A stretch of DNA of 64,000 nucleotides from Amphiscolops sp. MND2022 (lineage: Eukaryota). Made by a program: the position numbers and the translations under genes. Location of the stretch: the NCBI GenBank assembly GCA_964187785.1, contig OZ076409.1:72170001-72234000 (forward strand), given 5' to 3'. Shown piece by piece: positions 1 to 64,000 of this stretch. The number at the start of each line of letters is the position of its first letter. The first letter of the stretch is position 1. The notes under the pieces were generated by a model, which saw only the letters and a list, made by a program, of their open reading frames with translations, was not told where the DNA came from and ran no database searches.

Positions 1-1230
1 AATTTTTGACGGATGCAAAAAAAATTTAAACCCTCCAAAAAAGGGCAAAAATTACACGAAAAAATTGACCTTAAAATTTTAAAATGTCGAAAAATCATCA
101 AAACCACAGCTTCTTGGGGTTCTATCAACTCCACGTGGTCCACAGAGTTTGTTAAAACAAGTTTTACCCGTATTTGAGCAATATGTGAAAAAGCCGACTT
201 TTTTGGGAATGAAAAACATACCATTTCCTAAAAAATTTCAAACGCACCCCATTTGACGTATAAGAATAGCACAGAAAACTATCACATACCGATCGACTCT
301 ACTTCCATTGTAGGTTACCAGAATCTTGTTTAGAACAATTGTTGACGGATGCAAAAAAAAAATTAAACCCTCCAAAAATGGGCCAAAATTACACGAAAAA
401 ATTGACCTTAAATTTTTAAAATGTCAAAAAATCATCAAAACCACAGCTTCTTGGGGTTCTATCAACTCCACGTGGTCCACAGAGTATGCTAAAACAGGTT
501 TTACATGTTTCTGAGCTATATGTGAAAAAACCGACATTTTGGGGAAGAAAAACATACCATTTCTTAAAAAATTTCAAATGCACGCCATTTGCCGTATGAG
601 AATAGCACAGAAAACTATCACATACCGATCAACTCTACTTCTATTGTAGATTATCAGATTTTTGTTTAGAACAAATTTTTATGGATATAAAAAATTTTTA
701 AACCCTCCAAAAATGAGCCAAAATAACACGAAAAAATGGACCCTAAGTTTTTAAAATGTCAAAAAATTATCCAAACCACAGCTTCTTGGGGTTCTATCAG
801 CTCCACGTGGTCCACAGAGTATGCTAAAACAGGTTTTGCCCGTTTTTGAGCAGTATATGAAAAAGCCGACATTTTTGGGGAAGAAAAACATACCATTTCC
901 TAAATAATTTCAAATGCAGGCAATTTGCCGTATGAGAGTAGCACAGAAAACTATCACACACCGATCAACTCTACTTCTTTTGTAGATTATCAGAATTATG
1001 TTTAGAGTAAAGTTTTATGGATATGAAAAATTTTTATACCCTCCAAAAATGGGCCAAAATGACACGAAAAAATTGACCTCAAATTTTTAAAATGTCAAAA
1101 AATTATCCAAACCACAGCGTCTTGGCGTTCTATCAACTCCAAATGACCTTCAGAGTATACCAAACCACGTATTGCCAATCTTTTGAGCAATATTTAAAAA
1201 CACCGACTATTTGGCAAGAACACCATAATA
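1..1230 (+). repeat. ~336-bp tandem subrepeat (about 4 copies) inside a C unit
   Basis: The motif CCACAGC(T/G)TCTTGG(G/C)GTTCTATCA recurs at 104, 441, 776 and 1112. Confidence 0.92.
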
Positions 1231-1442
1231 TGTTCCATATAAGAAGTGAATCATTCCACATATATACCCGGTCTAATATTTCCAAATTAGCGATAACATT
1301 TATACATGATGGTTTTTGAAAGTGAGCTTCATAAGAGGTTGAGATGTAATAATACGTAAATGGACCCTAAGTTTCATTGAAATCTCAATGGAATACGTCC
1401 AATCAACTTCAATCCTAACTATTATATAACAAAAAACACTTG

Positions 1443-1483
1443 AGTACATTCCATCTCCCCATCGGGGGAGATGAGAATGTACT
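1443..1483. other. Type II long inverted repeat (representative copy)
   Basis: AGTACATTC-CATCTCCCC-atcg-GGGGAGATG-a-GAATGTACT. Other copies near 10171, 16077, 28128, 30070, 32409, 46448, 62280 and 63562. Confidence 0.9.
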
Positions 1484-2296
1484 TTTCAAAAGCCAAAAAC
1501 TTCGAATTTTAAATCTTTTGTAACATTGTATGTAACTGTTGAAACGATGAACGAATGAAAATGCTTCTAGTACCTTCATCAATTTTTGCTTCAGCTCCTA
1601 TTTCTGCAGAACAAAACCAAAAGACACACTTACAGCAGTTAAGTTCGATTGTATAACTCAGTGAGTAAAGGTATGACTGAGGAAGTTCACAAGTTGTTTC
1701 AAAAGTTTCCGGCCTTCCAAAATCATGAAACGTCCACACAACCAAGATAGCAAGTGAAAGAATGCTGAATGCACCTTATTAGATGAGATAAATAATGTGT
1801 GGAACTTGCCATTATCTCAAGATGACGTTGATTTATGATCTTTTAAGGATAGTTCGATATGTGACCACAATAGTGGAAAACTTATTACTATTTGAAGAAC
1901 ACCGTGGAAAGCGTTCAGAAAGGACAGTATATTTGTTTCGAGCATGCATGCGTGTGTTCCTTTGGTGACGTTAGCTTAGTGTACATGACGGAGGTATTCG
2001 AGAGATTATGATAGAGTTTACTCACAAGTCTTTGTTTTTTTAAACTTTCTATGCCGTTGAGTACATTCGTAAGGTACATCCATCCCCTTCTCTGGGAATG
2101 TACGTTTGCCAAATGACTGTCATCCAAAATTCGTAATCCGGACGAGTTTAACTACATAAACATGTAATGAGCGTTTTCAATTCACAACCGAATAACATTT
2201 TTTTTCTCGAAAATGATGATGGTTTTGATTTTGATGTCTTCTACTTTTATCATCATGCAAACGACCTTACCATGTCTCTCTTCTGTCGTCATTTGT

Positions 2297-2465
2297 ACAA
2301 CGCCACATAGCGTTCCGACGCCCACCGTCTGTGGGCATGCCGAGGCATGCCCTTCGACGACGTATGCCAAATGAGCCATACCCGCACTCTGGAGTGCGGT
2401 AGCGGCTAGGTGGGCGGGGGTAATTCCCCAACAAAAAAATCGGCCGGCGGGTTGGGTCCTGCCGG
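2297..2465 (+). other. Conserved junction module: terminal arm, GCTAGGTG, head stem-loops (representative copy)
   Basis: ACAACGCC..., palindrome 2333-2352, TTCGACGACG, hairpin CCGCACTC-tg-GAGTGCGG, GCTAGGTG 2405-2412, GGGG-taatt-CCCC, CCGGCGGG-ttgggt-CCTGCCGG 2444-2465. Confidence 0.92.
2333..2352. promoter_or_regulatory. 20-bp palindrome GGGCATGCCGAGGCATGCCC, probable protein-binding site (29 copies)
   Basis: Present before every junction except 31431. It matches the p53-family consensus RRRCWWGYYY x2 at 19 of 20 positions. Function is inferred. Confidence 0.5.
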
Positions 2466-5400
2466 ACGTCAAATAGTGTGAAACATCCAGTAGGAAACGG
2501 CGACATTTATCAGCGATTTTAAAATTGAACCGTTAGAATTCGGACTTGGAGTGCATGCGGCCCCAAAATGCCCATACGAATCGAAGTTCCTGCTGACGTT
2601 AAGCGATAAAAACACTTTATAAAAAGTTATGGCCCATTTTACGTTCACTTAGAGAGGTAAAATGAGGAAAATTTTAACAAAGTTGCTGATAACTCAAAAT
2701 ACATTAATTTTTGGACTTTGACTGTGAAACAAGCTTGGAACCTTCATTTCGTGGCTGTGGCAATGCACTGAACACAAAAGATGTAAAGTTTTCACATTTT
2801 TTGAAAATTCGACATTTTTGAATTTTTTTCACTACTATCAGTACACTATATGTCAAAAACACCTCAGAAAAAAATTTTTATTTGCTTAAATTTAGAAACC
2901 TCGGTATCCATGGTTTCCGTCAGTACCTACTCGCAGCCAAACACTCAACAAATTGCATCCAATGTGAAAATAAAATTTTTTTCGGGGTCATAAGCGTTTC
3001 ACAAGGATTTCTCAACTTAGTATTAATTTACAAAATGGTCATTTTGAACACAATATTTTCATCGAGGCTTGTCGGCTATAGCCTTAATGTTCTAGAACGG
3101 TCCCACTGGCAACGTAGGAACCATTTATAGTAATAGAAAGTTTTAAAAAAATTTTTTCATCCGGTCTTCAGTCATTTTTCAGTCATTCGGAACTTAACTT
3201 AGAAAAATTTCGACCAAAATACCCATTTTTTGTCAGGTCGAAAATTCAAATTCAGATTTTTAAGCAAAATTATTAACTCTGACGTAACCCATGGGGCCCA
3301 TGATACTCAAAACAACAATTGACACTGGTATCAATGGCTCCAATAACATATGAGTCGCGATAAGACGTTATTTTGAGCAATACGTCTCAATTGAGGTAAA
3401 GATCTCGCAAGCCAGCGATCACTGTGAAATGTGATTTCATCAAAAATTTACTCATTTTTGTCAATCACTATGTGCACAGAATGCGTAGGGTGCGTTTCAG
3501 CACTATAATGAGGTATTTGAAAGCATCGAGTTGCTCAAGGGGTGGTATGAGACCTTTTTGTCCCATATACTTCTGTATTTTCCAAAATTTTTAGCCCAAT
3601 ATCTGGAAATACAAACATGACAAAATACTTTCAACTACTTTATTCAAAGGTTACAATATAGATGAACACTGTGGTTGATCAGAAACTTTCATCTCTTTCG
3701 TTTTCCGAAATATTTCCCTTCGCATGTGTTACATTTATAGCAGAAAAAAAATCGATACAGAAAAATACGCTATTTTGCTAATATAGAATCGCAATGATTG
3801 TGCCTAAAAACTCTTTAAACACTTCTAACGCGACCTTACGCACCCAAAAAGATCGAAAAGGCTATTCACAATGGTGACTTGTGCTCTTTCAACGATCCTG
3901 ACTGAACAATTTTCGCAAATTATTCAAGTACCTGTTAACTGAATCTCGTGATAGCCTTTTAAGTTGGCCTTGTGTCAACTTGGGAAGGCTATCACATCAA
4001 AAAATTTTCAACAAAAATACTTTTTGTTTATTGAAAATGACAGTCGATATATAATTTCGTGATTCTATGCTACCGTTAGTACCTTCCATTAAGTCACCTG
4101 ACGATTGCATTCAGTCTTTGATAAATACCTATGAACTCGAAGTCATATTTATAAATTTTTTGCTAAAAATAAACATCAAAATTATCCAAATTTATTAAAA
4201 TTGAGTCTTTATTGTTTTTGTTTTTCTTTTTCTACTGTTATTAGGCCCATCAACTTCCTACAGCCACGCTCTCTGTCATACTGTACAACGCCACATAGTG
4301 TTGCGACGTGCACGGTCTGTGGGCATGCCGAGGCATGCCCTTCGACGACGTATGCCGAATACCGCGGGCCTACGCCCGCGCTCCCCGGCTAGGTGGGCGG
4401 GGGTAATTCCCCAACAAAAATTACGGCCGGCGGGTTGGGTCCTGCCGGACGTTCAAATAGCGCGAAGCATCTAGTAGAAAACAAGGAGTCCCGAAACAGC
4501 GATTTTAAAATTGAACCGTTAGAATTTGGTTTTAGATTGCATGCGGCCCTAAAATCCCCATACGAATGGAAGTTCCTGCTGGCGTTAAGCGATTGAAATA
4601 ATATATAAAAAGTTATGGCCCATTTTTGGGTCACCGAGAAGGTCAAAATGAAGAAAATTTTAACTAAGTTGCTGATAACTCAAAATGTGTTAATTTTTGG
4701 ACTTTGACTGTGAAACAAGCTTGGAACCTTCATTTCTTGGCTGTGGCATTGCACTGAACACAAAAGATGTAAAGTTTTCACATTTTTTGAAAATTCGACA
4801 TTTTTGAATTTTTTTTCACTACTATCAGTACACTATATGTCAAAAACACCTCTGAAAAATTTTTTTATTTGCTTAAATTTAGAAACCTCGGTATCCATGG
4901 TTTCCGTCAGTACCTACTCGCTCCCAAACACTCAACAGTTTGCATCCAATGTGAAAATAAAATTTTTTTCGAGGTCTTAGGTGTTTCACAAGGATTTCTC
5001 AACTTAGTATCAATTTACAAATTGGTCATTTTGAACACATTATTTTCATCGAAGCGTGTCATATACCGCCCTAATGCTCACGAACGGGCCTACTGGCAAC
5101 GTTGGAACAATTTATCGTAATAGAAAGTTAAAAAAATTTTTTCACCCGGTCTTCAGTCATTTTTCACACATTCGGAACTTAACTTAGAAAAATTTCAACC
5201 GAAAAACCCATTTTTTGTCAGGTCGAAAATTCAAAGTCAGCTTTTTAAGCAAAATTATCAACTCTGACGTAACCAGTGGGGCCCATGATACTCAAAACAA
5301 CGATTGGGGTTGGTACCAATGGCTCCAATAACATATGAGTCGCGATAAAGCGTTATTTTGAGCAATATGTCTCAATTGAGGTAAAGATCTCGCAAGCCAG

Positions 5401-6381
5401 CGATCACTGTGAAATGTGATTTCATCAAAAATTTACTCTTTTTTGTCAATCACTATGTGCACAGAATGCGTAGGGTGCGTTTCAGCACTATAATGAGGTT
5501 TTTGAAGGCATCGAGTTGCTCAAGGGGTGGTATGAGACATTTTTGTCCCATATACTACTGTAGTTTCCAAAATTTTTACCCCAATATCTGGAAATACAAA
5601 CTTGACAAAATACTTTCAAGTACTTTATTCAAAGGTTACAATATAGATGAACACTGTGGTTGATAAGAAACTTTCATCTCTTTCGTTTTCGGAAATATTT
5701 CCGTTCGCATGTGTTACATTCATAGCAGAAAAAAAAATCGAAACTGAAAAATACGCTATTTTGCTGATATAGAATCGCAATGATTGTGCCTGAAAACTCT
5801 TTAAACACTTCTAACGCAACCTTACGCACCCAAAATGATCGAAAATGCTATTCACAATGGTGACATGTGCTCTTTCTACGATCCTGGCTGGACAAGGTTT
5901 GCATATTTTTCAAGTACCTGTCAGCTAAATCTTGTGATAGCCTTTTCAGTTGGCCTTGTGTCAACTTGGGAAGGCTATCACATCAAAAAACCATCAACAA
6001 AAATAATTTTTGTTTATTGGATCTTACAGTCGATACTTTTTTTTGGGATTCTATACTACCGTTAGTATATTTCATCAGGTCACATTACGATTGCATTCAG
6101 TCTTTGATAAAAACCTATGAACTCAAAGTCACATTTATATATTTTTTTTGCCAGAAAATAACATCAAAAATATCTAAAATATATAAAATAGAGTCTTTAA
6201 CATTTTTACGTTTCAAGTTTTTGCCGTTATTAGGCCAATCAACGTCCTAGAGCCACATCCTGCCACATACTGTACAACGCCACATAGTGTTGCGACGTGC
6301 ACAGTCTGTGGGCATGCCGAGGCATGCCCTTCGACGACGTATGCCGAATACCGCGGGCCTACGCCCGCGCTCCCCGGCTAG
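2410..6381 (+). repeat. Two family A units (2410-4392, 4393-6381)
   Basis: Collinear ~1.99-kb AT-rich units between junctions 2405, 4388 and 6377. Confidence 0.93.
3948..3995. other. Type I long inverted repeat (representative; one per A or B unit)
   Basis: GTGATAGCCTT-tt-AAGTTG-gccttgtgt-CAACTT-ggg-AAGGCTATCAC, about 440-460 bp upstream of the junction in the A and B units. Confidence 0.9.
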
Positions 6382-9300
6382 GTGGGCGGGGGTAATTCCC
6401 CAACTAAAAATTCGGCCGGCGGGTCGGGTCCTGCCGGCCGTCCAAAATCAAAATCCTACTAGTAGAAAACGGCATGTCAAACGAGCTATTTTTTTATTTA
6501 ACCGTTAGAATTTGGGTTTAGATTGCATGCGGCCATGAAATGGCCATACGAATTGAAGTTCCTGCTGACGTTTTGCGATTGAAACACTTTATAAAAAGTT
6601 ATGGCCAATTTGTCAGTCACCTAGAAGGGCAAAATGAGGAAAATTTTAACAAAGTCGCTGATATCTCAAAATGTGTTAATTTTTGGACTTTGACTGTGAA
6701 ACAAGCTTGGAACCTTCATTTCGTGGCTGTGGCATTGCACTGAACACAAAAGCTGTAAAGTTTTCACATTTTTTGAAAATTCGACATTTTTGAAATTTCT
6801 TTCACTACCATCAGTACCCCATATGTCAAAAACACCTCAGAAAAAAATTTTTATTTGCTTTAAATTGGAAACCTTGGTATCCATGGTTTCTGTCGGAACC
6901 TACTCGCAGCCAAACACCCAACAGTTTGCATCCAATGTGAAATAAAAAATTTTTTCGAGGTCATAAGCGTTTCACAAGGTTTTCATGATTTAGTATTAAA
7001 TTACATAGTGGTCATTTTAAACATAAAATTTTGGTCCAGGCATGTCGGATATAGTCTGAATGCTCACGAACGGTCCTACTGGCAACGTATGAACCATTTA
7101 TAGTAATAAAAAGTATTAAAAAAATTTTTTCACCCGGTCTTCAGTCATTTTTCAGACATTCGGAACTTAACTTAGAAAATTTTCGAACCAAATACCCATT
7201 TTTTGTCAGGTCGAAAATTGAAATTCAGCTAATAAAGCAAAATTTTTTACTCTGACGTAACCAGTGGGGTCCATGATACTCAAAAATACGATTGGGACTG
7301 GTACCAATGGCTCCTATATCATATGAGCCGCGATAAGATGTTATTTCGAGCAATACGTCTCAATTGAGGTAAACATCTCGCAAGCCTGGGATCACAGTGA
7401 ATTGTAATTTTATCAAAATTTTACTCATTTTTGTCAATCACTATGTGCACAGAGTGCGTAGGGGGAGTTGTAGCACTATAATGAGGTTTTTGAAGGCATC
7501 GGGTTGCTCAAGGGGTGGTATGAGACATTTTTTTCCTATATACTACTGTATTTTCCAAAACTTTTAGCCCATTATCTGCAAAAACTAACTTGACAAAATA
7601 CTTTGAGTTACTCTACTCAAAGCTTAGAACATAGATGAACACTGTGGTTGATCAGAAACTATTTACTATTTTGTTTTTAGAAAAAACTGCCTTGCATGTG
7701 TTACACTAGTGGCAGGAAAAATACCAGTAGCTCCAAAAATCACAAATTTGGACGGACAGACTTGCAATGATGCAAAGCAAAAACGTTTCAACAACTTCTG
7801 ACGCCACTTCTTTTACCCAAGAGGTTCGAAAACGCCATTAACAAGGCTGACATTCGCAATAAATAAGATCGAGGTCCATTTACTAACACTTAGGTTTCAA
7901 ATTTGTTTCTGAGAAACCCATTTTTGTCAGGTCGCAATTTCAAATTTAATTTGGGAAGCAAAATTTTTCACTCTGAAGCAAACCGCTGGGCCCAAATTAC
8001 TCAAAAACAACAAAAAGACTATCACCATATGCTCTAATAACATATGAGATGCGACAGTATGCTTTTAACACAAAAACTCTCATCCGAAGTAAACATGTTG
8101 AAAGCCTTGAATCACCGTGAGAAGTGATTTCATCAAAAAATATTTCTTTTTCGTCAATCACTATATACACAAAACCCGTTGTGTTAGTTTCAGCCGTGAA
8201 ATGAGGTTCTACCGTAATATGGGTTGCTCAAGGTGTTGTATAAGAGAAAATCGTCCTCTTTTCTACTAACTTCTTCAAATATTTCGACCCTTTGTCACAC
8301 GAAGTTAAAATTCAAAATCTCTTTGAATTGTTTCTTTAGGTTGGGATGAAGTGGTAGAACAATAACTTTGATCCAAGAATGCTAGTATTGGTGTTTGGAC
8401 CATGTTTGGATGAACAAATCGCAAAATCATGAAAAATTTGTTTCTTTTTTTGGTTATTTTGGCAGTACTAAAAATGTTAGCTGACAAATAATTTTTTCGA
8501 TAGCACCATTGGATTCCGCTCAAAAAGTTGGTTATATGACATGTGTAATAACGCCGTATCTTTTCAATTTAAATATATTTAAAAAGCCAACTTTTTTGAC
8601 CAAAATCCTAAAAATCATACCATTTCCTAAAAAATTTCAAATGCACCCCATTTGACGTATAACAATAGCACAGAAAACTATCATATACCGATCAACTCTA
8701 CTCTCATTGTGGATTATTAGCATTTTGTTTTGAACGAATTTTGATGGATATTAAAAAATTTTGAACCCTCCAAATATGGGCCAAAATTACACGAAAAAAT
8801 TGACCTTAAAATTTTAAAATGTCAAAAAATCATCAAAACTACAGCTTCTTGGGGTTCTATCAACTCCACGTGGTCCACAGAGTACGCTAAAACAGGTTTT
8901 ACCCGTTTTTGAGCAATATGTGAAAAAGCCGACATTTTTGGGAAAGAAAAACATCCCATTTCCTAAAAAAATTCAATTGCACGCCATTTGCCGTATGAGA
9001 ATAGCACGGAAAACTATCACATACCGATCAACTCTACTTTTATTGTAGATGATTAAAAATTAGTTTAAAACAAATTTTGACGGATATTAAAAAATTTTAA
9101 ACCCTTAAAAAATGGGCCAAAATTACACAAAAAAATTGACCTTAAAATTTTAAAATGTCACAAAATCATCAAAACCACAGCTTCTTGGGGTTCTATCAAC
9201 TCCACGTGGTCCACAGAGTACGCTAAAACAGGTTTTACCCGTTTTTGAGCAATATGTGAAAAAGCCGACATTTTTGGGGAAGAAAAAATAGGCATTTCCT

Positions 9301-11130
9301 AAAAAAATCAAATGCACGCCATTTGCCGTATAAGAATAGCACAGAAAACTATCATATACCGATCAACTCTACTCCCATTGTAGATTATTAGAATTTTATT
9401 TTGAATGATTTTTGATGGTTATTAAAAAATTTTGAGCCCCCCAAAAGCGGGCCAAAATTACACGAAAAAATTGACCTTAAAATTTTAAAATGTCAAATAA
9501 TCATCGAAACCACAGCTTCTTGGGGTTCTATCCACTCCACATGGCCCACAGAGTATGCCAAACCAGGTTTTGCGCGTTTTTGAGCAATATTTGAGAAAGC
9601 CGAGTTTTTTGGGGAAGAAAAACATAACATTTCCTAATAAAATTCAAATGCACGCCATTTGGCGTATGACAATAGCACAGAAAACTATCACATACTAATC
9701 AACTCTACTCTCTTTGTAGATCACCAGAGTTTTGCTTAGAATAAATTTTGATGAATATTTGTAAATTTTAAACCCTCCTAATATGGGCCAAAATCACACG
9801 GAAAAATTGACCGTAAGGTATTAAAATGTCAGAAATTCATCAAAACCACAGCTTCTTGGGGTTCTATCATTTCTATATGACTTTCAGAGTATACCAAACA
9901 AGGTATTAACATTGGGCGATAATTAAAAACACCAATTTTATTTTAGAAGAAAACCATAATAAGTTCAATATAAGAAGTGAATCATTCCATATATATACCC
10001 TGTCTTATATTTTAAATTAGCGATAATATATATACTTGATGTTTTTTGAAAGTGAGCTTCATAAGTGGTTGAGATGTGATAATACGTAAATGGATTCCAA
10101 GTTTCATCGAAATGTCAATGGAATACGTCCAATCAACTTCAATCTTAACAATTAGATAACAAAAAACCTAAGTACATTCCATCTCCCCATCGGGGAGATG
10201 AGAATGTACTTTTCAAAAACCAAAAACTTAGATGTTTTTTTTTGTAACACTTACTGTAACTGCTGAAATGATGAAAGAATAATTATGCTTCTAATAACTC
10301 CATGATTTTTTGCTTCAGCATTTTTTTTGCAGAACAAAACCATCAGACATATTTTTCGCAGTTAAGTTCGATCGTATTACCCAGTGAACAAAGGTATGGA
10401 AGGATGTTTACAAGTTGTTTCAAAACTTTCCCGCCTTCCAAAATAATGAAACGTCTACACAACCAAGATAGCAAATGAATGAATGCGGAATGCATCTTAT
10501 TAGATAAGATAAATAACGTGTAGAACTTACCTTTATCTGAAGTTGACGTTGATTTATGATCTTTAGAGGATAGTTTGATTTTTGACCATAATAGTGGGAA
10601 ACTAATTATTATATGAATGATGGCGTGGAAAGCGTTCAGAAATTGTAGTATTTTGGATTCGAGCATGTATGCGTGGGTTCCTTTGGTGGCGTTAGCTTAG
10701 TGTACATGATGGAAGTTTTCGATCTGTTATGATTAATTTTACTCACGAGTCTTTGTTTTTCCTATTTTTTTGCCATTAAGTACATTCATTCTATCCCCTT
10801 TTCTGAGAATGTACGTTTGTCAAATGACTGTCATCCAAATTTTGCATTCCCGAAGAGTTTAAATACATAACACGTGTTTAGCGTTTCCAAATCACAACCG
10901 AGTAACATTCTATTTTTTTTTCTCAAAATTGATAATGGTTTTGATTTTGGTGTCTTCTACTTTCATCATCCATCATAACAACCACCTTACCATGTCTCTC
11001 GCTTGTCTTCATTTTACAACGCCACATAGTGTAGCGACGCCCACAGTCTGTGGGCATGCCGAGGCATGCCCTTCGACGACGTATGCCAAATTTAGCGTTA
11101 GCCCGCGGTCACTACCGCGGTAGCAGCTAG
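6382..11130 (+). repeat. Family C unit (4749 bp)
   Basis: A-like head, diverged internal duplication, four 336-bp subrepeats (~8610-9950), type II hairpin 10171-10210, terminal arm. Confidence 0.92.
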
Positions 11131-14100
11131 GTGGGCGGGGGTAATTCCCCAACAAAAATTACGGCCGGCGGGTTGGGTCCTGCCGGACGTTCAAATAGCG
11201 CGAAGCATCTAGTAGAAAACAAGGAGTCCTGAAACAGCGATTTTAAAATTGAACCGTTAGAATTTGGTTTTAGATTGCATGCGGCCCTAAAATCCCCATA
11301 CGAATGGAAGTTCCTGCTGGCGTTAAGCGATTGAAATAATATATAAAAAGTTATGGCCCATTTTTGGGTCACCGAGAAGGTCAAAATGAAGAAAATTTTA
11401 ACTAAGTTGCTGATAACTCAAAATGTGTTAATTTTTGGACTTTGACTGTGAAACAAGCTTGGAACCTTCATTTCGTGGCTGTGGCATTGCACTGAACACA
11501 AAAGATGTAAAGTTTTCACATTTTTTGAAAATTCGACATTTTTGAATTTTTTTTCACTACTATCAGTACACTATATGTCAAAAATACCTCTGAAAAATTT
11601 TTTTATTTGCTTAAATTTAGAAACCTCGGTATCCATGGTTTCCGTCAGTACCTACTCGCTGCCAAACACTCAACAGTTTGCATCCAATGTGAAAATAAAA
11701 TTTTTTTCGAGGTCTTAGGTGTTTCACAAGGATTTCTCAACTTAGTATCAATTTACAAATTGGTCATTTTGAACACATTATTTTCATCGAAGCGTGTCAT
11801 ATACCGCGCTAATGCTCACGAACGGGCCTACTGGCAACGTTGGGACCATTTATAGTAATAAAAAGTTTTAAAAAAATTTTTTCACCCCGTCTTCAGTCAT
11901 TTTACACACTTTCGGAACTTAACTTAGAAAAATTTCGACCAAAATATCCATTTTTTGTCAGGTCGAAAAATCAAATTCAGATTTTTAAGCAAAATTATTA
12001 ACTCTGACGTAACCCATGGGGCCCATGATACTCAAACCAACGATTGACACTGGTATCAATGGCTCCAATAACATATGAGTCGCGAAAAGACGTTATTTTG
12101 AGCATTACGTCTCAATTGAGGTAAAGATCTTGCAAGCCAGCGATCACTGTGAAATGTAATTTCATCAAAAATTTACTCTTTTTTGTCAATCACTATGTGC
12201 ACAGAATGCGTAGGGTGCGTTTCAGCACTATAATGAGGTTTTTGAAGGCATCGAGTTGCTCAAGGGGTGGTATGAGACACTTTTGTCCCATATACTACTG
12301 TATTTTCCAAAATTTTTAGCCCAATATCTGGAAATACAAACTTGACAAAATACTTTCAACTACTTTATTCAAAGGTTACAATATAGATGAACACTGTGGT
12401 TGATCAGAAACTTTCATCTCTTTCGTTTTCCGAAATATTTCCCTTCGCATGTGTTACATTCGTAGCAGAAAAAAAAATCGAAACTGAAAAATACGCAATT
12501 TTGCTAATATAGAATCGCAATGATTGTGCCTAAAAACTCTTTAAACACTTCTAACGCAACCTTACGCACCCAAAATGATCGAAAATGCTATTCACAATGG
12601 TGACATGTGCTCTTTCTACGATCCTGGCTGGACAAGGTTTGCATATTTTTCAAGTACCTGTCAGCTAAATCTTGTGATAGCCTTTTCAGTTGGCCTTGTG
12701 TCAACTTGGGAAGGCTATCACATCAAAAAACCATCAACAAAAATAATTTTTGTTTATTGGATCTTACAGTCGATACTTTCTTTCGTGATTTTATACTACC
12801 GTTAGTATATTTCATCAGGTCACCTTACGATTGCATTCAGTCTTTGATAAAAACCTATGAACTCAAAGTCACATTTATATATTTTTTTGCCAGAAAAAAA
12901 CCTCAGAAATATCTAAAATATATAAAATAGAGTCTTTAACATTTTTACGTTTCAAGTTTTTGCCGTTCTTAGGCCAATCAACGTCCTAGAGCCACATCCA
13001 GTCATACTGTACAACGCCACATAGTGTTGCGACGTGCAGAGTCTGTGGGCATGCCGAGGCATGCCCTTCGACGACGTATGCCGAATACCGCGGGCCTACG
13101 CCCGCGCTCCCCGGCTAGGTGGGCGGGGGTAATTCCCCAACAAAAATTACGGCCGGCGGGTTGGGTCCTGCCGGACGTCAAATAGCAAAGAATATCTAGT
13201 AGGAAACGGCGACACAGAATCGCGATTTTTAAATCTAACCACAATTTTTTGGACTTGGAGTGCATGCGGCCCTGAAATGCCCATACGAATCGAAGTTCCT
13301 GCTGACATTAAGCGATTGAAATAATATATAAAAAGTTATGGCCCATTTTTCACTCACAAAGAAGGGTAAAATGAGGAAATTTTTAACAAAGTCGCTGATA
13401 ACTCAAAATGTGTTAATTTTTGGACATTGACTGTGAAACAAGCTCGGAACCTTCATTTCGTGGCTGTGGCATTGCACTGAACACAAAAGATGTAAAGTTT
13501 TTACATTTTTTGAAAATTCGAAACTTTTGAAATTTTTTTCACTACTATCAGTACCCCATATGTCAAAAACGCCTCAGAAAAAATTTTTTATTTGCTTTAA
13601 ATTGGAAACCTTGGTATCCATGGTTTCTGTCGGATCCTACTCGCAGTCAAACACCCAACAGTTTGCATCCAATGTGGAAATAAAAATTTTTTCGGGGTCA
13701 TAAGCGTTTCACAAGGATTTCTCAACTTAGTTTCAATTTACAAATTGGTCACATTGAACACATTATTTTCATCGAAGCGCGTCAGATACCGCCCTAAAGC
13801 TCACGAACGGTCCTACTGGCAACGTAGCAACCATTTATAGTAATATAAAAGATTAAAAAAATTTTTTCACCCGGTCTTCAGTCATTTTTCAGTCATTCGG
13901 AACTTAACTTAGAAAAATTTCGACCAAAATACCCATTTTTTGTCAGGTCGAAAAATCAAATTCAGATTTTTAGGCAAAATTATTAACTCTGACGTAACTC
14001 ATGGGGCCCATGATACTCAAAACAACGATTGACACTGGTATCAATGGCTCCAATAACATATGAGTCGCGATCGGACGTTATTTTGAGCAATACGTCTCAA

Positions 14101-15103
14101 TTGAGGTAAAGATCTCGCAAGCCAGCGATCACTGTCAAATGTGATTTCATCAAAAATTTACTCATTTTTGTCAATCATTATGTGCACAGAATGCGTAGGG
14201 TGCGTTTCAGCACTATAATGAGATTTTTGAATGCATCGAGTTGCTCAAGGGGTGGTACGAGTCATTTTTGTCCCATATACTACTGTATTTTCCAAAATTT
14301 TTAGCCCAATATCTGGAAATACAAACTTGACAAAATACTTTCAACTACTTTATTCAAAGGTTACAATATAGATGAACACTGTGGTTGATCAGAAACTTTC
14401 ATCTCTTTCGTTTTCCGAAATATTTTCCTTCGCATGTGTTATATTTGTATCAGAAAAAAAATCGAAACTAAAAAATACGCTATTTTGCTAATATAGAATC
14501 GCAACGATTGTGCCTAAAAACTCTTTAAACACTTCTAACGCGACTTTACGCACCCAAAATGATCGAAAATGCTATTCACAATGGTGACATGTGCTCTTTC
14601 AACGATCCTGGTTGGACAAGGTTTGCATATTTTTCAAGTACCTGTCAGCTGAATCTTGTGATAGCCTTTTAAGTTGGCCTTGTGTCAACTTGGGAAGGCT
14701 ATCACATCAAACAACCATCAACAAAAATAATTTTTGTTTATTGGATATTACAGTTGATACCTTATTTCGTGATTCTATACTACCGTTAGTATATTCCATG
14801 AGGTCACCTTACGATTGCATTCAGACTTTGATGAAAACCTATGAACTCAAAGTCACATTTATATATTTTTTGCCCAAAAAAATCATCAAAAACATCTAAT
14901 ACATATAAAATTGAGTCTTTAACTTTTTTACGTTTCAAGTTTCTGCCGTTATTAGGCCAATCAACTTCCTACAGCCACGCTCTCTGTCATACTGTACAAC
15001 GCCACATAGTGTTGCGACGTGCACGGTCTGTGGGCATGCCGAGGCATGCCCTTCGACGACGTATGCCGAATACCGCGGGCCTACGCCCGCGCTCCCCGGC
15101 TAG
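11131..15103 (+). repeat. Two family A units (11131-13118, 13119-15103)
   Basis: Junctions 11126, 13114 and 15099; collinear with the other A units. Confidence 0.93.
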
Positions 15104-16382
15104 GTGGTCGTTAGCATGGGATTTTCTTTATGAGCGTAGTCCACTTTTTTTAGGCCGGGGTAGGGTCCCGGGCCGTTACCAATTTCTTACGGAGGAAAAA
15201 TGTGAAAATCTGCGAGTTTAAAAAATTGGCCCGTACGATTTGGCTGAAAATTGGCATACAGCATCGTCTTGGTAAACAAATGACTTTGTCCTAGTGACAT
15301 TTTGCCCAGAAAATTCAAAAAGTTGGTCAAATTGAAAATTTTTTGACCGTCTAAGGCTAAAATTTGACTTTTTCGCTTTTTTTGGTCAATTTCCTCAGAA
15401 CTGGTTGATTTTGGTGAAGTAAGTCATAAGAGGTTATAAGGTCTGCAAATAGCCATCAATTGGCTTGCATAATCAGATTTTGTCAAAAGTGTTTAGTTTT
15501 TTCAAAATTTCACACTTTTTTTTCATTTCAGTGTTTTTTGATACAATTTATTGAATTTTTACTAAGTTCCACTAAATATTTTTAAAATGTTTTTAAAAAA
15601 CCTTTTTTTGCACGTTTTTGATGTTTTTTGCTCTCCCATATAGGTTTTCGCATACGTGGAACCTGAATCTGACAACGAAATAATTTTATTCCGCAGTTCA
15701 ACTTACGCCATTTTTAATAGTGAAAAATCACTCATTTTCAATCTAACGAGTGAAAATATCAGAATTTAAAAACCTAAAGTTGAGTTTAAGGCGACTTACA
15801 GGTAGAAACAAATGCTCAGAAACAAACTGATTTCTTGTATTAGCTAAAGAAAGCCTTTAAAATTCTTTTTACTTTCTTTAAATCAAAATTCGACACTTTT
15901 CATGAAATTTGTCAGTGGAAAAAATTTATCATTTTTTTAAATTTAAAACTTGCTTTGTTGGTCATTTCCGTTAGTCATTAGTAGCTGTGTAATGCTCCAA
16001 AGCCTTTCAAGTTCTTTTGACCCTATTTGAAAATTTTTGATACTGCATAATCAATCCGAGAGAACGAAACAGTTGTGTACATTCCATCTCCCTCTTGGGG
16101 GAGATGAGAATGTACTTCCTAAAGTCCAGGTACTACAGATCATATTTGGTTTTATGCGACGCCCTCTATGCTAGTGCATATAAATACAAGTTGTTTGGCT
16201 GGATTTTGCTTCTGACTTGACGTATACTGTACGTTTGGTACTGACAATACCCATCATTTACATAACAAACGTCAACGCCACATACCCTCACCAACGTCCA
16301 TAGTCCGTAGGCATGCCGAGGCATGCCTTTCGACGACGCGCGCCAAACACAAGCGCGCCCGCACTTTTGCGGTAGCGGCTAG
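15104..16382 (+). repeat. Family D unit (1279 bp)
   Basis: Starts GTGGTCGTTAGCATGGG; collinear with 31436-32714; type II hairpin 16077-16115. Confidence 0.92.
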
Positions 16383-19300
16383 GTGGGCGGGGGTAATTCC
16401 CCAACAAAAAATTCGGCCGGCGGGTCGGGTCCTGCCGGCCGTCCAAAATCAAAATCCTCCTAGTAGAAAACGGCATGTCAAACGAGCTATTTTTTTATTT
16501 AACCATACGAATTTCACCATTTTTTGCATGCGGCCCTGAAATGGCCATACGAGACGAAGTTCCTGCTGACGTTTTGCGATGTAAATGTTTTATAAAAAGT
16601 TATGGCCGATTTGTCATTCACCTAGAAGGGTAAAATGAGGAAAATTTTAACAAAGTCGCTGATAACTCAAAATGTGTTAATTTTTGGACTTTGACTGTGA
16701 AACAAGCTTGGAACCTTCATTTCGTGGCTGGGGCATTGGACTGAACACAAAAGATGTAAAGTTTTTACGTTTTTTGAAAATTCGACATTTTTGAAATTTT
16801 TTTCACTACTATCAGTACCCCATATGTCAAAAACACCTCAGAAAAAAATTTTTATTTGCTTTAAATTGGAAACCTTGGTATCCATGGTTTCTGTCGGAAC
16901 CTACTCGCAGCCAAACACCCAACAGTTTGCATCCAATGTGAAATAAAAAATTTTTTCGAGGTCATAAGCGTTTCACAAGGTATTCATGATTTAGTATTAA
17001 ATTACATAGTGGTCATTTTAAACATAAAATTTTGGTCCAGGCATGTCGGATATAGTCTGAATGATCACGAACGGTCCTACTGGCAACGTAGGAACCATTT
17101 ATAGTAAGAAAAAGTATTAAAAAAATTTTTTCACCCGGTCTTCAGTCATTTTTCAGACATTCGGAACTTAACTTAGAATGTTTTCGAACCAAATACCCAT
17201 TTTTTGTCAGGTCGAAAATTGAAATTCAGCTATTAAAGCAAAATTTTTTACTCTGACGTAACCAGTGGGCTCCATGATACTCAAAAATACGATTGGGACT
17301 GGTACCAATGGCTCCTATATCATAAGAGCCGCGATAAGACGTTATTTTGAGCAATACGTCTCAATTGAGTTAAACATCTCGCAAGCCTGGGATCACAGTG
17401 AAATGTAATTTCAGCAAAAAATTACTCATTTTCGTCAATCACTATGTACACAGAGTGCATAGGATGAGTTTCAGCACTATAATGAGGTTTTTGAAGTAAT
17501 CGGCCTGCTCAAGGGGGTGTATGAGACATTTTTTTCCCATATACTACTGTATTTTCCAAAAATTTTAGCCCATTATCTGGAAAAACTAACTTGACAAAAT
17601 ACTTTCAATTACTTTATTCAAAGGTTACAATACAGATGAACCCTGTGGTTGATCAGAAACTTTCATCTCTTTCGTTTTCCGAAATAACTCCTTTCAAATG
17701 TGTTACATTTGTAGCAGGAAAAAAAACTGAAACTAAAAAATACGCGATTTTGCTGGGATAGAATCGCAATGGTTGCGCCTAAAATCTCTTTAAATACTTC
17801 TAACGCGACCTTACGGACCCAAAATGATTGAAAATGCCATTCACAATGCTGACATGTGCTTTTTCTACGATCCTGGTTGGACAAGTTTTGCATTTTTTTC
17901 AAGTATCTGTTAACTGAACATTGTGATAGCCTTTCAAGTTGGCCTTGTGTCAACTTGGGAAGGCTGTCACATCAAAAAACTGTCAACAAAAATACCATTT
18001 GTTTATAGGATATTGCTGTCGATGCTTCACTTCGTGATTCGATCATGTCGTGAGTTCCTTCCATCAGGTCAGCTAACAATTGGATTCAGTGTTTGATAAG
18101 AACCTATGATTTTCATAACAATTTTCGTTTTTTTTTGCAAACAAAAAGTACAAATAAATGATATAAAACATATTTGTAACCTTTAGGAAGTTTAACTTTA
18201 CCTTTATTTACCGTTACCATCGCCACCCACCCCCTACGACCTCGCAGTGTCCTCATTACAACGCCACATAGTGTAGCGACGCCCACAGTCTGTGGGCATG
18301 CCGAGGCATGCCCTTCGACGACGTATGCCAAATATAGCGTTAGCCCGCGGTCACTACCGCGGTAGCAGCTAGGTGGGCGGGGGTAATTCCCCTTCAAAAA
18401 ATTCGGCCGGCGGGTTGGGTCCTGCCGGACGTCAAATAGTGTGAAACATCCAGTAGGAAACGGCGACATAAATCAGCGATTTTAAAATTTAACCGTTAGA
18501 ATTCGGACTTGGAGTGCATGCGGCCCCAAAATGCCCATACGAATTGAAGTTCCTGCTGACGTTAAGCGATAAAAACATTTTATAAAAAGTTATGGCCCAT
18601 TTTACGTTCACCTATAAGGGTAAAATGAGGAAAATTTTTACAAAGTCGCTGATAACTCAAAATACATTAATTTTTGGACTTTGACTGTGAAACAAGCTTA
18701 GAACCTTCATTTCATGGCTGTGGCATTGCACTGAACACAAAAGATGTAAAGTTTTTACATTTTTTGAAAATTCGACATTTTTGATTTTTTTTTCACTACT
18801 ATCAGTACACTATATGTCAAAAACACCTCTGAAAAAAATTTTTATTTGCTTAAAATTGGAAACCTTGGTATCCATGGTTTCTGTCGGAACCTACTCGCTG
18901 CCAAACACCCAACAGTTTGCATCCAATGTGAAATTAAAATTTTTTTCGAGGTCTTAGGTGTTTCACAAGGATTTCTCAACTTAGTTTCAATTTACAAATT
19001 GGTCATATTGAACACAATATTTTCATCGAAGCTTGTCAGATACCGCCCTAATGCTCACTAATGGGCCTACTCGCAACGTTGGAATCGTTTATCGTAATAG
19101 AAAGTTTTAAAAAATATATTTTCACCCGGTCTTCAGTCATTTTTCAGTCATTCGGAACTTAACTTAGAAAAATTTCGACCAAAATACCCAATTTTTGTCA
19201 GGTCGAAAAATCAAATTCAGATTTTTAAGCCAAATTATTTACTCTGACGTAACTAGTGGGGCCCATGATACTCAAAAACACGATTGGGACCGGTACCAAT

Positions 19301-22300
19301 GGCTCCAATTTCATATGAGCTGCGATAAGACGTTATTTTGAGAAACACGTCTCAATAGAGGTAAACATCTCGCAAGCCTGGGGTCACAGTGAAAAATAAT
19401 TTCATCAAGAATTTACTCATTTTTGTCAATCACTATGTGCACAGAGTGCGTAGGGTGCGTTTCAGCACTTTAATGAGGTTTTTGAAGGCATCGGTCTGCT
19501 CAAGGGGTGGTATGAGACATTTTTTTCTTGTATACTACTGTATTTTCCAAACCTTTTAGCCAATTATCTGGAAAAACTAACTTGACAAAAGACTTTCAAT
19601 TACTTTATTCAACGGTTACAATATAGATGAACCCTGTGGTTGATCAGAAACTCTCAACTATTTTGTTTTCCGGAAAAAATCACTTCGCATCTGTTACATT
19701 TGTAGCATGAAAAAGAGCAGAATCTAAAAAATACGCAATTTTGTTAAGATAGAATCGCGTTGATTGTGCCTAAAAAGTTAATAAACACGTCTGACGCCAC
19801 CATACAGACCCAAAATGATTGAACATGTCAATCAGAATGCTGACATATGTTCTATCTACGATCATGGTTGGACAATTTTTGCATTATTTTCAAGTACCTG
19901 TTAACTGAATCTTGTGATAGCCTTTTAAGTTGGCCTTGTGTCAACTTTGGAAGGCTATCACATCAAAAAATTATCAACAAAAATGCTTTTTGTTTATACA
20001 ATGTTGTATTCGATAAACATTTTTGCGATTCTACGCTACCGTTAGTACCTTCCATGAGGTCAGCTAACGATAGCATGCAGTCTCTGATAAAAAATTATGA
20101 ACTCAATTTCATTTTTCTAAAATTTTTCTTAGAGAAAAGTACAAATAAATAAAAACAAAATAAAATTCTAATCTCAAACAACTATAAATTGTTTGTTTTT
20201 CACCGTAATCAGTTTACGACCCATCACCCTATGTCACGGCACCGTCATTAGTACAACGCCACATAGTGTTGCGACGTGCACAGTCTGTGGGCATGCCGAG
20301 GCATGCCCTTCGACGACGTATGCCGAATACCGCGGGCCTACGCCCGCGCTCCCCGGCTAGGTGGGCGGGGGTAATTCCCCTTCAAAAAATTCGGCCGGCG
20401 GGTTGGGTCCTGCCGGACGTCAAATAGCAGAAAATACCTATTAGGAATCGGCGACACAAAATCGCGTTTTTAAAATCTAACCACAATTTTTCGGACTTGG
20501 AGTGCATGCGGTCCTGAAATGCCCATACGAATCGAAGTTCCTGCTGACGTTAAGCGATTGAAATAATATATAAAAAGTTATGGCCCATTTTTCACTCACA
20601 TAGAAGGGTAAAATGAGGAAATTTTTAACAAAGTCGCTGATAACTCAAAATGTGTTAATTTTTGGACATTGACTGTGAAACAAGCTTGGAACCTTCATTT
20701 CGTGGCTGTGGCATTGCACTGAACACAAAAGATGTAAAGTTTTTACATTTTTTGAAAATTCGACATTTTTGAAAATTTTTTCACTACTATCAGTACCCCA
20801 TATGTCAAAAACGCCTCAGAAAAAAATTTTTATATGCTTTAAATTGGAAATCTTGGTATCCATGGTTTCTGTCGGAACCTACTCGCAGCCAAACACCCAA
20901 CAGTTTGCATCCAATGTGAACATAAAAATTTTTTCGGGGTCATAAGCGTTTCACAAGGATTTCTCAACTTAGTATTAATTTACAAAATGGTCATTTTGAA
21001 CACAATATTTTCATCGAGGCTTGTCGGCTATAGCCTTAATGTAGTAGAACGGTCCCACTGGCAACGTAGGAACCATTTATAGTAATAGAAAGTTTTAAAA
21101 AAATATTTTCATCCGGTCTTCAGTCATTTTTCAGTCATTCGGAACTTAACTTAGAAAAATTTCGACCAAAATACCCATTTTTTGTCAGGTCGAAACTTCA
21201 AATTCAGGTTTTTAAGCAAAATTATTAACTCTGACGTAACCCATGGGGCCGATGATACTCAAAACAACAATTGACACTGGTATCAATGGCTCCAATAACA
21301 TATGAGTCGCGATAAGACGTTATTTTGAGCAATACGTCTCAATTGAGGTAAAGATCTCGCAAGCCAGCGATCACTGTGAAATGTGATTTCATCAAAAATT
21401 TACTCATTTTTGTCAATCACTATGTGCACAGAATGCGTAGGATGCGTTTCAGCACTATAATGAGGTTTTTGAAGGCATCGAGTTGCTCAAGGGGTGGTAT
21501 GAGACATTTTTGTCCCATATACTTCTGTATTTTCCAAAATTTTTAGTCCAATATCTGGAAATAAAAACTTGACAAAATACTTTCAACTGCTTTATTCAAA
21601 GGTTACAATATAGATGAATACTGTGGTTGATCAGAAACTTTCATCTCTTTCGTTTTCCGAAATATTTCCCTTCGAATGTGTTATATTAGTAGCAGAAAAA
21701 AAAACGAAACTGAAAAATACGCTATTTTGTGAATATAGAATCGCAATGATTGTGCCTAAAAACTCTTTAAACACTTCTAACGCGACCTTACGCATCCAAG
21801 ATGATCGAAAATGCTATTCACAATGGTGACATGTGCTCTTTCTACGATCCTGAGTGGACAAGGTTTGCATATTTTTCAAGTACCTGTCAGCTGAACCTTG
21901 TGATAGCCTTTTAAGTTGGCCTTGTGTCAACTTGGGAAGGCTATCACATCAAACAACCATCAACAAAAATAATTTTTGTTTATTGGATATTACAGTCGAT
22001 ACTTTTTTTCGTGATTCTGTACTACCGATAGTATATTCCATCAGGTCACCTTACGATTGCATTCACTCTTTGATAAAAATCTATGAACTCAACGTAACAT
22101 TTATATACTTTTGGCCCAACAAATTATCAAAAATATCTAAAATATATAAAATAAAGTCTTTAACTTTTTTTCGTTTCAAGTTTCTGCCGTTTTTAGGCCA
22201 ATCAACGTCCTAGAGCCACATCCAGTCATACTGTACAACGCCACATAGTGTTGCGACGTGCACGGTCCGTGGGCATGCCGAGGCATGCCCTTCGACGACG

Positions 22301-24330
22301 TATGCCGAATGCACTGCGGCGACGCCCGCAGTCCAAGGCTAGGTGGGCGGGGGTAATTCCCCAACAAAAATTACGGCCGGCGGGTTGGGTCCTGCCGGAC
22401 GTTCAAATAGCGCGAAGCATCTAGTAGAAAACAAGGAGTCCTGAAACAGCGATTTTAAAATTGAACCGTTAGAATTTGGTTTTAGATTGCATGCGGCCCT
22501 AAAATTCCCATACGAATGGAAGTTCCTGCTGGCGTTAAGCGATTGAAATAATATATAAAAAGTTATGGCCCATTTTTGGGTCACCGAGAAGGTCAAAATG
22601 AAGAAAATTTTAACTAAGTTGCTGATAACTCAAAATGTGTTAATTTTTGGACTTTGACTGTGAAACAAGCTTGGAACCTTCATTTCGTGGCTGTGGCATT
22701 GCACTGAACACAAAAGATGTAAAGTTTTTACATTTTTCGAAAATTCGACATTTTTGATTTTTTTTCACTACTATCAGTACACTATATGTCAAAAACACCT
22801 CTGAAAAAAATTATTATTTGCTTAAAATTGGAAACCTTGGTATCCATGGTTTCTGTCGGAACCTACTCGCTGCCAAACACCCAACAGTTTGCATCCAATG
22901 TGAATTTAAAATTTTTTTCGAGGTCATAAGGGTTTCACAATGTTTTCATAACTTAGTATTAAACTACAAACTGGTCATTTTCAACATAATATCTTTGTCG
23001 AGGCATGTCGGATATAGTCCTATTGCTCACGAACGGTCCTACTGGCAACGTAATAACCATTTATAGAAATGTAAAGTTATAAAAAAATTTTTTCACCCGG
23101 TCTTCAGTCATTTTTCAGTCATTCGGAACTTAACTTAGAAAAATTTCGACCAAAATATCCATTTTTTGTCAGGTCGAAAAATCAAATTAAGATTTTTAAG
23201 CAAAATTATTAACTCTGACGTAACCCATCGGGCCCATGATACTCAAAACAATGATTGACACTGGTATCAATGGCTCCAATAACATATGAGTCGCGATAAG
23301 ACGTTATTTTGAGCATTACGTCTCAATTGAGGTAAAGATCTCGCAAGCCAGCGATCACTGTGAAATGTGATTTCATCAAAAATTTACTCATTTTTGTCAA
23401 TCACTATGTGCACAGAATGCGTAGGGTGCGTTTCAGCACTATAATGAGGTTTTTGAAGGCATCGAGTTGCTCAAGGGGTGGTATGAGACATTTTTGTCCC
23501 ATATACTACTGTATTTTCCAAAATTTTTAGCCCAATATCTGGAAATACAAACTTGACAAAATACTTTCAACTACTTTATTCAAAGGTTACAATATAGATA
23601 AACACTGTGGTTGATCAGAAACTTTCATCTCTTTCGTTTTCCGAAATATTTCCCTTCGCATGTGTTACATTCGTAGCAGAAAAAAAAATCGAAACTGAAA
23701 AATATGCAATTTTGCTAAGATAGAATCGCAATGATTGTGCCTAAAAACTCTTTAAACACTTCTAACGCAACCTTACGCACCCAAAATGATCGAAAATGCT
23801 ATTCACAATGGTGACATGTGCTCTTTCTACGATCCTGGGTGGACAAGGTTTGCATATTTTTCAAGTACCTGTCAGCTAAATCTTGTGATAGCCTTTTCAG
23901 TTGGCCTTGTGTCAACTTGGGAAGGCTATCACATCAAAAAACCATCAACAAAAATAATTTTTGTTTATTGGATCTTACAGTCGATACTTTTTTTCGTGAT
24001 TCTATACTACCGTTAGTATATTTGATCAGGTCACCTTACCATTGCATTCAGTCTTTGATAAAAACCTATGAACTCAAAGTCACATTTATATATTTTTTTG
24101 CCAAAAAAAACATCAAAAATATCTAAAATATATAAAATAGAGTCTTTAACTTTTTTACGTTTCAAGTTTCTGCCGTTATTAAGCCAATCAACTTCCTACA
24201 GCCACGCTCTCTGTCATACTGTACAACGCCACATAGTGTTGCGACGTGCACGGTCTGTGGGCATGCCGAGGCATGCCCTTCGACGACGTATGCCGAATAC
24301 CGCGGGCCTACGCCCGCGCTCCCCGGCTAG
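16383..24330 (+). repeat. Four family A units (16383-18372, 18373-20360, 20361-22342, 22343-24330)
   Basis: Junctions 16378, 18368, 20356, 22338 and 24326; lengths 1982-1990 bp. Confidence 0.93.
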
Positions 24331-27300
24331 GTGGGCGGGGGTAATTCCCCAACTAAAAAATCGGCCGGCGGGTAGGGTCCTGCCGGCCGTCCAAAATCAA
24401 AAATATACTAGTAGAAAACGGCCGGTCAAACGAGCTATTTTTTTATTTAACCGTTAGAATTTGGGTTTAGATTGCATGCGGCCATGAAATGGCCATACGA
24501 ATCGAAGTTCCTGCTGACGTTTTGCGATTGAAACACTTTATAAAAAGTTATGGCCAATTTGTCAGTCACCTAGAAGGGCAAAATTAGGAAAATTTTAACA
24601 AAGTCGCTGATATCTCAAAATGTGTTAATTTTTGGACTTTGACTGTGGAACAAGCTTGGAACCTTCATTTCGTGGCTGTGGCATTGCACTGAACACAGAA
24701 GCTGTAAAGTTTTCACATTTTTTGAAAATTCGACATTTTTGAAATTTTTTTCACTACTATCAGTACCATATATGTCAAAAACACCTCAGAAAAAAAATTT
24801 TATTTGCTTTAACTTGGAAACCTTGGTATCCATGGTTTCTGTCGGAACCTACTCGCAACCAAACAACCAACAGTTTGCATCCAATGTGAAAATAAAAAAT
24901 TTTTCTGGGTCATAAGCGTTTCACAAGGATTTCTCAACTTAGTATTAATTTACAAAATGGTCATTTTGAACACAATATTTTCATCGAGGCTTGTCGGCTA
25001 TAGCCTTAATGTTCTAGAACGGTCCCACTGGCAACGTAGGAACCATTTATAGTATTAGAAAGTTTAAAAAATATATTTTCACCCTGTCTTCAGTCATTTT
25101 TCAGTCATTCGGAACTTAACTTAGAAAAATTTCGACCAAAATACCCATTTTTTGACAGATCGAAAATTCAAATTCAACTTTTTAAGCAAAATTATTAACT
25201 CTGACGTAACCAGTGGGGCTCATGATACTCAAAAACACGATTGGGACTGGTACCAATGGCTCCAATATCATATGAGCCGCGATAAGACGTTATTTTGAGC
25301 AATACGTCTCAATTGAGGGAAACATCTCGCAAGCCTGGGATCACAGTTAAAAGTGATTTCGTCAAAAATTTACTCTTTTTCGTCAATCACTATGTACACA
25401 GAGTGCGTAGGGTGAGTTTCAGCACTATAATGCGGTTTTTGAAGGAATCGGTCTGCTCAAGGGGTGGTATGAGACATTTTTTTTGCATGTAGTACTATAT
25501 TTCTCAAAACTTTTAGCCCATTATCTCGAAAAGCTCACTTCGCAAATTACTTTCAGTTACTCTATTCGAAGCTTAGAATATATATGAACACTGTGGTTGA
25601 TCAGAAACTCTTGACTATTTTGTTTTTGGAAAAAAACTGCCTTGCATGTGTTACATTAGTGGCAGGAAAAATACCAGTAGCTCCAAAAATCACAATTTTG
25701 GACGGACAGACCTGCAATGATGCAAAGCAAAAACGTTTCAACAACTTCTGGCGCCACTTTTTTTACCCAAGAGGTTCGAAATTACTATTAACAATGCTGA
25801 CATTCGCTATAAATAAGATCGAGGTCAATTTACTAACACTTAGGTTATACATTTATATCTGAGAAACCATTCTTTGTCAGGTCGCAATTTTAAATTTAGT
25901 TTGGGAAGCAATACTTTTCACTCTGAAGCAAACCGTTGGGCCCAAATTACTCAAAAACTACAAAAAGACTGTCACCATATGCCCTAATAGCATATGAGAT
26001 TCGACCGTATGTTTTTAACACAAAAACTCTCATCCGAAGTAAACATGTTGAAAGCCTTGAATCACCGTGAGAAATGATTTCATCAAAAAATATTCCTTTT
26101 TCGTCAATCTTTATCTACACAGAACACGTTGTGTCATTTTCAGCCGTGAAATGAGCTTCTACCGTAATATGGGTTGCTCAAGGTGTTGTATAAGACAAAA
26201 ACTTCCTCTTTTCTACTATCTTCTTCAAATATTTCAACCCTTTGTCACAAGAAGTTAATATTCAAAATCTCTTTGAAATGTTTCTTTAGGTTAGGGTGAA
26301 GTGTTAGAACAATAATTATGATCGAAGAATGATAGTATTGGTGTTTGGACCATGTCCGGATGAACAAATTGCAAAATCATGAAAAATTTCTTACCATTTT
26401 TGGTCATTTTGTCAGTACTAAAAATGTTAGCTGAAAAAGAATTTTTTTGATGGCACCATTGGATTCCTCTCAAAAAGTTAGCTATATGAACTGTGTAATA
26501 ACCCCGTATCTTTTCAATTTAAATAATTTTAAAAAGCAAACTTTTTTGACTAAAATCCTAAAAATCATACCATTTCCTAAAAAATTTCAAATGCCCCCCA
26601 TTTGACGTATAAGAATAGCACAGAAAACTATCACATACCGATCGACTCTACTTCCATTGTAGATTACCAGAATTTTGTTTAGAACAATTTTTGACGGATG
26701 CAAAAAAAATTTAAACCCTCCAAAAAAGGGCCAAAATTACACGAAAAAATTGACCTTAAAATTTTAAAATGTCGAAAAATCATCAAAACCACAGCTTCTT
26801 GGGGTTCTATCAACTCCACGTGGTCCACAGAGTATGTTAAAACAAGTTTTACCCGTATTTGAGCAATATGTGAAAAAGCCGACTTTTTTGGGAATGAAAA
26901 ACATATCATTTCCTAAAAAATTTCAAACGCACCCCATTTGACGTATAAGAATAGCACAGAAAACTATCACATACCGATCGACTCTACTTCCATTGTAGGT
27001 TACCAGAATCTTGTTTAGAACAATTGTTGACGGATGCAAAAAAAAAATTAAACCCTCCAAAAATGGGCCTAAATTACACGAAAAAAATGACCTTAAATTT
27101 TTAAAATGTCAAAAAATCATCAAAACCACAGCTTCTTGGGGTTCTATCAACTCCACGTGGTCCACAGAGTATGCTAAAACAGGTTTTACCTGTTTCTGAG
27201 CAATATGTGAAAAAACCGACATTTTGGGGAAGAAAAACATACCATTTCCTAAAAAATTTCAAATGCACGCCATTTGCCGTATGAGAATAGCACAGAAAAC

Positions 27301-29094
27301 TATCACATACCGATCAACTCTACTTCTATTGTAGATTATCAGATTTTTGTTTAGAACAAATTTTTATGGATATAAAAAATTTTTAAACCCTCCAAAAATG
27401 AGCCAAAATAACACGAAAAAATGGACCCTAAATTTTTAAAATGTCAAAAAATTATCCAAACCACAGCTTCTTGGGGTTCTATCAGCTCCACGTGGTACAC
27501 AGAGTATGCTAAAACAGGTTTTGCCCGTTTTTGAGCAGTATATGAAAAAGCCGACATTTTTGGGGAAGAAAAACATACCATTTCCTAAATAATTTCAAAT
27601 GCAGGCAATTTGCCGTATGAGAGTAGCACAGAAAACTATCACACACCGATCAACTCTACTTCTTTTGTAGATTATCAGAATTATGTTTAGAGTAAAGTTT
27701 TATGGATATGAAAAATTTTTATACCCTCCAAAAATGGGCCAAAATGACACGAAAAAATTGACCTCAAATTTTTAAAATGTCAAAAAATTATCCAAACCAC
27801 AGCGTCTTGGCGTTCTATCAACTCCAAATGACCTTCAGAGTATACCAAACCAGGTATTGCCAATCTTTTGAGCAATATTTAAAAACACCGACTATTTGGC
27901 AAGAACACCATAATATGTTCCATATAAGAAGTGAATCATTCCACATATATACCCGGTCTAATATTTCCAAATTAGCGATAACATTTATACATGATGGTTT
28001 TTGAAAGTGAGCTTCATAAGAGGTTGAGATGTAATAATACGTAAATGGACCCTAAGTTTCATTGAAATCTCAATGGAATACGTCCAATCAACTTCAATCC
28101 TAACTATTATATAAAAAAAAACACTTGAGTACATTCCATCTCCCCATCGGGGGAGATGAGAATGTACTTTTCAAAAGCTAAAAACTTCGAAATTTAAATC
28201 TTTTGTAACATTGTATGTAACTGTTGAAACGATGAACGAATAAAAATGCTTCTAGTACCTTCATCAATTTTTGCTTCAGCTCCTATTTCTGCAGAACAAA
28301 ACCAAAAGACACACTTACAGCAGTTAAGTTCGATTGTATAACTCAGTGAATAAAGGTATGACTGAGGAAGTTCACAAGTTGTTTCAAAAGTTTAAGGCCT
28401 TCCAAAATCATGAAACGTCCACACAACCAAGATAGCAAGTGAAAGAATGCTGAATGCACCTTATTAGATGAGATAAATAATGTGTGGAACTTGCCATTAT
28501 CTCAAGATGACGTTGATTTATGATCTTTTAAGGATAGTTCGATATGTGACCACAATAGTGGAAAACTTATTACTATTTGAAGAACACCGTGGAAAGCGTT
28601 CATAAAGGACAGTATTTTTGTTTCGAGCATGCATGCGTGTGTTCCTTTGGTGACGTTAGCTTAGTGTACATGACGGAGGTATTCGAGAGATTATGATAGA
28701 GTTTACTCACAAGTCTTTGTTTTTTTAAACTTTCTATGCCGTTGAGTACATTCGTAAGGTACATCCATCCCCTTCTCTGGGAATGTACGTTTGCCAAAAG
28801 ACTGTCATCCAAAATTCGTAATCCGGACGAGTTTAACTACATAAACATGTGATGAGCGTTTTCAATTCACAACCGAATAACATTTTTTTTCTCGAAAATG
28901 ATGATGGTTTTGATTTTGATGTCTTCTACTTTTATCATCATGCAAACGACCTTACCATGTCTCTCTTCTGTCGTCATTTGTACAACGCCACATAGCGTTC
29001 CGACGCCCACCGTCTGTGGGCATGCCGAGGCATGCCCTTCGACGACGTATGCCAAATGAGCCATACCCGCACTCTGGAGTGCGGTAGCGGCTAG
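24331..29094 (+). repeat. Family C unit (4764 bp)
   Basis: Same architecture as 6382-11130; subrepeats ~26560-27915; type II hairpin 28128-28168. Confidence 0.92.
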
Positions 29095-30365
29095 GTGGCC
29101 GCGTCTTTTAGATGGACTTTTAGCCCTGAGGCGCGGGTAGGGTCCTGCGCCGAGCTGGTGAAAATATACTACGTCCAAATCGCCCGTTCCGGAAACGATC
29201 TCGAAAACTGACCGTTAGAAATTCCTGAAAATTTGCATGTGGCCCCCAATTGGCGAGCAATGAAAAAGTGTAGGAGGTCATTTTTCCCAAATTCCACTGT
29301 GAGACGAGATATATGAAAAAAACGGACCCCAAAATGACGGAAATTTCACTTTTTGACCATTAATGGGACATTATCTCCCCAGACAAGGCTCGGAGCAAAA
29401 TTTGTCAGAACCCAAACCTGCAGCAGACTGTTAGAGCAGTACACACAGTAATTTTGAAAGAAATCCGATAATCACATGTTGAGAAATTGACGTTTTTCCG
29501 GCGAAATTTCTAGCAAATGCAGTCTATCTCTGCCGTTTTTTGCCCAAAATTTTTCCGAGACACTCGCCTAAAGGCCTCCCCTGGCCGGTTTACCTCCCAA
29601 AAAAACCATTTGGCCCTAAATACGAGGTTTCAGCGTTCTAGCTTTTCCCAGTAAAAAGTTATGGGACTTAGAAGTTTTTCAAAACTTTTCAAAATTTTTC
29701 TAAAAAAGTTCAGGCCGCCCAAAGTGAAGAAACTTCCACACAACTAGTATTGCAAGTGAATGCATGTGGAAAGCCCTGCACTTGACGAGAAAAATGCCGT
29801 TTAGAACGTCTTTTTATCTCAACTTGATGTTGACTTATGATCTTTTGAGTAGCGTATAACACGTGATCACAGTAGTGAAAACCCTAATTTTCAAAAATTT
29901 TCGAACAATAACGCATGAAAAGAACCTGGAAAAGGTTCCGATGGGTCAGTTGGGATGTCTGAAGCTTGTGTACATTCCCGTAGTGTATAGCGGATGTATT
30001 TGGGACTTATTAGAAATTGTGATATGTTTTATACAAGTCTTTGTTTCTCTTAGAATCTTATGCAGTTGAGTACATTCCATCTCCCTCTCAGGGGAGATGT
30101 GAATGTACGTTTGTCAAATGCCTTGTATATTTCACATCTTTGATGGATTCAAATAACTAAACAAGTGTGATTTGCGTTTGCCGAACCACTGCGACAAAAT
30201 ACCCTAAATCTATAGCGAGATTGTATGGTTTTTGTCTTTAGTGTTTCGTCTTGTGTAGCCGACTTCCACATCCAAATATCAACGCCCGCCGTCCGTAGGC
30301 ATGCCGAGGCATGCCTTTCGACGACGTATGCCAAATACCCAATGCCACGCTGTCATTATCGCTAG
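29095..30365 (+). repeat. Family E unit (1271 bp), diverged from the pair at 61298-63860
   Basis: Shares GTGGCCGYGTCTTTT, TTTTCCCAAATTCCACTGTGAGA and CCTAAAGGCCTCCCCCTGGCCG with those units; type II hairpin 30070-30108. Confidence 0.88.
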
Positions 30366-31435
30366 GTGGTCAAGGGGGATGCCCATCAGAAAATATTGCG
30401 AGGCCGGGGAGGGTCCCGAGAGCCGAGCACATTCTATCAATTCCTACCTTCAGGATTGCGAAGTATTTTAACCGATCTCGAAATTCACCCGTAGGATTTG
30501 TCTGAAACTTTGCATGTCGCTTTATCTCACAAATTTAAGAATTTTTTTCTGCTGACGTTTTTCCAGGAAAATTCATTTTGTAGGGTTTTTTTGCGTTTTT
30601 TTGGTTTTTTTCATCTTTTTTCATCTTTGATTAATCAATGACCAAATCAAAGGCCATTTTCACCATGGAGGAAAGCCCGTAGCGGCAAAGTGCACTTTTA
30701 TGAAAATCATCAACGGTCAACGGTCTTTCGAACGGTCCGAAAAAATTTCCCCCCGGGGGAAACCAAAGTGCCGAAAAGTGCCAAAATTATTTTTTTGACT
30801 GAATCACTTTGATCAAATTGATGATTTGAGCAGCCGGAACGGTCCGCACGGTCTCGGACAATAAGGTCAAAAATTGTCAGCATCCAATGGGGGTTCCAAA
30901 AATGTAATTCGTTCACCTGTAGGAGACATCAGAAAAAAGTTGATTTTTTGGGGTATATGTCATTATGAGTGATTGGATGAGAAATAATTGTATCACTTTC
31001 AGTTGGATATGATGCAGCACAGGAAGCAGCTGCAGCAAACTTGAAACTGATTATGGGGCTGGGGTTTACCCTCTGTATCGAGCAAAATAGCCCTAGGGCA
31101 TAAGTTGTGCCAAAAAATGCCTCAAAGTGATGATTTGGTTATTGCAAATCGATCAGCAAAATTTATTGTCACCGGTGTTCCGAGAGTTGCGCAGCATCTC
31201 GCAGGAACAACGGTGCTTGCTTAGAAAGCAAAAAACCACAAAATCCCTTGAGTTAAGTTGACGGCAGTCACCATAGACATTCACTCGTCAGGGTGATGAT
31301 ATTTATCGTTCAATCCCAGAATAACTTACAAAAAATTGCTAGCCTCAATATTTCTTTTTCATACTCCATTAGCAAAGGTTGCGCTGTTAAGTTTAGGCCT
31401 TTTACTAGCAGTGCTCTAAATCGCTCCATCGCTAG
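30366..31435 (+). other. Unit F (1070 bp): single-copy segment with a head module but no terminal arm
   Basis: Bounded by GCTAGGTG at 30361 and 31431. The head resembles other families; I see no 20-bp palindrome and no type I or II hairpin. Confidence 0.8.
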
Positions 31436-32714
31436 GTGGTCGTTAGCATGGGATTTTCTTTATGAGCGTAGTCCACTTTTTTTAGGCCGGGGTAGGGTCC
31501 CGGGCCGTTACCAATTTCTTACGGAGGAAAAATGTGAAAATCTGCGAGTTTAAAAAATTGGCCCGTACGATTTGGCTGAAAATTGGCATACAGCATCGTC
31601 TTGGGAAACAAATGACTTTGTCCCAGTGTCATTTTGCCCAGAAAATTCAAAAAGTTGGTCAAATTGAAAATTTTTTGACCGTCCAAGGCAAAAATTTGAC
31701 ATTTTCGCTTTTTTTGGCCAATTTTCTCAGAATTGGTTGATTTTGGTGCAGTGAGTCATAAGAGGTTATAAGGTCTGCAAGTAGCCATCAATCGGCTTGC
31801 ATAATCAGATTTTGTCAAAAGTGTTTAGTTTTTTCAAAAATTCACACTTTTTTTTTATTTCAGTGTTTTTTGATAATTTTTATTGAATTTTTTCTAAGTT
31901 TCACTAAATTTTTTAAAAATGTTTTAAAACACTTTTTTTGCACGTTTTTGATGTTTTTCGCTCTCCCATATAGGTTTTCGCATACGGGGAAACTGAATCT
32001 GGCAACGAAATAACTTTATTCTGCAGTTCAACTTTCGCCATTTTTAATTGTTGAAAAATCACTCATTTTCAACCTAACGAGTGAAAATATCAGAATTTAA
32101 AAACATAAAGTTGAGTTTAAGGAGACTTACAGGTGGAAACAAATGCTCAGAAACAAATAGATTTCTTGTATTAGCCAAAGAAAGCCTTTAAAATTCTTTT
32201 TACTTTCTTTAAATCAAATTTCAACTATTTTCAAGAAATTTGGCAGTGAAAAAAATTTATAAATTTTAAATTAAAAAAAACTTGCTTTGTTGGTCATTTC
32301 CGTTTGTCATTATTAGCTGTGTAATTCACCAACACGTTTCAAGTTATTTTGACCCAATTTGAAAATTTTTGATACTGCATAATCTATCCGAGAGAACGAA
32401 ACAGTTGTGTACATTCCATCTCCCTCCTGGGGGAGATGAGAATGTACTTGCCAAAGTCCAGGTACTACAGACCATATTTGTTTTTATGCGACGCCGTCTA
32501 TACTAATGCACATGAATACAAATTGTTTGTCTGAATTTGACTTCTGACTTGACGTATGCTGTACGTTTGATACTGACAATACCCATCATATACATAACAA
32601 GCGTCAACGCCACATACCCTTACCAACGCCCATAGTCCGTAGGCATGCCGAGGCATGCCTTTCGACGACGCGCGCCAAACACAAGCGCGCCCGCACTTTT
32701 GCGGTAGCAGCTAG
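31436..32714 (+). repeat. Family D unit (1279 bp)
   Basis: Collinear with 15104-16382; type II hairpin 32409-32447. Confidence 0.92.
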
Positions 32715-35700
32715 GTGGGCGGGGGTAATTCCCCAACAAAAATTACGGCCGGCGGGTTGGGTCCTGCCGGACGTTCAAATAGCGCGAAGCATCTAGTAGA
32801 AAACAAGGAGTCCTGAAACAGCGATTTTAAAATTGAACCGTTAGAATTTGGTTTTAGATTGCATGCGGCCCTAAAATCCCCATACGAATGGAAGTTCCTG
32901 CTGGCGTTAAGCGATTGAAATAATATATAAAAAGTTATGGCCCATTTTTGGGTCACCGAGAAGGTCAAAATGAAGAAAATTTTAACTAAGTTGCTGATAA
33001 CTCAAAATGTGTTAATTTTTGGACTTTGACTGTGAAACAAGCTTGGAACCTTCATTTCGTGGCTGTGGCATTGCACTGAACACAAAAGATGTAAAGTTTT
33101 CACATTTTTTGAAAATTCGACATTTTTGAATTTTTTTTCACTACTATCAGTACACTATATGTCAAAAACACCTCTGAAAACTTTTTTTATTTGCTTAAAT
33201 TTAGAAACCTCGGTATCCACGGTTTCCGTCAGTACCTACTCGCTGCCAAACACTCAACAGTTTGCATCCAATGTGAAAATAAAATTTTTTTCGAGGTCTT
33301 AGGTGTTTCACAAGGATTTCTCAACTTAGTATCAATTTACAAATTGGTCATTTTGAACACATTATTTTCATCGAAGCGTGTCATATACCGCCCTAATGCT
33401 CACGAACGGGCCTACTGGCAACGTTGGAACCATTTATAGTAATAAAAAGTTTTAAAAAAATTTTTCACCCCGTCTTCAGTCATTTTACACACTTTCGGAA
33501 CTTAACTTAGAAAAATTTCAACCAAAAACCCATTTTTTTTCAAGTCGAAAATTCAAATTCAGCTTTTTAAGCAAAATAAATAAATCTGACATAACCAGTG
33601 GGGCCCATGAAACTCAAAACCACGATTGAGACTGGTATCAATGGCTCCAATAACATTTGAGTCGCGATAAGACGCTATTTTGAGCAAAAAATCTCAATTG
33701 AGGTAAAGATCTCGCAAGCCAGCGATCACTGTGAAATGTGATTTCATCAAAAATTTACTCTTTTTTGTCAATCACTATGTGCACAGAATGCGTAGGGTGC
33801 GTTTCAGCACTATAATGAGGTTTTTGAAGGCATCGAGTTGCTCAAGGGGTGGTATGAGACATTTTTGTCCCATATACTACTGTAGTTTCCAAAATTTTTA
33901 CCCCAATATCTGGAAATACAAACTTGACAAAATACTTTCAACTACTTTATTCAAAGGTTACAATATAGATGAACACTGTGGTTGATAAGAAACTTTCATC
34001 TCTTTCGTTTTCGGAAATATTTCCGTTCGCATGTGTTACATTCATAGCAGAAAAAAAAATCGAAAATGAAAAATACGCTATTTTGCTAATATAGAATCGC
34101 AATGATTGTGCCTAAAAACTCTTTAAACACTTCTAACGCAACCTTACGCACCCAAAATGATCGAAAATGCTATTCACAATGGTGACATGTGCTCTTTCTA
34201 CGATCCTGGCTGGACAAGGTTTGCATATTTTTCAAGTACCTGTCAGCTAAATCTTGTGATAGCCTTTTCAGTTGGCCTTGTGTCAACTTGGGAAGGCTAT
34301 CACATCAAAAAACCATCAACAAAAATAATTTTTGTTTATTGGATCTTACAGTCGATACTTTTTTTCGTGATTCTATACTACCGTTAGTATATTTCATCAG
34401 GTCACCTTACGATTGCATTCAGTCTTTGATAAAAACCTATGAACTCAAAGTCACATTTATATATTTTTTTGCCAGAAAATAACATCAAAAATATCTAAAA
34501 TATATAAAATAGAGTCTTTAACATTTTTACGTTTCAAGTTTTTGCCGTTATTAGGCCAATCAACGTCCTAGAGCCACATCCTGCCACATACTGTACAACG
34601 CCACATAGTGTTGCGACGTGCACAGTCTGTGGGCATGCCGAGGCATGCCCTTCGACGACGTATGCCGAATACCGCGGGCCTACGCCCGCGCTCCCCGGCT
34701 AGGTGGGCGGGGGTAATTCCCCTTCAAAAAATTCGGCCGGCGGGTTGGGTCCTGCCGGACGTCAAATAGTGTGAAACATCCAGTAGGAAACGGCGACATA
34801 AATCAGCGATTTTAAAATTTAACCGTTAGAATTCGGACTTGGAGTGCATGCGGCCCCAAAATTCCCATACGAATCGAAGTTCCTGCTGACGTTAAGCGAT
34901 AAAAACATTTTATAAAAAGTTATGGCCCATTTTACGTTCACCTATGAGGGTAAAATGAGGAAAATTTTTACAAAGTCGCTGATAACTCAAAATACATTGT
35001 TTTTTGGCTTTTGACTGTGAAACAAGCTTAGAACCTTCATTTCGTGGCTGTGGCATTGCACTGAACACAAAAGATGTAAAGTTTTTACATTTTTCGAAAA
35101 TTCGACATTTTTGATTTTTTTTCACTACTATCAGTACACTATATGTCAAAAACACCTCTGAAAAAAATTATTATTTGCTTAAAATTGGAAACCTTGGTAT
35201 CCATGGTTTCTGTCGGAATCTACTCGCTGCCAAACACCCAACAGTTTGCATCCAATGTGAATTTAAAATTTTTTTCGAGGTCATAAGGGTTTCACAAGGT
35301 TTTCATAACATAGTATTAAACTACAAACTGGTCATTTTCAACATAATATCTTTGTCGAGGCATGTCGGATATAGTCCTATTGCTCACGAACGGTCCTACT
35401 GGCAACGTAATAACCATTTATAGAAATGTAAAGTTATAAAAAAAATTTTTCACCCGGTCTTCAGTCATTTTTCAGTCATTCGGAACTTAACTTAGAAAAA
35501 TTTCGACCAAAATATCCATTTTTTGTCAGGTCGAAAAATCAAATTCAGATTTTTAAGCAAAATTATTAACTCTGACGTAACCCATGGGGCCCATGATACT
35601 CAAAACAACGATTGACACTGGTATCAATGGCTCCAATAACATATGAGTCGCGATAAGACGTTATTTTGAGCATTACGTCTCAATTGAGGTAAAGATCTCG

Positions 35701-38700
35701 CAAGCCAGCGATCACTGTGAAATGTAATTTCATCAAAAATTTACTCTTTTTTGTCAATCACTATGTGCACAGAATGCGTAGGGTGCGTTTCAGCACTATA
35801 ATGAGGTTTTTGAAGGCATCGAGTTGCTCAAGGGGTGGTATGAGACACTTTTGTCCCATATACTACTGTATTTTCCAAAATTTTTAGCCCAATATCTGGA
35901 AATACAAACTTGACAAAAAACTTTCAACTACTTTATTCAAAGGTTACAATATAGATGAACACTGTGGTTGATCAGAAACTTTCATCTCTTTCGTTTTCCG
36001 AAATATTTCCCTTCGCATGTGTTACATTCGTAGCAGAAAAAAAAATCGAAACTGAAAAATACGCTATTTTGCTGATATAGAATCGCAATGATTGTGCCTA
36101 AAAACTCTTTAAACACTTCTAACGCAACCTTACGCACCCAAAATGATCGAAAATGCTATTCACAATGGTGACATGTGCTCTTTCTACGATCCTGGCTGGA
36201 CAAGGTTTGCATATTTTTCAAGTACCTGTCAGCTAAATCTTGTGATAGCCTTTTCAGTTGGCCTTGTGTCAACTTGGGAAGGCTATCACATCAAAAAACC
36301 ATCAACAAAAATAATTTTTGTTTATTGGATCTTACAGTCGATACTTTTTTCCGTGATTCTATACTACCGTTAGTATATTTCATCAGGTCACCTTACGATT
36401 GCATTCAGTCTTTGATAAAAACCTATGAACTCAAAGTCACATTTATATATTTTTTTGCCAGAAAATAACATCAAAAATATCTAAAATATATAAAATAGAG
36501 TCTTTAACATTTTTACGTTTCTAGTTTTTGCCGTTATTAGGCCAATCAACGTCCTAGAGCCACATCCTGCCACATACTGTACAACGCCACATAGTGTTGC
36601 GACGTGCACAGTCTGTGGGCATGCCGAGGCATGCCCTTCGACGACGTATGCCGAATACCGCGGGCCTACGCCCGCGCTCCCCGGCTAGGTGGGCGGTAGG
36701 TTTCCCGTAGTCAAAAAAAAATTGCAGGCCGGGGTAGGGGCCCTGGCCGAGGCAAAATACCATAGAAAAGGTACCAAATTATGTGAGTTTAGAAAATTGA
36801 GCCATACAAATTCTCTGAAAATTGCTGTGTGTACCCTATCGCCCAATCTAAGAACTTTTTCCTGCTGACGTTTTGCCCTCCAAATGTTACTAATATGACT
36901 TTTTGAAAAATTTATCTCTGGTTTTTCATCAAAAATAGTGATTTTGGCAATTTTTGTGAAATATCTCTGATTGCATTAATTTTTGGACGTTGACTGTGAA
37001 ACAAGCTCGGAACCATCATTTCGTGACCATGGCAATGCACTAAACACAAAAGATGTAGAGTTTTTAAATTTTTTGAAAATTTGACATTTTTAAATTTTTT
37101 TCACTACTATCAGTACCATATATGTCAAAATAACCTCAGAAATTTTTTTTTATTTTATTTAATTTAGAATCCTTGCTATCCATGGTTTCTGTTAGTATCT
37201 ACTCGCTGCCAGAGACTCAACAGTTAGCATCGAATCTGAAATTAAAAATTTTTCGAGGTCATAGGTGTTTCACAAGGATTTCACAACATAGTCTTGTTTT
37301 ACAAATAGGTCATTTACAACATCATATTTTCATCGAGGCATGTCGGATATAGTCTTATTGCTCACGAACGGTCCTACTGGCAACGTAATAACCATTTATA
37401 GAAATATAAAGTTTTAAAAAAATCTTTTCACCCGTTCTTCAGACATTTTTCAGACATTCGGAACTTAACTTAGAAAAATTTCGTCTCAAAAACCCATTTT
37501 TCGTCAGGTCGAAATTTGAAATTCAGCTTTTGAAGCACAAATATGCACTCTGACGTAACCAGTAGGGCCAATGATACTCAACAACACCATTGAGACTGGT
37601 ATCAGTCGCTCCAAAAACATATGAGCCGTGATAAGACGTTTTTTCAACAATACTGTTCAATTGATGTAAACATCGCGGAAGCCTTGGATTACAGTGAAAG
37701 TTGATTTGAACAAAAATTTACTCTTTTTTGTCAATCACTATGTAGACAGAATGCGTAGGGTAAGTTTCAGCACTAATATGAAGATTTTGAAGGAATCGGG
37801 TTGCTCAAGGCGTGGTATGAGACACTTTTTTCTCATATACTAGTGTTTTTCAAAACCTTTTCGTTAAATATCTCGAAAAGCAAACATTAAAAAATACTTT
37901 CTGATATCTAATTTAATTCCTAGAATCTAAATGAATCATGTGGTTGATCAGAAACTCTCTGATTTAATGTTTCAAGAAAAAAATCCCTTCCCATGTTTTA
38001 TATCTGTAGCAGTAAAAAAAGTAGACGCTAAAAAATACGCTATTTTGCTAAGATTGAATTGCAATTGTTTAGCTTTAAAACTCTTTTAATACTTCTAACG
38101 CCACCTTAAGGACTCAAGATGATTGAAAATGTCAATCACAATGCTGACATGTAGTCTTTCTACGATCCTGGCTGGACAGATTTTGATTATTTTTCAAGTA
38201 CCTGTTAACTGAATCTCGTGATAGCCTTCTAAGTTGACCTTCTGCGTCAACTTGAGAAGGCTATCACTAAAATAAACTAAATTCTGATTTGTTTGTTTGT
38301 TCCTAACGTCTTTTGGTACGATCGTCTTACGGTTAGTTGGTTAAACCAGGTCGCTTATACTTCCACAATTTTTGACCACCGTCCGTGTATTCGGTTCACA
38401 CGACTTTACATTTTCAGTCGTTTGTTTTCGATAACTATCACAATGTACTGCCATTAGCGCAAAATTTATACTAGTACTTGGTTGGTTGAAATACTTAAAC
38501 AACTGTTTCCATAGTTATTCGCGGTGATGGTACAATCCGCGCGCCTACATACCTACGGCGTCTTGTCACTACAACGCCACATAGGGAAACAACGCCCATA
38601 GTCCGTAGGCATGCCGAGGCATGCCTTTCGACGACGCGCGCCAAATCTATGCGCGCCCGCACTTGTGCGGTAGCTGCTAGGTGGGCGGGGGTAATTCCCC

Positions 38701-41700
38701 AACAAAAAATTCGGCCGGCGGGTCGGGTCCTGCCGGCCGTCCAAAATCAAAATCCTCCTAGTAGAAAACGGCATGTCAAACGAGCTATTTTTTTATTTAA
38801 CCATTAGAATTTCACCATTTTTTGCATGCGGCCCTGAAATGGCCATACAAGACGAAGTTCCTGCTGACGTTTTGCGATGTAAATGTTTTATAAAAAGTTA
38901 TGGCCGATTTGTCATTCACCTAGAAGGGTAAAATGAGGAAAATTTTAACAAAGTCGCTGATAACTCAAAATGTGTTAATTTTTGGACTTTGACTGTGAAA
39001 CAAGCTTGGAACCTTCATTTCGTGGCTGGGGCATTGGACTGAACACAAAAGATGTAAAGTTTTTACGTTTTTTGAAAATTCGACATTTTTGAAATTTTTT
39101 TCACTACTATCAGTACCCCATATGTCAAAAACACCTCAGAAAAAAATTTTTATTTGCTTTAAATTGGAAACCTTGGTATCCATGGTTTCTGTCGGAACCT
39201 ACTCGCAGCCAAACACCCAACAGTTTGCATCCAATGTGAAAATAAAAATTTTTTCGAGGTCATAAGCGTTTCACAAGGATTTCTCAACTTAGTATTAATT
39301 TACAAAATGGTCATTTTGAACATAATATTTTCATCGAGGCTTGTCGGCTATAGCCTTAATGTTCTAGAACGGTCCCACTGGCAACGTAGCAACCATTTAT
39401 AGTAATAGAAAGTTTTAAAAAAATATTTTCACCCGAGCTTCAGTCATTTTTCAGTCATTCGGAACTTAACTTAGAAAAATTTCGACCAAAATACCCATTT
39501 TTTGTCAGGTCGAAAAGTCAAATTCAGTTTTTTAAGCAAAATTATTAACTCTGACGTAACCCATGGGGCCCATGATACTCAAAACAACGATTGACACTGG
39601 TATCAATGGCTCCAATAACATATGAGTCGCGATAAGACGTTATTTTGAGCAATATGTCTCAATTGAGTTAAAGATCTCGCCAACCAGTGATCACTGTGAA
39701 ATGTAAATTCATTAAAAATTTACTCATTTTCGTCAATCACCATGTGCACAGAGTGCGTAGGGTGAGTTCCAGCACTATTATGAGGTTTTTGAAGGCATCG
39801 GGTTGCTCAAGGGGTGGTATGAGACATTTTTTTCCTATATACTACTGTATTTTCCAAAAGTTTTAGCCCATTATCTGGAAAAACTAACTTGACAAAATAC
39901 TTTCAATAACTTTATTCAAAGGTTACAATGTAGATGAACCCAGTGGTTAATCAAAAATTTTCATCTCTTTCGGTTTCCGAAATAATTCCCTTCGAATGTG
40001 TTACATTTGTAGCAGGAAAAAAACCGAAACTAAAAAATACGCGATTTTGCTGAGATAGAATTGCAATGGTTGCCCCTAAAATCTCTTTAAATACTTCTAA
40101 CGCGACCTTATGGACCCAAAATGATTGAAAATGCCATTCACAATGCTGACATGTGCTCTTTCGACGATCCTGGCTAGACAAGTTTTGCATATTTTTCAAG
40201 TACCTGTTAACTGAATTTTGTGATAGCCTTTTAAGTTGGCCTTGTGTCAACTTGGGAAGGCTATCACATCAAAAAACTTTCATCAAAAATACTTTTTGTT
40301 TATACAATAATGTAGTCGATAGTTATTTTCGTGATTTTACACTACCGTTAGTACCTTCCGCCAGGTCAGCTGACGATTGCATGCTGTCTTTGATAAAAAC
40401 GTATGAACACCAAGAAAATTTTGTTGTATTTTTGTTGAAGAAAAGTATTAATAAATAATAAAAATATAATTCTAACCTTAAACAACTATAAATTTGCTTA
40501 ACCGTTATTAGTCCTACCACCTATCATCAGCCTATGCCATGGCCCGGTGATTAGTAGTACAACGCCACATAAAGTAGCGACGCCCGCAGTCTGTGGGCAT
40601 GCCGAGGCATGCCCTTCGACGACGTATGGCAATTTTAGCGTAGCCCGCGGTCACTACCGCGGTAGCAGCTAGGTGGGCGGGGGTAATTCCCCAACAAAAA
40701 TTACGGCCGGCGGGTTGGGTCCTGCCGGACGTTCAAATAGCGCGAAGCATCTAGTAGAAAACAAGGAGTCCTGAAACAGCGATTTTAAAATTGAACCGTT
40801 AGAATTTGGTTTTAGATTGCATGCGGCCCTAAAATCCCCATACGAATGGAAGTTCCTGCTGGCGTTAAGCGATTGAAATAATATATAAAAAGTTATGGCC
40901 CATTTTTGGGTCACCGAGAAGGTCAAAATGAAGAAAATTTTAACTAAGTTGCTGATAACTCAAAATGTGTTAATTTTTGGACTTTGACTGTGAAACAAGC
41001 TTGGAACCTTCATTTCGTGGCTGTGGCATTGCACTGAACACAAAAGATGTAAAGTTTTCACATTTTTTGAAAATTCGACATTTTTGAATTTTTTTTCACT
41101 ACTATCAGTACACTATATGTCAAAAACACCTCTGAAAAATTTTTTTATTTGCTTAAATTTAGAAACCTCGGTATCCATGGTTTCCGTCAGTACCTACTCG
41201 CTGCCAAACACTCAACAGTTTGCATCCAATGTGAAAATATAATTTTTTTCGAGGTCATAGGTGTTTCACAAGGATTTCTCAACTTAGTATCTATTTACAA
41301 ATTGGTCATTTTGAACACATTATTTTCATCGAAGCGTGTCAGATACCACCCTAATGCTCACGAATGGGCCTACTGGCAACGTTGGAACCATTTTTAGTAA
41401 TAGAAAGTATTAAAAAATATTTTCACCCGGTCTTCAGTCATTTTACACACTTTCGGAACTTAACTTAGAAAAATTTCAACCAAAAACCCATTTTTTGTCA
41501 AGTCGAAAATTTAAATTCAGCTTTTTAGGCAAAATAAATAAATCTGACATAACCAGTGGGGCCCATGAAACTCAAAACCACGATTGAGACTGGTATCAAT
41601 GGCTCCAATAACATATGAGTCGCGATAAGACGCTATTTTGAGCAAAACATCTCAATTGAGGTAAAGATCTCGCAAGCCAGCGATCACTGTGAAATGTGAT

Positions 41701-42660
41701 TTCATCAAAAATTTACTCTTTTTTGTCAATCACTATGTGCACAGAATGCGTAGGGTGCGTTTCAGCACTATAAAGAGGTTTTTGAAGGCATCGAGTTGCT
41801 CAAGGGGTGGTATGAGACATTTTTGTCCCATATACTACTGTAGTTTCCAAAATTTTTACCCCAATATCTGGAAATACAAACTTGACAAAATACTTTCAAC
41901 TACTTTATTCAAAGGTTACAATATAGATGAACACTGTGGTTGATAAGAAACTTTCATCTCTTTCGTTTTCGCAAATATTTCCGTTCGCATGTGTTACATT
42001 CATAGCAGAAAAAAAATCGAAACTGAAAAATACGCTATTTTGCTAATATAGAATCGCAATGATTGTGCCTAAAAACTCTTTAAACACTTCTAACGCAACC
42101 TTACGCACCCAAAATGATCGAAAATGCTATTCACAATGGTGACATGTGCTCTTTCTACGATCCTGGCTGGACAAGGTTTGCATATTTTTCAAGTACCTGT
42201 CAGCTAAATCTTGTGATAGCCTTTTCAGTTGGCCTTGTGTCAACTTGGGAAGGCTATCACATCAAAAAACCATCAACAAAAATAATTTTTGTTTATTGGA
42301 TCTTACAGTCGATACTTTTTTTCGTGATTCTATACTACCGTTAGTATATTTCATCAGGTCACCTTACGATTGCATTCAGTCTTTGATAAAAACCTATGAA
42401 CTCAAAGTCACATTTATATATTTTTTTTGCCAGAAAATAACATCAAAAATATCTAAAATATATAAAATAGAGTCTTTAACATTTTTACGTTCCAAGTTTT
42501 TGCCGTTATTAGGCCAATCAACGTCCTAGAGCCACATCCTGCCACATACTGTACAACGCCACATAGTGTTGCGACGTGCACAGTCTGTGGGCATGCCGAG
42601 GCATGCCCTTCGACGACGTATGCCGAATACCGCGGGCCTACGCCCGCGCTCCCCGGCTAG
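32715..42660 (+). repeat. Five family A units (32715-34702, 34703-36688, 36689-38680 divergent, 38681-40672, 40673-42660)
   Basis: Junctions 32710, 34698, 36684, 38676, 40668 and 42656; lengths 1986-1992 bp. Confidence 0.92.
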
Positions 42661-45600
42661 GTGGGCGGGGGTAATTCCCCAACAAAAAAATCGGCCGGCG
42701 GGTCGGGTCCTGCCGGCCGTCCAAAATCAAAATTATACTAGTAGAAAACGGCCGGTCAAACGAGCTATTTTTTTATTTAACCGTTAGAATTTGGGTTTAG
42801 ATTGCATGCGGCCATGAAATGGCCATACGAATCGAAGTTCCTGCTGACGTTTTGCGATTGAATCACTTTATAAAAAGTTATGGCCAATTTGTCATTCACC
42901 TAGAAGGGCAAAATGAGGAAAATTTTAACAAAGTCGCTGATAACTCAAAATGTAATAATTTTTGGACTTTGACAGTGAAACAAGCTTGGACCTGTCATTT
43001 CGTGGCTGTGGCATTGCACTGAACACAAAAGATGTAAAGTTTTCACATTTTTTGAAAATTCGACATTTTTGATTTTTTTTTCACTACTATCAGTACACTA
43101 TATGTCAAAAACGCCTCTGAAAAAAATTTTTATTTGCTTAAAATTAGAAACATTGGTATCCATGGTTTCCGTCAGTACCTACTCGCTGCCAAACGCTCAA
43201 CAGTTTGCATACAATGTGAAAATATAATTTTTTTCGAGGTCATAGGTGTTTCACAAGGATTTCTCAACTTAGTATCTTATTACAAATTGGTCATTTTGAA
43301 CACATTATTTTCATCGAAGCGTGTCAGATACCACCCTAATGCTCACGAATGGGCCTACTGGCAACGTTGGAACCATTTTTAGTAATAGAAAGTATTAAAA
43401 AAATATTTTCACCCGGTCTTCAGTCATTTTTCAGACATTCGGTACTTAACTTAGAAAAATTTCGCATCAAAAACCCATATTTGGTAGGGTCGAAATTTGA
43501 AATTCAGTTTTTTATGCAAAATTATTAACTCTGACGTAACCAGTGGAGCCCATGATACTCAAAAACACGATTGGGACTGGTATCAGTGGCTCCAATAACA
43601 TATGAGCCGCGATAAGACGTTATTCAGAGCAAACGCTCTAAATCGAAGTAAACATCTCTGAAGCCTGGGATCACAGTGAAATGTGATATCACCAAAAGTT
43701 TACTCTTTTTTGTCAATCACTATGTACACAGAGTGCGTAGGGTGAGTTTCAGGACTATAATGAGGTTTTTGAAGTAATCGCGCTGCTCAAGGGGTGGTAT
43801 GAGACTATTTTTTCCCATATACTACTACATTTCCATAAATTTGCAGTCCATTGTCTTGGAAAGATAAATTCACAAAAACAATTTTTCTACTCTATTCAGT
43901 TATTAGAATAAAGTTGATTACTGTGGTTGATCAGAAATGCTCAATTCTTTTGGTTTTTAAAAAAATTCCTTCGCATTCGTTACATTTGTGGAAGGAAGGT
44001 TATCAGTAGCTCCAAAAAAAACGAAATTTAGCACGAACAGACATGCAACGATGCAAAGCAAAAACGTTTTTACAACTTCCGACGTCATTATTTTACCCAA
44101 GAAGTTCGAAAATATCATTCGCAATGCTGTCATTCGCTATATATACGATCGCGGTCAATTTACAAACATTTAGATTTCATTGTTATGCTTGAAAACCAAT
44201 TTTTGTCAGGTCGAAATTTTAAATTTTGCCTGGGGAGCAATACCCTTCACGCTGAAGTAAACAGTGGGGCCCAAGTTACTCAAAAACAAGAAAGAGACTG
44301 CTACAATATGTCCTAATAACATATGGACCACGATAGTACGTTTTTCCTACAAAAAACTCTCATCCGAAGTAAATATGTTGAAAGCTTTTAATCACCGTGA
44401 GAAGTGATTTCATCAAAAAATAACTATTTTTTGTCAATCACTATTTACACAGAATTTGTAAAGTTAGTTTGAGTCATGAAATGAGGCTTTACCGTAATAT
44501 GGGTTGCTCAAGGTGTTATATAAGACAAAAACTTCCTCTTTTCTACTAGCTTCTTCAAATATTTCAACCCTTTCTCACAATAAGTTAATATTCAAAATCT
44601 CTTTGAAATGTATCTTTATGTTGGGGTGAAGTCTAAGAACAATAACTATGATCGAAGAATGCTAGTACTGGTGTTTGAACCATGTCCGGATGAACAAATC
44701 ACAAAATAATCAAAAAATTGTTCCCTTTTTTGGTTATTTTGGCAGTACTAAAAATGTTAGCGGATAAATAATTTTTTCGATGGCACCATTGGATTCCTCT
44801 CAAAAAGTTGGTTATATGACCTGTGTAATAACCCCGTATCTTTTCAATTTGAATATATTTAAAAAGCCAACTATTTTGACCAAAATCCTAAAAATCATAC
44901 CATTTCCTAAAAATTTTCAAATGCACCCCATTTGACGTATTAGATAAGCACAGAAAACTATCATATACCGATCAACTCTACTCCCATTGTAGATTATTAG
45001 AATTTTGTTTAGAATGAATTTTGATGGATATTTAAAAAATTTTGAACCCTCCAAAAATGGGCCAAAATTACACGAAAAAATTGACCTTAAAATACCAAAA
45101 TGTCAAAAAATCATCAAAACCACGGCTTCTTGGGGTTCTATCAACTCCGCGTGGTCCACAGAGTATGCTAAAACAGGTTTTACCCGTTTTTGAGCAATAT
45201 GTGAAAAAGCCGACATTTTTGGGAAAGAAAAACATACCATTTCCTAAAAAAATTCAAATGCACGTCATTTGCCGTATTAGAATAGCACAGAAAACTATCA
45301 CATACCAATCAACTCTACTTTCATTGCAGATGAACAGAATTTTGTTTAGAATAAATTTTACCGGATAATAAAAAATATTTGAATCCTTCAAAAATGGGCC
45401 AAAATTACACGAAAAATGGACCTTAAAAATTTAAAATGTCAAAAAATCATCAAAACAACAGCTTCTTGGGGTTCTATCAACTCCACGAGGTCCACAGAGT
45501 ATGCTAAAACAGGTTTTACCCGTTTTTGAGCAATATGTGAAAAAGCCGACATTTTTGGGAAAGAAAAACATACCATTTCCTAAAAAAATTCAAATGCACG

Positions 45601-47421
45601 CCATTTGCCGTATGAAAATAGCACAGAAAACTATCACATACCAATCAACTCTACTTTCATTGCAGATGAACAGAATTTTGTTTAGAATAAATTTTACCGG
45701 ATAATAAAAAAAATTGATTCCTTCTAAAATGGGCCAAAATTACACGAAAAAATGGACCTTAAAATTTTAAAATGTCAAAAAATCATCAAAACCACGGCTT
45801 CTTGGGGTTCTATCAACTCCACGTGGTCCACAGAGTATGCCTAACCCGGTTTTACCCATCTTTGAGCAAAATGTGAAAATACCGACATTTTTGGAAAAGA
45901 AAAACATGCCATTTTCTAATAAATTTCAAATGCACGCCATTTGCTGTATGAGAATAACACAGAAAGCTGTCACATACCGATCAACTCTACTTCCATTGTA
46001 GATTATCAGAAGTTTGTTTAGAATAAATTTTGATGGATAATAAAAAAAATTGAATCCATCAAAAATGGGCCAAAATTACACGAAAAAATTGACATTAAAA
46101 TATCAAAATGTCAAAAAATCATCAAAACCACAGTTTCTTGGCGTTCTATCAACTCCATATGATACCAAACCAGGTACTGCCAATCGTTTGGGTTATAATA
46201 AAAAAACGTCTTTTTTGGCAAGAATTCCATACCATAAATAATAATCATGTTCCATATAAGAAGCGAATCATTTCAGATATATACCCTGTTCATTTTTTTA
46301 ATATTACCGATTATTAATTTAATAGATGTTTTGAATGTGAGCTTCCTAAAAGGTTCAGGTGTGATGATACGTAAATAGAACCTTAGTTTCATCGAAATCT
46401 CAATTGAATATGTCCAATCTTAACCATCAGATAACAAGAAACACTTAAGTACATTCCATCTCCCCATCGGGGGAGATGAGAATGTACTTTCGAGAAGCCA
46501 AATACGTCCAACATTCAAACTTTTGTAACTTTGTATGTAACTCCTGAAACGAAGAAGGAATAAAATTGTTTCTGGTACATACATGAGTCTTTACTTCAGC
46601 TTCTATTTCTGCTGAACAAAACCATTCGACTCTTTTACCGGAGTTAAGATCGATTGTTTTACCCAGTGAACAAAGGCATGACTGAAAACGTTTACTACTT
46701 TGTTCATAATTTTCCGGCCTTCCGAAATGATGAAACGTCCACATAACTAAGATAGCAAGTGAATGACTGCGAAATGCACCTTATTAGATGAGGTAAATAA
46801 CGTGTAAAACTCTCCTTTATCCTAACATGAGGTTGAGTAATGATCATTTGAGAATAGTTTGATATGTGAATACAATAGTATAAAACAAGTACATTTTATA
46901 TGAATAACGCCGTGGAAAGCGTTCAGAAAGGACAGTAGGCTTGTTTGGAACATGTATGTGTGGTGTCCCTTGGTGGCGTTCGCTTAGTGTATATGTCGAG
47001 GGGTATTCGAGTTGTTATGATAGAATTTACACACAAGTCTTTTGTTTTTTGGTTTTTTTAAAATGTCGTTAAGTACCTGCATTCTATCCCCTTCTCAGAG
47101 ATGACGTGAAGTTACGTTTGCTAAATAAATGTCATCGAAAGATCACACTCCCGACGAAATTAACTATCTTAACACGTGTTTAGAATTTTAAATAAACAAC
47201 CGTATAAGATTTTTATATTTCATTGAGTTTGATGAAGTCTTTTGTTCTTCTCACTACTATTTCAACCAATACACATATCCGTTACCATATCACATGTCTC
47301 CTTTAGTACAACGCCACATAGCGTTCCGACGCCCACAGTCTGTGGGCATGCCGAGGCATGCCCTTCGACGACGTATGGCAAATGGAGCCATGCCCGCCGT
47401 CTTTACGGCGGTAGCGGCTAG
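42661..47421 (+). repeat. Family C unit (4761 bp), divergent copy
   Basis: Same architecture; subrepeats ~44890-46230; type II hairpin 46448-46488. Confidence 0.92.
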
Positions 47422-50400
47422 GTGGGCGGGGGTAATTCCCCAACAAAAAAATCGGCCGGCGGGTCGGGTCCTGCCGGCCGTCCAAAATCAAAATCCTCCT
47501 AGTAGAAAACGGCATGTCAAACGAGCTATTTTTTTATTTAACCATACGAATTTCACCATTTTTTGCATGCGGCCCTGAAATGGCCATACGAGACGAAGTT
47601 CCTGCTGACGTTTTGCGATGTAAATGTTTTATATAAAGTTATGGCCGATTTGTCATTCACCTAGAAGGGTAAAATGAGGAAAATTTTAACAAAGTCGCTG
47701 ATAACTCAAAATGTGTTAATTTTTGGACTTTGACTGTGAAACAAGCTTGGAACCTTCATTTCGTGGCTGTGGCATTGCATTGAACACAAAAGATGTAAGG
47801 TTTTTACATTTTTTGAAAATTCGACATTTTTGAAAATTTTTTCACTACTATCAGTACCCCATATGTCAAAAACACCTCAGAAGAAAATTTTTATTTGCTT
47901 TAAATTGAAAACCTTGGTAGCCATGGTTTCTGTCGGAACATACTCGCTGCCAAACACCCAACAGTTTGCATCCAGTGTGAATTTAAAAATTTTTTCGAGG
48001 TCTTAGGTGTTTCACAAGGATTTCTCAACTTAGTATCAAATTACAAATTGGTCATTTTAAACACATTATTTTCATCGAAGCGTGTCAGATACCGCCCTAA
48101 TGCTCACGAACGGGCCTACTGGCAACGTTGGAACAATTTATCGTAATAGAAAGTTTTAAAAAAAATTTTTCGCCCGGTCTTCAGTCATTTTTCACACATT
48201 CGGAACTTAACTTAGAAAAATTTCAACCGAAAAACCCATTTTTTGTCAGGTCGAAAATTCAAAGTCAGCTTTTTAAGCAAAATTATCAACTCTGACGTAA
48301 CCAGTGGGGCCCATGATACTCAAAACAACGATTGGGGTTGGTACCAATGGCTCCAATAACATATGAGTCGCGATAAGACGTTATTTTGAGCAATATGTCT
48401 CAATTGAGTTAAAGATCTCGCCAACCAGTGATCACTGTGAAATGTAAATTCAATAAAAATTTACTCATTTTCGTCAATCACCATGTGCACAGAGTGCGTA
48501 GGGTGAGTTCCAGCACTATAATGAGGTTTTTGAAGGCATCGGGTTGCTCAAGGGGTGGTATGAGACATTTTTTTCCTATATACTACTGTATTTTCCAAAA
48601 GTTTTAGCCCATTATCTGGAAAAACTAACTTGACAAAATACTTTCAACAACTTTTTTCAAAGGTTACAATGTAGATGAACCCAGTGGTTGATCAAAAATT
48701 TTCATCTCTTTCGGTTTCCGAAATAATTCCCTTCGAATGTGTTACATTTGTAGCAGGAAAAAAACCGAAACTAAAAAATACGCGATTTTGCTGAGATAGA
48801 ATCGCAATGGTTGCCCCTAAAATCTCTTTAAATACTTCTAACGCGACCTTATGGACCCAAAAAGATTGAAAATGCCATTCACAATGCTGACATGTGCTCT
48901 TTCGACGATCCTGGCTAGACAAGTTTTGCATATTTTTCAAGTACCTGTTAACTGAATTTTGTGATAGCCTTTTAAGTTGGCCTTGTGTCAACTTGGGAAG
49001 GCTATCACATCAAAAAACTTTCATCAAAAATACTTTTTGTTTATACAATAATGTAGTCGATAGTTATTTTCGTGATTTTACACTACCGTTAGTACCTTCC
49101 GCCAGGTCAGCTGACGATTGCATGCTGTCTTTGATAAAAACGTATGAACACCAAGAAAATTTTGTTGTATTTTTGTTGAAGAAAAGTATTAATAAATAAT
49201 AAAAATATAATTCTAACCTTAAACAACTATAAATTTGCTTAACCGTTATTAGTCCTACCACCTATCATCAGCCTATGCCATGGCCCGGTGATTAGTAGTA
49301 CAACGCCACATAAAGTAGCGACGCCCACAGTCTGTGGGCATGCCGAGGCATGCCCTTCGACGACGTATGGCAATTTTAGCGTAGCCCGCGGTCACTACCG
49401 CGGTAGCAGCTAGGTGGGCGGGGATTTCACCCCAAAAAAAACTAGAGCGGCGGGTAGGGTCCTGCCGCGAACTCCCAAAACAGCTAACGCTTATAAGAAA
49501 AAGCACACCCTCAACAGCCGATTTTAAAATCTAACCGTACGATTTTTCTCATTTTTTGCATGCGGCCCTAATTTGCCCATACGAGACGAAGTTCCTGCTG
49601 ACGTTAAGCCCTAAAAACATTATAAAAAAAGTTATGGCCAATTTTTGGTCCCCATTAGATGTAAAAATGATGAAATTTTTCATAAAAGGGCAAATATCTC
49701 AAAATGCAATAATTTTTGGAAATTGACTGTGAAACAAGCTTGGAACCTTCATTTCGTGGCTGTGGCATTGCACTGAACACAAAAGATGTAAAGTTTTTAC
49801 ATTTTTTGAAAATTTGAGATTTTTGAAATTTTTTTCACTACTATCAGTACCATATATGTCAAAAACACCTCAGAAAATAATTTTTATTTGCTTTAACTTG
49901 GAAACCTTGGTATCCATGGTTTCTGTCGGAACCTACTCGCAGCCAAACACCCAACAGTTTGCATCCAATGTTAAAATAAAAATTTTTTCTGGGTCATAAG
50001 CGTTTCACAAGGATTTCTCAACTTAGTATTAATTTACAAAATGGTCATTTTGAACACAAGATTTTCATCGAGGCTTGTCGGCTATAGCCTTAATGTTCTA
50101 GAACGGTCCCACTGGCAACGTAGGAACCATTTATAGTAATAGAAAGTTTTTTAAAAAAATTTTCACCCGGTCTTCAGTCATTTTTCAGTCATTCGGAACT
50201 TAACTTAGAAAAATTTCGTCTCAAAAACCCATTTTTCGTCAGGTCGAAAATTGAAATTCTGCTTTTGAAGCACAAATATGCACTCTGACGTAACCAGTGG
50301 GACCAATGATACTCAACAACACCATTGAGACTGGTATCAGTGGCTCCAATAACATATGAGCCGCGATAAGACGTTATTTTTAACAAAACTGTTCAAATGA

Positions 50401-51391
50401 AGTAAACATCTCGGAACCCTTGGATCACAGTGAATGTTGATTTGAACAAAAATTTACTCTTTTTTGTCAATCACTATGTACACAGAATGCTTAGGGTGAG
50501 TTTCAGCACTACTATGAGGATTTTGAAGGAATCGGGTTGCTCAAGGCGTGGTATGAGACACTTTTGTCTCATATACTACTGCTTTTTTGAATAACTCTTC
50601 GCCCAATATCTCACAAAGCAAACCTAAAAAATACTTTCCGATACTTAATTCACTTCTTAGAATATAATTGAACATTGTGGTTGATCAGAAACTCTCAACT
50701 CTTATGTTTTTCAATAAATATTCCTTCGCATGTGTCCCATTTGTAGCATTAAAAAAAGTTGAAGCTAAAAAATACGCTATTTTGCTAAGATAGAATTACA
50801 AGTATTGTAACCAATATATCTTTAAATACTTCTAACGCCACCTTACGGACCCAAGATGATTGAAAATACTGTTCACAAGGATCACATGTGCTCTTTCTGC
50901 GATCTAGGCTGCTCATTTTTTGCTTAGTTCACATGTAGCTGTTAACTGTATCTTGTGATAGCCTTTTAAGTTGGCCTTGTGTCAACTTGTGAAGGCTATC
51001 ACATCAAAAAACTATAAACAAAAGTACGTTTTGTTTACAGGGTATAGCTTTCGATAGTTATTTTTGTGATTCTGTCCAACGTTGGTACCTTCCATGATGT
51101 CAGCTAATGATAGCATTCAGTCTTCGATAAAAACCTATGAACTCCAAGCACATTTAGATATTTTTTGCTATAAAAAGTCATCAAAAAGATCGAAATTATT
51201 TAATATAGAGTCTTTAACGTTTGTATTTTTCGTTTTTCTACCGTTGTTAGGCCCATGAACATCTTACAGCCACGCTGTCTGTCATTAGTACAACGCCACA
51301 TAGTGTTGCGACGTCCACCGTCCGTGGGCATGCCGAGGCATGCCCTTCGACGACGTATGCCAAATATACGCATTAGCGCGGTAGCAGCTAG
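47422..51391 (+). repeat. Two family A units (47422-49413, 49414-51391 divergent)
   Basis: Junctions 47417, 49409 and 51387. Confidence 0.92.
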
Positions 51392-54300
51392 GTGCGGGGG
51401 GGTAACCCCAACAAATATATTGGAGGATTCGGGTAGGGTCCTGAATCCGATTTTAACTCTAATAGCTATCGATAGGAAATCTTGCAAAAATTTCGGGATC
51501 TCGTGATCTAACCATAGGATTTTAAAGTTGGAGCGGCCCCCACCAGATTTTCCGAAAATTAGCGCCCCCCACCGGGTTCCATACCCCGGGAAATTTTTTT
51601 CTGGCCACACGGGCGACCGTTAGGGGGTCATTTTAGGGGTAAAATTCATATTGGGCCACATAACTTTTTTTCTGTTGATTTAAAACTTTGGAACCCTGCT
51701 AAAAGTTTCTTGACCGTGTTGCAGGGGCCCCGAAGGTCCAAACCAAATTTTTCTATCTTGAAGCTATCTCCAAGTACCCCCCCGCTCAAACCGTTATTTT
51801 TCCGGAAACGCAGGTTTTTGACCCGGAAGGAGTCGTCTGAGCGCGGGGTCGTTAGGTGATGTATTGGGGACGGCCTTGAGACGAAGTGGGGGACAAGTAG
51901 TTTGCCAACCTCAATTTACCCCCCGGACGGGAAATGACCGTTATATGAGCGTGAAAAATGCCCCCCTCCACGTTTTACCGCTATTTCCGGTGTGAAGGAG
52001 TGGGAGTAGCGCGTCGGGTGTTATATAACAAAAGTAGGTTTAGACAAGGACCTATCGGAAACATGTAGTTTGGGACCCCCTGGACCAACCCGTTAGCGGG
52101 AAATGGGGCTTCCGCCTCCTTTTTTTAGTGCTAAAACCGTAAAATGGGCATTGAGGGGTAAATATCTCGTGAACGCGTGGAGCAATCGTGTCCATCACTA
52201 CTACAAGGTTTCATACCCATGATATGGTGCCTTCAGGGGGGCAAACAGATTTCCGCTATCTATCACCGTTACCGACTTGGCCCCCCAGCCTAACCGCTAT
52301 GTGACCGGAAATGTCACTTTTTGAGCCCAAAGGGTCGGTCCCAGCCGGGGAACGTTAGGTAACTTATTGTAGTACTCAATGAGACGAGTTGGGGGATATA
52401 GTTTTAGTCACCCCCCGTTACCCCTTGGGACCGGAAATGACCGTTATGTGGGTAAAATTGCAATTTTTATACTTTTTCAAGTGTATTTAGGTGCGGAAGG
52501 AGTGGTAATAGGTGCTTGGACACTATATGAGGTAAGGGAGGACGTGAGGCGTGCATTCGGAAATAACCGTTATGTTGACCCTAAAGTCCCCCTGGTACCG
52601 TAAACGACCGGAAATGGTCAAATTTTGTGTCTATTGGGTACAAATGTTTTGTATTTTGTAGATAAAAGTATCTATTAGGTGTTTCGACGGTCTACAGTAG
52701 TGAACATAGTCATGAAACCTTGTGGGGGGTAACGGTATATAGCACCGGAAGTCAAAACGTTGGAGACAGGATAGGTTTTTTGGTTTTAAAATGTCTTTCG
52801 GCGTAATTTTTCCGACTCTTGTGGACTATTTTTAAAAATTAAAGTTTTTCCATATAGTTTCAGAGACTCCGAAACCTCAACCAACATAACCGTTACCTTA
52901 TGATAGCCTTTCAAGTTGGCCTGGTGTCAACTTGGAAGCGCTATCCTTCTGAAATCGTTAATCAAGAGTGTTTTTGGGTAGGTATATATTGCATTAGTAC
53001 CAATTAGAGCTTCATCAACAGTGTATCAACGACAAAAACTATGCCGTCATGATTCCGTTATTAGAATCATAGTGAGCAAATTGTTGAAAAAATGGTTTTT
53101 TCCATACAAAATGTGTCCTAAATGCCAGGCAACCTATTTACCTAACAAATGGTATTAATTGGAATGTTTGTAACAGATTTATAAAAGTTCAAATTGATAA
53201 TTACATTTCATTATGGAAGCTGAAACGTCATATTTTAGTTTAATTAACGTCAACGCCACACACTTTACATCAACGCACACCGTCTGTGGGCATGCCGAGG
53301 CATGCCCTTCGACGACGTATGACAAATCCATATCAAACGACGCCCGTACATCCCGGGCTAGGTGCGGGGGGGAAACCCCATCCCTTATCTTGGAGGATTC
53401 GGGTAGGGTCCTGAATCCGAGTTCAGTGCCGCCAGCTCTCAGTAGAAATCTGGGCATTTTTTTGCGATCTCGTGATCTAACCATAGGATTTTAAAGTTGG
53501 AGCGGCCCCCACCAGATTTTCCAAAGTTATTCGCCCCCCACCGGGTTCCAGCGTGATTGAAATATTCTGACGGGGTACACGGGCGACCGTTAGGGGTCAT
53601 TTTGGGGGTAAAATTTATATCCGGTCGCATAACTTTTTTCCTGTTGGATTAAAACTTTGGGACCCTGCTAAAAGTTTCTTGACCGTGTTGCGGGGGCTCC
53701 GGAGGTCCAAACCAAATTTTTCTATCTTGAAGCTATCTCCAAGTACCCCCCCGCCCAAACCGTTATTTTTCCGGAAACGCAGGTTTTTGACCCGGAAGGA
53801 GTCGTCTGAGCGCGGGGTCGTTAGGTGATGTATTGGGGACGGCCTTGAGACGAAGCGGGGGATATATAGTTTGCCGACCCCAGTTTACCCCCCGGACGGG
53901 AAATGACCGTTATATGAGCGGGAAAAATGCCCCCCTCCACGTTTTACCGCTATTTCCGGTGTGAAGGAGTGGGAGTAGCGCTTCGGGTGCCATATATCAA
54001 AAATAGGTTTAGACAAGGACCTATCGGAAACATGTAGTTTGGGACCCCCTGGTCCAACCCGTTAGCGAGAAATGGGGCTTCCGCCTCCTTTTTTTACTGC
54101 TAAAACCGTAAAATGGGCGTTGAGGGGTAAATATCTCGTGAACGCGTGGAGCAATCGTGTCCATCACTACTACAAGGTTTCATACCCATGATATGGTGCC
54201 TTCAGGGGGGCAAACAGATTTCCGCTATCTATCACCGTTACCGACTTGGCCCCCCAGCCTAACCGCTATGTGACCGGAAATGTCACTTTTTGAGCCCAAA

Positions 54301-57300
54301 GGGTCGGTCCCAGCCGGGGAACGTTAGGTAACTTATTGTAGTACTCAATGAGACGAGTTGGGGGATATAGTTTCAGTCAACCCCCGTTACCCCTTGGGAC
54401 CGGAAATGACCGTTATGTGGGTAAATTTGCAATTTTTATACTCTTTGAAGTGTATTTAGGTGCGGAAGGAGTGGTAATAGGTGCTTGGACACTATATGAT
54501 GTAATGGAGGTCGTGAGGAGAGCATTCGGAAATAACCGTTATGTTGACCCCAAAGTCCCCCTGGTACCGTTAACGACCGGAAATGGCCAAATTTTGTGTC
54601 TATTGGGTACAAATGTTTGGTATTTTATGGATAAAAGTACCTGGAAGGTGTTTTAAAGGCCTCCAGAAGTGAACATAGTCATGAAACCTTGTGGGGGGTA
54701 ACGGTATATAGCACCGGAAGTCCAAACCGTTGGTCACAGAATAGGTTTTTTGGTTTCAATATGTCTTTAGGCATAGTTTTGTGGGTTGAATCGTCATAAT
54801 ATCAACTAATACGGACTTTTTTCGGAAATAAAATTTTTTCACATTAGTTTCAGGGACCTCCAATGCTTCAGTCAAAATAACCGTTACATTTTGATAGCCT
54901 TTCAAGTTGACCTGGTGTCAACTTGGAAGGGCTATCCTTCTAAAATCGTTAATCAACAGTGTTTTTGGGTAGGTATATGTTGCATTAGTACCAATTAGAG
55001 CTTCATCAACAGTTTGCCAACGGCAAAAACGATGTCGTGATAATTCCGTTATAAAAATATTAGTTAACAAATTGTTTTCAAAGTTGATTTTTTCCATTAA
55101 AAATGTGTCCTAATGCCACCAAATTGAATAAAATAATAAATGGTATTGACTAAAACTAAATAACAATGAAAAAGAAGATCAACATTTTTATTAGGTCTCA
55201 TTATGGAAGCAGAAACCTCACGTTTTAACTTAATTAACGTCAACGCCACATACTTTACATCAACGCCCACCGTCTGTGGGCATGCCGAGGCATGCCCTTC
55301 GACGACGTATACCAAACAACCTCCATATCTACACCCACCCGCGGTAGCAGCTAGGTGCGGGGGGGAAACCCCAACAAAATTTTTGGAGGATTCGGGTAGG
55401 GTCCTGAATCCGATTTTAACTCTAATAGCTATCGATAGGAAATCTTGCAAAAATTTCGGGATCTCGTGATCTAACCATAGGATTTTAAAGTTGGAGCGGC
55501 CCCCACCAGATTTTCCAAAGTTATTCGCCCCCCACCGGGTTCCAGCGTGACTGAAATATTTTGACGGGGTACACGGGCGACCGTTAGGGGTCATTTTGGG
55601 GGTAAAATTTATAAAAGTTCGCATAACTTTTTTCCTGTTGGATTAAAACTTTGGGACCCTGCTAAAAGTTTCTTGACCGTGTTGCGGGGGCTCCGGAGGT
55701 CCAAACCAAATTTTTCTATCTTGAAGCTATCTCCAAGTACCCCCCCGCCCAAACCGTTATTTTTCCGGAAACGCAGGTTTTTGACCCGGAAGGAGTCGTC
55801 TGAGCGCGGGGTCGTTAGGTGATGTATTGGGGACGGCCTTGCGACGAAGCGGGGGATATATAGTTTGCCGACCCCAGTTTACCCCCCGCACGGGAAATGA
55901 CCGTTATATGAGCGGGAAAAATGCCCCCCTCCACGTTTTACCGCTATTTCCGGTGTGAAGGAGTGGGAGTAGCGCTTCGGGTGTTATATAACAAAAATAG
56001 GTTTAGACAAGGACCTATCGGAAACATGTAGTTTGGGACCCCCTGGACCAACCCGTTAGCGGGAAATGGGGCTTCCGCCTCCTTTTTTTACTGCTAAAAC
56101 CGTAAAATGGGCATTGAGGGGTAAATATCTCGTGAACGCGTGGAGCAATCGTGTCCATCACTACTACAAGGTTTCATACCCATGATATGGTGCCTTCAGG
56201 GGGGCAAACAGATTTCCGCTATCTATCACCGTTACCGACTTGGCCCCCCAGCCTAACCGCTATGTGACCGGAAATGTCACTTTTTGAGCCCAAAGGGTCG
56301 GTCTCAGCCAGGGAACGTTAGGTAACTTATTGTAGTACTCATTGAGACGAGTTGGGGGATATAGTTTCAGTCAACCCCCGTTACCCCTTGGGACCGGAAA
56401 TGACCGTTATGTGGGTAAATTTGCATTTTTTATACTCTTTGAAGTGCATTTATGTGCGGAATGAGTGGTAATAGGTGCTTGGACACTATATGAGGTAAGG
56501 GAGGACGTGAGGCGAGCATTCAAAAATAACCGTTATGTTGACCCCAAAGTCCCCCTGGTACCGGAAGTGACCGGAATTTGTCAAATTTTGTGTTTTTAGG
56601 GTACAAATGTTTAGTATTTTGTAGATAAAAGTATCTATTAGGTGTTTCGACGGTCTGCAATAGTGAACATAGTCATGAAACCTTGTGGGGGGTAACGGGG
56701 TATTTAGCACCGGAAGTCCAAACCGTTGGACACAGGATAGGTTTTTGGTTTGAAAATGTCTTTCGGCGTACTTTTGTCGACTATTATGGACTATTATTTA
56801 AAATTAAAGTTTTTCCATATAGTTTCAGAGACTCCGAAACCTCAACCAACATAACCGTTACATTTTGATAGCCTTTCAAGTTGGCCTGGTGTCAACTTGG
56901 AAGCGCTATCCTTCTGAAATCGTTAATCAAGAGTGTTTTTGGGTAGGTATATATTGCATTAGTACCAATTAGAGCTTCATCAACAGTGTATCAACGACAA
57001 AAACTATGCCGTCATGATTCCGTTATCAGAATCATAGTGAGCAAATTGTTGAAAAAAATGGTTTTTTCCATACAAAATGTGTCCTAAATGCCAGGAAACC
57101 TATTTACTTAAAAAATGGTATTGATTGGAATGTATGTAACAGATTTATAAAAGTTCAAATTGATTATTACGTTTCATTATGGAAACTGAAACGTAATATT
57201 TTAGTTTAATTAACGTCAACGCCACACACTTTACATCAACGCCCACCGTCTGTGGGCATGCCGAGGCATGCCCTTCGACGACGTATACCAAATACATACC

Positions 57301-60300
57301 CAAACGACGCCCGTACATCCCGGGCTAGGTGCGGGGGGGTAACCCCAACTTTTTTCTTGGAGGAATCGGGTAGGGTCCTGATTCCGAGCTTAGTGCCGCC
57401 AGCTATCGTTAAAAACCCATACCTTTTAAACCCGATCTCGGGAACTAACCACGCCCCTTCTTTAATTTTTTGGCCCCCACTCACTTTTTGAGAGTAGATC
57501 GCCCCCCACTGGGTTCCAAGTTGGGCAAAAATGGAGGTCATGGGTAACGGGGACCGTTAAGGGGTAACTCAGGGGGTAAAATTTATTTTTTGCGTCATAT
57601 CTTTTCCCCCCGTGGATTTAGCGCTTCCGGTCAGCAGACAAAACCTCATGTACGTGATAAGGGGCCTCCGTAGGTCCAAACAAAATTTTTCTATCATGCA
57701 CCGTTACGGACTTGCCCCCCCGGCCCAACCGTTATTTTGCCGGAAATTGCCTTTTTTGACAGGGAAGGAGTCGTCTGAGCACGGAGTCGTTTGGTAATGT
57801 TTTGTAGTGCATCTGGAGACGTGTTGGGGGACATGTAGTTTGCCGACCCCAGTTTACCCCTCGGACGGGAAATGACCGTTATGTGAGTTTTAAAAATGCC
57901 CCCCTTCAATTTTCCCCGCAATTTCCGGTGTGAAGGAGTGGGAGTAGGGTGTCGGGTGCCATATATCAAAAGTAGGTTTAGACAAGGACCAACCGGAAAC
58001 ATGTGGTTTCGGACCCCCTGACCCAACCCGTTAGCCGCTATTAGGGTGATCGCCTCCTTTTTTTGCTGTTAAAACCGGAAAACGGGCATTGAGGGGTAAA
58101 TATCTCGTGAACGCGTGGAGCAATCGTGTCCATCACTACTACAAGGTTTCATACCCATGATATGGTGCCTTCAGGGGGGCAAACAGATTACCGCTATCTA
58201 TCACCGTTACCGACTTGGCCCCCCAGCCTAACCGCTATGTGACCGGAAATTGCACTTTTTGAGCCCAAAGGGTCGATCCTAGCCGGGCAACGATAGGTAA
58301 CATATTGTAGTACTCATTGAGACGAGTTGGGGGATCTAGTTTCAGTCACCCCCGTTACCCCTTGAGACCGGAAATGACCGTTATGTGAGTAGAATTGCAA
58401 TTTTTATACCTTTTGAAGGGCATTTAGAAGCGGAAGGAATGGTAATAGGTGCTTGGACACTATATGATGTAATGGAGGTCGTGAGGAGAGCATTCGGAAG
58501 TAACCGTTACGTTGACCCCAAAGTCCCCCTGGTACCGTTAACAACCGGAAATGGCCAGATTTTGTGTTTGTAGGGTACAAATGTTTGGTATTTTATGGAT
58601 AAAAGTACCTGGAAGGTGTTTTAAAGGCCTCCAGAAGTGAACATAGTCAAGAAACTTTGTGGGGGGTAACGGTATATAGCACCGGAAGTCCAAACCGTTA
58701 GTTACAGAATAGGTTTTTTGGTTTCAAAATGTCTTTAGGCGTAGTTTTGTGGGTGGAATCGTCATAATATCAACTAATACGGACTTTTTTCGGAAATAAA
58801 ATTTTTTCACATTAGTTTCAGGGACCTCCAATGTTTCAGTCAACATAACCGTTACATTTTGATAGCCTTTCAAGTTGGCCTGGTGTCAACTTGGAAGGGC
58901 TATCCTTCTAAAATCGTTAATCAAGAGTGTTTTTGGGTAGGTATATGTTGCATTAGTACCAATTAGAGCTTCATCAACAGTTTGCCAACGGCAAAAACGA
59001 TGTCGTGATAATTCCGTTATAAGAATATTAATTAACAAATTGTTTACAAAGTTGATTTTTTTCATTTAAAATGTGTCCTAATGCCACCAAATTGAATAAA
59101 ATAATAAATGGTATTGACTAAAACTACATAACATTGAAAAAGAACATCAACATTTTTATTAGGTCTCATTATGGAAGCTGAAACCTCACGTTTTAACTTG
59201 ATTAACGTCAACGCCACATACTTTACATCAACGCCCACCGTCTGTGGGCATGCCGAGGCATGCCCTTCGACGACGTATACCAAACAATCTCCATATCTAC
59301 ACCCGATTGCGGTAGCAGCTAGGTGCGGGGGGGAAACCCCAACAAAATATTTGGAGGATTCGGGTAGGGTCCTGAATCCGAGTTCAGTGCTGCCAGCTTT
59401 CGTTAAGAAAATTTGGATAGGATTCGGGATCTCGTGATCTAACCATAGGATTTTAAAGTTGGAGCGGCCCCCACCAGATTTTCCGAAAATTAGCGCCCCC
59501 CACCGGGTTCCATACCCCGGAAAATTTTTTTCTGGCCACACGGGCGACCGTTAGGGGGTCATTTTAGGGGTAAAATTCATATTGGGCCACATAACTTTTT
59601 TTCTGTTGATTTAAAACTTTGGGACCCTGCTAAAAGTTTCTTGGCCGTGTTGCAGGGGCCCCGGAGGTCCAAACCAAATTTTTCTATCTTGAAGCTATCT
59701 CCAAGTACCCCCCCGCCCAAAACGTTATTTTTCCGGAAACGCAGGTTTTTGACCCGGAAGGAGTCGTCGGAGCGCGGGGTCGTTAGGTGATGTATTGGGG
59801 ACGGCCTTGAGACGAAGTGGGGGACATGCAGTTTGCCAACCCCAGTTTACCCCCCGGACGGGAAATGACCGTTATATGAGCGGGAAAAATGCCCCCCTCC
59901 ACGTTTTACCGCTATTTCCGGTGTGAAGGAGTGGGAGTAGCGCGTCGGGTGCCATATATCAAAAGTAGGTTTAAACAAGGAACTATCGGAAACATGTGGT
60001 TTGGGACCCCCTGGACCAACCCGTTAGCAGGAAATGGGGCTTCCGCCTCCTTTTTTTACGGTTAAAACCGGAAAATGGGCATTGAGGGGTAAATATCTCG
60101 TGAACGCGTGGAGCTACGGTGTCCATCACTACTACAAGGTTTCATACCCATGATATGGTGCCTTCAGGGGGGCAAACAGATTTCCGCTATCTATCACCGT
60201 TACCGACTTGGCCCCCCAGCCTAACCGCTATGTGACCGGAAATGTCACTTTTTGAGCCCAAAGGGTCGGTCCCAGCCGGGGAACGTTAGGTAACTTATTG

Positions 60301-61297
60301 TAGTACTCAATGAGACGAGTTGGGGGACATAGTTTCAGTCACCCCCCGTTACCCCTTGTGACCGGAAATGACCGTTATGTGGGTAAATTTGCAAGTTTTA
60401 TACTTTTTCAAGTGTATTTATTTGCGGAAGGAGTGGTAATAGGTGCTTGGACACTATATGATGATGGGGAGGACGTGAGGCGAGCATTCGAAAATAACCG
60501 TTATGTTGACCCCAAAGTCCCCCTGGTACCGGAAGAGACCGGAAATTGTCAAATTTTGTGTTTTTAGGGTACAAATGTTTGGTGTTTTATGGATTAAAGT
60601 ACAGGTTAGGTGTTTTCACGGTCTGCAGTAGTGAACATAGTTATGAAACCTTGTGGGGGGTTACGGTATATAGCACCGGAAGTCCAAAACGTTGGAGACA
60701 GGTTAGGTTTTTTGGTTTTAAAATGTCTTTCAGCGTACTTTTGTCCACTATTATGAACTATTTTTAAAAATTAAAGTTTTTCCATATAGTTTCAGAGACT
60801 CTCAAACCTCAACCAACATAACCGTTACATTTTGATAGCCTTTCAAGTTGGCCTGGTGTCAACTTGGAAGGGCTATCCTTCAAAAATCATTAATCAAGTG
60901 TGTTTTTGAGTATGTTTGTTTTACTTTAGAATCAATTAGAGCTTCAAGAAAAGTTTGCCAACGGTAAAAACTATGTCGTGATGATTCCGTTATTAGAATA
61001 ATAGTTAACAAAATATTGATAAAGTTGATTTTTTACATTTCAAATGTGTCCTAAATGCCAGAAAACCTCTTTACCAAACAAATGGTATTGATTGAATTGT
61101 ATATTACAGCTAATAAAAGTTCAAATTGAATATTAGGTTTCATTATGGAAGCTGAAATGTCATATTATAGTTTCATTAACGTCAACGCCACATACTTTAC
61201 ATCAACGCCCACCGTCTGTGGGCATGCCGAGGCATGCCCTTCGACGACGTATGCCAAATTCCTCCAACACAACACCCTCGAGCGCGGTAGCAGCTAG
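51392..61297 (+). repeat. Five family B units (51392-53361, 53362-55354, 55355-57328, 57329-59322, 59323-61297)
   Basis: Start GTGCGGGGGGG. The GC-richer body is not alignable by eye to A, but the terminal arm and type I hairpin are shared; lengths 1970-1994 bp. Confidence 0.93.
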
Positions 61298-63860
61298 GTG
61301 GCCGTGTCTTTTCGACGTGCTTTTGCATTGAGGAGTGGGTAGGGCCCCGCGACGACCTAGAAGAATTGGATGCTCACCGAAACGTGCAGAATTCTACGAG
61401 ATCTCATAGTTTGAGCCATACGATTTTTCTGAAATTTGGCATGTGGCCTGGAATTGGTGAGTAGGTAAAACGTGTAGAAGGTAATTTTTCCCAAATTCCA
61501 CTGTGAGAGGAGATATGGGCAAATAACGGACCCAAAAATGGGGAAAATGCACATTTTTCAAGTTTGTCAGCCAATATCTCTTTTCCAGGTGCCCGTAGCG
61601 TTCCGCACGTGGACATCAATATTGCTCAGCGCTGTTGGAGGAGTGCGTGGACAAATTTTGGTTTAAATCGGACTTAAACTTGACGAGAAATTAACGGTTT
61701 TTTGGGCGTTTCCGGGGTAAATTTTTTAACGGTCCAGCTTATCTTTGCCATTTTTTCGAAAATGTACATGCCTAAAGGCCTCCCCCTGGCCGAATATACT
61801 CCCAGCAAACCCATTTGGCCCTAAATACGGAGTTTCAGCGTTCCAGCATTCCGGGGCGGAAAGTTGTGGGACTTGGAAAAATTTCAAAATTTTTTCAAAA
61901 TTTTTTTTTCCCGTTTTCCGGGCCCCCAATGAAGGGGAACGACCCCCCAACCAGTATTTTGAGTGAATTCATGTGGAACGCCCATGTTTGGAGGAGAAAA
62001 ATGCCGTTTAGCACATCTTTTTTATCTTAACTTGACATTGACTTATTTCGTTTTGAATGTGATGTTAGGATATATGAAGCATGTTAAAAGTTGAAGTTTT
62101 GAGTCTTTATCTCATCGGAAAACCATTGAGATACAAGCAGTTTTGCTAAAAACGATTTTCATTGTAGGTTAGCAGAGTATTAGTACACTTTGATGTCATT
62201 TGAGTATATTTTTCTTCTATATAATAACTGTTTTTATGTATTTATTCCAATTTATCTCATCTTTTAACATCAAGCAGTTGAGTACATTTCATCTCCCTTT
62301 CGGGGGAGATGAGAATGTACTCGCTAAAAACCTAATGCTATGGCGCCAATGTTTGGATGGGAAGTTTTCTATGCTTTGAAAAAAGTTATTTTTAATTACT
62401 TGATTTTTTAAAACAATAATTAACATGAAGTACATTACTTGCTCCTACTACTACCACCATACATCTCTAACGTCAACGCCCCCTGCTTGCATCAACGCCC
62501 CATCGTCCGTGGGCATGCCGAGGCATGCCCTTCGACGACGTATGCCAAATGCCCAGTGCCACGCAGTCTTTTCCCGCTAGGTGGCCGTGTCTTTTCGACG
62601 TGCTTTTGCATTGAGGAGTGGGTAGGGCCCCGCGACGACCTAGAAGAATTGGATGCTCACCGAAACGTGCAGAATTCTACGAGATCTCATAGTTTGAGCC
62701 ATACGATTTTTCTGAAATTTGGCATGTGGCCTGGAATTGGTGAGTAGGTAAAACGTGTAGAAGGTAATTTTTCCCAAATTCCACTGTGAGAGGAGATATG
62801 GGCAAATAACGGACCCAAAAATGGCAAAAATGCACATTTTTCAACTTTGTCAGCCAATATCTCTTTTCCAGGTGCCCATAGCGTTCCGCACGTGGACGTC
62901 AATATTGCTCAGCGCTGTTGGAGGAGTGCGTGGACAAATTTTGGTTTGAATCGGACTGAAACTTGACGAGAAATTAACGGTTTTTTGGGCGTTTCCGGGG
63001 TAAATTTTTTAACGGTCCAGCTTATCTTTGCCATTTTTTCGAAAATGTACATGCCTAAAGGCCTCCCCCTGGCCGAATTTACTCCCAGCAAACCCATTTG
63101 GCCCTAAATACGGAGTTTCAGCGTTCCAGCATTCCGGGGCGGAAAGTTGTGGGACTTGGAAAAATTTCAAAATTTTTTCAAAATTTTTTTTTCCCGTTTT
63201 CCGGGCCCCCAATGAAGGGGAACGACCCCCCAACCAGTATTTTGAGTGAATTCATGTGGAACGCCCATGTTTGGAGGAGAAAAATGCCGTTTAGCACATA
63301 TTTTTATCTTAACTTGACATTGACTTATGACGTTTTGAATGTGATGTTAGGATATATGAAGCATGTTAAAAGTTGAAGTTTTGAGTCTTTATCTCATCGG
63401 AAAACCATTGAGATACAAGCAGTTTTGCTAAAAACGATTTTCATTGTAGGTTAGCAGAGTATTAGTACACTTTGATGTCATTTGAGTATTTTTTTCTTCT
63501 ATATAATAACTGTTTTTATGTATTTATTCCAATTTATCTCATCTTTTAACATCAAGCAGTTGAGTACATTTCATCTCCCTTTCGGGGGAGATGAGAATGT
63601 ACTCGCTAAAAACCTAATGCTATGGCGCCAATGTTTGGATGGGAAGTTTTCTATGCTTTGAAAAAAGTTATTTTTAATTACTTGATTTTTTAAAACAATA
63701 ATTAACATGAAGTACATTACTTGCTCCTACTACTACCACCATACATCTCTAACGTCAACGCCCCCTGCTTGCATCAACGCCCACCGTCCGTGGGCATGCC
63801 GAGGCATGCCCTTCGACGACGTATGCCAAATGCCCAGTGCCACGCAGTCATTATCGCTAG
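61298..63860 (+). repeat. Two near-identical tandem family E units (61298-62580, 62581-63860)
   Basis: Direct duplicates at offset ~1283; type II hairpins 62280-62322 and 63562-63604. Confidence 0.93.
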
Positions 63861-64000
63861 GTGCGGGGGGGAAACCCCAACAAAATTTTTGGAGGATTCG
63901 GGTAGGGTCCTGAATCCGAGTTCAGTGCTGCCAGCTTTCGTTAAGAAAATTTGGATAGGATTCGGGATCTCGTGATCTAACCATAGGATTTTAAAGTTGG
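63861..64000 (+). repeat. Start of a family B unit, truncated by the window edge
   Basis: Matches 59323-59462 almost exactly. Confidence 0.9.

What the first reader, a model, noticed from the sequence alone, without database searches (positions are those of the whole stretch)
1443..63604. One long internal hairpin per unit, of two mutually exclusive types that track size class
Seen: ~2-kb units of both A and B carry type I (GATAGCCTT..AAGTTG..CAACTT..AAG(G/C)GCTATC-like) about 440-460 bp before the junction. The 1.28-kb D/E units carry type II (GTACATT..CATCTCCC..GGGAGATG..AATGTAC) about 290-300 bp before it, and C units carry it about 960 bp before. Each is an island of conservation between dissimilar bodies. 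Variants improve pairing (AAGTTGAC/GTCAACTT near 38231 and 54904; CCTTCT/AGAAGG near 38225), and type II keeps a 3'-side bulged base. Inference: a second cis element, such as a second-strand origin, packaging signal or small-RNA precursor, with two specificity groups.
Basis: partly seen in the sequence, partly recalled or inferred. Interest (0 to 1): 0.72.

Follow-up and report, generated by a model that had tools for sequence, protein, structure and literature searches.

The report
Hairpin signals in rolling-circle repeat array
The window is a head-to-tail chain of gene-less mobile DNA units, probably rolling-circle (Helitron-like) elements, nearly all of which keep one of two short folded signals inside, and that signal may be what lets a copied single strand be completed or packaged.

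Summary
28 of 29 complete units carry exactly one intact hairpin: type I in all 20 units of 1.97-1.99 kb, type II in five 1.28-kb and three 4.75-kb units. Corrections: C units carry a second, decayed type II copy; the single 3'-arm bulge is common to both types; 'improving' variants are one-sided G-T to Watson-Crick changes, not compensations; and type II spans two size classes. The hairpins are under selection: 98% identity among C copies versus 76% around them and 66% in the redundant copy, and type II recurs in an independent metagenome contig. No stem mismatch is A-C; wobbles are G-T on the + strand, so one strand (ssDNA or RNA) is read. Units switch family exactly at GCTAG|GTG, a Helitron-like 3' end but without the 5'-TC. 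Unit length and hairpin-to-end spacing are kept between families whose sequences barely align. Best reading: a once-per-unit cis signal of a non-autonomous rolling-circle element, possibly for second-strand conversion (0.4). Rivals: element-borne small RNA (0.27), helper-capsid packaging (0.15). No autonomous partner, host genome or RNA data were available, so the role is inferred.

The parts
1..64000 (+). Mosaic head-to-tail array of non-coding units; order C A A C A A D A A A A C E F D A A A' A A C A A B B B B B E2 E2 B; no ORF over 175 aa
2405..2412 (+). Junction GCTAG|GTG (example; 30 copies: 2405, 4388, 6377, 11126, 13114, 15099, 16378, 18368, 20356, 22338, 24326, 29090, 30361, 31431, 32710, 34698, 36684, 38676, 40668, 42656, 47417, 49409, 51387, 53357, 55350, 57324, 59318, 61293, 62576, 63856); family switches fall inside it
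2298..2409 (+). Terminal arm (example; 29 copies): two AACGCC-like direct repeats, invariant palindrome GGCATGCCGAGGCATGCC, then a variable GC-rich segment, often a hairpin, ending in CTAG
2441..2467 (+). Head hairpin (example): GGG core at +39..+44 from the junction (+55 in D), 6-nt loop, stem covaries between families
1444..1482 (+). Type II hairpin, partial C unit
2053..2113 (+). Decayed second type II copy in C
   Evidence: E 0.006
3950..3993 (+). Type I hairpin, A unit 2410-4392
5936..5979 (+). Type I hairpin, A unit 4393-6381
10172..10209 (+). Type II hairpin, C unit 6382-11130
10772..10824 (+). Decayed second type II copy in C
   Evidence: E 0.002
12676..12719 (+). Type I hairpin, A unit 11131-13118
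14660..14703 (+). Type I hairpin, A unit 13119-15103
16077..16115 (+). Type II hairpin, D unit 15104-16382
17925..17968 (+). Type I hairpin, A unit 16383-18372
19916..19959 (+). Type I hairpin, A unit 18373-20360
21902..21945 (+). Type I hairpin, A unit 20361-22342
23887..23930 (+). Type I hairpin, A unit 22343-24330
28129..28167 (+). Type II hairpin, C unit 24331-29094
28738..28798 (+). Decayed second type II copy in C
   Evidence: E 0.006
30070..30108 (+). Type II hairpin, E unit 29095-30365
30366..31435 (+). F unit: genuine head, no arm, no type I/II hairpin; ends at a GCTAG; weaker unrelated hairpin near 31170-31215 (z -3.1)
32409..32447 (+). Type II hairpin, D unit 31436-32714
34258..34301 (+). 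Type I hairpin, A unit 32715-34702
36244..36287 (+). Type I hairpin, A unit 34703-36688
38220..38265 (+). Type I hairpin, A' unit 36689-38680 (fully Watson-Crick variant, longer loop)
40222..40265 (+). Type I hairpin, A unit 38681-40672
42215..42258 (+). Type I hairpin, A unit 40673-42660
46449..46487 (+). Type II hairpin, C unit 42661-47421
47073..47116 (+). Most decayed second type II copy in C (seen by alignment only, not by the model)
48963..49006 (+). Type I hairpin, A unit 47422-49413
50957..51000 (+). Type I hairpin, A unit 49414-51391
52902..52945 (+). Type I hairpin, B unit 51392-53361
54893..54936 (+). Type I hairpin, B unit 53362-55354
56867..56910 (+). Type I hairpin, B unit 55355-57328
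58861..58904 (+). Type I hairpin, B unit 57329-59322
60834..60877 (+). Type I hairpin, B unit 59323-61297
62282..62320 (+). Type II hairpin, E2 unit 61298-62580
63564..63602 (+). Type II hairpin, E2 unit 62581-63860
26531..27912 (+). About four copies of a 336-bp internal tandem repeat in C units (also 1-1227, 8581-9959, 44861-46161)

Best explanation
The units are non-autonomous rolling-circle (HUH, Helitron-like) elements. A transposase supplied in trans nicks and rejoins at GCTAG|GTG, which would give unit-length circles and would let circles of different families join at an existing junction, building a mosaic concatemer (boundary shown; enzyme and circles inferred). The internal hairpin is a cis signal that folds on the + strand only, is recognised by sequence plus a one-base 3' bulge, and is needed once per unit (selection, strand bias and redundancy shown). 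Its most likely job is to act on the displaced + strand circle, as a priming or protein-loading site for making the second strand; the two types would mark two helper specificities (inferred, untested).
For: Boundary: the segment between arm and CTAG follows the upstream unit (Mantel r 0.64, p 0.0002; partial 0.64) and not the downstream head (r 0.10; partial 0.01), n=29, so switches avoid the longer identical arm and fall in 8 bp. 3' ends read CTAG in 30 of 30 junctions; 13 of 21 distinct tails fold at -6 kcal/mol or better just upstream, as in Helitron RTS (PMC11417382 passages). No ORFs over 175 aa, no terminal inverted repeats, internal tandem repeats in C. Selection: intact C hairpin 0.98 identity, top of 224 windows, mean 0.76, redundant copy 0.66; type II with its bulge recurs in contig L001 at -317; a record of another run matches only the type I hairpin, with A-like flanks. 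Strand bias: 12 of 16 variants use G-U on +, 0 of 16 on -; no A-C. A single extrahelical base selects the strand in attC sites (PMC2727003 passages). Helraiser ss circles are inactive until double-stranded and a minus-strand primer was proposed (PMC5876387 passages).
Against: Units start with GTG, never TC (0 CTAGTC); L001 ends in CGAG; 8 of 21 tails have little or no terminal hairpin. No Rep/helicase partner was found (window; collection scans). The uniform one-bulge geometry appears under RNA energy rules; as DNA, the common type I variants open a small internal loop and G-T gives only 1-3 kcal/mol strand advantage versus up to about 10 as RNA. A priming site would not obviously need fixed unit lengths or a fixed hairpin-to-arm spacing.
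Confidence: 0.4

Rival explanations
1. The hairpins work as RNA: each unit is transcribed on the + strand and the hairpin yields a small RNA or binds a protein (element-borne miRNA/shRNA-like product), one per element.
For: All wobbles are G-U on + and the one-bulge geometry is uniform under RNA rules. In 20 type I copies a 22-nt stretch starting at an invariant T is conserved like a mature miRNA: positions 1-10 invariant, 11-13 variable, 14-18 invariant, two loop bases included; the 3' arm varies more. The arm holds a p53-family-like palindrome (recalled consensus, 1 mismatch, 29 of 29 arms) that could drive transcription across the junction.
Against: Loops of 3-7 nt and no conserved lower stem in 12 folds with flanks do not fit Drosha/Dicer substrates (own knowledge). 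Type II shows only 16-17 conserved bases per arm. No Rfam match at E<=1. No shared Pol III box or poly(A) signal beside the hairpins. No seed match elsewhere in the window for the type I 5' arm.
Confidence: 0.27
2. The units are integrated concatemers of non-coding satellites of a single-stranded DNA virus; unit length is set by a helper capsid and the hairpin is a helper-specific packaging or trans-replication signal, like the second stem-loop of deltasatellites.
For: Lengths are kept within about 1% between barely alignable families (A vs B 49% global identity, 10 bp difference; D vs E 51%, 4-8 bp); B carries an internal ~500-bp duplication that A lacks. Deltasatellites are non-coding, size-constrained and carry a second stem-loop (PMC4756297 passages); origins of circular ssDNA viruses are recombination hot-spots (PMC3187698 passages). 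L001 (1172 bp) covers about one monomer.
Against: No conserved CRESS-type nonanucleotide (recalled motif; 6 scattered hits, none in a shared loop); the break is not in a hairpin loop. Type II serves both 1.28 and 4.75 kb. Zero true matches in viral contigs (the 4 hits lack arm and hairpins).
Confidence: 0.15
3. The array is built by a tyrosine recombinase (Crypton-like) crossing over in the 8-bp GCTAGGTG core, and the bulged hairpin is an attC-like single-strand recombination site.
For: An 8-bp core shared by neighbours and no target duplication beyond it; extrahelical base as in attC.
Against: The core is not flanked by inverted binding arms. Among 14 A units linkage is not broken at the hairpin (r 0.8-0.9 across it, versus 0.1-0.5 at many mid-body positions), so it is not a crossover site.
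Confidence: 0.08
4. The hairpins are passive relics kept alike by gene conversion or palindrome self-correction in a complex satellite.
For: The array shows unequal exchange and mid-body homogenisation; few independent lineages.
Against: Self-correction would erase the bulge and wobbles, which persist in 16 of 16 variants; the redundant copy in C decayed while the other did not; flanks between families are unrelated; same hairpin in L001.
Confidence: 0.06

Closest known systems
Canonical Helitrons (HLE1/Helitron1) and their non-autonomous derivatives, incl. tandem arrays
   Same: No coding capacity, no TIR, 3' CTAG often preceded by a GC-rich hairpin, precise head-to-tail junctions, internal tandem repeats (passages of PMC11417382, PMC5876387, PMC12001565)
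   Different: Starts GTG not TC; several unrelated families joined at one exact junction; invariant palindromic arm 60-75 bp from the end; 5' hairpin with covarying stem; conserved internal hairpin; fixed length classes
Helentron/HINE/DINE-1 and Helitron2 (HLE2)
   Same: Non-autonomous, hairpins near both ends, central tandem repeats (passages of PMC4067079, PMC5148889)
   Different: No 11-16-bp subterminal inverted repeat between the ends, no T-rich termini
Deltasatellites of begomoviruses
   Same: Non-coding, size-constrained, origin region plus a second conserved stem-loop (passages of PMC4756297)
   Different: No nonanucleotide loop, chromosomal concatemer, no helper virus found, three size classes
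Replitrons
   Same: HUH-type logic, short motif shared at both ends, right-end hairpin (passages of PMC10288648)
   Different: No transposase seen; target-site pattern untestable; arrays of mixed families not described in the passages read
Integron attC sites (as a design principle only)
   Same: Imperfect hairpin whose extra base distinguishes the two strands (passages of PMC2727003)
   Different: Sequence-conserved, no attC core, not a crossover point in this array

Membership tests
Helitron1 (HLE1) | 3' CTRR end | tested here: met
   CTAG at 30 of 30 junctions; L001 has CGAG; exact cut within GCTAGGTG not fixed
Helitron1 (HLE1) | Short hairpin just before the 3' end | tested here: inconclusive
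   13 of 21 distinct tails fold at -6 kcal/mol or better; 8 do not
Helitron1 (HLE1) | 5' TC start | tested here: not met
   All heads begin GTG; 0 CTAGTC on either strand
Helitron1 (HLE1) | Insertion between A and T without duplication | not testable with these tools
   No solo copy or empty site; no host genome
Helitron1 (HLE1) | RepHel-encoding partner with the same ends | not testable with these tools
   None in window or in scanned collections; host genome not held
Helentron/HINE (HLE2) | Subterminal inverted repeats of 11-17 bp at both ends | tested here: not met
   In 12 representative units only A/T-rich or 8-9-bp matches, none shared
Helentron/HINE (HLE2) | T-rich ends, TT target | tested here: not met
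   Junction is CTAG|GTG
CRESS-virus satellite (deltasatellite-like) | Origin hairpin with conserved nonanucleotide loop | tested here: not met
   6 scattered matches to the recalled motif, none conserved between families
CRESS-virus satellite (deltasatellite-like) | Non-coding, fixed size, second stem-loop | tested here: met
CRESS-virus satellite (deltasatellite-like) | Encapsidated circular ssDNA with a helper virus | not testable with these tools
   Only contigs were available
Canonical microRNA precursor | Loop of 8 nt or more and a lower stem for Drosha (own knowledge) | tested here: not met
   Loops 3-7 nt; no conserved lower stem in 12 folds
Canonical microRNA precursor | One arm with a conserved 22-nt, seed-invariant profile | tested here: inconclusive
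   Met by type I 5' arm, not by type II
Canonical microRNA precursor | Precise small-RNA reads from both arms | not testable with these tools
   No RNA holder listed
attC-like recombination site | Crossovers at the hairpin | tested here: not met
   Linkage unbroken across the hairpin in 14 A units
TIR DNA transposon / MITE array | Terminal inverted repeats | tested here: not met

The most novel reading that the evidence does not exclude
The array is a chromosomal store of helper-dependent, non-coding circular DNA replicons of an animal-like host, joined at a shared nick site, whose lengths are fixed by a physical ruler (capsid or replication geometry) and whose internal hairpin, placed at 76-80% of unit length in all three size classes, is a helper-specific single-strand signal of a kind not described for eukaryotic rolling-circle elements.
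Probability: 0.17. Interest if true: 0.88.

Novelty: new variant of a known kind. Interest (0 to 1): 0.6.

Why it matters
How the single-stranded circle peeled off by a eukaryotic rolling-circle transposase becomes double-stranded is open: Helraiser ss circles were inactive and a primer was only proposed (PMC5876387, passages). A 40-46-nt internal signal that is strand-biased, kept once per unit and lost when redundant is a direct, small target for deletion, inversion and swap tests. The fixed length classes between families that barely align are not expected of ordinary non-autonomous transposons and hint at packaging or another ruler. If instead the hairpins yield small RNAs, they would be element-borne regulators with an unusual short-loop precursor.

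Tried and rejected
No host genome is held, so genome-wide co-occurrence could not be tested. Rfam (0 at E<=1) and ARAGORN (0) found nothing. Viral contigs: arm, type II (28) and type I (29) gave 0; a loose head pattern gave 4 hits lacking arm and hairpins, judged chance. Genome contigs: 1 hit, a GC-rich bacterial palindrome without other features, chance. Phage and plasmid BLAST of 60700-62460: none. Sequencing runs: no RNA holder listed, which says nothing on expression; parts without cover were not used, nor the single opposite-strand joint. Six sequence motifs found in no paper; searches listed no paper whose title or abstract start describes a conserved internal hairpin in Helitrons (listings only; library limited to open-access PMC and bioRxiv; supplements not read). 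Earlier scan notes: none by place or sequence; eight word hits were unrelated bacterial repeats. Rejected ideas: protein-coding units (indels mostly not multiples of 3); hammerhead ribozyme (regex hits without a shared stem; no Rfam hit); hairpin as crossover site; covariation as proof of structure. My own interim idea that type simply rides on a homologous tail module was weakened: the spacer between hairpin and arm is unalignable or barely alignable between families (z -2.1 to 3.6 in 6 between-family pairs plus A' vs A) although its length is kept. A nucleosome-multiple explanation of the lengths fits no single repeat length convincingly and was dropped (no call).
Full report
WHAT THE WINDOW IS. 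The 64 kb are AT-rich, have no ORF over 175 aa, no Rfam or tRNA match, and consist wholly of head-to-tail units on one strand. The 8-mer GCTAGGTG occurs 30 times, always on +; 29 of these follow a near-invariant arm. Cutting after CTAG gives 29 complete units: 14 A (1978-1992 bp), one A' (1992), five B (1970-1994), three C (4749-4764), two D (1279), one E (1271), two E2 (1280, 1283) and one F (1070). Heads of all families are distantly related over about 200 bp and share a hairpin at a fixed +40 whose stem covaries. C is a chimera: A head and body to about 1476, a diverged A-like segment, about four 336-bp repeats and an E-like tail. The host is unknown; no genome is held. A eukaryote is my inference from composition and repeat anatomy.

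THE OBSERVATION. Type I lies 435-464 bp before the junction in 20 of 20 A/A'/B units; type II lies 296-306 bp before it in 5 of 5 D/E units and 959-973 bp in 3 of 3 complete C units and the partial first unit. F has neither hairpin nor arm. Covariance models recover these 20 and 9 sites, plus L001, as the only strong hits (training sequences match by construction). All 16 distinct variants fold far better than shuffles (z -5.8 to -9.0) and 0 of 32 shuffled bodies match them.

CORRECTIONS. (1) C tails hold a second type II copy about 345 bp before the junction, aligned with the D/E position, and it has decayed in all four (three detected by the model). (2) The extra 3'-arm base is common to both types: under RNA rules 16 of 16 variants show a paired 5' arm and one unpaired base on the 3' arm; in type I it slides by several positions, in type II it is fixed and reads A or T. 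(3) The 'improving' variants are one-sided; two-sided changes do not beat shuffles. (4) Size tracking is perfect by copy (Fisher p 3e-7) but copies are not independent; by lineage p is 0.10 or 0.03, depending on the split, and type II spans 1.28 and 4.75 kb.

SELECTION AND STRAND. Among three independent C tails (the first unit was left out as 99% identical to another) the intact hairpin is the best conserved of 224 windows upstream of the arm (0.98; mean 0.76), and the redundant copy is at 0.66. This natural experiment says the hairpin is selected, one copy is enough, and it need not sit at one distance from the end. Out of sample, one metagenome contig (L001, OBOP01004400.1, the only hit) has an E-like body, an intact bulged type II hairpin 317 bp before a GCGAG|GTG junction, and the arm; its unit length is unknown. 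In run X2 a 151-bp record fits the B reference only over 60833-60877, the type I hairpin, and continues with A-like letters; run X1 adds a new tail ending in GCTAG and a tail-to-B-head joint. Non-Watson-Crick pairs are G-U on + in 12 of 16 variants and never on -; no A-C pair occurs. The + strand is therefore read as a single strand. The effect is larger under RNA than DNA energies, which counts against my preferred DNA reading.

RULERS. Unit length is kept within about 1% between families with about 50% global identity; B contains an internal duplication that A lacks. The stretch from hairpin to arm core is 326-344 bp in type I and 189-194 bp in D/E (207 in L001; 843-857 in C) although its sequence is unalignable or nearly so between families, even between A' and A or E and E2 whose bodies align well. 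The intact hairpin starts at 0.761-0.798 of unit length in all 28 complete hairpin-bearing units. With three classes this could be coincidence; I cannot explain it.

THE JUNCTION. The variable segment between arm and CTAG follows the upstream unit and not the downstream head (partial Mantel 0.64 versus 0.01, n=29). Unequal crossing-over would favour the longer identical arm, so an enzyme acting at the 8-bp motif is the simpler reading. F ends at a GCTAG without an arm, as if the short motif suffices for joining. There are no terminal inverted repeats. CTAG with an upstream GC-rich hairpin is the Helitron right end (passages of PMC11417382; PMC12001565); 13 of 21 distinct tails have such a hairpin. 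The TC start is absent, so this works like a Helitron but is not filed as one. Non-canonical ends exist (passages of PMC5148889; PMC13085455).

MECHANISM. Shown: boundary, selection, strand bias, one-per-unit sufficiency, length classes. Inferred: an HUH transposase in trans peels the + strand into a circle closed at CTAG|GTG; circles re-enter at existing junctions; the array then expands by unequal exchange (higher-order repeats, mid-body mosaics). The hairpin, folded on that + strand and told from its complement by the bulge and wobbles (as for attC, passages of PMC2727003), is most plausibly where second-strand synthesis is primed or a helper protein loads; Helraiser needs double-stranded circles and a primer was proposed (passages of PMC5876387). 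Confidence 0.4. The RNA rival (0.27) is strong for type I, whose 5' 22-mer is conserved like a mature miRNA, but loops are too short and no lower stem is conserved. The satellite/packaging rival (0.15) explains the lengths best (passages of PMC4756297; PMC3187698) but lacks the nonanucleotide loop and a helper, and type II spans two sizes. The hairpin is not a crossover site.

LITERATURE SEEN. Passages only of PMC11934779, PMC11417382, PMC13085455, PMC10288648, PMC4067079, PMC12001565, PMC5876387, PMC4756297, PMC2727003, PMC5148889, PMC3187698; other papers as listings only. No supplements were read; repeat libraries in supplements could already hold these families. Six motifs were found in no paper of the library. 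The p53, CRESS, hammerhead, attC and Drosha criteria are recalled, not from a call.

VERDICT. A real and selected feature in an unusual array: a new variant of non-autonomous rolling-circle element, with an internal cis hairpin whose role is untested. Interest 0.6.

Noticed in passing
window 2333-2352 and 28 other arms; L001 812-831: The invariant arm palindrome matches the recalled p53-family response element (two RRRCWWGYYY half-sites, no spacer) with one mismatch in 29 of 29 arms and in L001; may be a host-factor site or a transposase site.
   Followed up: partly
heads of all units, +30..+70 from the junction (e.g. 57357-57388): Head hairpin with loop TAGGGT and a strongly covarying stem, including a clean two-sided change between B copies; better structural evidence than the internal hairpins show.
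   Followed up: partly
all 28 complete hairpin-bearing units: Intact hairpin starts at 76-80% of unit length in all three size classes; the F unit has a weaker unrelated hairpin at about 75%.
   Followed up: partly
hairpin-to-arm spacer, e.g. 4000-4270: Most variable part of the units, unalignable between families, yet of fixed length within a hairpin type.
   Followed up: partly
window 30366-31435: F unit has a genuine head (62% to the L001 head over 212 bp) but ends at a bare GCTAG with no arm; looks like termination or joining at a cryptic site.
   Followed up: partly
unit bodies: About 10-bp periodicity of AA/TT dinucleotides (peaks at lags 10-11, 20, 29, 40), as in curved or nucleosome-positioning DNA.
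   Followed up: no
B units, e.g. 53362-55354: CCGTTA occurs 11 times on the + strand of one B unit, resembling a recalled Myb site; B also has an internal ~500-bp duplication.
   Followed up: no
junctions: Every unit begins GT and ends AG, and B heads begin GTGCG; no branch point, polypyrimidine tract or Rfam intron match was evident, so probably coincidence.
   Followed up: no
L001 879-886: Junction variant GCGAG|GTG, so the T of CTAG is not essential in that lineage.
   Followed up: no

Follow-up and report, generated by a model that had tools for sequence, protein, structure and literature searches.

Helitron-like units stacked in mixed arrays, with an internal hairpin near four-fifths of their length as the likely cause of fixed unit sizes

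Introduction

Why should repeat families whose bodies cannot be aligned have the same lengths? The question was raised by a first-pass annotation of a 64-kb stretch of DNA (hereafter the window), in which dissimilar families were said to share quantised lengths of three sizes, with length rather than sequence under selection as in encapsidated DNAs. The explanation proposed here, given a probability of about 0.6, is that the units are Helitron-like elements stacked upon one another, whose length is frozen by a constraint on the position of an internal hairpin. That hairpin position is the likely cause of fixed lengths is, as far as we are aware, new.

Results and discussion

Organization of the array

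The window (1..64000, plus strand, as are all features below) was a mixed head-to-tail array of non-autonomous Helitron-like units, itself belonging to an array of several Mb (G000:C1, about 70.5-76.5 Mb). With CTAG|GTG as the cut site, 29 whole units were delimited by 30 junctions, located at 2410, 4393, 6382, 11131, 13119, 15104, 16383, 18373, 20361, 22343, 24331, 29095, 30366, 31436, 32715, 34703, 36689, 38681, 40673, 42661, 47422, 49414, 51392, 53362, 55355, 57329, 59323, 61298, 62581 and 63861. Family A comprised 15 units of 1978-1992 bp, exemplified by A1 (2410..4392), the others starting at 4393, 11131, 13119, 16383, 18373, 20361, 22343, 32715, 34703, 36689 (a diverged unit, 73-76%), 38681, 40673, 47422 and 49414. 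The five units of family B (51392..61297; 1970-1994 bp, 44-45% GC) possessed an internal duplication of ~502 bp. Family C was represented by units of 4749 bp (6382..11130), 4764 bp (24331-29094) and 4761 bp (42661-47421) and by a partial unit (1-2409); its layout consisted of an A-like first 1490 bp, a ~720-bp duplication, four 336-bp repeats and an E-like last ~750 bp. Family D had two copies (15104..16382, 1279 bp, and 31436-32714), family E1 one unit (29095..30365, 1271 bp), and family E2 two (61298..63860, 1283 and 1280 bp). All these lengths fell in the ranges previously reported for A to E. A sixth family, absent from the first-pass annotation, was a 1070-bp armless unit at 30366..31435.

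Units began with a 5' head (2410..2470 in A1), in which a GTG start was followed by a hairpin around a conserved GGG-T-[AT]-GGG-T-CC core; the stem letters beside the core varied by family yet remained complementary, and folding gave z values of -2.9 for the A head and -0.5 for the E1 head. The 3' arm (4275..4392 in A1) was a conserved region of ~120 bp that contained an 18-bp palindrome and a GC-rich terminal hairpin and ended in CTAG. It was carried by 28 of the 29 whole units, the 1070-bp unit having no palindromic arm, and 4733 exact matches to it were found genome-wide, versus none for the reversed control. An Rfam search of window positions 14000-34000 at E 0.5 gave no match.

Length classes and sequence turnover

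Junction-to-junction distances were collected for 382 small units (0.9-6 kb) on seven chromosomes, a sample aimed at known arrays rather than drawn at random, and their histogram was not continuous. Five narrow bands held 365 of them: 1031-1080 (36 units), 1253-1318 (110), 1376-1407 (16), 1969-2017 (153) and 4716-4809 bp (50). The remaining 17 were of 2379, 2792/2798, 3071-3072, 3116, 4894/4898, 5024 and 5081 bp, or were among five composites or mis-cuts. Discreteness thus extended beyond the window, with about ten classes instead of three. No regular ladder was detected among the size classes, and a nucleosome ladder was rejected, the best periods being 183 bp for total length and 178.5 bp for the part 5' to the hairpin (p = 0.56 and 0.68).

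The dissimilarity of equally long families was borne out for two pairs. The middles of A and B could not be aligned (z = 1.3-1.4; hairpin-to-arm spacer z = -0.8, local shuffles), HMM matches between the families being confined to the initial ~150 bp and to positions from ~1530 onwards, and those of D and E were likewise unalignable (z = -0.3 and 1.1), so that neither pair showed full-length homology. Elsewhere it did not hold: E1 and E2 aligned over their full length (64%; middle z = 29), and C was not independent, its first ~1490 bp being shared with A and the final ~750 bp with E. Collinear families included E1/E2 together with five 1.28-kb families, and also the three of 1.39 kb. Judged from these alignments, descent alone accounts for some of the equal lengths, namely those of E1/E2 and of most 1.28-kb families. 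Across lineages with different hairpin types (see below), three near-equal pairs with unrelated hairpins were seen (1070/1072, 3071/3116 and 4724/4763), only marginally above the 0.9 expected by chance (p = 0.058).

Indels of at least 10 bp were 4-25x rarer in the units than in other repeats of this genome, a control that was small (55-75 alignments) and set dead repeats against active lineages, and net length drift was mostly 2-6x lower. The short-indel rate per substitution equalled that of the control. Compensating indels were rejected: the apparent effect leaned on merged nearby gaps, whereas raw counts matched the control and net-to-gross ratios (0.2 to 2.5) scattered around about 1. The signal therefore lies in missing long indels, not in compensation. 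With long indels purged, short ones would shift a 2-kb unit by only about 1% even after turnover of its sequence, and the classes would stay discrete. The earlier view is upheld to the extent that length is kept better than sequence, apart from the equal lengths that are inherited. The suggestion that the bodies act partly as stuffer was also supported, much of the body behaving like a spacer, as seen in the unalignable A/B and D/E middles and the rarity of long indels.

An internal hairpin at four-fifths of the length

One internal hairpin, at 0.200-0.238 of the length from the 3' end, was carried by 49 of 56 unit clusters; in the window it was present in all 29 whole units, at about the same positions (0.200-0.238). 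Five unrelated hairpin types were distinguished. H1, at 3950..3993 in A1 (0.212, its centre lying 421 nt from the 3' end; z -5.2), occurred in all 15 A and five B units at 0.209-0.224, the B copies being at 52902, 54893, 56867, 58861 and 60834 (0.221-0.224). H2 was found in D (16077-16115 and 32409-32447, 0.224), E1 (30070-30108, 0.218) and E2 (62282 and 63564, 0.217-0.218), and H3 in the 1070-bp armless unit (31172-31213, 0.227; z -4.1). In family C, an intact H2 was located at 10172..10209 (0.198; z -7.2), and at 28129-28167, 46449-46487 and 1444-1482 in the other units, and a decayed second copy (10780..10814; z -1.0) sat where 1.28-kb units have H2 (~350-400 nt from the end). Medians for decayed versus intact copies in C were 11.7 versus 52.8 bits and -4.7 versus -18.1 kcal/mol (45 and 47 hits). 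A misplaced hairpin copy was likewise decayed in a 17.6-kb helper, one of the gene-carrying elements described below.

A fit on 16 non-autonomous lineages, which are not independent, gave a distance from the 3' end of 0.199 x length + 31 nt (slope 0.1988, intercept 30.6; r2 0.997). The same line matched 11 helpers chosen as conforming, 10 within 0.4% of length and one within 1%. In a blind test, the top hairpin was at 0.19-0.21 in 10 of 22 bounded helpers (2/8, 6/10 and 2/4 in the three sets), the 6/10 result having a p of about 1e-8 if the helpers are independent; helper hairpins differed in sequence and were located after RepHel, after SGNH or after RPA. Used in the other direction, the rule placed the 5' end 481-872 bp from a junction in three of four testable elements of 21-27 kb. 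The blind test was missed by 12 of the 22 helpers. Six of these had a hairpin at 0.202-0.209, detected only in scans limited to the expected zone, and one with a broken ORF had none. The top hairpin of a 25,076-bp helper with unsure ends was at 0.196; a 20,218-bp helper had only a weak second-ranked hairpin and a 14,150-bp helper was ambiguous. Two helpers were off the line, one of 12,811 bp with a shortened ORF (0.214) and one of 18,814 bp, about 3.3 kb longer than its sister (0.163). Exceptions among units were a 5791-bp unit (0.111) and a 5081-bp C variant (0.183), and the hairpin was absent from one of four solo copies. The plus strand folded more stably in 37 of the 56 clusters and the minus strand in 17, the clusters not being independent, and no strand-skew switch was detected at the hairpin. 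The rule is known from this one genome.

The constant over 1-27 kb is thus the hairpin at four-fifths of the length, not a size. The ratio of hairpin position to length is very probably under selection, and it is probably the main cause of the length classes. In the alternative that length is free of selection, each class would be a clonal burst from a master copy, with lengths matching by descent or chance. The collinear families and the control-like short-indel rate fit such bursts, as do the length peaks that non-autonomous Helitrons normally show, as described in PMC12001565. Bursts cannot, however, account for a single proportional rule that spans 1-27 kb and unrelated hairpins, nor for blind predictions, decayed misplaced copies and a scarcity of long indels. 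Neutral simulation gave 18-27 bp of net drift per root-kb, against 1-12 observed in the families of units and 18 between B and its chimeric relative. This alternative is scarcely credible and is regarded as largely refuted.

Gene-carrying helpers

Helpers of 12-27 kb and variable length sat in the same arrays with the same head and end. They encoded a Rep-Pif1-GIY-YIG protein (RepHel) and an RPA-like protein. Rep (PF14214, 40.3 bits) and helicase (PF05970, 42.8 bits) were both over the cut-off, and the HxH, YxxxY and Walker A motifs were present in 17-18 of 18 array proteins. The C-terminal GIY-YIG-like domain scored 21.1 bits, just under the cut-off of 22.6 (31.3 in a relative), and some short RepHel frames of the arrays (2180-2207 aa) gave no match to the motif. 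The conserved accessory ORF was RPA-like, its predicted fold (pLDDT 81) giving OB/RPA matches with a best E of 3e-4 and TM-scores of 0.2-0.3; a second ORF was SGNH-like, and OTU was present in some relatives. Resemblance to Helraiser was limited to the start of the helicase (E 6e-7). In a tree of 200 helicase residues, 46 rows of the GIY-YIG clade were on a branch of 1.49 with support 100, apart from three HLE1-type and five HLE2-type rows of this genome, these anchors being typed by Pfam only. DUF6570 gave no match in the helper and was present in 5/5 HLE2-type proteins of this genome. Scans for relatives in other DNA were without match, except one that gave two overlapping loci with the far end missing.

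Both ends were common to helpers and gene-less units. In addition, 3498 bp (86%) were common to a C variant and the 5' end of a 27,044-bp RepHel-coding element, and the E1 profile matched a 15,581-bp RepHel element over its first 757 bp. The units are almost certainly gene-less derivatives of a divergent Helitron-like family.

The helpers also bear on the idea of encapsidated or otherwise size-selected circles, with absolute length as the selected trait. The discrete classes and the three near matches in length across lineages whose hairpins are unrelated agree with it, as does the 1.39-kb class, in which the two sides of the hairpin varied inversely (3' side 323-352, total 1381-1407), so that total length seems more constrained than would follow from the ratio alone. 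Against it, no capsid-like ORF was found among ORFs of at least 150 aa in 18 helpers, whose sole common family was RPA-like; helpers reach 12-27 kb, and the classes number about ten and form no ladder. Size selection is thus very unlikely, and the packaging limit suggested earlier was not sustained.

Insertion site and growth of the arrays

Three comparisons with empty sites (one exact, in 3/3 paralogues, and two diverged, one of them spanning a whole mixed array of ~16 kb) showed insertion after CTNG without target duplication, the tetramer on both sides of the insert occurring once in the empty site. Observed targets were CTTG (twice), CTGG, CTAG and CTCG; T|T insertion was not seen. The 382 units ended in CTAG (352) or CTGG (30), partly imposed by the junction pattern, and one solo copy ended in CTTG. 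No short asymmetric terminal inverted repeats were noticed on inspection of the unit ends. Every unit ends in a CTNG-type tetramer, so that new copies probably insert at the ends of older ones and in this way build mixed arrays. The arrays grew unit by unit, and satellite DNA formed by unequal exchange was rejected, neighbouring monomers not being the most alike: none of 83 adjacent same-cluster pairs reached 99% identity, and for 23 of 25 units the nearest relative was in another block. Same-cluster neighbours were in mild excess (91 versus 73.4 of 327). Three shallow contig sets from sequencing runs yielded only scattered pieces.

Possible role of the hairpin

The position at four-fifths of the length likely must be kept for copying, which would remove large one-sided insertions or deletions and freeze length while sequence turns over. 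New classes would stem from rare growth on both sides of the hairpin, in a proportion of about 4:1, or from fusion of a module reaching from hairpin to end with the 5' end of a helper, trimmed to match. Compared with A, the 3116-bp family had gained about 900 bp 5' of the hairpin and about 225 bp 3' of it.

What the hairpin does is addressed tentatively, and by analogy, as timing of second-strand synthesis. For Helraiser, according to PMC5876387, the donor has to be double-stranded, and the peeled strand is proposed to serve for lagging-strand synthesis. As its most likely task, though at less than even odds, the hairpin may fold on the peeled strand and start a second strand, whose synthesis would travel back along 80% of the element in the time that the helicase takes to peel off the remaining 20%, the two processes, at a fixed speed ratio of 4:1, finishing together. 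The harm of a late hairpin is not clearly explained by this timing.

A rather unlikely variant has two machines leaving the joined ends of a circle in opposite directions at 4:1 speeds, to meet, stop or be resolved at the hairpin, possibly by GIY-YIG. The two-sided constraint of about 3%, the acceptance of any hairpin sequence and the GIY-YIG-like domain of RepHel fit it, but the missing skew switch and the short frames without that motif do not. A further alternative is a geometric fold, in which the hairpin is a hinge between a packed 5' 80% (e.g. nucleosomes) and an extended 3' 20%, the ends meeting only at about 4:1. AA/TT periodicity of 10.0-10.5 bp had a power of 3.1-3.3 in the 5' part and 1.1-1.6 in the 3' part of 21 representatives, a contrast weakly sampled in the short 3' parts, and the internal repeats (336, 502, 720 and 902 bp) come close to multiples of 168 or 180. 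Much of the helper 5' part is coding, however, neither total nor 5'-part length followed a nucleosome ladder, and flexible DNA ends are able to meet without length matching; the fold is considered unlikely.

A cis element whose position scales with element length would give a direct handle on the second-strand step, with an exact prediction of hairpin position for any construct; how the peeled Helitron single strand is converted to double strand is an open question in the account of PMC5876387. A proportional rule holding for unrelated hairpins over a 25-fold size range would be a design principle, none having been found for any transposon in the literature searched. The family also shows how megabase repeat blocks (about 4,700 arms), which annotators would likely label satellite DNA, can expand through one insertion after another at the ends of elements. 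Its insertion, which is site-selective, leaves no scar and involves up to 27 kb, makes it interesting for genome engineering.

Comparison with known systems

We lean slightly towards a hitherto undescribed third clade among eukaryotic rolling-circle transposons, with Rep-Pif1-GIY-YIG and IS91-like tetramer targeting, that measures its own length by a hairpin of any sequence, kept at four-fifths by a race of two DNA-copying processes at 4:1, sizing all helpers and parasites of 1-27 kb and forming megabase arrays on its own ends. In the openly accessible literature covered, no mention of the clade, its targeting or the rule was found; PMC11417382 reports unclassified HLEs in 19 genomes, and its supplements may include this clade.

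As canonical Helitrons are described (HLE1, Helraiser; PMC11417382, PMC5876387), they share with the present family a two-tyrosine HUH Rep fused to a Pif1-like helicase, an RPA-like accessory ORF, a 3' hairpin with a CTRR end, no target duplication, and gene-less copies with both ends in common. They differ in a TC start instead of GTG plus hairpin and in an A|T instead of a CTNG target, whereas the C-terminal GIY-YIG, the separate branch and the internal hairpin rule are features of the present family. HLE2 (Helentron/Helitron2, DINE-1-like), in the account of PMC11417382, resembles it in carrying a hairpin at either end, in the tandem repeats inside some units and in the OTU of some relatives, and one plant HLE2 family has captured GIY-YIG; the helper here is without DUF6570 or T|T insertion and is set apart by a long branch. 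The bacterial IS91 family, as presented in PMC13181058, likewise combines HUH rolling-circle transposition, no duplication and oriented tetranucleotide insertion, its target CTTG resembling the terminal cleavage site CTCG; the likeness considered is one of features, and the present elements are eukaryotic, helicase-fused, 12-27 kb long and in Mb arrays. Replitrons, described with a Y1 Rep and no helicase (PMC10288648), were rejected, the helper having two tyrosines and a helicase.

Tandem Helitron arrays of plants, bats and Xenopus (PMC5876387, PMC12001565, PMC5148889) and the subtelomeric repeats of Hydractinia (PMC11934779) likewise have head-to-tail junctions and accumulate locally on a large scale, but are described as one-element concatemers or repeats, whereas families are mixed here and neighbours are never 99% identical. 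Third-clade Helitrons of Paramecium, compared by description (PMC13085455), are outside HLE1/HLE2 and have strong target specificity, oriented arrays and satellites inside; unlike the present units they target telomeric repeats, and GIY is not mentioned in that description. Encapsidated satellites and multipartite ssDNA viruses were rejected on the content of the helpers, whose accessory ORF is RPA-like, not capsid, and on the sizes of 1-27 kb; in the comparison with kinetoplast-type minicircles, the present units are chromosomal insertions. The mitochondrial light-strand origin is a displaced-strand hairpin that starts the second strand, and we know of no second-strand origin whose position is proportional to the length of the replicon among unrelated sequences. 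Single-strand origins of rolling-circle plasmids, as described in PMC5714925, are displaced-strand hairpins starting the second strand, and it is to these that the internal hairpin may be likened by analogy.

Unit lengths and composition

The whole window consisted of a single array on the + strand, made up of Helitron-like units, families A to E among them, cut at the junction CTAG|GTG, and no open reading frame longer than 181 aa was found in it. Every unit started with GTG and a 5' hairpin (the head) and ended with CTAG, and an arm of about 120 bp was shared at the 3' end by 28 of the 29 whole units. The junction-to-junction lengths reported in the first-pass annotation were reproduced, namely 1978-1992 bp for A (15 units), 1970-1994 bp for B (5), 4749-4764 bp for C (3), 1279 bp for D (2) and 1271-1283 bp for E (3), as was its observation that dissimilar families share a length; a further unit of 1070 bp had been overlooked. 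The bodies of A and B were indeed unalignable: the two families matched only at their heads, in a single internal motif and along the arm, with shuffle-level scores for both spacers. The middles of D and E likewise gave no alignment. E1 and E2 were collinear with 64% identity, and C was a mosaic that combined parts of A and E with repeats. Two C units had 3' halves (window nt 1-2416 and 26686-29101) that lie 26.7 kb apart and are 99% identical, versus 83-88% for the other C pairs of the window, apparently a recent copy or conversion. The palindromic arm was absent from several families and helpers (gene-carrying relatives) in the same arrays, which possessed other 3' ends instead (window nt 30366-31435; C1:73.475-73.505 Mb).

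Within the 1.07-Gb assembly, the window occupies C1:72.17-72.23 Mb. The assembly contained 4733 exact arm matches, compared with 0 for the reversed control; by reading, 6 of the 100 arm matches listed first were solo copies. The window, together with 1.4 Mb of sequence surrounding known arrays, supplied a sample of 382 units of 0.9-6 kb, of which 365 fell into five bands and the remainder mostly into further small classes; thus, the lengths said to be quantised were discrete beyond the window, and no regular ladder fitted them. Large arrays were located at C2 102.0-103.9 Mb (of 103.9), C3 2.3-3.9 Mb, and C1 3.5-3.6 and 70.5-76.5 Mb, some near contig ends; orientation was uniform over long stretches in some of them, and helpers were bunched in sub-regions. 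In a chimeric family of 2015 bp (C1:38.075-38.125 Mb, L026-L030), the initial 415 bp came from the 1.28-kb class and the remainder from B, which suggests template switches at matching positions.

Position of the internal hairpin

Each small family carried one internal hairpin of 38-50 nt, of five unrelated types, with z of -2.5 to -7.2 in six window examples. For 49 of the 56 clusters, the distance between the hairpin centre and the 3' end amounted to 0.200-0.238 of the unit length; the seven exceptions were five composites or mis-cuts, one weak call, and one C variant carrying an extra repeat. Over 16 lineages the distance from the 3' end equalled 0.1988 x length + 30.6 (r2 0.997), a rule demonstrated in a single genome. 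In C, the hairpin about 950 nt from the end was intact and the copy at the position used by the 1.28-kb family had decayed. A unit of 5791 bp (C10:36348113-36353903, L071-L072; one whole copy seen) contained five copies of a 902-bp module, itself a mosaic of three families, and was off the ratio (0.111); the same mosaic occurred in two copies in a 3116-bp family.

The prediction for helpers was written down ahead of scanning them. In three rounds of whole-element scans on bounded helpers, the top hairpin was at 0.19-0.21 in 2 of 8, 6 of 10 and 2 of 4 elements, respectively. When the scan was confined to a restricted zone, six of the 12 misses yielded a hairpin at 0.202-0.209, the rest being broken, lengthened, shortened or ambiguous. 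For seven helpers, the 3' end alone had been located; the predicted start fell within the fetched DNA in four of them, and a junction was present within 481-872 bp of that start in three of these four (27.0, 23.1 and 21.4 kb).

Maintenance of length

Indel events per 1000 mismatches numbered 40-79 in the units and 76 in control repeats (55 alignments), versus 0.25-1.7 and 6.3 for indels of at least 10 bp, and 0-0.04 and 3.0 for those of at least 20 bp, respectively. A one-sided long indel would break the ratio, and short indels would lead to slow drift only. The equal length of A and B may reflect either old common descent with full spacer turnover, or a common hairpin-to-end spacing of 420-440 nt joined to 5' ends that came from different helpers and were trimmed to size. 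The first-pass interpretation, selection on length rather than sequence, was right in part. For selection on absolute length besides the ratio, the extra signal was weak, consisting of length coincidences between lineages (p = 0.058) and inverse variation in the 1.39-kb class.

Helpers and their proteins

A Helitron domain search revealed many frames of 2.2-2.9 k-aa within arrays, housed in units of 12-27 kb that had the same head as the small units and 3' ends of the same kinds. The long protein (RepHel) combined Rep and Pif1 with a GIY-YIG-like domain at its C terminus; an OB-fold/RPA-like ORF of about 350 aa was present in 16 of 18 helpers, and an ORF of about 210 aa was SGNH-like in one language-model search. 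This SGNH/GDSL-like ORF was 3' of RepHel in some helpers and apparently 5' of it in others, and 76-bp tandem repeats were observed 3' of RepHel in the helper at C1:24.0 Mb (L001). The 5' ends of small families were those of particular helpers: a C variant had 3498 bp in common with a 27,044-bp helper, and the family of E1 757 bp with a 15,581-bp helper.

Eighteen array transposases, sharing 27-81% pairwise identity (median 31%), formed one group (98/98) within a wider GIY-YIG-bearing set of 47 rows, including a Perkinsus protein. In a helicase tree based on a short alignment, with anchors typed by Pfam, this set was separate from the HLE1-type (canonical Helitron) and HLE2-type (Helentron/Helitron2) proteins of the same genome; HLE1 rows, being too short, had been left out of an earlier tree. 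Within this one genome, no fewer than 18 transposase lineages, with identities as low as 27%, retained open frames of 2.2-2.9 k-aa and shared a single end structure (L002, L011, L126-L129 and others), implying long coexistence with cross-compatible ends. In a distant relative on metagenome contigs (L165/L166), the RPA-like ORF (E 3e-25 to profile) was on the strand opposite RepHel; a GTG-plus-hairpin motif was found at one contig end and a single strong hairpin 18.7 kb away, and with the other end off the contig the fraction was at least 0.16.

Target site and array growth

One solo copy lay within a young repeat and could be compared with three identical empty paralogues: it was inserted directly after CTTG, ended in CTTG itself and caused no duplication; two diverged paralogues indicated the same pattern for a second solo copy and an entire mixed array of about 16 kb. 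The tetramers preceding five first units were CTTG, CTTG, CTGG, CTAG and CTCG. As such a tetramer also closes every unit, the 3' end of a unit is itself a target. None of 83 adjacent same-cluster pairs was at least 99% identical (median 87%), and 23 of 25 units had their nearest relative in a different block, 15 on a different chromosome. Arrays probably grow by insertion of one unit at a time, in which element ends would be strongly preferred as targets.

Possible role of the hairpin

The proportional spacing points to two processes at a fixed speed ratio. In the reading that we favour, synthesis of the second strand, templated by the peeled strand, would begin at the hairpin; double-stranded donors are described as necessary for Helraiser (PMC5876387), and single-strand origins, as described in PMC5714925, provide a working parallel for a second-strand start. 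Alternatively, the hairpin could be a meeting point, or its position could be set by a chromatin fold, to which an AA/TT periodicity of 10-10.5 bp in the 5' part lends slight support. No strand-skew switch was found at the hairpin, an absence that favours none of these mechanisms. Helper hairpins varied between lineages, both in sequence and in where they lay with respect to the genes; this speaks against a function linked to a single transcript.

Comparison with known systems

Tandem Helitron arrays are described in published accounts (PMC5876387, PMC12001565, PMC5148889, PMC11934779), as are Helitron length peaks (PMC12001565); literature searches yielded no account of the targeting of this clade or of a length-scaled hairpin. 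For IS91, a CTTG target and a CTCG end are described (PMC13181058). In tests of end, target and clade, the present elements matched neither HLE1 nor HLE2; they resemble Helitrons in their way of working and IS91 in their targeting.

Follow-up and report, generated by a model that had tools for sequence, protein, structure and literature searches.

This locus raises the question of how units of several transposon-like families come to lie head to tail, in one orientation, over millions of bases, and what the hairpin near the unit heads contributes to this. The window, i.e., the whole stretch of 64,000 nucleotides analyzed here, is part of a single-orientation array of approximately 6 Mb (G000:C1, about 70.45 to 76.48 Mb). 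Its units (1070 to 4764 bp) are Helitron-like, belong to several families, and are joined at CTAG|GTG[GC]; 30 such junctions were counted, in agreement with the 30 junction regions of a preliminary description of this DNA. The units are regarded as nonautonomous and noncoding, as no open reading frame in the window exceeds 175 aa. Genome-wide, about 4,000 head copies are stacked head to tail in arrays of up to 6 million bases. The features of the window are as follows.

2410, 4393, 6382, 11131, 13119, 15104, 16383, 18373, 20361, 22343 (+ strand): first bases of heads 1 to 10
24331, 29095, 30366, 31436, 32715, 34703, 36689, 38681, 40673, 42661 (+ strand): first bases of heads 11 to 20
47422, 49414, 51392, 53362, 55355, 57329, 59323, 61298, 62581, 63861 (+ strand): first bases of heads 21 to 30
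2333..2352 (+ strand): example of the conserved tail hairpin, a palindrome with a GA center, found in 29 of 30 window tails
2406..2413 (+ strand): example junction CTAG|GTGG, the tail tetramer of one unit and the first bases of the next; putative nick and landing site
2417..2429 (+ strand): small hairpin past the junction and ahead of the main one, present in the two 2 kb families
2442..2467 (+ strand): head hairpin of the 1.98 kb family A, loop TTGGGT, G.T under the top
8611..9869 (no strand): 336 bp internal repeat (3.6 to 4 copies) of the 4.75 kb units; also at 1-1212, 26561-27912, and 44891-46157
15153..15173 (+ strand): head hairpin of the 1279 bp family, with a weaker stem and its core 55 nt past the junction
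29130..29151 (+ strand): head hairpin of the 1271 bp unit
30397..30428 (+ strand): head hairpin of the 1070 bp family, loop GAGGGT, stem bulged
36727..36748 (+ strand): head hairpin, loop TAGGGG
49447..49468 (+ strand): head hairpin of the 1978 bp unit (49414-51391)
51425..51448 (+ strand): head hairpin of the second 2 kb family, stem GGATTC/GAATCC
57362..57385 (+ strand): head hairpin with compensatory swap, stem GGAATC/GATTCC
61336..61353 (+ strand): weak head hairpin of the 1283 bp unit (61298-62580)

The hairpin core, GG[TG][ATC]GGG[TCG]CC, matched 30 times on the + strand of the window and not once on the - strand. It starts 39 to 55 nt past the junction (at 40 nt in 24 of 30 copies), and the hairpin lies 26 to 65 nt from the unit end rather than at the end itself. 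All six hairpins quoted in the preliminary description were recovered where it had placed them, and the weaker pairing that it noted in its D, F, and E copies was seen at 15.1, 30.4, and 61.3 kb. Its "fixed" GGG-TAGGGT-CC top did not hold: only 11 of the 30 loops read TAGGGT, the others being TTGGGT (10), TCGGGT (5), TAGGGC (2), GAGGGT (1), and TAGGGG (1), and one family has a hairpin with a different top at the same position. The G.T pair beneath the top, described as recurrent on the + strand, is indeed present in most window copies (24 of 30), but only 9 of the 32 arm clusters have it (G-C in 22, T.C in 1); it is family-specific rather than general, and clusters lacking it usually carry bulges or internal loops below the top instead. 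The base of the stem carries GA on each arm in 16 of the 32 clusters.

The hairpin was confirmed as real, with a stem that shows covariation between families. Among the 11 distinct hairpins of the window, 86.9% of cells were paired and five of nine pairs had changed on both sides, while slid registers paired at only 35 to 57%. None of 500 shuffles matched the covariation score or the percentage paired; the count of doubly changed pairs was matched by 61 of 500. In the 32 arm clusters, drawn from the window and other loci after exclusion of a chance row (L009), native arms folded at -8.24 kcal/mol compared to -5.72 kcal/mol for swapped arms, and none of 20000 permutations was as low, a statistic that ignores the kinship of these related clusters. 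The stability of single copies was not unusual (z of -2.9 to +0.9 in nine + strand folds). Folds of the + strand used 30 G.T pairs compared to 3 on the - strand; however, + also folded better in 75% of swapped-arm controls, and G.T pairs are therefore a weak argument for strand on their own.

Unit tails are less uniform, with at least three unrelated types compared to a head that is common to nearly all families. Covariation is seen in the tail hairpin as well; among the 98 units bearing it, 87 have G-C as the closing pair and 11 have A-T. Terminal inverted repeats were not detected in 98 head-tail pairs (longest inverted match, 8.50; control, 8.46). One tail type was followed by a head 1998 times, by a non-G base 39 times, and by GT plus a non-G base 27 times. 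In 159 junction rows, the tetramer directly 5' of the head was CTAG or CTGG in 154, CTTG in 4, and CTCG in 1. Genome-wide, 4048 of 4176 head matches were preceded by CTNG, and the remaining 128 equal the number obtained with a reversed-pattern control (128).

Each unit is a discrete entity that inserts with precision, and in nearly all cases the landing site is a tail|head junction that was already present. The target is CTNG^[AGT]T without duplication, and the unit's own end is also CTNG; this rule is IS91-like and departs from the targets of known Helitrons (A^T or T^T). Target duplication was rejected as the origin of the upstream tetramer, since among 12 solo copies there were 6 in which this tetramer did not match that of the tail. 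At C1:29.53 Mb, an 8-unit array splits a repeat exactly after CTAG, and a 1289 bp unit in L056 is cleanly interrupted by a pair of other units inserted at CTTG and CTGG sites within it. The few off-junction insertions observed are no more than 200 nt away from a junction, before or after it. Within units, CTNG[AGT]T is rarer than expected in the element's orientation (51 versus 117) and less so on the other strand (100 versus 123), a depletion that ranks 4th among 1024 like patterns and informs on orientation, not on the strand cut.

Solo copies, the precise empty site and nested insertions, and near-identical copies without shared neighbors show that units move singly. No match was found in 55 neighbor comparisons of copies at least 98% identical, and only 1 of 150 adjacent pairs reached this identity. 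The 1271 bp unit (29095-30365) has a 100% identical counterpart between different neighbors on contig C6, and the 1978 bp unit has 99% identical solo copies at C2:16.31 Mb and C3:15.15 Mb. Families cluster locally, with 60 of 134 adjacent pairs of like family compared to 13 expected; local homogenization could give the same pattern. In one sequencing run (X1), the junction at 51392 was crossed by one contig with another tail type, a contig that may share its origin with the assembly; a second run (X2) yielded short pieces only.

Arrays may also be polar. The first unit was closer than the last to sampled relatives in six of eight arrays, with one tie and one reversal, a weak test of head-directed landing in which one of the six last units is probably an unsampled autonomous element; the value of 0.199 for the first unit of the C1:70.45 array, an artifact of cut sequence, was left out. 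First units of large arrays were mostly 98 to 99% identical to sampled copies, while in one 3-unit array the young unit was the last. Old solo copies with heads have attracted no insertions, and the family with a different hairpin top also sits in arrays.

The same arrays hold units of 12 to 17 kb with the same head hairpin and intact frames of 2350 to 2600 aa encoding an HUH-Rep/Pif1 protein (RepHel); the C terminus of most of these frames is a GIY-YIG domain. In each of the 12 autonomous units sampled, GTG[GC] and the hairpin form the start and RepHel is encoded on that strand, and the four RepHel types sharing this head are only 29 to 31% identical. The 1283 bp window unit matches an autonomous unit's left end at 85% identity over its bases 253 to 765; a parent of the main 1.98 kb window family was not found among the 12, with which it has only the tail motif in common. 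Recent activity is suggested by the intact frames and the 99 to 100% identical copies. The preliminary description had proposed a structure selected in the + strand and read by an enzyme; covariation and the shared hairpin of HUH-Rep/helicase units speak for this, the G.T argument on its own only weakly. That description did not include the autonomous partners or the target rule.

Rep residues T975, E1050, Q1052, H1060, H1062, Y1231, and Y1235 (motif I, HUH, YxxxY) were invariant in 26 aligned proteins. All three array RepHels scanned exceeded the cut-offs of Helitron_like_N and PF05970 (Pif1 helicase), and structure matches were to Pif1 chains and Helraiser (7lcc). DUF6570 was present in all four in-genome HLE2-like frames and in none of the three array RepHels or their relatives (0/9 and 0/20). 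In a tree of profile-aligned proteins (81/81 kept), the array branch formed a separate split (support, 1.0) from 25 HLE1-like proteins, references picked by likeness to an in-genome query and not by Repbase name. It also lay outside the 28 HLE2-like proteins sampled, in a tree with no outgroup and probably missing fungal, algal, and plant subgroups. Relatives of the branch, among them copies in Styela clava, fall into 392 clusters at E values of 1e-30 or better; some carry an OTU domain, and Helitron_like_N matched only 2 of 20, so standard profiles mostly miss this branch. Two metagenome scans yielded no locus with DNA around distant relatives, and the ends and hairpin are known from this genome alone. 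Three of the four autonomous types encode a 320 to 350 aa protein whose model (pLDDT of 64, seven sequences) matches OB folds of RPA, CST, and POT1 (best E value, 9e-5; TM only 0.2 to 0.3); tblastn detected no such frame in the 2350 aa RepHel type.

The hairpin, about 40 bases inside the left end of units whose ends recur in the RepHel-encoding members of these arrays, is likely a left-end cis signal for the RepHel rolling-circle machinery, acting on the + strand, with junctions as preferred landing sites. RepHel would nick at CTNG^GTG, and its helicase would peel off the + strand, in which the hairpin could fold. A second nick at the tail CTNG would allow the circle to be closed, and the circle would be joined into a target nicked at CTNG^. 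Array junctions in assemblies look like circle junctions; in the available parts of the Helraiser report, the circle junction is cut on the plus strand only (PMC5876387). If each array junction is a copy of the circle junction, hairpin included, it would for that reason be a preferred target, and arrays would grow by single insertions of any family. The least secure part of this scheme, with about even odds, is that landing is signaled by the hairpin itself.

Other readings have to be weighed against this cis-signal model. Rather than being read by RepHel at the nick, the hairpin could come into play at a later stage, when an OB-fold single-strand binder of element or host would recognize it in the displaced strand or in the circle and thereby protect this DNA or prime the second strand. 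The OB-like protein of three autonomous types, a G-rich loop resembling telomeric strands in POT1 and CST structure entries, and the position of the hairpin inside the end are consistent with this, but no such frame was detected in the 2350 aa type, RPA-like genes are described as a known Helitron passenger thought to be nonessential (PMC11417382, available parts), and the junction preference would be left unexplained; we consider this reading unlikely. That landing is directed by the tail (palindromic hairpin plus CTAG) or by array chromatin, leaving the head hairpin a role in excision or termination only, is very improbable. The covarying tail hairpin, the young last unit of the 3-unit array, and off-junction insertions on both sides of junctions would fit, but not the unrelated tail types beneath a nearly universal head or the near-identity of the large arrays' first units to sampled copies.

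The preliminary description had left the choice between single-stranded DNA and RNA open. A hairpin working in unit RNA, as a protein site or part of a ribozyme in units spreading via RNA, could draw on the + strand G.T (G.U) pairs, the GA at the stem base, stable RNA folds, and the likeness of the loop to the hnRNP A1 site UAGGGU. DNA is favored because insertions are precise, without duplication or A-tail, and Rfam models gave no match at gathering score in the whole window; moreover, the coding partners are RepHels, and the frames scanned contain no reverse transcriptase domain. The RNA reading is very improbable. Least credible of all is an ordinary satellite, expanded by unequal exchange or rolling-circle concatemers, whose hairpin was inherited without selection. 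In the available parts of two reports (10.1101/2024.11.21.624632, PMC12001565), rolling-circle amplification is the usual explanation of Helitrons in tandem arrays, and local family clustering would agree; but near-identical copies lack shared neighbors, neighbors are not near-identical, nested and solo insertions exist, and the arms covary over 32 clusters, so that the sampled DNA already contradicts it.

For a RepHel branch mostly missed by standard profiles, these results supply the unit ends, the rule of target choice, and a candidate for the structure recognized. They also show a route from transposon to megabase array that involves neither concatemer amplification nor unequal exchange. 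Target choice by Helitrons is poorly understood; a defined six-base site and hairpin make it testable, and a putative junction-seeking single-strand integrase that leaves no duplications could be a useful tool. More tentatively, and with somewhat less than an even chance, we propose an overlooked, widespread Rep-Pif1-GIY-YIG lineage with an IS91-like CTNG rule, whose own head hairpin would serve as origin and landing pad and thereby build polar, cassette-like megabase arrays, perhaps forming a chromosome domain such as a centromere; the element's OB protein may read the telomere-like loop. A search of main texts, largely from outside the subscription journals and Repbase Reports, returned no account of this lineage and none of Helitron arrays that are mixed and junction-targeted.

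The closest known systems are compared here as the available portions of the cited sources describe them. Canonical Helitrons (HLE1; Helraiser) likewise have a Y2 HUH Rep fused to a Pif1 helicase, a 3' CTRR after hairpins, no target duplication, an RPA-like gene downstream of RepHel, and nonautonomous units sharing the autonomous ends, but they start with TC and target A^T, compared to GTG[GC] and CTNG^[AGT]T here (PMC11417382, PMC5876387). The conserved left-end hairpin, the C-terminal GIY-YIG domain, the separate tree branch, and the mixed arrays built at junctions further set the present units apart from HLE1. HLE2 elements (Helitron2, Helentron, FoHeli, proto-Helentron, HelenSM92) share a large single frame and a hairpin near the 5' end, and one Sphagnum family captured a GIY-YIG domain; in contrast to the present units, they have asymmetric terminal inverted repeats of 12 to 16 nt, DUF6570, and a T^T target (PMC11417382, PMC5148889). 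The OTU domain of some RepHel relatives is a further likeness, while the array RepHels branch apart from the sampled HLE2 sequences. Paramecium Helitrons, a third clade outside HLE1 and HLE2 that we compared by description only, are also fixed in orientation and target-specific, with covarying terminal stem-loops and numerous nonautonomous copies, but their terminus is CCAA and telomeric repeats are their target, and the available text does not mention GIY (PMC13085455). The IS91 family resembles the present units in having a tetranucleotide target (CTTG, also CTCG) beside the origin end and a similar tetranucleotide at its terminus, as well as subterminal palindromes and insertion without duplication; it differs in being bacterial and without a helicase, with no arrays mentioned in the available text (10.1101/2025.01.24.634351), whereas the Rep here is of the Helitron type. 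Tandem transposon dimers formed by repeated insertion at one site also keep the target and make a new one, giving head-to-tail copies, but that model relies on duplicated targets and on dimers of a single family, with expansion by exchange (10.1101/158386), in contrast to the single insertions, many families, and megabase size of the arrays described here.

The arrays are made of discrete units that insert precisely, follow a target rule, prefer junctions, share their ends with units encoding an HUH-Rep/Pif1 helicase (RepHel), and carry a covarying head hairpin. In the window (G000:C1:72170001-72234000), non-coding units 1070-4764 bp long follow one another across 30 CTAG|GTG[GC] junctions. 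Its array spans approximately 70.45-76.48 Mb on the same contig (C1), is interrupted in places, and lies on the + strand only in all samples containing junctions; eight samples taken outside this array contained none. Several contigs carry smaller arrays. Across the 1.07-Gb genome, one tail motif occurs in 4878 copies and the head pattern matches 4176 times, compared with 128 matches in the control. Unit lengths in the window and all sampled arrays group at approximately 1.07, 1.28, 1.39, 1.98, and 4.76 kb, and two barely related unit families have the same length (1.97-2.01 kb). The 4.75-kb units contain a 336-bp internal repeat (window positions 8611-9869 and three similar places). At C1:23.97-23.98 Mb (L020), two arrays in opposing orientation are separated by a 200-base N gap, which may be an assembly join.

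Genome-wide, CTNG lies directly before 4048 of the 4176 head matches. It also precedes host-flanked heads, although these were chosen by their upstream letters and thus presuppose CTNG, the unbiased test being the 4048 heads after CTNG among all 4176. The tail tetramer is part of the unit, as the same element is preceded by CTAG in one array and by CTGG in another, and the upstream tetramer and the unit's own differ in 6 of 12 solo copies outside arrays. The array at C1:29.53 Mb interrupts a repeat exactly. Nine of 11 paralogues could be aligned as far as the end of its flank; in four, the next 10 bases equal those that follow the array, and similarity is lost beyond them. Following free tails (those with no head behind them), the second base was T in 36 of 39 cases, and a further 27 free tails were followed by GT. 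Taken with the CTNG before heads, these bases therefore give the target as CTNG^[AGT]T, which the tail|head junction itself fits. Within units, CTNG[AGT]T is rarer than expected in the element's orientation.

Among 176 units, 38 pairs reached 98% identity or more over their full length. The neighbors of such copies matched in none of 55 comparisons, and only 1 of 150 adjacent pairs reached this identity. One window unit has 99% identical solo copies. Another unit was interrupted at internal sites by two others with no bases lost, and a further copy of it was struck at the same internal site. For one tail type, 1998 copies were joined to a head versus at least 66 free copies in the classes counted. 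Since a six-base site recurs often in a 1-Gb genome, something beyond it presumably marks junctions. The leading candidate is the head, which is shared where tails differ. A polarity test of first versus last array units leans weakly toward the head as the landing mark.

The preliminary description had claimed a head stem-loop with a covarying stem, and this was confirmed. Every window head carries the hairpin, and in 24 of the 30 the distance from junction to core is 40 nt. Across the window's 11 distinct hairpins, pairing held in 86.9% of cells and both sides had changed in five of nine pairs; the covariation score was reached by none of 500 shuffles, and slid registers paired far worse than the true register. 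Heads at other loci brought the set to 77 distinct hairpins in 32 arm clusters, in which native arms had a 2.5 kcal/mol advantage over swapped ones, an energy as low being reached by 0 of 20000 permutations. Folds of single copies showed modest stability only. The top is less fixed than had been described: GG-nn-GGG-n-CC is what stays constant, the loop and the pair beneath it depend on the family, and in one family the hairpin in this position is capped by an unrelated top, with copies as follows:

L027:7652, L036:990, and L143:858, head GTGGAGG, hairpin AT-rich and differently topped but in the normal position

The arrays themselves contain RepHel frames, as a profile search showed. In 12 units, each 12-17 kb long, this same head with its hairpin forms the start, and a frame of 2350-2603 aa runs on the + strand (one of the 12 includes a short following unit overlooked by the junction pattern). 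The frames form four types with a mutual identity of only 29-31%. Their Rep motifs are intact, and a C-terminal GIY-YIG domain is clear in three types and weak in the fourth. Three of the four autonomous types encode an additional protein of 320-350 aa, predicted from its features and a moderate model to be an RPA/CST-like OB fold. Two RepHel types have 75% of the opening 1100 bases in common, and the 1.28-kb families derive from these two. The left ends of L030:874-1980 and L053 (2350-aa and 2603-aa types) are 75% identical over approximately 750 bases and their RepHels 30%, a likeness suggesting that ends may be swapped between autonomous types. The window's main 1.98-kb family has the tail motif alone in common with the 12 autonomous units. 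Some autonomous units also hold a 200- to 290-aa frame resembling SGNH/GDSL at a Pfam E value of only 0.11 (e.g., L021:359-979 and L039:6783-7658, both on the - strand), located downstream of RepHel in some units and upstream in others. At L192:4943-10000, a long frame (>1686 aa) following a head type absent from the unit library is likely a further autonomous type.

Helraiser is reported to form circles with a precise junction, of which the plus strand alone is cut (PMC5876387), and HUH enzymes are described as often recognizing hairpins. Frame orientation, the CTRR tail, the tetramer before the cut, and the G.T bias suggest that the + strand would be the transferred strand. The head hairpin may act as an origin signal and also as a landing signal, and the GIY-YIG domain could open the target. 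The preliminary reading, a selected + strand structure recognized by an enzyme, is partly supported: the stem covaries and the head is common to RepHel units; we infer the strand and the origin role.

An unrooted FastTree tree built on 439 columns from the Rep and the helicase divided the proteins into three clean splits, namely 28 array-type, 25 HLE1-like, and 28 HLE2-like (support of 1.0, 1.0, and 0.99), the references being relatives of in-genome queries. Profile searching returned 392 clusters of array RepHel relatives at an E value of 1e-30 or better, with Styela clava the only organism named. Among 20 relatives scanned, GIY-YIG was found in 14, Helitron_like_N in 2, and DUF6570 in none. 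The same genome contains intact HLE1-like and HLE2-like RepHel frames (L040; L041, L043, L045, L047, and L048), and these stretches contained no array junctions. The array lineage may correspond to HELIANO's unclassified clusters (PMC11417382) or to the Paramecium clade (PMC13085455). Further comparison literature comprises PMC10288648, PMC5148889, PMC12001565, PMC13404089, PMC6431247, 10.64898/2026.09.17.752431, 10.1101/2024.11.21.624632, and 10.1101/158386. For IS91, CTTG beside the origin, CTCG at the terminus, and no duplication are reported (10.1101/2025.01.24.634351); to that extent the target logic is that of the array units, with a tetranucleotide adjoining the origin end and no duplication. 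Unlike HLE1, the array lineage has no TC start or A^T target, and unlike HLE2, it has no inverted repeats, T^T target, or DUF6570. By itself the hairpin is a modest finding, and the surprise lies in this lineage of Helitron-like elements and its junction-targeted megabase arrays.
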